From Eledone cirrhosa (lineage: Eukaryota): a stretch of 64,000 bases of DNA. The DNA is taken from positions 157,604,001 through 157,668,000 of the forward strand of contig OZ024741.1 of the NCBI GenBank assembly GCA_964016885.1, written 5' to 3'. Of this stretch, positions 1 to 64,000 are shown piece by piece. Made by a program: the position numbers and the translations under genes. Under the pieces are notes generated by a model, which ran no database searches, was not told the DNA's origin, and saw only the letters and a list, made by a program, of their open reading frames with translations. Position 1 is the first letter of the stretch; every line of letters starts with the position of its first letter.

Positions 1-23
1 AAAATAATCTGTCCTAGTGAGTT

Positions 24-104
24 TGTCTCCTGACGAGTTCGAAGCTCGAGATTTATCCTTAATAGGATATCTCAAAATGAGAACGAAATCCAAGGGTAGG
101 GACA
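24..104 (+). ncRNA. Type I hammerhead ribozyme motif (probably from a Penelope-like pLTR)
   Basis: Stem I TGTCTC(24-29)/GGGACA(99-104); core CTGACGA(30-36); stem II GTTC/GAAC enclosing a hairpin; GAAA(85-88); stem III TCC-AA-GGG; GUA triplet. Confidence 0.7.
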
Positions 105-365
105 TATCCTGGTATGTATATAAGCATTTATAACTTTAATTTTATACCTAATTGTGTATGGTTGACCGTATATTTAATTAATTTCCACGTGCTGTTGAAA
201 TGTTGGGTAAATATTCTTTAGCGGTTGGCCGCGAAGAGGCTGCTATTGTTTAATTATTTACTGTTTCTTCATAGGTGCCTTTTAATCTTATAGCCTGGTC
301 TAATTGATTTGTTGGTCTAAATGATGTATATATATTATCAAATGATTCTATGGACATACTTTATA

Positions 366-368
<3 letters not shown>

Positions 369-452
<84 letters not shown>
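369..452. repeat. (TA)n microsatellite; one of many (TA)n, (CT)n, (GT)n and (ATG/CAT)n tracts in the window
   Basis: Direct reading. Confidence 0.95.
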
Positions 453-453
<1 letters not shown>

Positions 454-1371
454 GATTAATTAAAGTTTAACTAGTCTCTAATACTTAAACATCTCAATGA
501 AAAGAATCTCTCAGAGGAACAATATTATATATTAAAATTAAGTGAGAAAAATCTCTATTTATGAGAGTACAAACAAGATAGACAAGTCTGGTACAACTTG
601 ACAAATTAAGGTGCAGTTTAATATTAACTAAAGATTAATTTATCAAGTTTTACTAGACGGTCTTTTGGCTGCTATTTCTAGTGACATTATAAGCCAGTCA
701 CATAGTCCTAATATGCTAGTTGATTTTGATAATGAAACACTACGCATGTTTTTATTTTAGTATGCTGCCTCAGCAAATGGAACAGTATGTATGTAGAATT
801 AAAACTCCCCTGAAGAGTATGGTGGATTCTGCAATTACTGGTGGATACAATAAGATTTATATATCAGTGAGTTTAGATAGAATATTTTTTGTCTATCTTG
901 TTTGTACTCCCATAAATAGAGTTTTTTCTCTCTTAATTTTAATATATGATATATATATATATTGTTATACTTTGGGAGGGTCATGCTGCCAATAAAAACA
1001 CACACACCTGTTTGTTTTTACTTCAATTTATTATAAATCTCTGGTTGGTTGGTTGATTCAATAACAGGCTGGTTGTTTATATATTGTCAAAACTCTTTCA
1101 TCACACACTCTGTGACCTCCTCAGTGACTAGGTTTTTATTTTGTCTCTCTCCTTTGTTCTGTCCTACACCATCTTCTATATATGTATATATAGAATATGT
1201 GAGTCCCGGATTAAATCAGGGGTACCCACAGTAAGTAAGGTGTGCAATACATTAGTGAAGTATATACAACATTTAATATTGAAATGGCTTCTACAGTACT
1301 AGAACTGTTTCTGGATAAAGAAGTGCCAAGAAATACCAGTAGAAGGAAGACGCAGTAGAAGAAGGCCACGA

Positions 1372-1516
1372 AAAACATGGGCGGAGGTGGTGAGAGCTGA
1401 AGCTCACGGAGGAGATGACGAAGGACCGTGACAAGTGGAGAGATGCAGTGCTGAATAGGACCCGTCCCACCCTTGCAGGCAGGGAAAAGTGGGCGTAAAA
1501 ATGATGATGATGATGA
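1372..1516 (+). mobile_element. 3' end of an RTE-like LINE with an (ATG)n tail
   Basis: Translates KTWAEVVR...MTKDRDKWRDAVL; ends GGGAAAAGTGGGCGTAAA(ATG)n; near-identical copy at 43380-43545. Confidence 0.65.
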
Positions 1517-1526
1517 TATATATATA

Positions 1527-1810
1527 ACTGACAGTAATGGCTTATATATCATATTTTGGCAATATTTAATAACATGCTAAGCTATAAAGTATTACATTTA
1601 CAGCCTTGCTCTTCAATTCTTTAGTTTGGTCTATATATATATATGCATGCATATATGTGAGTGTGCATGAATGCTGTGCTCCAGCCTGGCTTTAACTGCA
1701 ATGAATAGACCAAACTAAAAGATTGAAGAGAAAGGCTGTTAATTTAATACTTTATAGCTTAATATGCTATTAAATATTGCCAAAATATGATATATAAGCC
1801 ATTAGTCAGT
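1527..1810. repeat. Imperfect inverted repeat (~105-bp arms, ~70-bp spacer)
   Basis: 1527-1634 is the reverse complement of 1705-1810 (AATGGCTTATATATCATATTTTGGCAATATTTAAT / ATTAAATATTGCCAAAATATGATATATAAGCCATT). Confidence 0.85.
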
Positions 1811-1941
1811 AAGCCAAGTTATTGAAATATATGAAGGGCTTGATAACACTCAGAGTAGTAATATACCAAGTTGTATTAGTTAAACTATTACAGTACAGCT
1901 ATGTCATGAGGATGTATTTATTGCACTCTCGATTTCTTTCT

Positions 1942-2013
<72 letters not shown>

Positions 2014-2144
2014 GATAAATCTACCAAGAGTTTACGGTAGTGTCCAATCCGTATGAAGAACTCAATGTAATCCGGATATCATGGAAAGAAGAGATGCAAT
2101 GAAAAATCACTTTCGGTGAAAGATAAACGGAATACAGAGTCAAG

Positions 2145-2561
2145 ATAAAATATTAAAAAAATAATGAATAAAACAATGAAACAGTTCCTTATATTAAACA
2201 AAAACAGTTCATTATTTAACGATCGTTTCTGGGATATATATGTGTTAGAATTGGCATGTATATTTAACAGATCTATGTACAAAATTATACAAAATTATAC
2301 AAACTATCAAAATTAAATATACATACCAACTCATATATATGCCGTCTTCAGAAATAATTATTTCTGAAGACGGCATATATATGAGTTGGTATGTATATTT
2401 AATTTTGATAGTTTGTATAATTTTGTATAATTTTGTACATAGATCTGTTAAATATACATGCCAATTCTAACACATATATATCCCAGAAACGATCGTTAAA
2501 TAATGAACTTTTTTTGTTTAATATAAGGAACTGTTTCATTGTTTTATTCATTATTTTTTTA

Positions 2562-2570
<9 letters not shown>
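2145..2570. repeat. Near-perfect spacer-less palindrome (213-bp arms), Penelope inverted-pLTR-like
   Basis: Centre between 2357 and 2358 (GTCTTCAGAAATAA|TTATTTCTGAAGAC); matching short ORFs at 2079-2282(-) and 2433-2642(+). Confidence 0.92.
2357..2504 (+). ncRNA. Hammerhead ribozyme motif with very long stem II (mirror copy on - strand, 2211-2358)
   Basis: Stem I ATTATTT/AAATAAT; CTGAAGA(2364-2370); long stem II including GAGTTGGTATGTATATTTAA/TTAAATATACATGCCAATTC; GAAA(2486-2489); palindromic stem III CGATCG; GUU triplet. The first stem II pair is mismatched. Confidence 0.6.
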
Positions 2571-2644
<74 letters not shown>

Positions 2645-2683
2645 TTAGCTTCTACCTTCAATATATATACCTTCAATATATAT

Positions 2684-3936
2684 AGACTTAGCTTCTACCT
2701 TCAATGAGTTAGGACTTAGGATAACAGTAGCTACCAACCACTCTAGCGTAGATTTCTTAGACATTAATTTAGACCTTCGCACCCACACCTATAGACCCTT
2801 CCATAAGCTTAACGAAAAACTCAATTACATTCACAAGGACTCATGCCACCCTCCCACTGTTTTTAGAAACTTCGTAAATAATACCAGTACTAGAATCTCA
2901 AACCTCTCCTCTAATAAGGCTATCTTTGACAGAGCGGCACCCTACTATAACACGGCGTTAGCTAACAGCGGCTTCTCACAACCTATCACTTACTCTCCCA
3001 TTAACAACAACAGCAATAAGAAAAGAAAGTGTAACAATAGACAAACTATCTGGTTCTCTCCTCCTTTCTCACTCAACGTTAAAACCAATGTAGGCAAAAC
3101 ATTTCTAGCCCTCTTAGATAGACATTTTCCCATAGGTCATAAATACCACTCCATCTTTAACAGGCTCAAAGTAAAACTAGGATACTCCTGTGCTAAGAAC
3201 ATGACGGCCCACATCACCAATAGCCCTAAGAGCAACACCCCACCAGGGTGCTCTTGCTGAAAGCCCGAACCTTGTCCCCTTCAACAGCAATGCAACACAC
3301 CCGCTGTAGTTTATGAAGCTGTGGTCACTTCCAACCGACCAAATCAACCACAGGAGGTCAAATCGTATGTGGGTATGGCGGAGGGCCGATTTAAGGAACG
3401 CTTCCTGAACCACCAGTCGACCTTTAGGTACCCGGACAAACGTTCATCCACGAAACTCGCGAGCCACGTATGGTACCTCAAGGACTCAAGTATAGACTAC
3501 TCCATTCAATGGAAAGCCATCACTAAGTTCAAGCCATACTCAAGGGGCAATCCGTCGTGTGGACTATGTATTGATGAACGAATAAATATTCTAAAGACAT
3601 TACGCAATAGCGATTGCCTAAACTCAAGAAATGAATTCTTCACACGTTGTCCAGACGTCTCGAAACACCTCTTACATAACTACAAAGCTCCGGATTGAAT
3701 TACAACAACATCCTAATTTTCTTATCAACTAGAAACTTTCGGACTTTCGCAGTTATCTCCCTTACACTTCTCGCACGCAATTTAGTATTGCCTGGGTGAA
3801 ATGACCGATTCTGCGCATGCGCGTTCGTACGGGTGTCCTTCCCGTTCCGTATAACCATGTCCATTACGAGCTGAGGATCCGCTAAGGTGAAACAATTGTT
3901 CTCGGTATGGTGAACGAACTGTTGTGTAACCACTTC
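2684..3936 (+). mobile_element. 5'-truncated Penelope-like element (RT C-terminus, Cys-rich linker, GIY-YIG endonuclease), flanked by (TA)n
   Basis: One frame reads VDFLDINLDL..HPP..AAPYYNTAL..IWFSPPFS..CSC*..CPLQQQC..VVYEA..YVGMAEGRFKERFLNH..CGLCIDE..LNSRNE; single in-frame stop near 3257; ORF ends 3698. Confidence 0.9.
3861..3910 (+). ncRNA. Minimal type I hammerhead ribozyme in the Penelope 3' region
   Basis: CGAG-CTGAGGA-TCCGCTAAGGT-GAAA-CAATTG-TT-CTCG; stem I extends through CCAT/ATGG; palindromic stem III is typical of PLE hammerheads. Confidence 0.75.
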
Positions 3937-4111
3937 TATATATATATATATATATAAGCAAGATGTATGGTAGGTCGTATGTGAATCGCGATGATCACGC
4001 CTGACCTACCAAATATGCGACGGTAGCTAGTTAAGCTCTATGCGTATAAGCAGAGCAGAAATATTAATGAAAAAGAACAAAGGAACTATTATGACATTAT
4101 AACAAGTTTAT

Positions 4112-4158
4112 TGCCGACAGCCGTTTCGTCCGACCATATGGTGGGACTTTTCAAGGCA
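4112..4158 (-). ncRNA. Hammerhead motif with U3-A8 core variant
   Basis: Minus strand TGCC-TTGAAAA-GTCC(CACCATATGGTC)GGAC-GAAA-CGGCTG-TC-GGCA. Confidence 0.65.
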
Positions 4159-4365
4159 TATAACAGGTGATTGTAAGTTCATTATTTACATCAACGTTTC
4201 ACTCAAGATTAGCAGTTTGAAATTGTGGTATACATCAACAGCTCCGCTTGTATATTTGGGGTCTATATTCTAAGGGGGCTCTTTATATTAGTTGTCGGAG
4301 TTGTAAAAGGGATGGGTTATAGGGAGTTAAGAGAATTTGAAAAGGGCCTAAGAGTCAGGGATTGA

Positions 4366-4750
4366 AGCTACCTGGTCGATCCAGGGCTTTACTACCTCAC
4401 TCAGAACGCGGATGTAGCCATCGGTGTTCAGCTTGAGGCCCTCAGGGAAGAAGTGAGGTGGCAACTTTGTCTGCATGACTCTGGGCACGTCTTTGGATGA
4501 GACAGCGAACCACCTGTTGTTCTGGGAGTGGATCTTCTGGTCTTATTTGCCCTCCCGGCGGGGATTTCAAGAAGAACTCTGTGTCTCTTTCACATATTTG
4601 GAGGTCAAAATTATTCATAATAATTATTCTGAAAATAAATAATGGAAATATAGTCACTGTTTTTCTGAAGACAAGAGTGACAACGAAAGTAAAAAAAAAT
4701 TGCATAAAATCAGCAGTTGAAAATTGCGAACAAATATCGTCCGCACCCTG
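4366..4750 (-). mobile_element. Internally deleted Tc1/mariner-superfamily (DD37D/maT-like) transposon fragment
   Basis: Minus strand encodes QKIHSQNNRWFAVSSKDVPRVMQTKLPPHFFPEGLKLNTDGYIRVLSEVVKPWIDQVA; terminus TA|CAGGGTGCGGACGATATTTG at 4750. Confidence 0.7.
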
Positions 4751-5127
4751 TATATATGTGTGCATGTATGTGTATATATATACATACGACTGTACGTCTG
4801 TATACATATATGTATGTACGTATACATACTTATATTTAAGTATCAGCCGTACTAAGAGTGAGAAATGAAATTTCATTTCATTCTTTTCCATTTATCGTTT
4901 TCGGTACGCCCGGCCGACTAACTCACTCGATATGCAAATTAGGCTGCACAGCCGTTGATATGCATAAACCCATACGTACATATATATGTGTGTGTATATA
5001 TATATACATACTACTGTATGTCTGTATACATATATGTGTGTACGTATACATACTTATATTTAAGTATCAGCCTTACTAAGAGTGAGCAATGAAATTTCAT
5101 CTCATTCTTTTCTATATATATATATAT

Positions 5128-5645
5128 ATCATCATCATCATCATCATATTCATTACCTTTTTATGCATGCCTGTTTTCCATGTTTGCATGGGTTGTACAG
5201 ATCCTTTTCAGCACATGATTCTTCTACTCAGCATAGTCCTTCATCATCTCCTCTGTGTGCTTCAACACTTCAAAATCAGTACACACCACCTCTTCCCAGG
5301 TCTTCCCTGGTCGTTCTTTGCTGCAGCTTCTTTCCATTGGGATTTCTAATCTCTTCTCCCAGTAATCATTATCCATGTGCATCACATGTCCATACCAGCA
5401 CAGTCTTCTCTCTTACAACTGATTCCTCTTATACCCAGGTTTTCTCTCAGCTCATCCATACTTGACATTCACATATTGCACATTCATCAGAACATGCTTG
5501 TTTCATTTCTCTCCAGCCTTTGCATATGCCCTGCATTCACTATACATGTCTCACAACCATGCAGCATCACACATCGTATACAGGTATCATTTATAGGGAG
5601 AAGCCTATTTTGTCAAGAGAGTTGGTAGCCCTCTCAGCTTTTTTT
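5128..5645 (-). mobile_element. Degenerate RTE-like LINE 3' fragment with (ATG)n tail
   Basis: Minus strand remnants of 'WYGHVM', 'GRPGK'; (CAT)n at 5129-5146. Confidence 0.5.
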
Positions 5646-6167
5646 ACCTAACAGGATAGAATCTTCAATTGTAAACATAAATCCCTAAAATATTTCTCTA
5701 AATGTCTTCTACACTAACTTAAGATTTTATCTCATAATTCTACATCAATTCTCATAAGAATGGCATCTCTTTTGACCAGCAGATTTTATGACAATGAAGA
5801 CTGGCACCAATCATCATATTTTAATCCTTTCATCTTTCAAATTCATCATTTTTTCCTCTACTATCTTAGCCTATAAATCTTATAATTAGGCTATGTGTTG
5901 ATTTCATGTCTAGCTTCATTTCATGACAACAGCCTCCCCCCCCCCCCCCACGTTTCCTAAAATGGTCTTCTTTGAACTATATAAAAAATTTCTTTCGACC
6001 AATGACATTTCTAACCGAGGCAACTTCATTGATGCTAGCAGCCCATTGGCTGTTATTCACCTAACTTCCTCCCCCTTCTCTTTGTACACAAATATACCTA
6101 AAATATATTTGTAATTATATATTATCTTCAATTATTTCATTTATCTCTGACGAGATTTCCAGATATA

Positions 6168-7182
6168 ATTGTTTCTACTTTAGGCACAAGGCCAGCAATT
6201 ACCCAGAGTGCATTACTGGTACTTTATTTTATCGACCCCGTAAGGATGAAAGGCAAAGTCAACCTCGGCGGGATTTGAACTCAGATCGTAAAGGGACTGG
6301 AAAGCATGGCGTCCAACCCTCTACCGATACTGCCAATTCCAGATATAATGCAGGTGAAAAAATACCCTTTGGAAGGTGTCTGAGGATTCTGCCCTCACAA
6401 CCCTCTAAGGAATGAGTGGGAGAAGAAGAAAAATATCACACAATGATGAGGATGATGATGATGGATGAGGAGGAGGTGGAATAGGAGGAGGGGGGTGGGG
6501 TTGCTACTGATGATGTTGTTGGTGATGATGATGATAATGTTGCTACTAAGGATAATGATTATAATAATTGTTTCTACTTTAGGCACAAGGCCAGAAATTA
6601 CCCAGTACATTACTGGTACTTTATTTTATCGACCCCGTAAGGATGAAAGGCAAAGTCAACCTCGGCGGGATTTGAACTCAGATCGTAAAGGGACGTAACT
6701 ATGCTAGAAAGCATGGCGTCCAACCCTCTACCGATATTGCCAATTCACCGTGATTATAATAATTGTTTCTACTATTGGCACAAGGCCAGAAATTACCCAG
6801 TACATTACTGGTACTTTATTTTATCGACCCCGTAAGGATGAAAGGCAAAGTTAACCTCGGCGGGATTTGAACTCAGAATGGCAAGGGCCGTAACTCTATG
6901 CGTCAAAGCATGGCGTCCGACCCTCTACCGATGAGGAGGACCATCATTATAAATCTGATGATGGTTACTGATGATAATGATGATAATAATTGTTTCTACT
7001 TTCGGCACAAGGCCAGCAATTACCCCACCAGTGCATTACTGGTACTTTATTTTATCGACTCCCGTAAGGAATGAAAGGCAAAGTTAACCTCAGCGGAGTT
7101 TACACTCAGAACGGCAAGGGCGGTAACTCTATACTGCAAAGTATGGTGTCTGACCCTCTACCGATACTGCCAATCCACCGCC
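6168..7182 (-). mobile_element. Cluster of four tRNA-derived SINEs (cephalopod OR-type-like) at ~6168-6338, 6567-6750, 6762-6930, 6990-7182
   Basis: Repeated ~170-180-bp unit with B-box GAGTTCAAATCC and 3' end AGTAGAAACAATTA; first copy has a 13-bp TSD TTCCAGATATAAT (6157-6169 / 6337-6349). Confidence 0.85.
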
Positions 7183-7499
7183 ACTATGACACGGAGAATA
7201 AAGATGATGACAGAGATGACAATTGTGATAATGTTGATGATCATGATGACAGTGGGTGTGATGGGGCTGATGGTGGTGGGGCAGTGCGAGGGGGGAGGGG
7301 TCTAGTCATTAACCTTCTGTGCCATCTCATGTAATTTGGACATAAATATTATAGATTGTAATGGTGATAATCATGATGATGATCATCATCATCATCATCA
7401 TCATCATCATGGTTATTATAGGGATGATGGTGGTGATGTGGTGATAAGGGGTGGGTTGGGGGTGTTGATGTGGTGGGGATGTTGCTGGTGGGGGTGTTG

Positions 7500-7970
7500 A
7501 TAGTGGTGGAGGTGGTGATGGATGTGGTAATAGAGGTGGTGATAGTGGTGGTGATTGTCATAGTGACGGTGGTGATATGGTGGGGTAGGAGTGAGGGGTG
7601 GGTGGGTAGTGGTGGAGGTGGTGATGGATGTGGTGATAGTGGTGGTGATTGTCATAGTGACGGTGGTGATATGGTGGGGTAGGAGTGAGGGGTGGGTGGG
7701 TAGTGGTGGAGGTGGTGATGGATGTGGTGATAGTGGTGGTGATTGTCATAGTGACGGAGGTGATATGGTGGGGTAGGAGTGAGGGGTGGGTGGGTAGTGG
7801 TGGAGGTGGTGATGGATGTGGTGATAGTGGTGGTGATTGTCATAGTGACGGTGGTGATATGGTGGGGTAGGAGTGAGGGGTGGGTGGGTAGTGGTGGAGG
7901 TGGTGATGGATGTGGTGATAGTGGTGGTGATTGTCATAGTGACGGTGGTGATGTGGTGGGGTAGGAGTGT
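7500..7970. repeat. 94-bp GGT-rich minisatellite, ~5 copies
   Basis: Equivalent ORF starts at 7591, 7685, 7779 give a 94-bp period. Confidence 0.9.
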
Positions 7971-8156
7971 CTGTGTGTGGGGGGGGGGGGGGGGTAATGG
8001 TTGAAGTGTTGGTGGTGGGGGTGTTGATAGTAATGATGTTGATAGCAGTGGAGGTGGTGATAGAGGTGGTGATTGTGACCACTAGGCTACAAGCCTTCAC
8101 AATGGAGGTTGTGATGGTGGAGGCAATGATGTATCATAATTGATGGTGGAGGTGAT

Positions 8157-8340
8157 AATTGTTTCTACTTTAGGCACAAGGCCAGCAATTACCCAGTACA
8201 TTACTGGTACTTTATTTTATCGACCCCGTAAGGATGAAAGGCAAAGTTAACCTCAGCAGGATTTGAACTCAGACAGTAAAGGGACGTAACTCTATGCTGC
8301 AAAGCATGGCGTCCGACCCTCTACCGATACTGCCAATCCG
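8157..8340 (-). mobile_element. tRNA-derived SINE of the same family; further copies at 9552-9735(+), 11604-11780(+), 39408-39593(-)
   Basis: Same consensus as the 6168-7182 copies. Confidence 0.85.
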
Positions 8341-8735
8341 TGATAATGTAGGTGATGTTGGTGTGATGATGATGCAGTGATAGTGGTAATGGTGGTGATG
8401 GTGGGGGTAATGATAGCAGTGATGTTAGTGATGGTGGTGATGGTGATGTAGGGGATGGTGGAGGTGATGATGTTGGTGATGATGATGATGGTGGTGGTGG
8501 TGATGGTGATGTAGGGGATGGTGGAAGTGATGATGTTGGTGATGATGATGATGATGATGATGACGATGGTGGTGATGGTGGGGGTAATGATAGCAGTGAT
8601 GTTGGTGATGGTGGTGATGGTGGTGTAGGGGATGGTGGAGGTGACGATAGCAATGATGTTGGTGATGGTGGTGATGGTAGCGTTGGTGATGATGGTGATG
8701 TAGGGGATGGTAGTGAGGGTGATGTAGGTGGAGGC
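8340..8735. repeat. (GAT/GGT)-rich degenerate tandem repeat
   Basis: Direct reading. Confidence 0.85.
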
Positions 8736-9059
8736 AGTAATGTAGATAAGGTTGGTGTACATCTAGAGAGCCATTATCCTTATTTGCCATTCCATGTAAC
8801 ATGGACATTAATCCCGGATGCCATTCTCTGTCATGCCGCCATAACAATTTTTGATTATAGATTATAGGTCTATATCAATCCAATTTAGTTTTAGGAATAA
8901 TTAGCATTGTTGTCATGGTAACTGCTATTAGACATTACCATCTGTCTGTGACTAATTACAGATGGATGGGGATGAGATTTAACAGGAACAGCTGTTCTTT
9001 CAGACACCTATACATGTAATCTATATATGTACATATATATATATATGTTAATCAGTATA

Positions 9060-9345
9060 CACTGAGGATGAAAAACTCAGAGCTGTATGGGAGCCTCCCA
9101 AAAATCAGCTCAAAAGTGACACAGAGGAGACTGAGGTTAGCTGGACATGCTCACCGACATCCAGAGTTGACACTGCACTCAGTGCTCCTGTGGGAGCCCC
9201 TACATGCACACACTGGAAGAGGTAGACCAAGGTTAACATATGGTTGATGCCCTAAGAACAGACACTTGTCTGTTGGAGACGCAGGACATGGCAGTGATAA
9301 TGAGGGACAAAGACCGCTGGAGAGAACTCGTCCATGGATCTCAGG
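9060..9345 (+). mobile_element. Degenerate RTE/RTEX-like LINE 3' fragment
   Basis: Translates RRLRLAGHAHRHPELTLHSVLLWEP..GRGRPRLTY. Confidence 0.55.
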
Positions 9346-10184
9346 AATTTTACCCGCCCTAGATAGATATATGTAAAGTTGGATATCTAGCATATATCAT
9401 CATCGTTTCATCATCATTGCTTTTACATTGCCTTTTCCATGCTGGCACAGGTTTAACAGGGCTTTGCGCTTTCTGACATCAATCCTTTTAGGCCCTAATC
9501 AGATATGCAAGGATACAATATACCTATCCTAAACTGGATACACACCATTATGGTGGATTAGCAGTATCGGTAGAGAGTCGGACGCCATGCTTTCTAGCAT
9601 AGTTACGTCCCTTTACGATCTGAGTTCAAATCCCGCCGAGGTTGACTTTGCCTTTCATCCTTACAGTGTCGATAAAATAAAGTACCAGTAATGCACTGGG
9701 TAATTGCTGGCCTTGTGCCAAAAAGTAGAAACAATTATTTGGTCAGTAGTTCCTGTGTATGTGTAAGTATATATATATATATGCTTGTGTGTGTGTATGT
9801 GTCTATATATGTATATTTGCATGCATGAATGAATACACTAAGCTTTAGATTTAGTAGAATGTACAACCACTGATTCCAGCTATTTGCACTATCGTATATT
9901 TTGATTTCTATTAATTCCCAGGGAAATTGGTTGACCAAATGCTTTGCTTAATTGTTTTATATATATTTTTTTTAATTCGTTCTTTCTCATAGATTTCAGG
10001 TATTTTTTGAAAGCAAAGCATTGGCCTCTAAAATACTACAGTGGGCCCTGCAATGTTACCGCGGGGTACCTGGGGCCCACTTGCTATAGGGCAACCTGGC
10101 AACCTGGCCAGTCCGCCACTGCATACATACATATATTTTTATATGTATTTATATATGTATGTATATCTTTATAACATCATACTG

Positions 10185-10320
10185 AAGCAAATCAAAAAAG
10201 AAAAAGATCCCAAAACATTCAAATGCTTCTTGGACAATTTCCTCTTACAAATTCCAAATAAACTGCTTACATCTTGATATGTTTCTGCTAACAACAACTC
10301 TTTACTGAAGTGGGTCATGG
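10185..10320 (+). mobile_element. CR1-like LINE 3' remnant
   Basis: Translates IKKEKDPKTFKCFLDNFLLQIPNK. Confidence 0.35.
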
Positions 10321-11382
10321 CAGACCTGCCATGAAAAAAATGCTAAAAAATGGGGACAAATGAGGCAAAAGGGGGAAATTTTACAGAATGAAAGCTATAC
10401 CCATTTTCCCAAAAATGGGAGATGGGGAGAAATGAGCCAAAATGGGAAAAAGTTGATGCGTCTGGTCTGGTTTTCAATGTAAGATTGAAATATATAACAT
10501 GATTTAAAAGACTTCAACAGATGGTGCTATTAATTTGACCTTTGTCAATTCCAAAGAAAGCCTATCAAAGTTACCAAAGTTATGTATATATATATACTAT
10601 ATTTGACTAGCTCCTTTATGTTGATTGCAGGGCTAATTGTTACATAGAACATGTAGTAATAGGAAACTAATTCTTCCATGTAACATGTAGTAATAAAAGA
10701 GGCCAATTGTTACATGTAACATGTAGTAACATAGGAAACCAATTGTTACATGGACCATGTGGTGACATAGAAGGCAAGCTCCATAGTCATTGATCTCATG
10801 ACACCGAATGAAGTTGTAGGAGACACTGTCTTGGGTTTGTTATATCCGGCAACACTCATCCCTTTCCACATTTGACCATAGATGATTTCTTCCAGGGAAG
10901 GTGAGAGAGAGTGAGGGGGTGGGGGGAGAATCGACCCCAGTACAGGACTGGTATTTTATTTATCAACCTTGACAGGATTCGAACTGAGGAAGCAGAGAGC
11001 CTGGACAAATGCCACAAAACAATTCTATCTGATGTGCTAATGACTCTGCCCATTCCCCACCTTTCTGGTAGCAAGTGAAACCAGATGGATTAGAGCACAA
11101 TTAAAAACAAACCTAACAAAACCAAAGATTTAAAAAATTATCATTGCAGCAGCTGACAGTTTTATGTGGTAATAAAAGGTAAGGGTATAATGATACTTTA
11201 TTGCAAATATATATATTGTTTCTTCTCAATACTAAGCTTGATGACGAAAATTAGAAATGGCTCGTAGCAGCAGATGGTAGATTGTGTGTATGTGAGTGTG
11301 TGTGTGTGTGTGTGAATGTTTGTGTGTATATGAGTGTGTGTGTGTATGTGTGTGTGTGCGCACGCATGTGTGTGTGTGTGTG

Positions 11383-11417
<35 letters not shown>

Positions 11418-12019
11418 TGAACCTCCATCGATTCTGACAAGTATCCCAGCTGATAGGATCAATGGAATAGCATAGGCATTGAATTGAACATGCAAGTGGC
11501 TGAGCATTCCACAGACATGTGTTCTTTTAACATTGTACTCAGGGACATTTAGTTTGACAAAGTATTACAGATACAATCCATCTCGTATTATAGTGTGAGT
11601 AGGGCGGTGAATTATCGGTAGAGGGTTGGACATGCTTTCCAGCATAGTTACGTCCATTTACGATCTGAGTTCAAATCCCGTCGAGGTTAACTTTGCCTTT
11701 CATCCTTACGGGGTCGATAAAATAAAGTACCAGTAATGCACTGCGTAATTGCTGGCATTGTACCAAAAGTAGAAACAATTATAGTGTGAGAAGCTGAGTA
11801 TTCCACAAACACATGTACTCTTAACGTAATTCTCAGGAAGATTCAGCAAGACAATGTGTATGGCCACACTGGCCCTTTGAATTATAGGTGTAACTCATTT
11901 TTTGCCAGCTCAAGGACATAATACGCTGTTCAGGCCAGGAATCAAGCTCTCAAATTTACGATCAGAAGCAGAACATGCTAAGCACTAAACCATGCACCTT
12001 CACAGATGATAAGTCATCA

Positions 12020-12443
12020 TCTACTAATGTAATAGCCTTGTGTATTTGTCCGTCACACACTAGAGATGACTGAGGAAGGAAGGGATGATTATGTCGACTG
12101 AGGAAGGAAGGGATGATTACATCGACTGAGGAAGGAAGGGGTGATTATGTTGGCTGAGGAAGGAAGGGGTGATTACGTCGGCTGAGGAAGGAAGGGGTGA
12201 TTATGTTGACTGAGGAAGGAAGGAATGATTACGTCAACTGAGGAAGGAAGGAGCATCTAATGCACACACATCTATGTGATGACTGAGGAAGTGGGGTGGA
12301 CTATAGAAGTCCAGCATTCTAAGATTTGGTCACAGCTGTGTGTCGCTTTGTATCACTTGTGTGAGTGAGTGTGAAGTAACCAACAAACATCTCTTTTTTA
12401 TATTATGTATAGCCATCATTTTTGACGGCACAGGGCCAGCTAG
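12020..12443 (+). mobile_element. Non-autonomous Helitron carrying a 28-bp minisatellite
   Basis: A|TC start at 12020; CTAG|T end at 12443; subterminal hairpin GCCATCA...TGACGGC (12412-12429); TGAGGAAGGAAGG recurs every 28 bp from 12071 to 12239. Confidence 0.6.
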
Positions 12444-12672
12444 TATAATAGATAATAAACAATCATAGAACAAACAATAAGTCATCAGACAAGTAGATGG
12501 TCAACAATCATGGAGCAAGCAAAAAGTCATCATATGGTAGATAATAAATAATCATGGAGCCATAAGTCATCAGACAGTAGATGGCAAATAATCATGAGGC
12601 AAGCAATAAGTCATCAGACAGTTGATAATAAACAATCCTGGAGTAAGCAATAAGTCCTCATACAATAGTTGA
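12442..12672. repeat. ~40-bp degenerate tandem repeat (GATAATAAACAATCATGGAGCAAGCAATAAGTCATCAGACA-like)
   Basis: About 5 imperfect units. Confidence 0.7.
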
Positions 12673-13001
12673 TGATTCAGCGAAAACCTCCTTGGTATCT
12701 GATATATCTGATGTCAATGTAAAATGCTTCAATGTTTATGTATTCTCTTATAACTACTCTGTTGTGGATTTAAGTACTGATGGTTTTTTTTTTCTATGTT
12801 TATATATCTGATGCCAATTTTACTTATATATACATGTGTGTGTGTATGTATGTGTATATATTATATATATATATAAAAACATATATATATATATACAGAG
12901 AGGGGGGAGATACATATATATGTGAGTGTGTGTATGTATGTCAGTATGCATGTGTGTGTATGTGTGTATATATATATATATGTATACATACACATGCACA
13001 C

Positions 13002-13085
<84 letters not shown>

Positions 13086-13439
13086 GAACACATGATTGAT
13101 TGCAGGAGAAAAATTATCCAAAGCACATCAGTAGTTTTCAATTATCAACATTCACTTTATTTGTTCTTGTATATTATTTGCTATCGTGTGTCTGAAGCTA
13201 TATGTATTCTTAATTAAAGCAAACTGAAAAAGACACTCTCTTTATTATTATCATCACCATCACCATTATTATTATTTCTCTTTCTTACTAACAAAGTTAG
13301 TGGACTATTACTTAGGTTTTATTATGTTTTAATAGCTCAGCCCAGTATCGTATATGTAAAAGAAACTATATTGGTTTCCTGGCAATAAGGTGAAGTGAAA
13401 TAATTAAAGACTTCTTCTCATACCACCACCTAGAGTCAG

Positions 13440-14180
13440 TTCTACCTGGAAGGTCAGTTAGGTAGCCACCTAGGGTACAGACTTCAGGGAAGTGATGCAA
13501 CGATGAAGTCCAGCTAAGCAGCCACCTCAGGTACAGACCTCAGAGAGGTGCATTACTGAAGTTTGACCCTATAGCATTTATATTACTCTATATTTACTAT
13601 TATATTTTCACAGTAATAGCTTTACCTCATATAATTATCTCACATAATATCGAATCTACAAGATTTTGATATTATATATTTTGAGAACAATACCTTAACA
13701 TAAGTATGAGTGGCCAGTAATGGCCGGTTTGAACAGAAAGAGGTGAGAGAATTCTGGCTGGATGTAGCTGGTTTAAATGCTAAAGGGTTAAAGGATCGCA
13801 GATTTATACAGGGTTAGTGCTAACATTAATGCCAACTAATTAGTCACCTTGGGTGCAGACCTTAGAAAGGTACATTACCAAACCTTAATGTATCACAGGT
13901 TTATACAGAGTTGGTGCCAACATTAAGGCCAACTAGGCAACCATCGTGGGTGCTGACCCTAGTGAGGTACATTACTGAACCTTAAAGGATCAGTTTTATA
14001 CAAATTTGAAAAATTCAATTAAATATAAAATGATTACCTGTAATCAGTAAATAAATTACTAAATATCTTTGCCACTTGGCAATATTGTGGAAATATCCAA
14101 AGTGGTGGAGAAGGTTGTATGGTGTTATATGATTTGGCATAGATGTATGTGAACTGTGTAGTGGAAAATGTAAGCTTAAT
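13440..14180. repeat. Dispersed repeat with internal tandem units; related copy at 52180-52440
   Basis: Shared GGCCAACTAGGCA..CAGACCT..GGTACATTACTGAA..AATTAAATATA..GTGGTGGAGAAGG..TATGGTGTTAT. Confidence 0.6.
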
Positions 14181-14294
14181 AATTGTCTTAGTGTGGTCAG
14201 AGCAGGAACTATCAAAATCTAAGTTTGTCAGCTTGCCAAGCTAAAGTTGAAAATATTCAATTTGGGAGAATGGGGCACATAAATGGGAGAAGGG

Positions 14295-14610
14295 CATGTG
14301 CATTGTAGGACTTGCCTAGGATGCCTAAATAGCCAGAGACACATTAGAGGACTTCCCTGGGGCATTAAATACTTAGGCACACATTTTAGGTCTTGACTAA
14401 GATGCTAAATAGCCAGGCACACATGGTAAAACTGGCCTAGAGCACTAAAAAGCCAGGCACACATTAGAGAATTCACCTTGGGCATTAAATACCAAGGCAC
14501 ACATTTAGGTCTAACCTAAGCTGCTAAATAGTCAGGCACAAATTGTAAAGTTGGCCCAAGGCACTAAACATTGTAAGGCTAGCCTAGGGTACTGAATAGC
14601 CAGGCACCAG
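14295..14610. repeat. ~40-bp degenerate tandem repeat (AAATAGCCAGGCACACATT...)
   Basis: About 7 imperfect units. Confidence 0.7.
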
Positions 14611-14780
14611 TCAAGGTTCACTATTACAACTTCCATTTCCAAAGAATACCCAGTAGTTATGTTCTTTTATTCTCTTATTCTTTTATTTATTGATTTCAAT
14701 AGAAACCATTCTAAAAAAAGGGGCCGAGAGGACTCTTTAGTTGTGTTAAGGGCATGACAACCTCACTAATGTTGGTGATC

Positions 14781-15129
14781 TACTCCCAGATGCCAAATAA
14801 TGGTGGGGGATAAGCAGTGAGGTGGACATTTGCTTAACTTCTTATAAGCAGGGGTGGTGGAATTGGTAATTGTATAGTGTACTTTCGTAAATATGGGATT
14901 TCTTGTAATATTCTTTTTTTGTCATATGTAATGATTTTTAATGTAAAATAAAATTGATTAGATTGTCCAGCTGCTGTATCTATACGAATCACTTACAATA
15001 AAATTTTGCTGGAGATAGATTAGCAAAATTCAATAAGCGGGAGGGGGGAGGGCTGAATAATAGTGGGGAGGGGCTGGAATTTGAAAAATTAATAAGCAAG
15101 GATGAACGATTATTCAAGATCTGAAAGTA
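14781..15129. mobile_element. Old MITE-like DNA element with imperfect TIRs
   Basis: TACTCCCAGATGCCAAATAAT versus reverse complement of ATTATTCAAGATCTGAAAGTA. Confidence 0.4.
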
Positions 15130-15199
15130 TTTGATAAAGGCATTGTTTTATGATCATTGAGTAACAAACAACTTTCTTAGATTCACTATAATGTTGTTG

Positions 15200-16331
15200 T
15201 CTATCTGTCAGTCACTCTGTCATTTGTTAGTCAGACCATCTATCAGTCTATTTATTAATCTGTCTATCAGTCAGTCAGTGTGTCTTTCTGTCCATCTATC
15301 TGTGAATTGTTAGCCTATCAGTCTGTCTATCAGTCTGTCTATTAGTCTGTCTATCAGTCTGTCTATCAGTCTGTCTATCAGTCTGTCTATCAGTCAGTCT
15401 ATCAATCAGTCTATCAGTCAGTCTACCAGTCTGTCTATCAGTCAGTCTATCAGTCTATCTATCAGTCTATCAGTCAGTCTATCAGTCTATCAGTCAGTCT
15501 ATCAGTCAGTCTATCAGTCTGTCTATCAGTCAGTCTATCAGTCTGTCTATCAGTCAGTCTATCAGTCAGTCTATCAGTCTATCAGTCTGTCTATCAGTCA
15601 GTCTATCAGTCTGTTTATCAGTCAGTCTATCAGTCTATCAGTCAGTCTATCAGTCAGTCTATCAGTCTGTCTATCAGTCAGTCTATCAGTCTGTCTATCA
15701 GTCAGTCTATCAGTCAGTCTATCAGTCTATCAGTCTGTCTATCAGTCAGTCTATCAGTCTGTTTATCAGTCAGTCTATCAGTCTGTCTATCAGTCAGTCT
15801 ATCAGTCTGTCTATCAGTCTATCAGTCTGTCTATCAGTCAGTCTATCAGTCTGTTTATCAGTCAGTCTATCAGTCTGTCTATCAGTCTGTCTATCAGTCA
15901 GTCTATCAGTCAGTCTATCAGTCTGTCTATCAGTCAGTCTATCAGTCTGTCTATCAGTCTATCAGTCAGTCTATCAGTCAGTCTATCAGTCTGTTTATCA
16001 GTCAGTCTATCAGTCTGTCTATCCGTCCGTTTATCAGTCAGTCTATCAGTCTATCAGTCTATCAGTCAGTCTATCAGTCTGTCTATCAGTCAGTCTATCA
16101 GTCTATCAGTCTATCTATCAGTCTATCAGTCAGTCTATCAGTCTGTCTATCAGTCAGTCTATCAGCCTATCAGTCAGTCTATCAGTCAGTCTACCAGTAT
16201 GTCTATCAGTCTGTCTATCAGTCAGTCTATCAGTCTATCAGTCAGTCTGTCTATCAGTCAGTCTGTCTATCAGTCTGTCTATCAGTCAGTCTATCAGTCT
16301 GTCTATCAGTCTACCAGTCTGTCTATCAGTC
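15200..16331. repeat. Compound (CTAT/CAGT/CTGT)n satellite, block 1 (degenerate left edge)
   Basis: Units CTATCAGT, CTGTCTATCAGT, CAGTCTATCAGT. Confidence 0.95.
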
Positions 16332-16527
16332 GCTGGGTAAGTTCTGCCTAAATTTCTATCGAAATTCCTAACTGTGAACCTTCATTTTTATATCAACTTG
16401 TAGAGGGACTGCCAGGTCAAACTTTCATCTGGTCAGTCTCTCAAAATATTCTACGCCTTTAGGCGAAATAGTATATAACAAGTTTTTTTTTTGGGGGGGG
16501 GGGGGGGGGCTAACATTTAAAAAAGAA

Positions 16528-18210
16528 ATGACTAAAGTTTCTTCACTAACATTCGAAGGAGGAAAGGGGAAGATATGCTTACAGCTTCCCCCTGCCACTG
16601 TCATAGTTACAGATGTCAACGACAAAGGTCAGCCAGAGGTAGAATTTGCCATGGCAACAAATCAAAACAACATAACCAGCGGCACCAGCAACAACAATGC
16701 TATGACCGAAAACACAACATCACAAATGAATTCTGCAACCACAGATAAAGCAATTGAGAACTACAACAACAACAACAACAACAATGACAACAACAACAAC
16801 AGCAACAATGATGACAACAACACCAACAGCAGCAACAATAATGACAACAACACCAACAAGAACAACTCCACAAACAAGGAAAAAAAGGTTTCGTTTGCAC
16901 AAACTGTCCAAAAGACTGACATCTCTAATGCCGGAGAATTGCTAAGAGATGCCAAGCAATATATAACTTTTGGGGAGAAGGGCGCTTTTAGCATCACTTC
17001 TCCCCAAGAATTGCGTAGAGACACTGTCCTGAAGACCATAGTTTTTAGGACAATCTCAAATACCACCAGAAAACCAGCTCAATTAACTCAAAACGAAATT
17101 GAGCTGGTTCTAAGAAACTCCATAAAGGACATTGCCTTCATACAGAAGGGAATACTCTTCGGGAGTTTATCAATAATAATGAAAGACCAATTGACGGCAC
17201 AGAAATATTCTGTGTCGCCAATTGTGTCCCCCCTCTACACCTTTTTCCCCACATACATGGGGAAAAGGAGCCAAAAAATAAAAATAAGCATCACACCAAA
17301 TGTAAACATCTGGTGGATAATAGCTGGTTTCATCAATTTTGATGAAGACACAATAATTTCGGTAGGAAAGTCCTCCAGGGGCATATTCAACGGTACAAGC
17401 TTAGAAGTTCTGGTCCAAATGAGACCAGAACGGATAGCTAGAATACCACAACGTGTGCCTCTCGATGGAAATTCCTACATAAACATTTCTGTTGAGGGTA
17501 GGCGGCCTTCATGTTACCACTGTTTAAGCAGTGGTCACCTGAGCGCTTCCTGTCCTCAATTAACTGCATTGAAAAAAAAGGCACTACTGCCGACACCCAA
17601 CACAACAACACAACCACTACCACCACCACAACAACAACAACAACACACAAAAACAAACCAGACTGCAAACACAGTCCCACCCAACCCCTCCCCACCTAAA
17701 ACAACTCCAGAAACACCCACACACATAACAGCTCCTCAAAATGTACCCCTCCCCAACAACACGGATGAGGCCTCATTATCGTCACCCAGTGACGATGAGG
17801 GAGAGCCTTTCCGACCAGTAAAAATAAAAAAGAAAAGACATAACACAAACAAAAATGCAACAAACACACAAACACCAATACAAGCGACGCAAACAGCACA
17901 AACAAAAACACCCCCTCCTGAAAACAAAACACCTACTACAAAACGTAAACACACACAAGAACCACAGAAAAAAAGCAACACAACACAACAAAAATGTTAC
18001 ACCTACATAAATACTAACAATAAAACTTTAACAGACACCATATATAAAAACCCTTCGGTCTCCACCGAAGGGAAAACTTTTACACACTCTGCGGAGAATC
18101 CTAATCTTAAAATGATTAGGATCTCCATGGACACACATAAACAGTTAAAGGAAAAATTTCCTAACGACGTAGGAACCCCTGCGTCAAACCCTATAACCGC
18201 GTCCTTTTGA
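16528..18210 (+). CDS. Copy A ORF1: poly-Asn N-terminus, CCHC knuckle, Pro/Thr linker, basic patch
   Basis: CYHCLSSGHLSASC; homologous to ORF1 of B and D; frameshift near 18180 (NRVLLK continues in another frame). Confidence 0.8.
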   Translation: MTKVSSLTFEGGKGKICLQLPPATVIVTDVNDKGQPEVEFAMATNQNNITSGTSNNNAMTENTTSQMNSATTDKAIENYNNNNNNNDNNNNSNNDDNNTNSSNNNDNNTNKNNSTNKEKKVSFAQTVQKTDISNAGELLRDAKQYITFGEKGAFSITSPQELRRDTVLKTIVFRTISNTTRKPAQLTQNEIELVLRNSIKDIAFIQKGILFGSLSIIMKDQLTAQKYSVSPIVSPLYTFFPTYMGKRSQKIKISITPNVNIWWIIAGFINFDEDTIISVGKSSRGIFNGTSLEVLVQMRPERIARIPQRVPLDGNSYINISVEGRRPSCYHCLSSGHLSASCPQLTALKKKALLPTPNTTTQPLPPPQQQQQHTKTNQTANTVPPNPSPPKTTPETPTHITAPQNVPLPNNTDEASLSSPSDDEGEPFRPVKIKKKRHNTNKNATNTQTPIQATQTAQTKTPPPENKTPTTKRKHTQEPQKKSNTTQQKCYTYINTNNKTLTDTIYKNPSVSTEGKTFTHSAENPNLKMIRISMDTHKQLKEKFPNDVGTPASNPITASF

Positions 18211-18511
18211 AATGTTTCCCCACCCCCACCCCAGACACTCCCACCCAGACGCCCAAACCCCACCTGACACCCCCTCCCCACCAAACATATCCGTCCCCAC
18301 CCCGCCAGAGACCACCACCCCACCAAAAAACCCCTCCAACACCCCCATGGAAATTGTGCAGCCTGGTCCCCAGGAGACGAAGAGAAACCACCACCCCATC
18401 AAACATACCCTCCAACACCTCCATGGAAATTGTGCAGCCTGATCCCCAGGAGACGAAGAGCCCGATACCCAGGACGCAGAGAGGTAAGTGCCTTTTCTCT
18501 TCACCACCAAC

Positions 18512-21500
18512 ATGGCTGTGCTAAGAGTAGGCTGTCTAAATGTGCGTGGCCTGGGCTCAACTTGGAAGCAAGCAGTGCTTCTAAATGACCTGAGGTCACA
18601 ACGTATAGATGTGATGGTTATTTGCGAGGCCCGGATCAGCAATGTGCGACAGCTGACCCCCACCTTTGATGACTTTGAGATGCACGCATCTCTCTGTCAG
18701 CCAGGAGGTGGGGGTGGGGTTGACGTTCTGCTGCAAAAACATCTGGGTTTCGCAACACAGATGGTACATTTGGACCCGGAGGGTCGACTAGGGGTTCTGG
18801 ACCTTGGCAGTGGTGAAGGCGGAGCGTTTAGGCTGGTAGCCGTCTACGGCCCTTTCGGGTCAACGCGGCCGGACTTCTTCCATCGTCTAGAGACTTTTCT
18901 GGGGACGTCCCGCTCCTTGCTATTAGTGGGGGACTGGAATGGTATCCTAGATGCACGTTAGGACTACGTAGGGGCCTGTCTCGATAGAGAGGGGTGTAAC
19001 AGCCTCAAAGGATTAATCGGTCGATTTGACCTGGCCGATAGATATCGACTAGATTTTCCGACTGCGCCAACCTGGACTTGGGCAAACCGCAACGGATCAT
19101 CTAGGTCGTACCTAGATAGGTTCTTAGTTAGAAATAAGGATAAGGACTTTGTAAGTTGTCCAAAAATGCTCATGGTTGGCTATTCAGTCCACAAGTTAGT
19201 GACCTGCATGGTCAACCTTGACAGAACGCATAAACAGGGACCCGGTTACTGGAAGCTCAACTTGTCCTTACCGGCAAGTAAGGCTTACGGGGACCGGATT
19301 AGCACTTTAGTTAAAGAGCTGTTGACGGGCGCCATCGTCAACAGCAGGTGGTGGGGATCTCTCAAAAGAGAGATTAGAATAGTCTCTATAGAATATAGTA
19401 AGGAGTTAGCCTCAATTAGAAATAGGAAGGAAAGGGAGTTGGTAGATAATGTAGAAGAGGCAATTAGAAGCGGTGACGTGGCCAGAGTACTAGCGTCGAG
19501 AACGGCCCTGGGCCAGTTTTTCATTGCAAAACACGAAGGCTGCATCGTGCGAAGCAAAATACGTACCCTGGGAAACGAGGGGACCAAAGCTGTTAGCTGG
19601 GCCCGCGTGACAGAAGCCAAAAGAGGGATTAGATCCACTATCCGGTCTTTGCGAGACCAGGATGGGCGGGTGATCCTTGAATCTAGGTAGATGTGGGAGG
19701 CTTTTCAAAAGCACCTTGCCAGATTGTTCGGAAGGGGCGGGGAGCCGATTGGGGAAGTGGACTTCGGTCCATACCTCGACGGCCTGCCGCGTCTCTCGGA
19801 TAGGGAGGCGAAGTCCTGCGAGGAGCCGATTTCAGCCGCTGAGATAGAGGACGTGCTGAGCCATTGCGGCAAACGCAAATCCCCGGGTCTCGATGGTCTT
19901 CCATACAAACTATATCTATCTATGCCAGACTTGTTCCCCGACCCCCTCAAGGCGGTCTACTGCAACTGGCAACAGAACGGGAGAATTGCCTGTGCTGTGA
20001 CCAAGGGCGTAGTCATGCTAGTGAGGAAGGACGAGAACAAGGGGGACGATATAAATAATTTCAGGCCCATAACTCTGCTAAATACAGAGTTACAGATTTT
20101 GGCCAAGATGCTAGCAAAGAGGTTGGCGCTTGTCGTGGGCAACCTGGTGGGAGATGCGCAGACATGTGCTATCCCGTCTAGGTCCATCCACGACAACCTC
20201 CACCTCATGCGATACATCATAGAGAGGGTTGGGAACGAACCCAGCTTTGGTGGGGCCCTGATCTACTTGGATCAATATAAGGCGTTCGATAGGGTCGACC
20301 ATGGTTACCTGGATGCGGTGCTAGCGGCGGCAGGCTTCGGACCCGTTTTCAGGGGCTGGATCAATGCCATGCACAGCAGCCGCATCTGCTCTAGGGTCAA
20401 AGTGAACGGCTACCTCTCGGAGCCGTTCGAAATCGCGCGGTCCATCCTCCCCTCTGTATGTAATGACTCTAGAGCCACTGCTGCGGAAGTTGGAGTTGTT
20501 GCAGGGCATCCCGTTGGAACCGGGATTGCGGAAAGCGGCGTCGGCCTACGCCGATGACGTAACAGTAATGGTGTCGATGGCCTCCCAAATCGGGGCGATC
20601 GGCACCTTACTGGAGGAGTACGAAAGGTTTACAGGGGCTAAGCTGAACCAGGACAAGTCGATCGGCCTGCAACTCGGCACGTGGAGGGGCAAATCGATGC
20701 CCTCCGATGGCGTCGTCGGGCGCCGGTGAAGTTGCTCGGGGTCTGGTTCGGACCAGACCTCCAGGTGGAGAAGAACTGGGGTGAGGTAACGAACAGGGTG
20801 TTTGCACTGACCCAGAAGTGGGCCGAGTGCAAACTATCCCTGAAAGGTCGGGCGGACACTTCTATAGCGTCCGTCATCTACTACCGCATGACCGTCGTGC
20901 CTTGTCCAAGGGAAACGCTAGCCAAAATGGAGCGCGCGCTCTTCCAATTCCTTTGGAAGAAGTGGGCTCCTATGGTCAACACCCTTCGAAAGGAAGGCTG
21001 GGGATGCCGTGGCTAATGATACGTAAACACGCATTAAGGCTACGGCACCTCCAGGTATTCCTCACCGGTCAACCGGTGTGGGCCCCGTTTGCGAGCCTTT
21101 CCCAGACTCGTCTCGCTCACCGAGCTGCAATCCTGGGTCAAGCAAAGACCGAGAAAACTGGGCGCCTGGCACACCGTGTGTGCCCAGGCGCTCACGACTC
21201 TCTGGCAGGCGGACCCGGCTGTCAGTGGAGAATCCACCTCGTCATTCTATAGAGGGCTGGTGGTTAGCAGGTGCGACGACGCCCTCGAAGAAGCCCTAGG
21301 CATGGAGGAAGACGAACTGGCCAACCTGTTCGGTAGAACATTCAGCCCGGGACCCATGGATAACTTCCAGAGGTCCCTGGCCTGGCAGTGCTACCGAGGG
21401 GCTCTTCCCGTTCGAGAAAGGCTCTACAGACACGGGCGCCCGGGTAGGGACCCCTCGAAAAAGATCTGTCCCAGATGCGTGTGCGACGAAGAAACCGTTG

Positions 21501-21881
21501 CACACGCATTGGTACACTGCTCGCATTGCCGATCTGTGGGGCTATGTCGAACAACTGCTGTCAAGGGTGGGACCGATCCGGTTGACCACCGAGTCTATTG
21601 TAACGATCAAGCGCCCTCCCCTCTTCAAAAACAAAGATGAAACGGTGTTTCTGTGCGTAATAGCCATGGCGAAAGAGGTTGTATGGTGGACGCGTCTGAA
21701 AGGACTGAGGTCAGACACCTTTCTCTCTGGCCAACAACTGGTCCGTTTCTTCCGATATCATTTCGGAAGAAGGATCAAGATGGAGAGAGAGGTGCTGCAC
21801 CCCAGCCGTTTTTATGAAAGATGGCTGAAAGTGGCGAGAATGGCCCGTGTGAATGGGCCTTCACTCTACATCAGACTATAG
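18512..21881 (+). pseudogene. Copy A ORF2 (APE endonuclease, RT, Cys-His motif), broken by stops and deletions
   Basis: CLNVRGL, GDWN, KSPGLDGLP, FRPITLLN, KAFDRVDH, AYADDV, CPRC..ETVAHAL; stops at 18961 and 19690; several frameshifts. Confidence 0.9.
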
Positions 21882-22128
21882 GTGAGAAATATGAAAGATC
21901 AAGGGAGCACCCCCTCTCTGTGCTCCTGAGGAGAAGAGTTGCACACTTTTTTCGGGGGGGGGGGGGGGGGGTACGACCCCCCAAGGCGCCTCTTCCCTAT
22001 TGAGGATTTTGTTATTAAATTTATATCTTGTTATTGCCTCCTCCTTATTGAGGACGCCTTTTTATGTAAACTCCTTCCATTGTACTTGTCCCACTCTTTG
22101 ATGCCATGGTAGCAAATAAAAAGGAAGT

Positions 22129-23121
22129 TAGTCTATCAGTCTATCAGTCTGTCTATCAGTCTATCAGTCTGTCTATCAGTCTATCAGTCTGTCTATCAGT
22201 CTACCAGTCTGTCTATCAGTCTACCAGTCTGTCTATCAGTCTACCAGTCTGTCTATCAGTCTATCAGTCTGTCTATCAGTCTATCAGTCTGTCTATCAGT
22301 CTGTCTATCAGTCTGTCTATCAGTCTACCAGTCTGTCTATCAGTCTGTCTATCAGTCTGTCTATCAGTCTACCAGTCAGTCTATCAGTCTGTCTATCAGT
22401 CTGTCTATCAGTCTACCAGTCTGTCTATCAGTCTATCAGTCTGTCTATCAGTCTATCAGTCTGTCTATCAGTCTACCAGTCTGTCTATCAGTCTACCAGT
22501 CTGTCTATCAGTCTACCAGTCTGTCTATCAGTCTATCAGTATGTCTATCAGTCTACCAGTCAGTCTATCAGTCTGTCTATCAGTCTGTCTATCAGTCTAC
22601 CAGTCTGTCTATCAGTCTGTCTATCAGTCTGTCTATCAGTCTACCAGTCAGTCTATCAGTCTGTCTATCAGTCTGTCTATCAGTCTATCAGTCTGTCTAT
22701 CAGTCTACCAGTCTGTCTATCAGTCTATCAGTATGTCTATCAGTCTACCAGTCAGTCTATCAGTCTGTCTATCAGTCTGTCTATCAGTCTATCAGTATGT
22801 CTATCAGTCTACCAGTCTATCTATCAGTCTGTCTATCAGTCTGTCTATCAGTCTGTCTATCAGTCAGTCTATCAGTCTGTCTATCAGTCAGTCTATCAGT
22901 CAGTCTATCAGTCTGTCTATCAGTCTACCAGTCTGTCTATCAGTCTATCAGTATGTCTATCAGTCTACCAGTCAGTCTATCAGTCTGTCTATCAGTCTGT
23001 CTATCAGTCTACCAGTCAGTCTATCAGTCTGTCTATCAGTCTGTCTATCAGTCAGTCTATCAGTCTATCAGTATGTATATCAGTCTATTAGTCTGTCTAT
23101 CAGTCTATCTATCAGTCTATC
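22129..23121. repeat. Satellite block 2 (rich in CTACCAGT and CAGTATGT variants)
   Basis: Direct reading. Confidence 0.95.
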
Positions 23122-23323
23122 TTGATAGAGTGAGACACGCTTCACATCGGCTCTGCTATTCTATCGGAATTTACCCTTACTATAGTAAGTACCAGTGAAT
23201 TTTTTCAGTGCAACACATTTGGAACACTTACCCCTGTTATTTAGGGAAACATTTTTACATTTACCCCCTTTTTAGGGGGTAAAATAAATAACTATTTTTC
23301 TGTAAAACTTCTTTCTTGGACGC

Positions 23324-26300
23324 ATGGCGGGAAAGATGGCAGACATGTTTGCCATTAGCTCTGCCACGCCCCCCAAGTCTGAAGAACAAAAAATGGATAC
23401 AACAAAACTAGACAACGAAACAAACAAGGAAAATGAAAAAACAAATGTTACGGAAAATGAGCAAACGGAAAACAAACAAACAGAAAATAAGAATACAAAA
23501 AACAACAAGGCAACTTTCGCCCAGACAACAAAAAAATCTATAATATATACACCTATTGACTTAACTGCTGCCAGAGAGAAACTGGCAGAAGCAAAAAAGC
23601 ACATAGTCTTGGGGGAGAACGGAATGTTTTCCATTAATCCACCCCCACCCACCCACCCAGAATTCAAGAAAACGAGACTAGAAAACACTGTTCTGTTTAG
23701 AACAATTCTAAACCACACGAGAAAGCCAGCACAACCCAGCCAAATGGAGATAGAGTTGGTCCTAAAAGACTATATGAAGAATATTCTCTTCATACGAAAG
23801 GACCGACTCTATGGCAGCATTTCTGTTTTAACAAAAGACAAGGAAACAGCACAGAGGCTTTCCCTAAGCCTACTCTCATCAACAGCATACAGTTTCTATC
23901 CCTCCTACATGGGTAGAAGAACTCAGAGAGTCAAAATACAGACAATGCTGCCCACAATGGACTTCTGGTGGGCTATTGCTGGCTTCATAGACATGGGCGA
24001 GGACACAGTGCTGTCAATGGGGAAGGCATCTGGAGATGCGTTCCTGGGAATGGGCCTCGACCTACTAGTCCAAATGAGGCCCGAAAGAATAGCGCAAATC
24101 CCGGATCGCATCTGGCTGGATGACCTCACCCCAATATATATAATTGTAGAGGGGAGAAGACCAGCATGCTATTCATGCACGGAAAGGGGACACGTTAAGG
24201 CTAACTGCCCGAATCGTATCCCCCAAAAAGGACTATTGCCCACACCCACCACAAACAGTACACCAACACCACCCACCTCCAAAAATACACTAATACCACA
24301 CACAGCAAACAAAATACAGACACCACCAACCACAAGCACAACACAAACATCACCACCACCAGCGCCAAACACAAGCACGACACAAAAATCACCACCACCA
24401 TCACCAACCATAACACAAACATCACCACCACCATCACCAACCACAAGCACGACACAAACATCACCACCACCACCACCACAAAACACATTCCAAACTAATA
24501 ATAAAAAAAACAGCAACAAATCTACCCCTCCCGCAAAAAAAAAACAACCAGACACCACGTCCCTCCCACCTAGCGCTGAAGAGTTTCCCCCAACTTCTGA
24601 AGAAGAAGGAGGAGAAGCCTTCAGACAAGTTAAAAGAAAAAAACGAAAGCACACACCCAGCACACCACAACAACAAATAACCCACACACAAACACCAACT
24701 CCAATCAAAAACACACCACCCTCGACAAAAAAAAATAAATCTGCGCCTCCCCTCTTCGAAACATTGACAGCATCACAAAAAAAGACTTCACAATACACAT
24801 ATATAAATAAAGAAAACAAAAAACTGTTTAAATTAATAAACAATAGCCCTTTGGTGCAGAGCGAAGGGCCAAACTTTATCTCAACAAAGAACTTCGCCCA
24901 TTTAAAAATGATAAAGGTCCCTCTGGACCTTTATCGTTCCTTAAAAGAACAATTTAAACAGGACGTGAGCCCCCCCCCCCCTCCCCCCTGTTTAAAACCG
25001 TTAAATCGCGTCCTCTTGAAAGATTTCCCCATAACCTCCCTGACACAACTCCAAATACCCCAACCCACCACACTCGGATACCCCCACACCACCACAAAAC
25101 ATCCCTCCACCCAACACACCCGACCCCATGGAAATTACACAACCCGGAGAGGTAGGTGCTTTTCTTTCTTCACTTTCAACACCAAAATAGATCAATTGAG
25201 AGTTGGCTGTTTGAATGCGCGTGGCCTGGGCTCAGCTTGGAAGCAAGCAAAGCTTCTAAGTGACCTCAGGTCACGAAGTATAGATGTGATGGTTGTTTGC
25301 GAGAGTCGGATCAGCAGCGTGCGACAGCTGGCTCCCGCCTTCGATGACTTTGAGATGCACGCATCTCTCTGTCAACCCGGAGGCGGGGGTGGGGTTGCCG
25401 TACTGCTGGATAAACGTCTGGCTCTCGACGTACAGATTGTTCACTCGGACCCGGGGGGTCGATTACTGGTGCTGGACGTCGGAGGCGGTGAAGGCGGGGC
25501 TTTCAGACTGGTCGGTCTTTATGCCCCCTTCGGGGCTGAAAGAGCCGACTTCTTCCAGCGTCTGGAGACTTTTCTAGGAACGTCGCGTTCCCTGCTTTTA
25601 GTGGGGGACTGGAATGGAATCCTAGATGCGTGTTGGGACTATGCAGGGGCATGTCCCGATAGAGGGGGGTGTAGCAGCCTCAAGCGGTTACTCCATCGAT
25701 TCGACCTGGTCGATAGATTTCGACTAGATTTTCCAACTGTGCCAACCTGGACCTGGGCAAACCACAGTGGTCAATCTAGATCGTACTTAGATAGGTTTTT
25801 GGTTAGGAGTAAGGATAGGGACGTATTTAGTTGTCCAGAATTGCTCATGGTTGGCTATTCAGATCACAAATTAGTGACCTGCGTGGTCAACCTTGATAGA
25901 ACGCATAGACAGGGTCCCGGTTACTGGAAGATGAACTTGTCCTTGCCGGCAAAGGAAGCTTACAGGAACCGGATTAGTAGCTTAGTTAAGATGCGGTTGA
26001 CGGGAGCGATCGTCAACAGCAGGTGGTGGGTATCTCTAAAGAGAGAGATTAAAGTAAGTTCGATAGGTTACAGTAAGGAACTAGCGGCGAATAGAAATAG
26101 GAGGGAAAGGGAGTTGACAGATAAACTAGAAGAGGCGATTAGGAGCGGAGACGTGGCCAGAGTGTTAGCGTCGAGAACGGCGTTGAGCCAGTTCTTTGAC
26201 GCGAAGCACGAAGGCTGCGTTGTCCGAAGTAAAATTCGTGCTTTAGGAAACGAGGGGACCAAAGCTGTTAGCTGGGCCTGCGTGACAGAAGCCAAGAGTG

Positions 26301-26593
26301 GGATTAAATCCACCATTCGGTCTTTGCGAGACCAGGATGGACGGGTGATCCTTGAACCTGAGCGGATGTGCGAGGCCTTTCAAAAGCACTTTGCTCGACT
26401 GTTCGGAGGGGGAGGGGGCCGGACGGGGATGTGGACTTCGGTCCATACCTCGACGGTCTACCGCGTCTTTCGAGCGGCGAAGCGGAGTGCTGCGAAAGGC
26501 CAATCACAGCCACTGAAATTGGTGAAGCGCTCAGCCAATGCAGCAGACGCAAATCTCCGGGTCTCGATGGTCTACCATACGAACTTTATTTAG
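23324..26593 (+). CDS. Copy B ORF1 fused in frame to the ORF2 endonuclease region (1089-aa ORF; last ~60 aa out of frame after a G-run slip near 26410)
   Basis: ORF track; reads through ...GRCFSFFTFNTKIDQLRVGCLNARGL. Confidence 0.65.
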   Translation: MAGKMADMFAISSATPPKSEEQKMDTTKLDNETNKENEKTNVTENEQTENKQTENKNTKNNKATFAQTTKKSIIYTPIDLTAAREKLAEAKKHIVLGENGMFSINPPPPTHPEFKKTRLENTVLFRTILNHTRKPAQPSQMEIELVLKDYMKNILFIRKDRLYGSISVLTKDKETAQRLSLSLLSSTAYSFYPSYMGRRTQRVKIQTMLPTMDFWWAIAGFIDMGEDTVLSMGKASGDAFLGMGLDLLVQMRPERIAQIPDRIWLDDLTPIYIIVEGRRPACYSCTERGHVKANCPNRIPQKGLLPTPTTNSTPTPPTSKNTLIPHTANKIQTPPTTSTTQTSPPPAPNTSTTQKSPPPSPTITQTSPPPSPTTSTTQTSPPPPPQNTFQTNNKKNSNKSTPPAKKKQPDTTSLPPSAEEFPPTSEEEGGEAFRQVKRKKRKHTPSTPQQQITHTQTPTPIKNTPPSTKKNKSAPPLFETLTASQKKTSQYTYINKENKKLFKLINNSPLVQSEGPNFISTKNFAHLKMIKVPLDLYRSLKEQFKQDVSPPPPPPCLKPLNRVLLKDFPITSLTQLQIPQPTTLGYPHTTTKHPSTQHTRPHGNYTTRRGRCFSFFTFNTKIDQLRVGCLNARGLGSAWKQAKLLSDLRSRSIDVMVVCESRISSVRQLAPAFDDFEMHASLCQPGGGGGVAVLLDKRLALDVQIVHSDPGGRLLVLDVGGGEGGAFRLVGLYAPFGAERADFFQRLETFLGTSRSLLLVGDWNGILDACWDYAGACPDRGGCSSLKRLLHRFDLVDRFRLDFPTVPTWTWANHSGQSRSYLDRFLVRSKDRDVFSCPELLMVGYSDHKLVTCVVNLDRTHRQGPGYWKMNLSLPAKEAYRNRISSLVKMRLTGAIVNSRWWVSLKREIKVSSIGYSKELAANRNRRERELTDKLEEAIRSGDVARVLASRTALSQFFDAKHEGCVVRSKIRALGNEGTKAVSWACVTEAKSGIKSTIRSLRDQDGRVILEPERMCEAFQKHFARLFGGGGGRTGMWTSVHTSTVYRVFRAAKRSAAKGQSQPLKLVKRSANAADANLRVSMVYHTNFI

Positions 26594-28600
26594 CTATGCC
26601 GGTCTTGTTCTCCGAACTCCTCGAGGCTGTCTATTGCAACTGGCAACAGAACGGGAGAATTCCCTGTTCTGTGATCAAGGGCGTAGTCACGCTAGTGAGG
26701 AAGGACGAGAGCAAGGGGGGCGACTTAAGTAACTTTAGGCCCATAACTCTGCTGAATGCAGAGTTACAGATTTTGGCCAAGGTGTTGGCGAAGAGGTTGG
26801 CGCTTGTGGTGGGTGGTTTGGTGGGAGACGCGCAGACATGCGCTATCCCGTCCAGATCCATTTACGACAACCTCCTCCTCATGCGATACATCGTAGAGAG
26901 GGTTGGGAACGAACCCGGCTTTGGTGGGGCCCTGATCAACTTGGATCAATCTAAGGCGTTCGATAGGGTCGACCATGGCTACCTGGATGCGGTGCTAGCG
27001 GCGGCGGGCTTCGGACCCGTTTTCAGGGGCTGGATTTCTGCCATGCACAGTGGCAACGTCTGCTCTAGGGTTAAAGTAAACGGCTACCTCTCGGAGCCGT
27101 TTCAAATCACCCTTCTCCTCCCTTCTGTACGTATTGGCTCTCGAGCCACTGCTGCGGAAGTTGGAGTTGCTGCGGGGCATACCCCTGGAACCGGGATTGC
27201 ACAAAGCGGTCTCGGCCTATGCCGACGACGTAACAGTAATGGTGGCGGACGCCTCAGAAATCGGGGCGATCGCCACCCTACTGGAGGAATACGAAAGGCT
27301 GACGGGGGCTAGGCTGAAACGGGACAAGTCAGTCGGTTTGCAACTCGGAACGTGGAGGGGCAAACCGATGCCGTTAGACGGTGTCGTCGGGCGGTGGACG
27401 GAGGGCCCGGTGAAGCTGCTCGGGGTCTGGTTCGGACCGGACCTCCAGGTGGAGAAGAATTGGGGCGAGGTGACGAGCAGGGTGTTTGCGCTGACCCAGA
27501 AGTGGGCCAAGTGCAAACTATCACTGAAAGGTCGGGCGGAGGTGACGAACGCTTACATAGCGTCCGTCATCTACTACCGCCTGACCGTCGTGCCTTGCCC
27601 CAAGGAAACGCTCACCATCATGGAGCGCATGCTCTTCCAGTTCCTCTGGAAGAAGCGGCCTCCCATGGTGAGGAGATCCATATGCTGCCAGCACTCTTCG
27701 AAAGGAGGGCTGGGTATGCCGTGGCTGTTGATGCGTAGGCACGCATTGAGGCTACGGCATCTACAGGTATTCCTCAACGGTCAGCCGGTGTGGGCCCCGT
27801 TTGTGAGGCGAGCCTTCCCACAGCTCGTCTCGCTCACCGAGCTGCAATCCTGAGTCAAGCAAAGACCGAGAAAACTGGGCAACTGGCACACCGAGTGTGC
27901 CCAGGCGCTCACGGCTATCTGGCAAGCGGACCCGACTGTCAGTGGAGAATCCACCTCGACATTCTATAGAGGGCTGGTGGCTAGCAGGGGCGACGACACC
28001 CTTGGAGAGTCGCTAGGCATGGAGGAGGACGAACTGGCCAGCCTGTTCGGTAGAACTTTCGGCCCGGGACCCATGGACAACTTCCAGAGGTCCCTAGCCT
28101 GGCAGTGTTACCGGGGGGCTCTGCCCGTTCGAGAAAAGCTCTACAGACACGGGCGCCCGGGCAGAGATCCAGCGAAAAAGATCTGTCCCAGATGCGTGCG
28201 CGACGAGGAAACCGTTGCGCATGCACTGGTACACTGCCCCGGCGTTGCCGATCTGTGGGGCTACGTCGAACGACTGCTGTCGCGTGTGGCGCCGATTCGA
28301 TTAACCGCCGAGTCTGTGGTGAACATCAAGCCGCCTCCTCCCTTCAGAAACGAAGCAGAAGCGGTCTTTCTGTGCGTAATAGCCATGATGAAAGAGGTTG
28401 TGTGGTGGACGCGCCTGAAAGGTCTGAGGTCGGGTGACTTTCTCTCCGGCCATCACCTGGTTTACTTCTTCCGATACCACTTCGGAAGAAGGATCAGGAT
28501 GGAGAGAGAAGTGCTTGGCCCCAGACAGTTTCATGAAAGGTGGGTGAAAGAAGCGAGAATGGCTCGTGTAAATGGGCCTTCTCTCTACATTGTTCTGTAG
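26368..28600 (+). pseudogene. Copy B ORF2 RT and C-terminal region, disrupted
   Basis: Frameshifts near 26410 and 27110; stop at 27853. Confidence 0.88.
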
Positions 28601-28831
28601 GTGAAGAAGTGAAGAGGAAAGGGGGAGCGCCTCCTCTCTGGGCTTCCCCTGCGAAAAGGGTTGCACACTTTTCGGGGGTATGTGCAATCCCGAACACGCC
28701 CCCTCCCTTTTGAGGACTTTTTATTATTATATTATTATTGTTATTCCTTTTTCTTTACTCGATTTATGTAAACTCCCCCACTGTGTATTTGTCCCCCTCT
28801 TTTGTGCCCTCGTGGCAAATAAATAGAAATG

Positions 28832-29437
28832 TATCTATCAGTCAGTCTATCAGTCTGTCTATCAGTCTATCAGTCTGTCTATCAGTCTGTCTATCAGTCT
28901 ATCAGTCTGTCTATCAGTCAGTCTATCAGTCTGTCTATCAGTCTGTCTATCAGTCTATCAGTCTGTCTATCAGTCTGTCTATCAGTCTATCAGTCTATCA
29001 GTCTGTCTATCAGTCTGTCTATCAGTCAGTCTATCAGTCTATCAGTCAGTCTATCAGTCTATCAGTCTATCAGTCTGTCTATCAGTCTGTCTATCAGTCT
29101 GTCTATCAGTCTATCAGTCTGTCTATCAGTCAGTCTATCAGTCTGTTTATCAGTCTGTCTATCAGTCTATCTATCAGTCAGTCTATCAGTCTGTCTATCA
29201 GTCTGTCTATCAGTCTATCAGTCTATCAGTCTGTCTATCAGTCTGTCTATCAGTCAGTCTATCAGTCTATCAGTCAGTCTATCAGTCTGTCTATCAGTCT
29301 ATCAGTCTGTCTATCAGTCAGTCTATCAGTCTGTCTATCAGTCAGTCTATCAGTCTATCTATCAGTCTGTCTATCAGTCAGTCTATCAGTCAGTCTATCA
29401 GTCTATCAGTCAGTCTATCAGTCTGTCTATCTGTCTA
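28832..29437. repeat. Satellite block 3
   Basis: Direct reading. Confidence 0.95.
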
Positions 29438-32400
29438 GATCATCTAGATCGTACCTAGATAGATTTTTACTTAGAAATAAGGACAGGGACTTTTTAAGTT
29501 GTCCAGAAATGCTCATGGTTGGCTATTCAGACCACAAGTTGGTGACCTGCATGGTCAACCTTGATAGAACGCATAGACAGGGCCCCGGTTACTGGAAGCT
29601 CAACTTGTCCTTGCCGGCAAGTAGAGCCTACAGGAATCGGATTAGTACGTTAGTTAAGGAACGGTTGACTGGAGCGATCGTCAACAGCAGGTGGTGGGTA
29701 TCTCTAAAGAGAGAGATTAGAGTAGTCTCGATTGAATTTAGTAAGGTTCTAGCTGCGGATAGGAATAGGAAGGAAAGGGAGCTAATAGATAGAGTAGAAG
29801 AGGCAATTAGAAGCGGCGACGTGGCCAGAGTGCTAGCGTCGAGAACGGCTTTGAGCCAGTTTTTCGACGCGAAGCACGAAGGCTGCGTTGTCCGAAGTAA
29901 AATACGTGCTCTAGGGAACGAGGGGACCAAAGCTGTTGGCTGGGCCCGCGTGACAGAGGCCAACAGTGGAACTAAATCCACCATCCGGTCTTTGCGAGAC
30001 CTGGATGGACGGGCGATTCTTGAGCCGAAGCAGATGTGTGAGGCCTTTCAAAGGCACTTTGCCCGACTGTTCGGGAGGGGCGGGGAGCCGGTTGGGAACG
30101 TGGACTTCGGTCCATACCTCGACGGCCTGCCGCGCCTCTCGGACAGGGAGGCGAAGTCCTGCGAGGAGCCGATTTCGGCCGCTGAGATAGAGGACGTGCT
30201 GAGCCAATGCGGCAAACGCAAATCCCCGGGTCTCGATGGTCTTCCTTACGAATTATATCTAGCTATGCCGGACTTGTTCCCCGATCTCCTCGAGGCGGTC
30301 TACTGCAACTGGCAACAGAACGGGAGAATTCCCTGTACTGTGACCAAGGGCGTAGTCACGCTAGTGAGGAAGGACGAGAACAAGGGGGACGAAATAAGTA
30401 ACTTCAGGCCCATAACTCTGCTAAATACAGAGTTACAGATTTTGGCCAAGGTGCTAGCAAAGAGGTTGGCGCTTGTCGTGGGCAACCTGGTGGGAGATGC
30501 GCAGACATACGCTATCCCGTCCAGGTCCATCCATGACAACCTCCACCTCATGCGATACATCATAGAGAGGGTTGGGAACGAACCCGGCTTTGGTGGGGCT
30601 CTGATCAACTTGGATCAATCTAAGGCGTTCGATAGGGTCGACCATGGTTACCTGGATGCGGTGCTAGCGGCGGCAGGCTTCGGACCCGTTTTCAGGGGCT
30701 GGATCACTGCTATGCACAGCAGCCGCATCTGCTCTAGGGTCAAGGTGAACGGCTACCTCTCGGAGCCGTTCAAAATCGCGCGGTCCATCCGACAAGGGTG
30801 CCCTCTCTCCTCCCTTCTGTATGTGTTGACTCTCGAGCCACTACTGCGGAAGTTGGAGTTGTTGCAGGGCATCCCTTTGGAACCGGGATTGCGGAAAGCG
30901 GTGTCAGCCTACGCCGATGACGTGACAGTAATGGTGTCGACGGCCTCCGAAATCGAGGCGGTCGGCACCTTACTGGAGGAGTACGAAAAGTTCACAGGGG
31001 CTAAGCTGAACCGGGACAAGTCGATCGGTTTGCAACTCGGCACGTGGAGGAGCAGACCGATGCCCTCCGATGGCGTCGTCGGACGCTGGACGGAGGGCCC
31101 GGTGAAGTTGCTCGGGGTCTGGTTCGGACCGGACCTCCAGGTGGAGAAAAACTGGGCGGAGGTTACGAACAGGGTGTTTGCACTGACCCAGAAGTGGGCC
31201 AGTTGCAAACTATCCCTGAAAGGTCGGGCGGAGGTGGCGAACACTTATATAGCGTCCGTCATCTACTACCGCCTGACCGTAGTGCCCTGCCCAAGGGAAA
31301 CCCTCACCAAGATGGAGCGCGCGCTCTTCCAATTCCTTTGGAAGAGGCGGGCTCCTATGGTGAGGAGATCCATCTGCTGTCAACACCCTTCGAAAGGAGG
31401 GCTGGGGATGCCGTGGCTAATGATGCGTAAACACGCATTAAGGCTACGGCACCTCTACGTATTCCTCACCGGACAACCGGTGTGGGCCTCGTTTGTGAGA
31501 CGAACCTTTCCCAGACTCGTCTCACTCACCGAGCTGCAATCCTGGGTCAAGCAAAGACCGAGAAAACTGGGCGCCTGGCACACTGAGTGTGCCCAGGCGC
31601 TCAACGCCCTCTGGCAGGCGGATCCGGTTATCAGTGGAGACTCCACCGCAACATTCTATAGAGGGCTGGTACGCAGCAGGTGCGACGACGCCCTCGGAGA
31701 AGCCCTAGACATGGAGGAGGACGAACTGGCCAGCCTGTTCGGTAGGACATTCAGCCCGGGACCTATGGACAACTTCCAGAAGTCCCTGGCCTGGCAGTGC
31801 TACCGAGGGGCTTTACCCGTTCGAGAAAGGCTCTACAGACACGGGCGCCCGGGTAGGGACCCCGCCAAAAAGATCTGTCCCAGATGCGTGTGCGACGAGG
31901 AAACCGTTGCACACGCATTGGTACACTGCTCGGGCGTAGCCGATCTGTGGGGCTATGTCGAACAACTGCTGTCAAGGGTGGGACCGATCCGGTTGACCAC
32001 CGAGTCTATTGTAATGATCAAGCCGCCTCCCCCCTTCAAAGATGAAGCAAACCGGTGTTTCTGTGCGTAATAGCCATGGCGAAAGAGGTTGTATGGTGGA
32101 CGCGTCTGAAAGGACTGAGGTCAGGCACCTTTCTCTCTGGCCAACAACTGGTCCGTTTCTTCCGATATCATTTCGGAAGAAGGATCAGGATGGAGAGAGA
32201 GGTGCTGCACCCCAGTCGTTTTTATGAAAGGTGGGTGAAAGTTGCAAGAATGGCCCGTGTGAATGGGCCTTCTCTTTACATAAGCCTGTAGGTGGAAAAG
32301 AGGAAGGAACGAGGGAGCACCCCCTCTCTGTGCTCCTGGGGAAAAGGGTTGCACACTTTTTTCGGGGGTGTGTGCGACCCCCCAAGGCGCCTCCTCTCTA

Positions 32401-32555
32401 TTGAGGATTTTGTTAAAAATTTTATTTTTTGTTATATCTTATTTTATTTTTATATTTTGTTATTGCCTCCTCCTTATTGAGGACGCCTTTTTGTGTAAAC
32501 TCCCCCCTTTGTACTTGTCCCACTTTTGATGCCCTAGTGGCAAATAAAAGAAACT
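29438..32555 (+). mobile_element. L1/Tx1-type copy C, 5'-truncated within the endonuclease; RT core intact
   Basis: Starts at GATCATCTAGATCG (equivalent to D 35272); intact IRQGCPLS and YADD; 1-bp frameshift near 32050; AATAAA at 32543-32548. Confidence 0.92.
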
Positions 32556-32634
32556 TATCAGTCTGTCTATCAGTCTATCAGTCAGTCTATCAGTCTGTCT
32601 ATCAGTCAGTCTATCAGTCTATCTATCAGTCTGT
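32556..32634. repeat. Satellite block 4 (short spacer between C and D)
   Basis: Direct reading. Confidence 0.95.
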
Positions 32635-32812
32635 TTAAATTCATACGGAAATTGTAAACTGTAAACTTTCATTTTTGTACCATTTTGTAGAGGGACTGCC
32701 AGGTCAAATTTTGATCTGGTCGGTCTCTCAAAATATTCTGCGCCTTTGGGCGAAATAGTATTGTGAACATTTTATCTTTCGAAAAACTTCGAAAAACCCT
32801 ATTTTGAGAAAA

Positions 32813-32989
32813 ATGGCTGAAGCATCTTCACCATCAATCAAAGAAAGAAAAGGGAAGTCATACTCACAGCTTCCCCCTGCCACTGTCACAGCAGCAGATG
32901 CCAAAGGCAGAGGTCAGAGAGAGGAAGAATTGTCTTCACCTGTTGACCGACCACTAGATGTAGCCACAACTACACAAGAATTTGAAAAC

Positions 32990-33020
<31 letters not shown>

Positions 33021-34664
33021 GCAACAATAAAGACAACAAAAACAACAACACAAACGTCACAAGTATCCACACACGAAACGAGAAAGACAACAACAACAAC
33101 AAAGATGAAAACAACTCAAACGACGAGAAACAAAACAATACTAATATCCAAAACGAAAACAAAATATCTTTTGCACAAACGGCTAAATTATCAGTCGCTT
33201 ATGTGCTGGAAGATATTTCAAAAGCAAAAGAAATGCTGGAAAAAGCCAAGAAATATGTCTTTTGGCGAAAACGGTTCGTTTTCTATACATTCACCTCCGG
33301 AGCTAAAAAGACAGACGGAATTACGAACTGTCGTATTCCGAACAATTTTAAATAAAACAAAGAAACCAGCGCAACCATCTCAAGCGGAAATTCAGTTAGT
33401 CTTGAAAGACGCGATGAGAGACATCACTTTCATACAAAAGGATAAACTCTATGGGAGTTTATCCATATTGATGAAAGACGAATTGGCGGCAAAAAAATAC
33501 TCTGTGTCGCCAATTCGGTCCACACACTACACCTTCTTCCCCACCTACATGGGTAAAAAAACCCAGAGGATATGGATAACCACCATCACCCCAAACATAA
33601 ACTACTGGTGGTTACTAACCGGTTTCCTCAATTTAGACGAGGACAACCTCATCTCAATAGGGAAGGCATCCGGCGACGCGTTCAGTGGAACGAGCCTCGA
33701 AGTTCTGACCCAAATAAGGCCAGAACTCATCGCCCAAATTCCTGAGCGCGTCATGCTGGATGACCGTACCCACCTCAACATTATTGTGGAGGGTAGGCGT
33801 CCCTCCTGTTACCTCTGTGGCAATAGAGGCCACCTGAGGGCTGCCTGTCCCCAGCTCACACAGAAAAAAACACTGCTACCAACACCAACACCACCCCAAC
33901 TACAACAACAAAAACAACCACAACAACAACAAAAACCAACAACCCCACCACCACCACCACAACAACAACAACAACAAACACGTGAAAAAATAACACAGAA
34001 TACTGTCCCACCCAATCCCTCCCCACCCAAAACAAATACAAAAACACGCACACCGCAAACACTACCAGAAAACATACCCCTCCCACCCAACAAGGAAGAC
34101 GAACCTCTTTCGTCGCAAGACGAAAAAGATCCCTTCCAACAAGTAAAAAGAAAGAAGAGGAGACGCACCACAGACACACATGTTAACTTTAATCCCCCCC
34201 AAGAGAACACAAACTACACACAAACCACCCCTCCCTGTCACACAACACTAACTGCTACACAAAAAAAGACCTTACAATACACATACATGAACACAGACAA
34301 CAAAGAATTACGGAAAACAATTTCAGCAAACCCTTCGGTCCAAACTGAAGGGCCAAACTTTATAACTGCTGTGGGACTACCTCATTTGAAAATGATAAAA
34401 GTCCCAATGCACTTGTACAAAACACTGAAAATAAATTTCACGGAGGACGTGGGCCCCCCCCCCCCCTGCGCCAAACCAATCAACCGCGTCCTCCTAAAAA
34501 ATTTCACCCCCCCACCCCACCCAGACACCCACTCAACGACAAACACCCCAACCCCACAACACACCGATGCCCCTTCACTTCCACAAACCACCACCCCACC
34601 CAACAACCCATCCCCAACCAGCATGGAAATTGAGCGGCCCGTTTCCCGGGACGCAGAGAGGTAA
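32813..34664 (+). pseudogene. Copy D ORF1 with one frameshift near 33260
   Basis: MAEASS...KKYV in one frame, FGENGSFSI...CYLCGNRGHLRAAC...DAER* in the next. Confidence 0.8.
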
Positions 34665-34688
34665 GTGCCTTTTCTCTTTACCACCAAC

Positions 34689-37600
34689 ATGGCTGTGCTA
34701 AGAGTAGGGTGTCTAAATGCGTGTGGCCTGGGCTCGTCTTGGAAGCAAGCAATGCTTCTAAATGACCTCAGGTCACAATCTATAAATGTGATGGTTATCT
34801 GCGAGGCCCGGATCAGCAGCATGCGACAGCTAGCCCCCACCTTTGACGACTTTGAGATGCACGCATCTCTCTGTCAGCCCGGAGGTGGGGGTGGGGTTGT
34901 CGTTCTGCTGCAAAAACATATGGGCCTTGCAACACAGATAGTTCACTTGGACCCAGGGGGTCGACTGGTGGTGCTGGACCTTGGCAGTGGTGAAGGTAGA
35001 GCCTTTAGGCTGATAGCCGCATATGCCCCTTTTGGGACAGAGCGGCCCGACTTTTTCCAGCGTCTGGAGTCTTTTCTAGGGACGTCCCGTTCCCTGCTTT
35101 TAGTGGGGGATTGGAATGGTATCCTGGATGCACGTTGGGACTATGCAGGGGCATGTCCCGATAGAGAGGGGTGCAACAGCCTCAAGGGGTTACTCGGCCG
35201 ATTTGACCTGGCCGATAGATTTCGACTAGATTTTCCGACGGTGCCAACCTGGTCTTGGTCAAATCGCAGCGGATCATCTAGATCGTACCTAGATAGATTT
35301 TTACTTAGAAATAAGGACAGGGACTTTTTAAGTTGTCCAGAAATGCTCATGGTTGGCTATTCAGACCACAAGTTGGTGACCTGCATGGTCAACCTTGATA
35401 GAACGCATAGACAGGGCCCCGGTTACTGGAAGCTCAACTTGTCCTTGCCGGCAAGTAGAGCCTACAGGAATCGGATTAGTACGTTAGTTAAGGAACGGTT
35501 GACTGGAGCGATCGTCAACAGCAGGTGGTGGGTATCTCTAAAGAGAGAGATTAGAGTAGTCTCGATTGAATTTAGTAAGGTTCTAGCTGCGGATAGGAAT
35601 AGGAAGGAAAGGGAGCTAATAGATAGAGTAGAAGAGGCAATTAGAAGCGGCGACGTGGCCAGAGTGCTAGCGTCGAGAACGGCTTTGAGCCAGTTTTTCG
35701 ACGCGAAGCACGAAGGCTGCGTTGTCCGAAGTAAAATACGTGCTCTAGGGAACGAGGGGACCAAAGCTGTTAGCTGGGCCCGCGTGACAGAGGCCAACAG
35801 TGGAACTAAATCCACCATCCGGTCTTTGCGAGACCTGGATGGACGGGCGATTCTTGAGCCTAAACAGATGTGTGAGGCCTTTCAAAGGCACTTTGCCCGA
35901 CTGTTCGGGAGGGGCGGGGAGCCGGTTGGGAACGTGGACTTCGGTCCATACCTCGACGGCCTGCCGCGCCTCTCGGACAGGGAGGCGAAGTCCTGCGAGG
36001 AGCCGATTTCGGCCGCTGAGATAGAGGACGTGCTGAGCCAATGCGGCAAACGCAAATCCCCGGGTCTCGATGGTCTTCCTTACGAATTATATCTAGCTAT
36101 GCCGGACTTGTTCCCCGATCTCCTCGAGGCGGTCTACTGCAACTGGCAACAGAACGGGAGAATTCCCTGTACTGTGACCAAGGGCGTAGTCACGCTAGTG
36201 AGGAAGGACGAGAACAAGGGGGACGAAATAAGTAACTTCAGGCCCATAACTCTGCTAAATACAGAGTTACAGATTTTGGCCAAGGTGCTAGCAAAGAGGT
36301 TGGCGCTTGTCGTGGGCAACCTGGTGGGAGATGCGCAGACATGCGCTATCCCGTCCAGGTCCATCCATGACAACCTCCACCTCATGCGATACATCATAGA
36401 GAGGGTTGGGAACGTACCCGGCTTTGGTGGGGCTCTGATCAACTTGGATCAATCTAAGGCGTTCGATAGGGTCGACCATGGTTACCTGGATGCGGTGCTA
36501 GCGGCGGCAGGCTTCGGACCCGTTTTCAGGGGCTGGATCACTGCTATGCACAGCAGCCGCATCTGCTCTAGGGTCAAGGTGAACGGCTACCTCTCGGAGC
36601 CGTTCAAAATCGCGCGGTCCATCCGACAAGGGTGCCCTCTCTCCTCCCTTCTGTATGTGTTGACTCTCGAGCCACTACTGCGGAAGTTGGAGTTGTTGCA
36701 GGGCATCCCTTTGGAACCGGGATTGCGGAAAGCGGTGTCAGCCTACGCCGATGATGTGACAGTAATGGTGTCGACGGCCTCCGAAATCGAGGCGGTCGGC
36801 ACCTTACTGGAGGAGTACGAAAAGTTCACAGGGGCTAAGCTGAACCGGGACAAGTCGATCGGTTTGCAACTCGGCACGTGGAGGGGCAGACCGATGCCCT
36901 CTGATGGCGTCGTCGGACGCTGGACGGAGGGCCCGGTGAAGTTGCTCGGGGTCTGGTTCGGACCGGACCTCCAGGTGGAGAAAAACTGGGCGGAGGTTAC
37001 GAACAGGGTGTTTGCACTGACCCAGAAGTGGGCCAGTTGCAAACTATCCCTGAAAGGTCGGGCGGAGGTGGCGAACACTTATATAGCGTCCGTCATCTAC
37101 TACCGCCTGACCGTAGTGCCCTGCCCAAGGGAAACCCTCACCAAGATGGAGCGCGCGCTCTTCCAATTCCTTTGGAAGAGGCGGGCTCCTATGGTGAGGA
37201 GATCCATCTGCTGTCAACACCCTTCGAAAGGAGGGCTGGGGATGCCGTGGCTAATGATGCGTAAACACGCATTCAGCCCGGGACCTATGGACAACTTCCA
37301 GAAGTCCCTGGCCTGGCAGTGCTACCGAGGGGCTTTACCCGTTCGAGAAAGGCTCTACAGACACGGGCGCCCGGGTAGGGACCCCGCCAAAAAGATCTGT
37401 CCCAGATGCGTGTGCGATGAGGAAACCGTTGCACACGCATTGGTACACTGCTCGGGCGTAGCCGATCTGTGGGGCTATGTCGAACAACTGCTGTCATGGG
37501 TGGGACCGATCCGGTTGACCACCGAGTCTATTGTAATGATCAAGCCGCCTCCCCCCTTCAAAGATGAAGCAGAGGCGGTGTTTCTGTGCGTAATAGCCAT

Positions 37601-37814
37601 GGCGAAAGAGGTTGTATGGTGGACGCGTCTGAAAGGACTGAGGTCAGGCACCTTTCTCTCTGGCCAACAACTGGTCCGTTTCTTCCGATATCATTTCGGA
37701 AGAAGGATCAGGATGGAGAGAGAGGTGCTGCACCCCAGTCGTTTTTATGAAAGGTGGGTGAAAGTGGCGAGAATGGCCCGTGTGAATGGGCCTTCTCTTT
37801 ACATAAGCCTGTAG
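34689..37814 (+). CDS. Copy D ORF2 (APE endonuclease-RT-Cys/His), open but with a 312-bp in-frame deletion
   Basis: MAVLRVGCLN, GDWN, YLDR, YSDH, QGCPLS, YADD, CPRC..HALVHC; KHA joins FSPGP at 37270 relative to copy C. Confidence 0.9.
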   Translation: MAVLRVGCLNACGLGSSWKQAMLLNDLRSQSINVMVICEARISSMRQLAPTFDDFEMHASLCQPGGGGGVVVLLQKHMGLATQIVHLDPGGRLVVLDLGSGEGRAFRLIAAYAPFGTERPDFFQRLESFLGTSRSLLLVGDWNGILDARWDYAGACPDREGCNSLKGLLGRFDLADRFRLDFPTVPTWSWSNRSGSSRSYLDRFLLRNKDRDFLSCPEMLMVGYSDHKLVTCMVNLDRTHRQGPGYWKLNLSLPASRAYRNRISTLVKERLTGAIVNSRWWVSLKREIRVVSIEFSKVLAADRNRKERELIDRVEEAIRSGDVARVLASRTALSQFFDAKHEGCVVRSKIRALGNEGTKAVSWARVTEANSGTKSTIRSLRDLDGRAILEPKQMCEAFQRHFARLFGRGGEPVGNVDFGPYLDGLPRLSDREAKSCEEPISAAEIEDVLSQCGKRKSPGLDGLPYELYLAMPDLFPDLLEAVYCNWQQNGRIPCTVTKGVVTLVRKDENKGDEISNFRPITLLNTELQILAKVLAKRLALVVGNLVGDAQTCAIPSRSIHDNLHLMRYIIERVGNVPGFGGALINLDQSKAFDRVDHGYLDAVLAAAGFGPVFRGWITAMHSSRICSRVKVNGYLSEPFKIARSIRQGCPLSSLLYVLTLEPLLRKLELLQGIPLEPGLRKAVSAYADDVTVMVSTASEIEAVGTLLEEYEKFTGAKLNRDKSIGLQLGTWRGRPMPSDGVVGRWTEGPVKLLGVWFGPDLQVEKNWAEVTNRVFALTQKWASCKLSLKGRAEVANTYIASVIYYRLTVVPCPRETLTKMERALFQFLWKRRAPMVRRSICCQHPSKGGLGMPWLMMRKHAFSPGPMDNFQKSLAWQCYRGALPVRERLYRHGRPGRDPAKKICPRCVCDEETVAHALVHCSGVADLWGYVEQLLSWVGPIRLTTESIVMIKPPPPFKDEAEAVFLCVIAMAKEVVWWTRLKGLRSGTFLSGQQLVRFFRYHFGRRIRMEREVLHPSRFYERWVKVARMARVNGPSLYISL

Positions 37815-38078
37815 GTGGAAAAGAGGAAGGAACGAGGGAGCACCCCCTCTCTGTGCTCCTGAGGAAAAGGGTTGCACACTTTTTTCGGGGGTGTGTGCGA
37901 CCCCCCAAGGCGCCTCCTCTCTATTGAGGATTTTGTTAAAAATTTTATTTTTTGTTATATCTTATTTTATTTTTATATTTTGTTATTGCCTCCTCCTTAT
38001 TGAGGACGCCTTTTTGTGTAAACTCCCCCCTTTGTACTTGTCCCACTTTTGATGCCCTAGTGGCAAATAAAAGAAACT

Positions 38079-38730
38079 TATCAGTCTGTCTATCAGTCTA
38101 TCAGTCTGTCTATCAGTCAGTCTATCAGTCAGTCTATCAGTCTATCAGTCAGTCTATCAGTCTGTCTATCAGTCTGTCTATCAGTCTATCAGTCAGTCTA
38201 TCAGTCTGTCTATCAGTCTATCAGTCAGTCTATCAGTCTGTCTATCAGTCAGTCTATCAGTCTATCAGTCAGTCTATCAGTCAGTCTATCAGTCAGTCTA
38301 TCAGTCTATCAGTCTGTCTATCAGTCTGTCTATCAGTCTGTCTATCAGTCTGTCTATCAGTCTATCAGTCTGTCTATCAGTCTGTCTATCAGTCTGTCTA
38401 TCAGTGTATCAGTCAGTCTATCAGTCTGTCTATCAGTCTGTCTATCAGTCTATCAGTCTGTCTATCAGTCTATCAGTCTGTCTATCAGTCTGTCTATCAG
38501 TCTATCAGTCTGTCTATCAGTCTATCAGTCTGTCTATCAGTCTATCAGTCTGTCTATCAGTCTGTCTATCAGTCTATCAGTCTGTCTATCAGTCTATCAG
38601 TCTGTCTATCAGTCTATCAGTCTGTCTATCAGTCTGTCTATCAGTCTATCAGTCTGTCTATTAGTCTATCAGTCTGTCTATCAGTCTGTCTATCAGTCTA
38701 TCAGTCTGTCTATCAGTCAGTCTGTATCTA
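38079..38730. repeat. Satellite block 5 (right end of the array)
   Basis: Direct reading. Confidence 0.95.
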
Positions 38731-40185
38731 CTTAACAAGAAATATCACCAAGTTTTCTTAGCAATGATTTACCTTCCTAGGTTCCTTGGTTACGCAGAAT
38801 GTAAGTTTTTTTAATGGATTTTTATTGCTTTAGCTCGTTAAGCTAATTGCAACAACAACACCATAAACAACAATCCTATGAGTTCTTTCATTCTTTTTCT
38901 TTTTTCTTTCTTTCTTTAATTCTTTCCTCCCTTCCATCTATCTATCCACCCTTCTGTATGTTCATCAAGGGTTCAATTTCCAATAAACTGCACACACTCC
39001 CTGCTCCCTCAATGGCTGAATGATAATGGAAGCAAAATAATTTCCAATCTTTGAACAGTCTTTAACCATTTTTTTTTTAACAGTTGAAGACATTGATTTG
39101 GTTATTCTATTTCATTTCACTTTCTGCAGACACCACACTATATCTTTATAATACTATATGATCTACCAATATAAAGGCAGGAAACTCTAGCAATAGGATG
39201 AATTCTCCATTAGTTACAACCTGTAAATTATTGAGTATTTCACAAACATGTATTCCCTTAATGTAAATCTCAGGAAAAGTTAGCATGATAATAAGTGATA
39301 AGGCTGGACCTTTGAATTACAGAAATAATCTATCTGCAGATGTGGAATAAGATGTTATGGGCTGGCCTGGGGTAAACAATATACTACTATAAATTCTAAT
39401 ATTGTTAGTTGTTTCTACTTTTGGCACAAGGCCAGCAATTAACCAGTACATTACTGGTACTTTATTTTATCGACCCCGTAAGGATGAAAGGCAAAGTTAA
39501 CCTCGGCGGGATTTGAACTCAGACCGTAAAGGGATATAACTATGCTGGAAAGCATGGCGTCCGACTCTCTACCGATACTGCCAATCCACCGCCCCTAATT
39601 GTTAGTAATATTGTTAGTACTCATTAACTAGATATACAGTGAAAAAATGTAGATACTACCAAATACTCATTTTTTCCCATATTCACATATATACACTAGG
39701 TCTGAACACAAAAGAACCAAACTCCTGCTGTCACTGCCTCTGTCTCTCTCGCTCTCCCCATCTCTCACTATTGTGAGCAAATGGGGGACCGTGTGCTGGC
39801 CGCCCGGGGAGACAGGTGGTTGAGTATTCCACAGACATGTGTATTCTTAATGTAAATTCTCAGATAGAGTCAACATGACATAGTATGTTACAAAGCTGGA
39901 CTTATGAATTACAGGTACAGTTTCCATCTACTCAATTTTACTGACAATGCTTGAGTTGAATCAAGGCTATGGTAAAGATACTTGGCAAGACATTCAGATG
40001 CCGCAAATCATTCAGTGGCACAATAACGAAAATAATAACAACAGCTATTATGAAGTTCAAGAGAAACCAGTCTTATCTAATTCAGACAAGATAAAATTTA
40101 GATGAGACATCTACCATGATATATACTAATCTAGAGATAAAATACCACAATTACTCCCTTTCATTTGGCCTCTTGACCTCTGACA

Positions 40186-40266
<81 letters not shown>

Positions 40267-40668
40267 TAAGTCATATATATTATCAGCAGTTTTACTTACT
40301 ATATTTTGATGTGAATCAGTGCGTCTCAGACTTGAATCAGCTCACTATAGAAACCAACCAGCTGGTTCAGAAATGAGCCAAAGATGGAGCCTCCATGAGG
40401 TCATTCATAAAAACTGTTAAAAATAGCAACCAGATCTCCCTTTATCTTTATATTGGAAGATGGTGGATCAAAGGTCTCTGAGATCATAGTCAACCAGGGG
40501 CTAAAACAAAACAAACAAAAATAGATACCTAAATGAACTACAGTGAGACACACACACGCACATCATACACACACATACACACATGCATATGCATACACAC
40601 ACACACAAACACACACATATCTATATATATATATACATATAAATATACGTAAAATGATGATGATGATT

Positions 40669-40707
<39 letters not shown>

Positions 40708-40726
40708 ATGTGTGTGTGGGTTTGTG

Positions 40727-40814
<88 letters not shown>

Positions 40815-41320
40815 CATACATACATAGATAACCATTATATACATACATATATATATATACATGTGTGTGTGTATGTGTGAATGTGTGTGTGTGCATGTAT
40901 GTATGCATATGCACACATGAGTTTGATGGTTTGTGTATTTTTGCTCGTGTGGTTGTTGAGGAAACTGAAGATAATGTTATATTTATTTATCGCTGTGATA
41001 TCAGTTTCTGGGTTAAATTGCTGTAAATTACTGAATATCTGTATAAGATAGAGATATGTGTCAGTATTAAAGAGATATGTGTGTATGTCTGTGATTTAGA
41101 TTGATATATATTATATATATATATATATATATAGGGTGTATGAGATAGCAATCAAATAGACATTCTCATTCCTGTAATCATTTCAAACCTACCTTATATA
41201 TGAAATTTATAATGCAAAGCGCATGTTAACAGCATTAGCATAAGCTTAGTAATTGCATCATTCAACTAAATCATCATCATCATCTTCGTTTAACATCCAT
41301 CTTCCACGCAAGCATATATA

Positions 41321-41405
<85 letters not shown>

Positions 41406-41432
41406 TTCGTTTAACGTCCATCTTCCATGCTA

Positions 41433-41502
<70 letters not shown>

Positions 41503-41646
41503 TCATCATCATCATCATTTTACGTCCGCTTTTCCCTGCTTGCAAGGAAAATGATATATTAATAAAGTATAATTATGAGAAGTAATAAAACACTGTTTAT
41601 CATTTGTATCAAAAAATATTATAATGTAAATCATTGTTCATAATTC

Positions 41647-41691
41647 GAATCTAATGCTTTCATCTTGCACAAGATTTATCAAGGTATGAAT
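41647..41691 (-). ncRNA. Degenerate hammerhead motif with U3-A8 core
   Basis: Minus strand TTGATAA-ATCTTG(TG)CAAGAT-GAAA-GCAT-TA; stem I only partly paired. Confidence 0.35.
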
Positions 41692-41749
41692 GTTATTAAA
41701 AGGGTAGTCGAATTGGAAGTTTCCTAAGTGTATATTTGTATCTCTTTAT

Positions 41750-42730
41750 TTACCATATACTATCCAACTAAAGACCTCAACCATAGGTTACCTGTACTAG
41801 ACACAAAACTCTGGTTAGAAACCATTAATAATAAAGCACAAATCCTCCATTCGCATTATGCCAAACCCATGGCCTCCAAGTACCTGATCCACCAAAACTC
41901 AGCCATTTCGGATAACATGAAAGTAAATTGCAGATTTAGTAAGAGTGGTGAGGAATGTGTCCTACATGTGCAACTCTAAAGAATTAGAGAAACTCATACA
42001 ACACTTCATCCACCACATGCAGTTCTCTGGTTACTATCAGAGAGACAGGAACAGGGTATATAAAGAAGCCAGGGCCAAATGGACAAAGATTGTTAAAAAA
42101 AAGGAGGATGCAAATGGGACTTGCCCCATGTATAGGAGCAAATTTTGGAATAAGATAGAAAGAATTAAGAAGATGACTAATAAAGTTAACTTGTGATATT
42201 ACAGCATTTAAAACCAGAGTGTAATGTTCATCAATGCAACCCATAGAGGCAAACTAGCTTACAGATTTAGAAGGGCACTAGACAAACTAAAATTAAATAT
42301 TAAGTTAGTTGAAAAAAAAAAAAAGCCATAATTAGTAGAACATATACTTTTGAAAAAAAAACCCTGTACTGATAGGAAATGTATAGTCTGCAAATTAAAC
42401 CCACAGATTAACTGCAAAACTGGGAATGTAGTATATAGCATAAGATGTACGGGGGGACAGTGTAGGAATAGGAACACAATTTACATAGACGAGACGTGCT
42501 GCAGCATAGGAGAAAGGATAAATGAACACTGGCAAGAACTCCAAGATTGGAAGAACTCATCAGTACTCCACCAACATGCCAAAATGGAACATGGCGGCAT
42601 ATTAGAAAACATAGAAATAATGATCATATCCACACACAGAAAAGACGCAATGTTCCAACAGATTACAGAAGCAAGAAACATAAAAACTAAACAGAAAACG
42701 TGAGTGTAATAGCAACAACATCAAAACAAG
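41750..42730 (+). mobile_element. Degenerate Penelope-like element (RT C-terminus plus GIY-YIG)
   Basis: RLPVLDTKLW..HYAKPMAS..HQNSA; CIVCK..CKTGNVVYSIRC..C..YIDET..IGERINEH; frameshifts and stops. Confidence 0.8.
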
Positions 42731-43379
42731 TAACTGAGGACGAGATAAATACATACAAAGACACACAAGAACCACACTAATAAAACAAACCAGACACACT
42801 CAGATAGAGCAAGCAAGCAACTAGTGACAAGTAAACAAACGTATAAATTAATTTTTAAAAATACACATACACTCGGATATAACGCATGCACAACCCAAGT
42901 ACACAGCACACAGTACACAAAAACAAGATGGTGTAGGACAGAACAAAAGAGAGACACAAAATGACAAATTAGTCAATGAGGAGGTGTGACAATAAATAAA
43001 TAATCATCCGGTTATTAAACTAACTAACTGGAAACTGGAAATTTGTAATAGATTGAAGTGAAAACCAACAGGTTTGTGTGCTTTTATTGGCAATATGACC
43101 CTCTCAAAGTATAACACTCTCTGTTTCAAGACACGTTTTCAGATAAGAAATCTTGCAAAAGAAATACAAAAACGCAGTATATACATATATATATATATAT
43201 AATAATTAAGGAACAAAGAATCAGTGTTGTATCATATACATATTTAATCACATTGCACCAATTACTACTTGTGCATATCTCTCTATATATAAAATTATTT
43301 GTCTCTGTCTCTCTGTCTGTCAGTCTGTCTTTTCCTTATGCATTCTCAAACGGCTCAACCAAATCAAATTAAACTTTAC

Positions 43380-43545
43380 AAGACATGGGCGGAGGTGGTG
43401 AGAACAGACCTCAGATCATTGAAGCTCACGGTGGAGATGACGAGGGACCGTGACGAGTGGAGAGATGCTGTGCTGAATAAGACCCGTCCCACCCTTGCAA
43501 GCAGGGAAAAGCGGACGTAAAATGATGATGATGATGATGATGATG
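43380..43545 (+). mobile_element. RTE-like LINE 3' end with (ATG)n tail
   Basis: KTWAEVVRTDLRSLKLTVEMTRDRDEWRDAVL; matches 1372-1516. Confidence 0.65.
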
Positions 43546-44199
43546 AAGACACTGGGATTAACAACATGTAATTTTTATTTTCATTTGGATTAAAACAATA
43601 TAACATTTTATCTAAAATATTCTACTATAGTCAACTATATGAGTGTGTATGTGTCTGTGAGTGTGTGTGTGTTTGTGTGTTTATTACATACTTTAGGCCT
43701 TAGTAAGTTACATACACACACATCTTCACGTAAATATTTAATCAGATACTCAAAGAATTAAACACACACACATCTTCACATACATATACATATGTGATAA
43801 CTGACAAGTATATGTGTGTGAGTGTATGTGAGAGTGTATGTGCGTGTGAATATACATACATAACGACTGACATAACGAAACGCTGGGGGTGAAACTCTGT
43901 GTGTGTTTGTATGAACGTATGTCTGTGTGTGTGTTTTTATAAGTTTGTGTGAGTGTATGTGTGTCTGTTCATGGGTGAAATTGTATGTGTGTGTTTGTAT
44001 GAATGTATGTCTGTATGTGCTTTTTATAAGTGTATGTTCATGTATCTGTTCGTTTATATTTATATTCTTATACTGTTAAATTAGCAGTTAATACATTTGC
44101 TTATATTTGGTTAATTTACACTGCATACAAAAATAATAATTAATATATATTTCTTTTGGATGTTGATACTTATTTGTTTACAATATTGAAAGAAAAATG

Positions 44200-44469
44200 T
44201 CTTTATTCTAAAAATTCCTCTCATATCTACAGCTGTTCCATTTGAATTTAAGAGGCTTCAATTTCTAGTCAAACTAAGTTTTGTTATTTCAATTAACTCA
44301 GGGTCAATCTCTCAAGGTAGTTGGACTTGATCTCTCTACTACATGTTTCTCCCATGGTCAACTCTATGTTAGTTGCTCACGAGTTGGAAGCAGCAATAAT
44401 TTATTCATTTGGACACCAACAAAAAATTATACAATGAATATTGTTTACTCCGAGGTGCTTCAAGATTGA
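44200..44469 (+). mobile_element. Helitron PIF1-like helicase C-terminal fragment
   Basis: IPLISTAVPFEFKRLQF...QGQSLKVVGLDLSTTCFSHGQLYVSCSRV. Confidence 0.75.
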
Positions 44470-44597
44470 CAAATGTAAAAACGATGATGATGATAAATAT
44501 AAGTGTGTGTGTGTGGGGGGATGGGGGGGGGGGGGTATATGTATGTATGTTTACACATATATAGCAAATTTGCACATGGAAAAAACGAAACATGGTG

Positions 44598-44639
<42 letters not shown>

Positions 44640-45051
44640 CGTGTGCGTGTGTGTGCGTGTATGTGTGTGTGTGCTTGTGTGTGTGTGTGTACATACTTAT
44701 GCATACAGAAATAGAGAAAGTAAATTGTAAACAAATTCCCAAAAAAACTTTTCTGCTGTATATATATATATATATAATTTATTATGTTTTATTTTACATT
44801 TCCTAATTTAGATTCCTCAGTTTCGAATTACACCCGAAATAATTGTTGAATATCTTAATGATGAGTAAAGAATCTTGCTTTTTACTGACCGGAACCATGC
44901 TAAGGCTTTGATCTAATATCTTAACCATTTTTTTAGACCACACCAGATGTAACCACTCCTACTGCAATGATAATAACAAGTTTATTTAGAAACCTTAGAT
45001 CATAATTTCATGTAAAAACTTTTATTATGGTCCAAATATCAATGAGAAAGT

Positions 45052-45265
45052 TATGAGGGTCAGCTGAGAGTCGGCTGAAAAGTTCATGGGCTGACCGAGA
45101 TACCCTCATGAAATGACCAAATGAGGTTTATTTTTCAACGATAGTCGCTGGAAAAAAACAATGCAGTTATTAATAACAAGAATTGAAATGTATGCATGCA
45201 AGATTTCACAGCTCTAGCATCACTCCTTCATAGTCAGCCTATGATCTTTTTAGCTCAACTGCGTA
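45052..45265. mobile_element. Mariner-derived MITE
   Basis: Left GCTGAAAAGTTCATGGGCTGAC versus right GTCAGCCTATGATCTTTTTAGC; TA at both ends. Confidence 0.55.
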
Positions 45266-46599
45266 GTTATATTACTAAAACTCTGAATATTCTATTATTT
45301 TCAAAATAATTTGGAAACCATAACATTTGTCTTTTATTAGAGACAAGGTAATGAATGGTTTAAAAGCCTGTCTGCATAAGTGCTGCAATGACAGAGTAGA
45401 TCTGCATTAACTGTGAGTAATTAAGAGGTCATTTATCCACCAATTAGAGATGCCTCATAAACTCAGTACCCCCACCCACAAAAGAAATAATAATTGGAGA
45501 CTAAGAGATAAAGAGTGACAAGAACAACAACAAAAATATTATATGGAATATCACTCTTTGAAAGCAGTGCTATAGCTTGGCCTTAACCATGATAACTGAA
45601 AGAAAGCAAAGAACTAAATATATATATATATATAGTTGATCAACAAATCCCAGGCCTTCTCAAATTGGACCAAGGAAACAATGTTTCAATTGGTCTTTCC
45701 AATTGGTAATATTATCTACCGGTTGCAAATCCAGGCAGAAGGAACAATGTGAAATAAAGTGTCTTGCTCAAGGACATAACGCATTGCCCGGTGCGGGAAT
45801 CAAACTCACAACCTCATGATTGTGAATCCAATTCTCTCTCTCTCTCTCTATCTATCTATATATGTACACATACATACATCATACATACATATCATCTAGC
45901 ATGGCTTAGACAAATTGTCCCATTGTTAGATAAGTCAGATCAGGTGGCTGTGTTTTGTTCATACAAAACTGTTTCTGGCTTAAATTCTATGATTGGATAC
46001 CCTTCCTAACGCCAATCATAGTTACAGCATGGACTGGGTGCTGTTTATCATGGCACCAAAACAACCAACTGACTGGTTGGACTGAGTACTTTTTCATTGT
46101 GTCATTAGCATGACCATCTTACAGGGTGGACCATGTGCTTTTAGTCGCACCACCAACATACAAGTTAAGTAGGGTTCTTTTTGTTGTGTCACCTGCACAA
46201 CCCCCTTACAGGTTGGACTGGGTGCTTTTTGTTGTGTCACCTGCATGACAGGCAACCTTACAGGGTGGACTGGCTGGTCTTTTGTCATGCCACCAGCATC
46301 AGCACCTTACATGGTGGTCTAGGGGCTTTTGTTGTGTCACCAGCATGACCACCTTACAGCATAGACTGAAAGCTTTTAACCATTTCAGCAGCATTGTGGG
46401 AGAACATGTTTATTTTTCCATGCTTGTGTGCATGGGTTGGACAAGGGATGCATGTCAGATGTGGAAGGTGGTGGTTGGGGGTGGGGGTGGTATGTGTATG
46501 CAGGTCAGGGATAGAAGTAGGTCTAAGGTGGGGGTTCTTAGTTGGTGAAGGGTGGAATGTTTAGATGTGGGAAGCCTATGGATGGGAGAGGAGAAGATT

Positions 46600-46970
46600 T
46601 GGTGCAAATTAGTGTCCTCTAGAAGTTTACTTCATCCTGTACGCATGGGAAGGCAGGTCTTCTGCAGTACTGCATATTGCCAGAGATCTCGATCCTGTCT
46701 CATTACCTTTAAGAGGTTTAATTGTGTGAGGTCAGCTTTTATCACTTCATCTCAAGTCTTCTAAGGTCTTCCTACATCATAGGTTCCTTCAACTTCAAGC
46801 ACCGATGCACCTTTTTATATAGCTGTCATCATTTGTATGCATCACAAGTCCGTACCATTGCAATCTCTTCTCCTACACACTGCACCTGATCCTCTTATGC
46901 CCAGTTTCTTTCTTAGTTCATTTACACTTTACTGTTCATGTATATCATTATTACACATCCATTAATTGAT
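46600..46970 (-). mobile_element. Degenerate RTE-like LINE 3' fragment
   Basis: Minus strand remnants of 'RLQWYG', 'GRP.KT.DEVIKADL'. Confidence 0.5.
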
Positions 46971-47149
46971 TGGTCAAGCTTAATTTCTTTCTAATCTTTG
47001 TAGTTCCTCAGCGCCCAGGTCTCACTTCCATGCAACATTGCTGTTCGTATATATACATCATACAATCTGCCCTTTATTTTGAGGGAAAACCTTTTGTAAT
47101 TAACAGCAGTATAAATGACAGAGTTCATTACACAGTGTGTTTGAGAGAT

Positions 47150-47720
47150 GGGCATATTCTACATATGGCTAGTTATTCGCTGGCTGGGGTCTTACGTTTG
47201 AAAGGTATAGCCAAGAATATGGAATTTCTGGTGTGTCGGCATCTTAGTATGATTTCCAGTTTCAGGTTTATCAAGTTGGTTTTTAATTTGATAATTTTCA
47301 CAGCTTCAGCCAAGCAGAGATAACACTGTCTCTGGCCTCAATAGCAAGGCAACACGTGTTTAACAATGGTCTAGCTCATATTAAACTTGGTGCGTGTGTC
47401 CTTAAGTCTCCAAATCAAGACAGCCAGTATTGTACAGGAACATTTGTTCCTATCGTTGAAGGAATTAATGTGGTTGTAGAGGTGGGCCTTGAATGTTGTA
47501 GATGTGGCTTCAATATAAATGTGCCTTGTTTCATGGGTATCGACCACACATTTATATTTAGGGGGGGGGAATGGAAAATGGTGTGCCAGTTGAAAAGCCT
47601 GTGGTACCTAGTCTGCACATGTCTTGGATACAGTGTATTGAACCAAGTCTTGGGTACCAATTGGGGCCTGGGTCGACTGTTTTGTCATATATCCAAAGAA
47701 TTACAAACATTACCATCCTT
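47150..47720 (-). mobile_element. Degenerate Penelope GIY-YIG fragment
   Basis: Minus strand YKCVVDTHETRHIYIEATSTTFKAHLYNHINSF..LIWRLKD..CYLCLAEAVKII; same type as the element at 2684-3936. Confidence 0.7.
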
Positions 47721-48379
47721 GCCAGTATGAATATGGTCACCATATGGTCACTACTATGACCACCACCACCACCACCACCACCATCACTGTCACTGGCACC
47801 ACCTCTATTTTCTTTATTGTAATTGTTACTGCCACTGATACCACTAACACTGCCACCACCATTAATCTTATTAGTAATAGTATGAGCAGCTGTATTAACA
47901 GCAGCACCGGCAGCCATAATGATTACATCCTACTGTAGTGCTGAGTTGCCTCTGCACAGCAGATGGCTACAGAGGCCATTGCCACATCTGGTATGGTTAT
48001 GACTTCTATCCACACCACAATCCCTACAATTATGCCTCATTGAGCTAACACCATTGTGATTAATATCGCATGCAGTGTGGTTGCAGTCAACAGAAATGCA
48101 AAATGTATCGTTACGTGTGCAGACAGGTCATGACTAGTGCATATGTTGGGGTTAGGCTCAACCGATTATAAAATATATGTATATGTATACATATATATAT
48201 ATATATATATAAAGAATTAGTATATCTACCAACATATTTATACAGATGTATACTTACGCTAGCAAAGATATAGGTTTTGTCTTAGTAACTTTGTGGTTCA
48301 ATACAAAGAGATGTAGAACAATTATATAAAAGACGTAAAATAAAAAAATTATAGTAATTAACTTACTTACTTAAATTTC

Positions 48380-48461
48380 ACTCCAACTAATTAGTTTCTG
48401 AAAGGAGATATACATAGTCTTCAAATGGAGACCATGGAGAATCCTTTCTTCATCAGGGAGT
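48380..48461 (-). ncRNA. Type I hammerhead ribozyme (inverted copy)
   Basis: Reverse-complement copy of 48876-48957; stem II GAAAGGA/TCCTTTC. Confidence 0.75.
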
Positions 48462-48875
48462 CATTCTCGGCTAAGATTCCTGGCAATACGCGGACACAGG
48501 GAACTTATACAAAAATAATTCAGTGGATGGAAAAAAGCAAGCGCAGCCTAAATTCCAAGACATTGAAAATTTCACTGCCTTCCTGGTCAGTGGCAAATTC
48601 AAAAGAATCAATCACGTGACATCGAGGTTAATCAGTGTGGAGTGAGGTGTTAAAAAGACAGTAGCCAAACTAATACTATGAACCATAGTAGTAATTTAGG
48701 CAAATTTTTGCTCAACAAAATAATTTGGAGATAATTATAAAGAATTAGTATATCTACCAGCATATTTATACAGATGTATACTTACGCTAGCAAAGATATA
48801 GGTTTTGTCTTAGTAACTTTGTGGTTCAATAAGTTCCCTGTGTCCGCGTATTGCCAGGAATCTTAGCCGAGAATG

Positions 48876-48957
48876 ACTCCCTGATGAAGAAAGGATTCTC
48901 CATGGTCTCCATTTGAAGACTATGTATATCCCCTTTCAGAAACTAATTAGTTGGAGT
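48876..48957 (+). ncRNA. Type I hammerhead ribozyme
   Basis: ACTCC-CTGATGA-(GAAAGG...CCTTTC)-GAAA-CTAATTAG-TT-GGAGT. Confidence 0.75.
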
Positions 48958-49012
48958 GAAATTTAAGTAAGTTAATTACTATAATTTTCTTATTTTACGT
49001 CTTTTATATATG

Positions 49013-49059
<47 letters not shown>

Positions 49060-49252
49060 ACGTATGTATATATATATATATATATATAATATTAATTAAT
49101 TAAATGTTATTTAGTCGATAATACTTTAACATTTCAATGAGAGAAATCTTTCAGAGAAGTAATATTAAATATTAAAAGTAAGTGAGAAAAATAGTTATAC
49201 TCCCATAATACTTATGCTCCCATAATTAGAATTTTTTCTCACTATATATATC

Positions 49253-49321
<69 letters not shown>

Positions 49322-49909
49322 AGAGAGAGAGAGAAAAGAGAGAGAGTGTGAAAGATTGAGTTAGAGAGAGACATATGTTTGTGTGGGTGTATATAACTTT
49401 CATCGATATACATAAGTAAAAGGTGTAAACCCATAGCCTATAATACTGGTGTTCTTTGAGAGAAGTCATTTGTGGTATTTGTTCCACTCCAAGTTACACT
49501 CACTCCTTTGTTAATCATGCCAACAATACCATCAGAATTTGTAGCAAGACAGTGACTGATGACCTGTTAGTAACATGTAACCAATGGCAATATTGTTCAC
49601 CAATTACGATATAAAAGAAAATTTAAAAAACACGATATAAATATGTTTCTCTTTCAGTGTATGAGTTTTTTGTTTTATTTTTCTTTTGTCATATGTATTT
49701 GTTTATATTTTGCTTATATATAACTCTCACTTTCTCTGTTCTGTTAATTCAATGCTCCAGCTGAAGAAGTTATCTTCCTTCTACATAATGAGATATTTGT
49801 TTTCATCATTTCTGCTACAGTCTGAAAATAGATGCTTTCTTCAATGGGGTGGGGAACACAATCACTTATTATTATGATATGGTCGCTTTTAAACTCTGAG
49901 TGTAGAAAG

Positions 49910-50290
49910 TATTCTTCTTCTTCTTCTTCTTCTTCTTCTTCTTCTTCTTCTTCTTCTTCTTCTTCACCCACATATTCCTGGGAGGAAGAGTCTTTAAGCA
50001 TGTCTTCCAGTGGGTCCCATCAGAAGCAATTATCCCCATCAGAAGCAATTATCTCCAATTGATCTGGCTGGATCCCCAAGTGAGACCAGTTATGCTCATG
50101 GATGTTATCCAACCATCTTGCTTGGCATCTAACCCCGTTTCTCCTGCCAGTTGCTTTTGCCCATAAAATCTGTCCCGCGATTCTTTCCTGAAACATTCTA
50201 ATCACATGTCCATAGTACTAGAGCTGTGATCTCTCAATACGTAAAAGTAGCGGCTCTACCTGGAGTGACTCTCTGATCACCAAGTTATGC
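49910..50290 (-). mobile_element. RTE-like LINE 3' fragment with (GAA)n tail
   Basis: HVIRMFQERIAGQIL..ARWLDNIHE..LGIQPDQLE; related to 58050-58742. Confidence 0.65.
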
Positions 50291-51118
50291 ACACTATTGA
50301 GTAACATTACTCCCCAAACCCTTGAGAGGAGCCCCATTTTGGCCACTTGTATTCACGATCATATTCTTTGGCTCGTTACCCAAGATTCATGACCATAGGT
50401 AAAGTTTGGTTCAAATAAGTTGATCATTTTTAATTTTTTGTGGCCCTCTTCAGTCATAATGTGAGTCAGGACAGGTTCTTTTTGAGGAAGTCCAGCATGA
50501 ATGCCAGTCTCTCCTCTCTATTCTGCCAATGTTATCCAAGAGAAAGTAAAAAACTGATACAGTTTGACACTAGTGTTATTGCAGGAAAATTTAGAACACA
50601 AAGACTCAAATGGGTTACTGCAAGGCACCAAACGCAACACTAACAATTCCACTGATCCACCACCCCTGGATTTGTACTTTATTTACTGAATCCCTGAAAG
50701 GATGAAATGTACAGATGACTTTGGCAAAATTTTAACCTAGAGCTCAGAGATCTGGAACAAATACCATGAAGTATTTTAAAGGATATTCTGACAATTCCTA
50801 TTATTAATAAGAAATATATATTGACTTTGTTGTGATTTGAACACAAATATGATATTCTAACAATTCCAATTTTTGTTAATAAGAAACATATATTTAGACA
50901 GGAAGCAGTTCAGATTCCACAGCCACTGGGACAATGAAGTAAGTGTAGTTGTAAATGGATTTTAGGTGGGTCAGTGTTGATAATATATGTACTGATTCCA
51001 GATATTCGTCATGTTGATTGATGTAGTGAGAGGTGAAGAAGAGAATTCTTGAAGGTGTTACTTCATCTTACTGTAATATGAAGGATCTTACTCTCTCTCT
51101 CTCACTCTCTCTCTCTCT

Positions 51119-51189
<71 letters not shown>

Positions 51190-51688
51190 GAAACATATCT
51201 ATCTATCTATCTATCTCTTTCTCTCTTTCTATATATATATATATATTTTTTTTATTTTTAATGATCAACTTTCGTCAAATCAGACAGAGGAAACAATGTT
51301 TCCATTGGTCTTTCCAATTGCTAATACTATCTATCGGTCGCAATTCCAGGTAGAAGGAGCAACGTGAAATAAAGTGTCTTGCTCAAGGACATAACGGATT
51401 CTCTAACCAAAATATATATATATATATATATGTGTGTATAAATCAGGAAGAATTCAGTTTGAAAATGGTTAGACCATTACTCAACAGAGTACTTGATACT
51501 TGGAGTAGTAGAGTACAGCTGCGCTCTTGCCATTGCAACAGCTAGTTTCAGACTTCAAATATCAAGAGCACAGACGCTTCCGTGCGAGCGAGACATGGTC
51601 TCCCGACCATTCCTGTATCAAATGGAACAAAACCGTCTAACCCATGCTGGTGTGGAAGATGGACGTTAAATGATGATGATGATGATGA

Positions 51689-51738
<50 letters not shown>

Positions 51739-53121
51739 CTGAAGCGGGCTCTATTAGGTCCAACAATTATCAGGCAAATTTGTATCTTCTGGCATGTTTA
51801 CATGTCTACATATTGAATATGTGTGTATTTATATACACATTGGTACAGTCATAGTTACCCACTCTGTATGCATAAAGATATAACTTTATTGTACACTTCG
51901 GTTGCTAACACACTTCCTTAAATATATATATATATATATATCTTTTCCTCTGACTCAATATTTTCAGCAGACACTCATCATCTTTATCATCTTAATTCCA
52001 TCACCAGAGAACAATAACTAAGTATAATTTTGACAGCCACAAACCCTATCACCACCAATAGTCCCACCACTTCTCAATTCACTAATAACACATTTCCATT
52101 AATACTACAGCTAACAGCACCAGGAGCCTCTATGTGGTTCATGACCTACTAGAAATTGCAGCCAGTGGCCATATCAACAGGGCTGGCAGAACTATTAAGG
52201 CCAACTAGGCAGTCATATAGGGTTCAGACCTCTGAGAAGGACATTACTGAAGGATCACAGTTTATTATATAAATTTGTATAATTAAATTAAATATACATA
52301 ATAATTTTCTCTGATCAATAAATAAATCCCTCAACATTTTTGTCGCCTAGCAGTTTTTTGGACACATCCAATGTGGTGGAGAAGGAAATATGGTGTTATG
52401 TGCTGTCACATCATTTGGTATGTATTTGAACTGTATCTATATATAAATTTGAGTGACTTCCATCCATGCATCACACCATGCATGTGTGTGTGTGTGCATG
52501 TGTGTGTGTGTGTTTGTGTGTGTGTGAATGTATGTGTGTAAAAGGAAGGAAGGAGATGGTGAAAAAAACTATAGCAAAACAGCGGCTAGACTTTCTTTTG
52601 CTACGGTGTGTGTGTGTGTGTGTGTGGGTGTGTGTGTGTTTGTATAAATGTGTGTGTGTGTGTTTGTATAAATGTGTGTGTGTGTGTGTTTGTGTCAATG
52701 TATGTCTGTAAGTGTGTCTGTGTTTGCACGTTTATATTTATATACTCATACATATAAATATATGCATATGCACATACACTCATGCATACATATATACACA
52801 TAAGTGCCAGTGTGTTGCAAAAAAAATCATAGTTGTAGAAAATGGTGACTTAGTAACATTCTTAGTATAGTTAAAGTAAAATGTGTCATTAGCTAAGTTC
52901 ATTAACTTGGCAAACTGCTAAGGTGCTAAATACCCAGGTTCCAGCTCTGCATATCACCCTCAGGTTAACACTATGCAGTCTTAAATATAGATGGATACAT
53001 TGGATGATGTAATCCCTGATATACAAGACTATGAAATGGTCATGGCTGGAATCTATTTTATCATAAGTCTGCTCAATGAGAGCTGAACTCAAATTAACAA
53101 CAACTCTACACCATTATTACA

Positions 53122-53878
53122 TCCCGCCAAGGTTAACTTTACCTTTCATCCTTACGGGGTCGATAAAATAAAGTACCAGTAATGTACTTGGTAATTGCTG
53201 GCCTTGTGCCAAAAATAGAAACAATTATTACATTATTACTTGGCAGTATCGGTAGAGGGTCGGACGCCATGCTTTCCAGCATAGTTACGTCCCTTTACGA
53301 TCTGAGTTCAAATCCCGCTGAGGTTGACTTTGCCTTTCATCCTTACGGGGTCGATAAAATAAAGTACCAGTAATGCACTGGGTAATTGGTGGCCTTGTGC
53401 CTAAAGTAGAAACAATTATTATTATTATTATAGATTGGCAGTATCGGTAGAGCGTCGGAGAACATGCTTTGCGGCATAGAGTTACTGCCTCTTGCGTTTT
53501 GAGATCAAACCCTGCCGAGGTTAGCTTTGCTTTTCATCCTTACAGGGCTGATAAAATAAAGTACCAGTAACACACTGGGGTCAATTTAATTGATTTTCCC
53601 CCATCCCAAAATTGTTGGCCTTGTGCCTAAATCAAAAAATATTATTACCAATGGATTGGCGGCAGACTGGCAGTATTAGTAAAGCGTCAGATACCATGCT
53701 TTGCAGCATAGAGTTATGGCCCTTTATGTTCCGAGTTCAAATCCCGCCAAGGTTAGCTTTGCCTTTCATCCTTACAGAATCGTTAAAATATAGCACCAGT
53801 AATACACTGGGGTCAATTTAATCGACTTTCCCCTCTCCCCCAAATTGCTGGCCTTGTGCCTATAGTAGAAACAATTAT
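53122..53878 (+). mobile_element. Head-to-tail cluster of four tRNA-derived SINEs
   Basis: Units at ~53122-53227, 53240-53420, 53435-53645, 53655-53878, each followed by short ATT repeats. Confidence 0.85.
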
Positions 53879-54379
53879 TACCACAGGTATCACTGCCATC
53901 AGCACTATACCCCCAGCAATACTGTTAGCTAAAGTAGTCGAGTAGGTGTCACAACAAAAAGCTCCCAGCCCACACTGTTAAGTGGTCTTGTAAGTGTCAT
54001 GACAAAAAGCATCCAGCTATAGAAAACCAGCCAGAAACAGTCCTATATGAGCAAGACATGGTCACTCAATCCAACTTGCCACCAATGGGACAAACCTGTC
54101 TAACCCATGCTAGCATGGAAAATGGATGTTAAACGATCATGATAATGATAATGAAGATGACATCTACTTCACTACCACAAAACTAACATGACCACTACTA
54201 TACTTCTGTACCTCCACTACACCACTACCACAAAAAGTACTACAAGCACTACAAACAACACTAACACAAGCACTACTACACTAGTAGCCCCAACACAACC
54301 ACCAGCATTACTATTTACACATCCACCATGAAATTACACAGATGAACTCAACAGTGCCCACCATAATTTCCAATATCTG

Positions 54380-55735
54380 TAACACCAACACCACAACACA
54401 ACTACCACCACAACCACCACCACCACCACCACCACCACCACCACCACCACCACACCACCAACAACAACACCATCACCTCACCACCACTACAACACCACCA
54501 CCTCACCACCACACCACCACACCAACAATAACATCACTACTACCACCAACCCCACCACCTATACCACTACTAACAACACCACCATCACTACCACCGCGAT
54601 CACCACACCAACAACAACACCACGCCCACAGCAACACCACCACCTCACCACCACACCACCACACCACCAATAACATCACTACTACCACCAACCCCACCAA
54701 TAACATCACCACCACCTATACCACTACTAACAACACCACCATCACTACCACCACGATCACCACACCAACAACAACACCACACCCACAGCAACACCACCAC
54801 ACCACCAATAACATCACCACTACCACCAACCCCACCACCTATACCACTACTAATAACACCACCATCACTACCACCACAATCACCACACCCACAGCAACAC
54901 CACCACCTCACCACCACACCACCACCACACCACCAATAACATCACTACTACCACCAACCCCACCACCTATACCACTACTAATAACACCACCATCACTACC
55001 ACCACAATCACCACACCAACAACAACACCACACCCACAGCAACACCACCACCTCACCACCACACCACCACCACACCACCAATAACATCACTACTACCACC
55101 AACCCCACCACCTATACCACTACTAACAACACCACCATCACTACCACCACGATCACCACACCAACAACAACACCACACCCACAGCAACACCACCACCTCA
55201 CCACCACACCACCACCACACCACCAATAACATCACTACTACCACCAACCCCACCACCTATACCACTACTAACAACACCACCATCACTACCACCACAATCA
55301 CCATACCAACAACAACACCATACCCACAGCAACACCACCACCTCACCACCACACCACCCACACCACCAATAACATCACTACTACCACCAACCCCACCACC
55401 TATACCACTACAAACAACACCACCATCACTACCACCGCGATCACCACACCAACAACAACACCACACCCACAGCAACACCACCACCTCACCACCACACCAC
55501 CAATAACATCACCACTACCACCAACACCACCACCTATACCACTACTAACAACACCACCATCACTACCACCTCACCACCACACCACCACACCACCACACCA
55601 CCAATAACATCACCACTACCACCAACCCCACCACCTATACCACTACTAACAACAACACCACCACGACCATCATGACCACCACCACCACCACCACACCAAC
55701 AACAACAACATCACCTTACCATCACTAACAACAAC
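54380..55735. repeat. CAC/ACC-rich minisatellite (~125-145-bp imperfect units)
   Basis: Recurring CCCCACCACCTATACCACTACTAACAACACCACCATCACTACCACC. Confidence 0.9.
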
Positions 55736-55899
55736 AGCCCCAATAGGAAACAGATGTCTTATACAGGATGAGGATGGTAGCAATTTAGTTGGGTTTTTTT
55801 CACAAATAAAGAACTGCACAGCTGAATATTATTAGCAATGTCCTCACTAATCTATATGCGTATGCGTGTGTGTATTTACGAGTACACATGTATGTCTAA

Positions 55900-56631
55900 A
55901 GTCTAAAGTCTGTCTTAAGCCAAAAGGCTCATTTGGCCAATGCTTATCCCGGTTTCATGGCGTGAAGCAACTGAGAGTACAAGACTCCCCCCTGGACAGA
56001 ACGCCAGTCCATCGCAGGGTTAAACCTCCAGCTATTGCTGGTACTCATTTTCAGCTGAGTATACTGGAGCAATGTGAAATGAAGTGTTTTGCTCAAGAAC
56101 ACAACACGCAGCTCAGGAATCGAACCCACGACATTATGATCGTAAGTCCAATACTCTTACCACTAGGCCACATGCCTCCACCTATACATGTATGTATATG
56201 TATATATGCATGTATGTGTATATGTGTATATGTGTATGTATGTGTATGTATATGTGTATGTATATGTCATATGTGTATGTATATGTGTATCATCATCATC
56301 ATCATTTCATTTTACGTCCGCTTTTCCCTGCTTGCAAGGGTGGGACGGGAACTTTTCTGGCTTGATTTCTACAGCTGGATGCCCTTCCTAACACCAACCT
56401 CATTTACAGTGAGTGCTGGGTGCTTTTTTGCCGTGGCACCTCCATGACCACTTTGCAGTGGAATGATATGGACCCCAGTCCCTATCATCTCATTTCTACA
56501 GCTGAGTAAACTGGAGCAATGTGAAATAAAGTGTCTTGCTCAAGGAAACAACACATCACCCAGTCTGAGAATTGAACTCACAACCTTTCGATTGCAAGCC
56601 CAATGCTCTAACCACTAAGCTATGAGCCTCC
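55900..56631 (-). mobile_element. Second tRNA-derived SINE family, two copies (~55900-56180, ~56490-56631); related fragments at 11790-12000, 57120-57400, 58830-59030
   Basis: Shared GGAGCAATGTGAAAT(A/G)AAGTGT(C/T)TTGCTCAAG. Confidence 0.65.
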
Positions 56632-58049
56632 ATGTATATGTATATATGTATGTATATGTATATATGTGTATGTATGTATCTGTATGTATATGTATATGTC
56701 ATATGTGTATGTATATATGTATGTGTATATGTGTATGTATGTATCTGTATGTATCTGTATGTATATGTATATGTCACATGTGTATGTATATATGTATAGG
56801 TATATGTGTGTATATATATATATATGTATACATCATCATCATCACCGTTTTACATCCATTTTTACAAGTTAGCATAGGTTAGATGAGTTGTCCTGTCGTG
56901 GACAATGCTAGGTCAGGTGACCATCTCCTGCTCATACAGAGCTGATCTTGGCCTAGTTTCTACAGCTGGATGCCCTTCCTAATGTCAACCTCATTTACAG
57001 TGAGTACTGGTGCTTTTTGTTGTGACATCTACACAACCTTTTTACAGTGTGGACTGGGTGCTTTTTGTTGTGACACCTATATGACATGTATATATATATA
57101 TATGACTGTGTGTGTATGTGGACATGGGCATGGTGGAATGGTTAAGAAGCTTGCTTCACAATCATACAGTCTGGAGTTTTAAAGCCATTGCGTTGCATCT
57201 TGGGTCAGCGTCTTTACCATAGCTTCAGATTGACCAAAGCTTTGTGAGTGAAACTGGCTTGATGGAAACTGTCTACAATTGGGTGAACTGCACTTGTCAT
57301 TCAAAGGGCCAGCCTTGTCACACCCTCTGTTATGTCCATTCTTCCTGAGAATTATATTATAAGGACACATGTCTGTGGAATACTCAACCACCTCTTACAT
57401 ATTAATTTGTAAACTAAATGTTTGAACCACTGAATGGTTATTGCCTAAACTGACTGAGAATCCGTCATCAATGTGCTATGTGTATATGTAAGCAAGTAGA
57501 GACACGTAACTCCTAGTGAAGTCATAGAGGGACTGTAGTGGCATATAGCATGTCTTAAGCATTTTAAACCTAGTGAAGCAATCTTTTCTCCAGGTCTGAA
57601 CTCAGTTGATTTCTTCCGAAGTAGGATAGAGAAAACGATATAGTTGGAGACTCGAACCTGCACAGGACTTATTTTTTTTATCAACTTTAGAGAGATTCAA
57701 ACTCAAAGTGCAAAGAGCTGAGACAAATAGCAGAAAGCTGGAACAAATACCAGAGAGCATTCTATTTTATGTTCTAATGACTTTCCCAATTCACCATCTA
57801 CATTGAATAGACACTCATTTCACAACCTCATTGTTCTAAGTTCAATACCACTGTATCTTGAGCAGACCTCTTCTACAACTGTAGTTTACGGTTGTATATT
57901 GTTTTAGCAACAACTTCATACCACAGAGGAATGTAAACACCTTTAATTACAAATTGGGCAGCAGATGATTCCATGTGTAAAAGTGTCCTTGAAATATGAC
58001 AAAATTTATATTTTCTATTGCTAAGTGTCTGACAAAGAGTTGTAAGGAG

Positions 58050-58742
58050 ATTGTCAAATCCAAGAGAGCTGATGAACAGTATGGTTTAGTCTTGCTTTGC
58101 AGATCTTGAAAAGGCATACAGCCATGCAGGTGAAGAAGTTCAAGTATCTCAGGGCTGTGTTCATGAGTGATGGAAGGCAAGAGGCTGAATTAAGTGCAAG
58201 AATTGCCAGAGTTGGAACAGTAATGTGCTAGCTTTGACATTCAGTAATCAGAAGAAAGGAGGTAGGTGTAAAAGCCAAACTCACTATCTTAAAATTGACA
58301 TTTGTTCCCTTACCTGTGATCAGGAATCTTGGGTAATGACCGAGTGAATACAATGGTGAATACAAGCAGTTGAAATGGGGTTCCTCAAAAGGGTTTTGGG
58401 AGTAATGTTACTCAATAGAGTGTGTAGCTCAGAGATCAGAGAGTTGTTCCAGGTAGAGTTACTACTTCTCCGAATTGTGAGATCACAGCTCTGATATTAT
58501 GAGCACGTGGTTAGAATATCTCAGGAAAGAATCCCTGGACAGATTTTACAGACAAAACCAATTGGTAGGAGACCCAAAGGTAAACCCTAAACAAAATGGT
58601 TGGATAATATCCATGAGCTCAGTTGGTCTCGCATGGAAATCCAGCTAGATCAATTGGAGAAAGTTGCTTCTGACAGGACCTGGTGGAAGGAGTGTTTGAG
58701 GTCTCTGTCCTAACAATCCTTTCAGAAATATGTGAGTGAAGA
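58050..58742 (+). mobile_element. Degenerate RTE-clade LINE 3' part
   Basis: VKKFKYLRAVFMSDGRQEAELSARIA..IQAVEMGFLKRV..GRRPKG..WLDNIHE. Confidence 0.75.
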
Positions 58743-59566
58743 TCTTGAGAGTTTTGTTCATTGTTTGTGTGTAATAGTGTTGGACCTGCTCATGAAATTA
58801 ACAAACAAGTAATTAAGGTTTCCACTGATAATGTACCCTTAATGTAATTCTCAGAGAGATTCAGCCAGGCACACGCTGTGACAAAGCAAGTCCTTTGAAT
58901 TACAGGTACAACTTATTTTTTTTTAGCTGAATGGACTGGAGCAATGTGAAATAAAGTGTCTTGCTCAACATGATGCCAACCTTATGATTGTGAACTGAAT
59001 ATCCTAAACACTCAGCAATCTGCCTTTATTGTTCAGTAGGTATTTTGTAGCCATTTCCTGCTCTAGCACTGCAAAAATATTATCTTCAAATTGTGAGGTG
59101 ATGTAATGTTCAACAACCACAACAACCATAGGCAGTACCATAACCAACGAGGGTTATCCGAGGCGTGTTTATTGCTAGTTGAAAACTATAAACTATACCA
59201 ACAGCAGTAACAGCAACAGTAACAACAACCACAACATCTAGAAGAAGAAGAAGAAGAACTTATTTGGTGTAAGTTTTCACTTGTGCATAGATTAAGCAAC
59301 CAAGTAAATATTTGTAGATCAGGTCAGTGACTAGTATAAATGCTGCTAGATGTAGCAGCTATATATCTTGTCTATCAACCCAATAATAAAGGAGTTGCAA
59401 ATATCAAATAGAAAGTTATTTGTCCTTGATGTACAGAAAATCTCAATAAATGATAGCTAAAAATATCACTTGGAGAATTATGTAAGCATATATAGAATAA
59501 TTTATACAAAATTGTTGACATTCTCTGTTTACTAACTGGTAAATATTGATTTATACTTCCAAAGAA

Positions 59567-59635
59567 TATCATCTGATGAAGCTGAGTTTTTCAATGTTAG
59601 TCCATGTCTTATCAGTGGAAACTGCAGTAATGGTG
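59567..59635 (+). ncRNA. Type I hammerhead ribozyme with no adjacent recognisable ORF
   Basis: TATCAT-CTGATGA-(GCTGA...TCAGT)-GAAA-CTGCAG-TA-ATGGTG. Confidence 0.65.
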
Positions 59636-60177
59636 AGATTAATGGTAGAGCAGGCTTATTTTAGGTTTCTCTACTAGGAATCTGCCTATAACTGACTTTG
59701 TATAAGTTATTCTATCTCATCATCATTGTCGATTAACGTCCATCTTCCACTCTAGCATGGGTTAGACGGGTTCTATTTTGAGGAAGTTGTGTCGGGTGAC
59801 CGTATCTCGCTCAAATATGGCTGGTTTTCTACTACAGCTGGATGCCCTTCCTAATCCCAACCACATTTACAGTGTATATATATATTTATGTTTTGTGGTT
59901 CACCAATGGATAGAACTGGTCATTCCATTTAGTTGACCATGAGGTAATAGTAGGAAAAGCACTCTACATTATGCAACTCATTCATCATTGATGTTGAATC
60001 CCATGGCTGGTGCAGAAACAGAGTTAAATATTAATTTGAGTAAAATAACAGGAGACCATTAAAATATATATACTATTTTTTTACAAAAATAAAACTTTAA
60101 AGAGATATCACCGGTCCGGCCTCCTGTTATTTTAAATAAATTAATTTATATATGTGTGTGTGTATGTGTGTGTGTGG

Positions 60178-62690
60178 AGTTGTTTACCAACTTACCATCA
60201 AGACACCCAGCTTTTTGATATCCTCAGAGCTGCTGCCAGAAAAACACCCATGTATGTTTTCATTGCAGGCGACTTCAATTACTTTGAGATTGATTTGGAA
60301 ACCTTCTGTTGGCCACAAAGTGCAAATGATTTTTTTGAGCTAGTCCCAAGTAGTCACCTCCCCCACAAGAGGTAACAACACTTTAGATTTACTCTTTACC
60401 ACCACTCTTGAAACGGTTATTAGTGTCACTATCGAGGAACCTTTAGGTGACTCTGATCATACTATGATCATTGCCAATCTGTCTCTTATGGGCAGTAACG
60501 AAAACTACAACCATCAAACTGTTCACTTTGACTGGAATAAAGCAGATTGGAATTTTTACTGTACTGAGCTACAACACCCAAACTGCCTTCAATTTTACGA
60601 CTCTGGAGATGTGAATACTATACTTCAGAACATCCTGAATTTAATGTGGACAGCATGTGCAGCATCAGTAACATGTAAGCACAAAAACTTCCCAAAAGTG
60701 CAATTTGGGAGATTGCATCAGTCAGGAAAGAACTTTGTGATGCTGAACGGGAATACAGACTACATAGAGGTTAATAGAAAAAAGTGCAATAGATCATCTA
60801 ACCATCTTAAGCAGGTGGCAAAAAAAGCAGTGCTTGAATTTGAACAATGTATAGCAACTAACCCTGACAGCAAAGTGTTCTGGAAATATGTACATTCAAA
60901 GTAGAGACTCACTCTCCAGCTGGTCCTCTTTGCAATCCCCATGCAGGCCAGATTACTGATGATCCCTAAGAATGTGCAGAACTTATTGCTGAATGCTATG
61001 CAGGCATTTTTACTGTGGAAAATCAATATGTACCATCTCCACTACCTCTGACATCAAATTCTATAGAAACTTTGGTATTTACACCTCCAATGCTGTGACA
61101 CCACCTTAAGAATAAATGCAACTATGCCTCTCACAGTCTTAATGGTGTTACGTACCTGCTTCTCAAATTTGGTGGGTACTCTCTCCTGCACCAGCTTTCA
61201 CTCTTCTTTCAATTCTACCTTAATGGTGTTTCCCTAGGGCAGTGGGAAACTGCCAGTGTCATTCCTCTGCTCAAAAAAGGTGATTACAGTCTTACTAGTG
61301 GCATCACCAAATAGATGAAGTCCTGTGTCAGAGAAACACTCTGGAACTTCTGGAACTCTCACACCTTATCCAGTCCTCGCAATTTGGATTTATCACTAAC
61401 TCCAACTGCTGTGATCAACGCATCAAGTTTCTTGAAGACATTACCTGAATCACTGATGGCAGCTCATGGGTGGGTGTTATTTATCTTGACTTTGCTAAAG
61501 CTTTTCATTCTGTGCTACACAAAAGACTTATGGCAAAACTCTCTGCAATGGTTATGAGAGATGATCTTTATAACTGGTTGAAGTCATTCATTCTCAGTCG
61601 AAAAGAAGTAGTCATGGTTCTTGGACAGCATTTTTCACCCTATGAGATGTCATCTGGTGTACCACAGAGATCTGCTCTTGGTCCCCTTTTGTTTGTGGCA
61701 TATATTAATGACATAGATGCCAACTTAAAGAATGTCACAGTGCTGAAATATGCAGTTGACATCAAGCTGTACCTTGAGATAAAAAGGACAGATCCTGTAC
61801 GCTACAGATCTTTCCTGCCATCAGACCCCGACAATGCAGCAATGGACTATGGACTGGCAACTCAAGCTGGCTGTAGACAAGTATTCCATACATTTGAGGA
61901 AGAAAAACCCACAACACAACACCAATCTCTAGAAGTCTGGGCAGTATTGTCAACAGCTATTTGCGCTGGACAAAGCACATCTCTAAAATTGTTAAGAAGG
62001 CCAAGAGTGTCTTGGCATCACTCGGCAAGACCTTTGTCAGCTGCTCTTCAGCTATCTATTTAAAGCTGTATATAACTATGGTGCAGCCACACTTATATTT
62101 TGCATCCCCAATCTGAAACCCCTATCTTACTTAGAATATTGATCTCCTGAAAACTGATGAGAGACATGCAACCAAACGAATGCCCTCCATCAGGCATCTA
62201 CCATACTTTGAATGCCTTTCTTCCCTGGGCATGGATATATTAAAGCTCCAACATCTGCCAACTGACTTAGTAGACACCCAGAAGATTATTAACCATTTTT
62301 CCAACAACAACACTGAGCATCTTTTTGAATTCCATGTGTCTAACACCCGTGGACATGCTTACAAAATCAGAAAACAGTACAGCTCCTATGACTTTCTGAA
62401 ACATTTTTTCACATTCAGAGTTGCTGAAGCATGGAACAAATTACCTGCATTGGTTGTTAGCTGTCAGGATACTGCATCCTTCAAAACTTCCATGCTTCCT
62501 GAAATTCGCCAACTCTACACATGATATTCCCCCTCCATAAACATGCATGCATGTGTGTGTGCGTGTGTGGTGCATGTGTGTGTATCATAACTCATACACA
62601 GTTCACTTTCCTGGCATTTGTACATTATTTTACATACTATACATGCACTTTTGATGAGTTGTAGTGCACCTGAGCACTGTACACAATAAT
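60178..62690 (+). mobile_element. Decayed CR1-group LINE (endonuclease and RT)
   Basis: FIAGDFN, TLDLLFT, LGDSDH, IYLDFAKAF, SGVPQRSALGPLLF..YINDI, NTRGH..FFTFRVAEAWNKLP. Confidence 0.85.
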
Positions 62691-62705
62691 TATCTTTATT
62701 ATATA

Positions 62706-63263
62706 TAATTGTTTCTACTTTTTGGCACAAGGCCAGCAATTATCCAGTGCATTACTGGTACTTTATTTTATCGACCCCATAAGGATGAAAGGCAAAGTTA
62801 ACCTCGGCGGGATTTGAACTCAGAATGGCAAGGGCCGTAACTTTATTATATATAATGTTTATATATAATATAAAGGTGGTGGATTGGTAGTATTGGTGGA
62901 GCGTCAGACACCATACTTTGCAGCATAGAGTTATGGCCCTTTGCGTTCTGAGTTCAAATCCACCCCCGAGGTTAACTTTACCTTTCATCCTTACGGCGTC
63001 GATAAAATAAAGCACTAGTAATACACTGGGGTAATTGCTGGTCTTGTGCCAAAAGTAGAAACAATTATTATATATAATTGTTTCTACTTTTGGCACAAGG
63101 CCAGCAAATACGCAGTACATTACTGGTACTTTATTTTATCAACCCTGTAAGGATGAAAGGCAAAGTTAACCTCGGCGGGATTTGAACTCAGAATGGCAAG
63201 GGCCGTAACTCTATGCGTCAAAGCATGGCGTCCGATCCTCAACCGATACTGCCAATCCACTGC
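62706..63263. mobile_element. Three tRNA-derived SINEs in alternating orientation (-, +, -)
   Basis: ~62706-62841(-), 62876-63066(+), 63077-63263(-). Confidence 0.85.
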
Positions 63264-63863
63264 CCTTTATTATATATAATGTTGATGAAAATGATGAGTG
63301 TGTATATATAGATCTGTGTCCTTGATTTTCCTTTCACCTATGTCTGTGTAACATAGTAGTTTGACAAAAAAGATTAATAAAATATGTACTGGTGTCGATG
63401 TAATCAACTAAATTCCTTTAAGGAGGTGCCCCTGCCTTGCTGTTGTCTAATGGATGAAACTAGTAAAAGATACATGCATGTCATCATCATCATCATCATC
63501 ATCATCGTTTAACGTCCATCTTCCACGTTAGCATGGGTCTGGACGGGAATTGTCCCACTTGAGGCAAGATTGGTTGTCTTGCTCAGACTGTCTGACGAGT
63601 TTTCTACGGCTGGATGCCCTTCCTAACACCAACCACATTTACAGTGTGGACTGGGAGGTTGTTACCGTGTTACCTACACGGCCACATTACAGCGAGGACT
63701 GTGTGTGTTTTTTGTCGTGACACCTACACGACCTCATATACAAAATGCATATTTGGAAACACACACATATACACATAAAAATATATGCACATGTGATTGA
63801 GTAAATAATTATTGTTTCTATATAGGTAAAAGGTCAGTAATTTTGGTGGAGATAAATGTCGAT

Positions 63864-64000
63864 TGGCGCATGGCTTAGTGGTTAGAGCATTAGGCTTGTA
63901 ATCGAAAGGTTGTGAGTTCAATTCTCAAACCGGGTGATGTGTTGTTTCCTTGAGCAAGACACTTTATTTCACGTTGTTCCAGTTTACTCAGCTGAAAATG
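63864..64000 (+). mobile_element. tRNA-derived SINE 5' part (second family), runs off the window
   Basis: A-box-like TGGCTTAGTGG, B-box-like GAGTTCAATTC, CCTTGAGCAAGACACTTTATTTCAC. Confidence 0.7.

Follow-up and report, generated by a model that had tools for sequence, protein, structure and literature searches.

A young Tx1-related LINE lineage, probably of octopods, that appears to target (TATC)n/(GATA)n microsatellites

The non-LTR elements Waldo, Mino and Dong belong to the R1 and R4 clades. Their targets, as listed in the review PMC3812793, are the microsatellites (ACAY)n, (AC)n and (TAA)n, respectively, so that they resemble the lineage described here in entering microsatellites, a tetranucleotide repeat included, and differ from it in target and in clade. 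Closer in type are Kibi and Koshi of teleosts, on (TC)n and (TTC)n, and the crocodilian Tx1 families on (TTCC)n/(TTTC)n (PMC4494074, PMC3812793). As these sources describe them, they are APE-type LINEs of the Tx1 group that insert into a microsatellite in fixed orientation, as the present elements do; unlike them, the present lineage appears to target TATCT/(TATC)n and probably has an octopod as host. Tx1L of Xenopus laevis (P14381) likewise has an ORF2 with APE, RT and zinc finger and is target-specific, its target, unlike that of the present lineage, being a site in the Tx1D transposon. For Octopus vulgaris, 80 L1-Tx1 families have been annotated, 13 of them recently active (PMC13282606); the present lineage may be among these, and neither the main text nor the searched supplement of that paper contains the word 'target'. 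Microsatellite targeting by Tx1 elements is already known, and no paper that names TATC or GATA as the target of any LINE was found in the literature searched, which left Repbase/Dfam and most subscription papers outside its scope.

The window analysed here is a stretch of 64,000 nucleotides in which a 3.4-kb satellite of CTAT/CAGT/CTGT monomers, in five blocks that sum to 3,397 bp, holds four same-strand APE/RT LINEs, A to D, of three subfamilies:

15260..16331, + strand: satellite block 1, CTAT/CAGT/CTGT monomers, with a degenerate edge from about 15200
16332..22128, + strand: element A, near full-length and decayed; ORF1 frame 16378-18210, ORF2 from the ATG at 18512 to about 21881, interrupted by stops and frameshifts
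22129..23121, + strand: satellite block 2, with a TATCTATC doublet at its end, adjoining B
23122..28831, + strand: element B, with a full-length head (same start in L106, L123, L124 and L127); ORF1 ATG 23324, ORF2 about 25187-28600 with frameshifts and one stop
28832..29437, + strand: satellite block 3
29438..32555, + strand: element C, young and 5'-truncated, beginning within the endonuclease domain
32556..32634, + strand: satellite block 4, 79 bp, containing the TATC^TATCAGTCTGT doublet, landing site of D
32635..38078, + strand: element D, young, its 5' head short by about 44 nt; ORF1 ATG 32813 with a 2-nt deletion at about 33256, ORF2 34689-37814 open, encoding APE, RT and zf-RVT domains and missing 312 nt in frame at 37274
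38079..38725, + strand: satellite block 5

The initial annotation had placed four elements on the same strand relative to the satellite, with all eight junctions inside it; all four are on the + strand, the junctions do lie there, and the coordinates given are correct to within a few bases. It had also stated that no copy lies elsewhere in the window, and BLASTN and tblastn searches with the elements indeed returned nothing outside 16332-38078. The (TA)n, (GT)n and (CT)n tracts of the window are, as claimed, free of copies, yet its remainder contains only 15 TATCTATC/GATAGATA 8-mers. Pairwise identities by BLASTN are 88.5% for A and C, 82.5% for A and B, 84.6% for B and C, and 99.0-99.4% for C and D. 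These values define three subfamilies and therefore at least three insertions, as had been proposed; a single duplication giving all four copies is ruled out, the subfamilies being only 82-88% alike. The 5' truncation reported for C is real, its first base falling at nt 2682 when placed on a full-length genomic copy of 5,800 nt, and C also carries a 1-nt deletion at about 32050. Element A apparently lacks about 30 nt of the 5' head, judged by eye against an L034-type head, and its 3' junction, AAGT followed by TAGTCTATC, is atypical. The 3' flank of B is TATCTATCAGTC, with an apparent 12-bp duplication at the TATCTATC doublet, and that of C is TATCAGTC, at a non-doublet site. D ends in AATAAAAGAAACT, without poly(A). 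Folding of the terminal 67-69 nt of A, B and D, done without a control, gave structures that were weak and unlike one another.

The elements have the organisation of APE-type non-LTR retrotransposons of the L1 group, with ORF1 upstream of an ORF2 that encodes an N-terminal AP endonuclease, an RT and a C-terminal zinc finger. In D these are recognised by Pfam as Exo_endo_phos, RVT_1 and zf-RVT, an R-to-C change lies near the first catalytic motif of the endonuclease, and the best solved relative is human L1 ORF2; ORF1 of the copy L044 gives a weak zf-CCHC match below the Pfam cut-off. In a tree of 31 rows, chosen by hand from 80 and including neither an animal L1 reference nor the Repbase set, the lineage shares a 20-row group (96/96) with Tx1L and the fish Tx1 proteins, to which plant L1 does not belong, and within that group it branches separately from the named Tx1 set; a quick tree of all 80 rows agrees. 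The relationship to Tx1 proposed in the initial annotation is supported: the RT groups with vertebrate Tx1, while sitting outside the named set, and scores nearer to Tx1L (232 bits, vs 143 for human L1). Its RT shares 33-38% identity with the vertebrate Tx1 proteins that were compared (35% with Tx1L), and in the tree the lineage is sister to the Tx1L/fish branch rather than inside it. With TATCT as target and a position outside the branch holding the fish Tx1 proteins, the elements appear not to be members of Kibi or Koshi. Scanning of metagenomes yielded 71 loci, most of them at 21-37% identity, further relatives were found at 38-55% identity, and the ESM Atlas returned generic APE-RT clusters only. 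ORF2 is open over its full length in 15 of 40 sampled copies.

Genome-wide, the C/D subfamily has 366 exact 3' ends. TATC or TATA directly follows 357 of them; by subtraction TATCT follows 309 (84%), including 227 (62% of all ends) with TATCTATC, and the remainder comprises TATA at 44, TATCA at 4 and something else at 9. The preference is accordingly for TATCT, mostly within (TATC)n, with (TA)n a weak second choice. Against a background of 400 kb of evenly spaced genome sample, in which TATCTATC occurs at 140 per Mb (only 56 hits) and TATATATA at 25,920 per Mb, TATCTATC is enriched about 8,900-fold at these ends, and the per-site preference for TATCTATC over TATATATA is roughly 950-fold. A-like and B-like relatives behave in the same way. 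In the B subfamily 678 ends precede N-TATC-H, a count of such ends only, and TATCT stands in 99 of the first 100 listed; it follows 29 of 30 sampled B-like loci and 22 of 29 A-like copies with a recognisable end. Kojima's criterion for a target-specific family, as worded in PMC4494074, is more than 20% of flanks of one type; the corresponding figures here are the 62% for TATCTATC and the 84% for TATCT.

We consider it likely that A to D belong to a Tx1-related LINE family whose insertions, throughout the genome, fall immediately ahead of TATCT and for the most part within (TATC)n/(GATA)n, and that the satellite probably collected them through its TATC units. The lineage would be a young one and probably belongs to octopods. 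With it (TATC)n/(GATA)n joins the short list of LINE-targeted microsatellites, supported by genome-wide counts and base-level duplications. The hope first expressed for it as a site-specific integrator has to be lowered, as the TATCT core is 5 bases long and occurs about 13 million times in the genome; a core so short and frequent means that the lineage aims at a repeat class, not at one site.

The scars left by target-primed reverse transcription (TPRT) are present, namely a fixed 3' end, 5' truncation and target-site duplication. Among 20 chosen non-doublet copies, the duplication at the 5' junction measures 15-34 bp in seven and 7-8 bp in four, and none is clear in nine; L047 and L053 supply two further examples. 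In the nine long duplications both copies start with TATCT. By established TPRT biology, the ORF2 endonuclease would nick the GATA strand at 5'-AGATA^N-3', the RT would prime at the nick, and a second nick about 7-20 bp away would give rise to the duplication. Since each insertion in this way restores its own target, copies can stack head to tail. By analogy, specificity is most likely set by the endonuclease, possibly aided by pairing with read-through RNA; precedents for an endonuclease that sets the target are described in PMC1919474, PMC7265360 and PMC4494074.

In support of this reading, the 5' flank of 40 D-type copies has at least two TATC units in 21, one in 4 and a TA-run in 4. Some observations count against it. 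The other 11 of these 5' flanks are neither TATC nor TA-like, 5 of them being recombinant or interrupted copies whose 5' junction was not placed. At the locus itself C and D are followed by TATCA (4/366 genome-wide) and A by TAGTC, so that on the 3' side only one local junction of the four keeps to the consensus. The presence of two C/D-type copies within a 3.4-kb array also far exceeds the genome-average rate per TATCTATC site, taken as 227 insertions over an estimated 420,000 or so sites, about 8 of them in the array; some further contribution must therefore come from array context or local re-insertion.

Local re-insertion is one of the routes, with tandem duplication and gene conversion, by which C might be an offshoot of D, formed (by read-through in the first case) before D lost its 312 nt. 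This origin is possible, if doubtful. One variant shared by C and D is absent from all 30 other copies covering the site, and only 9 of 595 copy pairs share such an exclusive variant. The two also account for 2 of the 4 TATCA junctions genome-wide, and the first 28 nt of the 3' flank, common to both, are found at 29 of 278 satellite sites. Yet C and D differ at 18 of 2,819 sites, which is the subfamily average (mean 0.63%), three further copies match C at least as well as D does, for D there are 17 copies ranked above C, and C has an exclusive variant in common with L239.

Target specificity might instead come largely from RNA-DNA pairing: the transcript tail past the fixed 3' end, carrying the TATC flank of the donor, would anneal to the nicked target and so give a sharp target to a loosely specific endonuclease. 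We think this unlikely, although several results favour it. In none of 40 copies does poly(A) follow the end, and AATAAA precedes the end by only about 7 nt, so that one would expect an RNA that runs on into the flank. A sister lineage, with an ORF2 60-73% identical, ends in (ATT)n in all three sampled copies and is near-identical (WTWTNRIGSSRSYLDRV vs WSWSNRSGSSRSYLDRF) at what we take, from an alignment with human L1, to be the specificity hairpin. Annealing has a precedent in SART1Bm and R1Bm, described in PMC7265360. Against it, accounts in PMC1919474 and PMC7265360 have endonuclease swaps altering the target in SART1/TRAS1 and report the Tx1L endonuclease to be specific. Recognition in R1Bm is spread across many residues, so that a similar hairpin is no proof of the same specificity, and no 3' duplication copy was found corrected toward TATCT.

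An extended form of the pairing argument, which we judge improbable, holds that an octopod Tx1-related LINE radiation changes its microsatellite target, (TATC)n vs (ATT)n, mainly through pairing of poly(A)-less RNA with the nicked target; that each copy inherits its landing site from its own flank; and that C is the daughter of D, steered by D's satellite-bearing RNA to the disfavoured TATCA. If true, one could reprogram the target by altering the RNA tail. The TATC lineage and its close (ATT)n sister offer a natural comparison for target change in APE retrotransposons, a process termed not well understood in the review PMC3812793.

It is highly improbable that there is no targeting and that (TATC)n is a tail supplied by the elements, or microsatellites the only places where they survive. 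Some copies, such as L057, do have long (TATC)n on the 3' side only. In unique DNA, however, the 3' flank duplicates the 5' flank base for base from TATCT onwards, with no extra repeat; TATCT on both sides of such insertions means that the motif predates them, and the added tail is ruled out by these duplications. The copies are moreover young (mean divergence 0.6%) and the junction is fixed to the base.

The initial annotation was right that the lineage is target-specific, as one flank type dominates genome-wide, and mistaken about the motif, which is TATCT. Recognition of the compound CTAT/CAGT/CTGT satellite, suggested by four insertions within 3.4 kb of it and by TATCAGTC directly after both C and D, is scarcely credible, because the satellite is confined to one locus (103 of 103 genomic matches of a 21-mer, and 21 of 21 in another count, lie in the window), 364 of 366 C/D-type ends lie elsewhere, TATCAGTC follows only C and D themselves (2/366), and the satellite flank is absent from all sampled copies outside the window (0/40 D-type, 0/28 A-like, 0/29 B-like). 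TATCA, the commonest satellite junction, is disfavoured genome-wide (4/366 C/D-subfamily ends). The satellite is likely a chance mimic of the genome-wide TATCT target that collected elements because some 290 same-strand TATC units are present, and the locus illustrates how a compound satellite can serve as a decoy. Within it, B and D landed on the rare plain TATCTATC doublets, which make up about 14 of 288 sites (P about 0.013, post hoc).

The satellite of the window, which totals 3,397 bp of CTAT, CAGT and CTGT monomers, is divided into five blocks by four LINE insertions on one strand, which confirms the four same-strand copies of the initial annotation.

Window 16332-22128, + strand: copy A, damaged by stops and frameshifts
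Window 23122-28831, + strand: copy B, damaged by stops and frameshifts
Window 29438-32555, + strand: copy C, with a 5′ truncation and a 1-nt deletion
Window 32635-38078, + strand: copy D, with 2 nt deleted from ORF1 and 312 nt deleted in frame from ORF2

Element comparison within the window revealed no further copy, again as first reported, and the distinctness of A, B and C/D is confirmed by identities of 82-88%, C and D being 99% identical. ORF2 of D encodes endonuclease, RT and zf-RVT domains. In satellite block 2 (window 22129-23121), CTAC and ATGT variant monomers make up a higher-order pattern that is absent from blocks 3-5; the blocks therefore went on evolving separately after insertion.

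The proposal that this satellite is the target of the lineage did not survive a genome-wide tabulation of flanks. In the 3.0-Gb genome, a satellite 40-mer has 21 matches and a 21-mer has 103, every one within the window. There are 366 exact occurrences of the 22-base C/D-subfamily 3′ end, and TATC or TATA follows in 357 of them: TATCT in 309 (by subtraction), including TATCTATC in 227; TATA in 44; and TATC plus a non-T base in 4, TATCA each time. The remaining 9 flanks are of other kinds. The satellite flank, TATCAGTC, accounts for 2/366, namely C and D themselves, as counted with an anchor slightly shorter than the 22-base end. We conclude that the array is real and the LINE family truly target-specific, as had been claimed, but that the family targets TATCT/(GATA)n rather than the compound satellite.

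Background frequencies come from sampling 10 kb at each of 40 evenly spaced positions on the four largest contigs; these 400 kb contain 56 occurrences of TATCTATC, 1,747 of TATCT and 10,368 of TATATATA. As rough ratios, TATCTATC is enriched ~8,900-fold and TATCT ~390-fold at C/D-type 3′ ends, and per-site use of TATCTATC is ~950 times that of TATATATA. The other subfamilies behave similarly, with a TATCT flank at 29/30 B-like loci and at 22/29 A-like loci with a recognisable end (one of 30, without a 3′ end, was left out); N-TATC-H follows B-type ends 678 times. The A-like and B-like locus samples are best-scoring matches and so biased toward young copies; the 40 D-type loci come exclusively from contigs 1-4, minus strand.

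To examine the junctions, 7 kb was fetched around these 40 D-type matches and around 20 copies picked for lacking a TATCTATC flank. Poly(A) is absent from all 40 D-type copies, whose 5′ flanks carry at least two TATC units in 21 cases, a TA-run in 4, a single TATC in 4 and other sequence in 11, five of these last being recombinant or interrupted copies. Where the flanks are unique, the sequence after the element duplicates that before it, starting at TATCT, and the base preceding TATCT is variable.

Target duplication lengths, including 1-5 bases of possible microhomology
L053: 19 bp
L230: 20 bp
L234: 18 bp
L237: 17 bp
L232: 16 bp
L240: 16 bp
L235: 15 bp
L047: 10 bp
L233 (in a minisatellite): 34 bp

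Among the 20 picked copies, the duplication is long in 7, 7-8 bp in 4 and not clear in 9. The duplications beginning at TATCT in unique DNA mean that the motif was present before insertion, and they rule out TATC as an added tail.

The junction motif, the duplications and the fixed 3′ end are observed directly. By analogy with TPRT, the GATA strand would be nicked at 5′-AGATA^ and would prime reverse transcription there, a staggered second nick following. The endonuclease catalytic motifs align with their Tx1L and human L1 counterparts, and the endonuclease would be the default determinant of the target because published swaps and assays assign it that role (PMC1919474, PMC7265360, PMC4494074). 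Alternatively, RNA-DNA pairing may set the target, or both may act together. AATAAA lies ~7 nt before the element end, so that transcripts are expected to carry flanking TATC, and such annealing has been described for R1Bm and SART1Bm (PMC7265360); moreover, a sister lineage ending in (ATT)n has a near-identical segment at the presumed hairpin. Genomic data do not separate endonuclease-based from pairing-based targeting. The sister lineage (L251, L259, L261) is ~70% alike in DNA, with (ATT)n after the 3′ end in all three copies; the end is AATAAAGAAAAC, reading AATACA in L261. Three chance encounters in the 400-kb random sample indicate that it is abundant.

LINEs that target microsatellites are already known, and TATCT/(GATA)n would be an addition to their targets. 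PMC4494074 and PMC3812793 describe Kibi (TC)n, Koshi (TTC)n, crocodilian Tx1 (TTCC)n/(TTTC)n, Waldo (ACAY)n, Mino (AC)n and Dong (TAA)n. Passages of PMC4640811 and PMC3747384 add nothing on such a target, and passages of the O. vulgaris repeat paper give 80 L1-Tx1 families without a discussion of targets (PMC13282606). No TATC or GATA target for a LINE was found in the literature searched.

To a family that seeks (TATC)n, the satellite appears to have served as a decoy, since its 291 TATC units all lie on one strand (0 on the opposite strand) and B and D sit at TATCTATC doublets, of which it holds only 8. B entered at a doublet's first unit and D between the two units of a doublet, with apparent duplications of 12 and 11 bp, both ambiguous inside the repeat; doublet sites for two of four insertions have a post hoc P of ~0.013. 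The site of C is an unremarkable TATCAG, and that of the old copy A is TAGTC. Against a simple decoy, the 3′ flanks are off-consensus in three of the four copies, and the array holds two young copies, far more than the genome-average per-site rate would give. The context of a long array, or else re-insertion from nearby, probably contributes to the copy number here. A local origin of C, related to D, is possible but rather doubtful: the two share one exclusive variant, as do 9/595 pairs, and 28 nt of flank, found at 10% of satellite sites, but their divergence (18/2,819 sites) equals the subfamily average. Head-to-tail stacks with TATC spacers occur at other loci (L058, L106, L123, L124, L127). 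At G000:C3:217897443-217909000 and G000:C2:33300726-33312296, three 3′ ends are evenly spaced at ~5.77 kb, a pattern that either serial insertion or a tandem duplication may have produced.

Alignment of the RT region gives 232 bits with Xenopus Tx1L, compared with 143 bits for human L1. In a 31-row tree the lineage joins an Argonauta hians protein (66% identity over the RT region) and unnamed proteins (~50-55%) with support 100/99. The Tx1-type assignment of the initial annotation is supported in that lineage and vertebrate Tx1 fall in one set (96/96), but the lineage falls outside the named Tx1 branch; as the tree contains no animal L1, membership of the Tx1 clade is likely rather than proven. 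The C/D subfamily is young, given a mean pairwise divergence of 0.63% among 33 copies and an open frame of 1,150-1,153 codons in 15/40. Several copies (L034, L037, L045; also L032, L051, L052, L059) combine a D-type 3′ half (~99%) with a 5′ head or an ORF1 region that differs, suggesting that the subfamilies have recombined.

An intron-like stretch of ~65 nt, which opens with GTAAGT and closes with TTGTAG in a pyrimidine-rich context, is present in the 5′ UTRs of A (window 16337-16402) and D (window 32632-32690) and in the head of L044, a D-type genomic copy; it is retained in A and D-type copies though the region is only ~65% alike. A splice-donor-like GAGAG|GTAAGT ends ORF1 directly before the ORF2 start (window ~34660 in D, ~18485 in A), with variants GTAGGT in B (window ~25150) and AAG|GTAAGT in the ATT lineage (L259, ~1057). 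Elsewhere, a 190-230-bp repeat, which we take to resemble an octopus SINE, forms short tandem clusters in opposite orientations at window 6556-7165 and 53123-53883; a fragment of an unrelated, presumably CR1-like reverse transcriptase (Pfam RVT_1) lies at 61449-62063; and long arrays of degenerate (CAC)n and (GGT/GAT)n repeats at 54383-55698 and 7511-8730 have higher-order periods of 94-145 bp.
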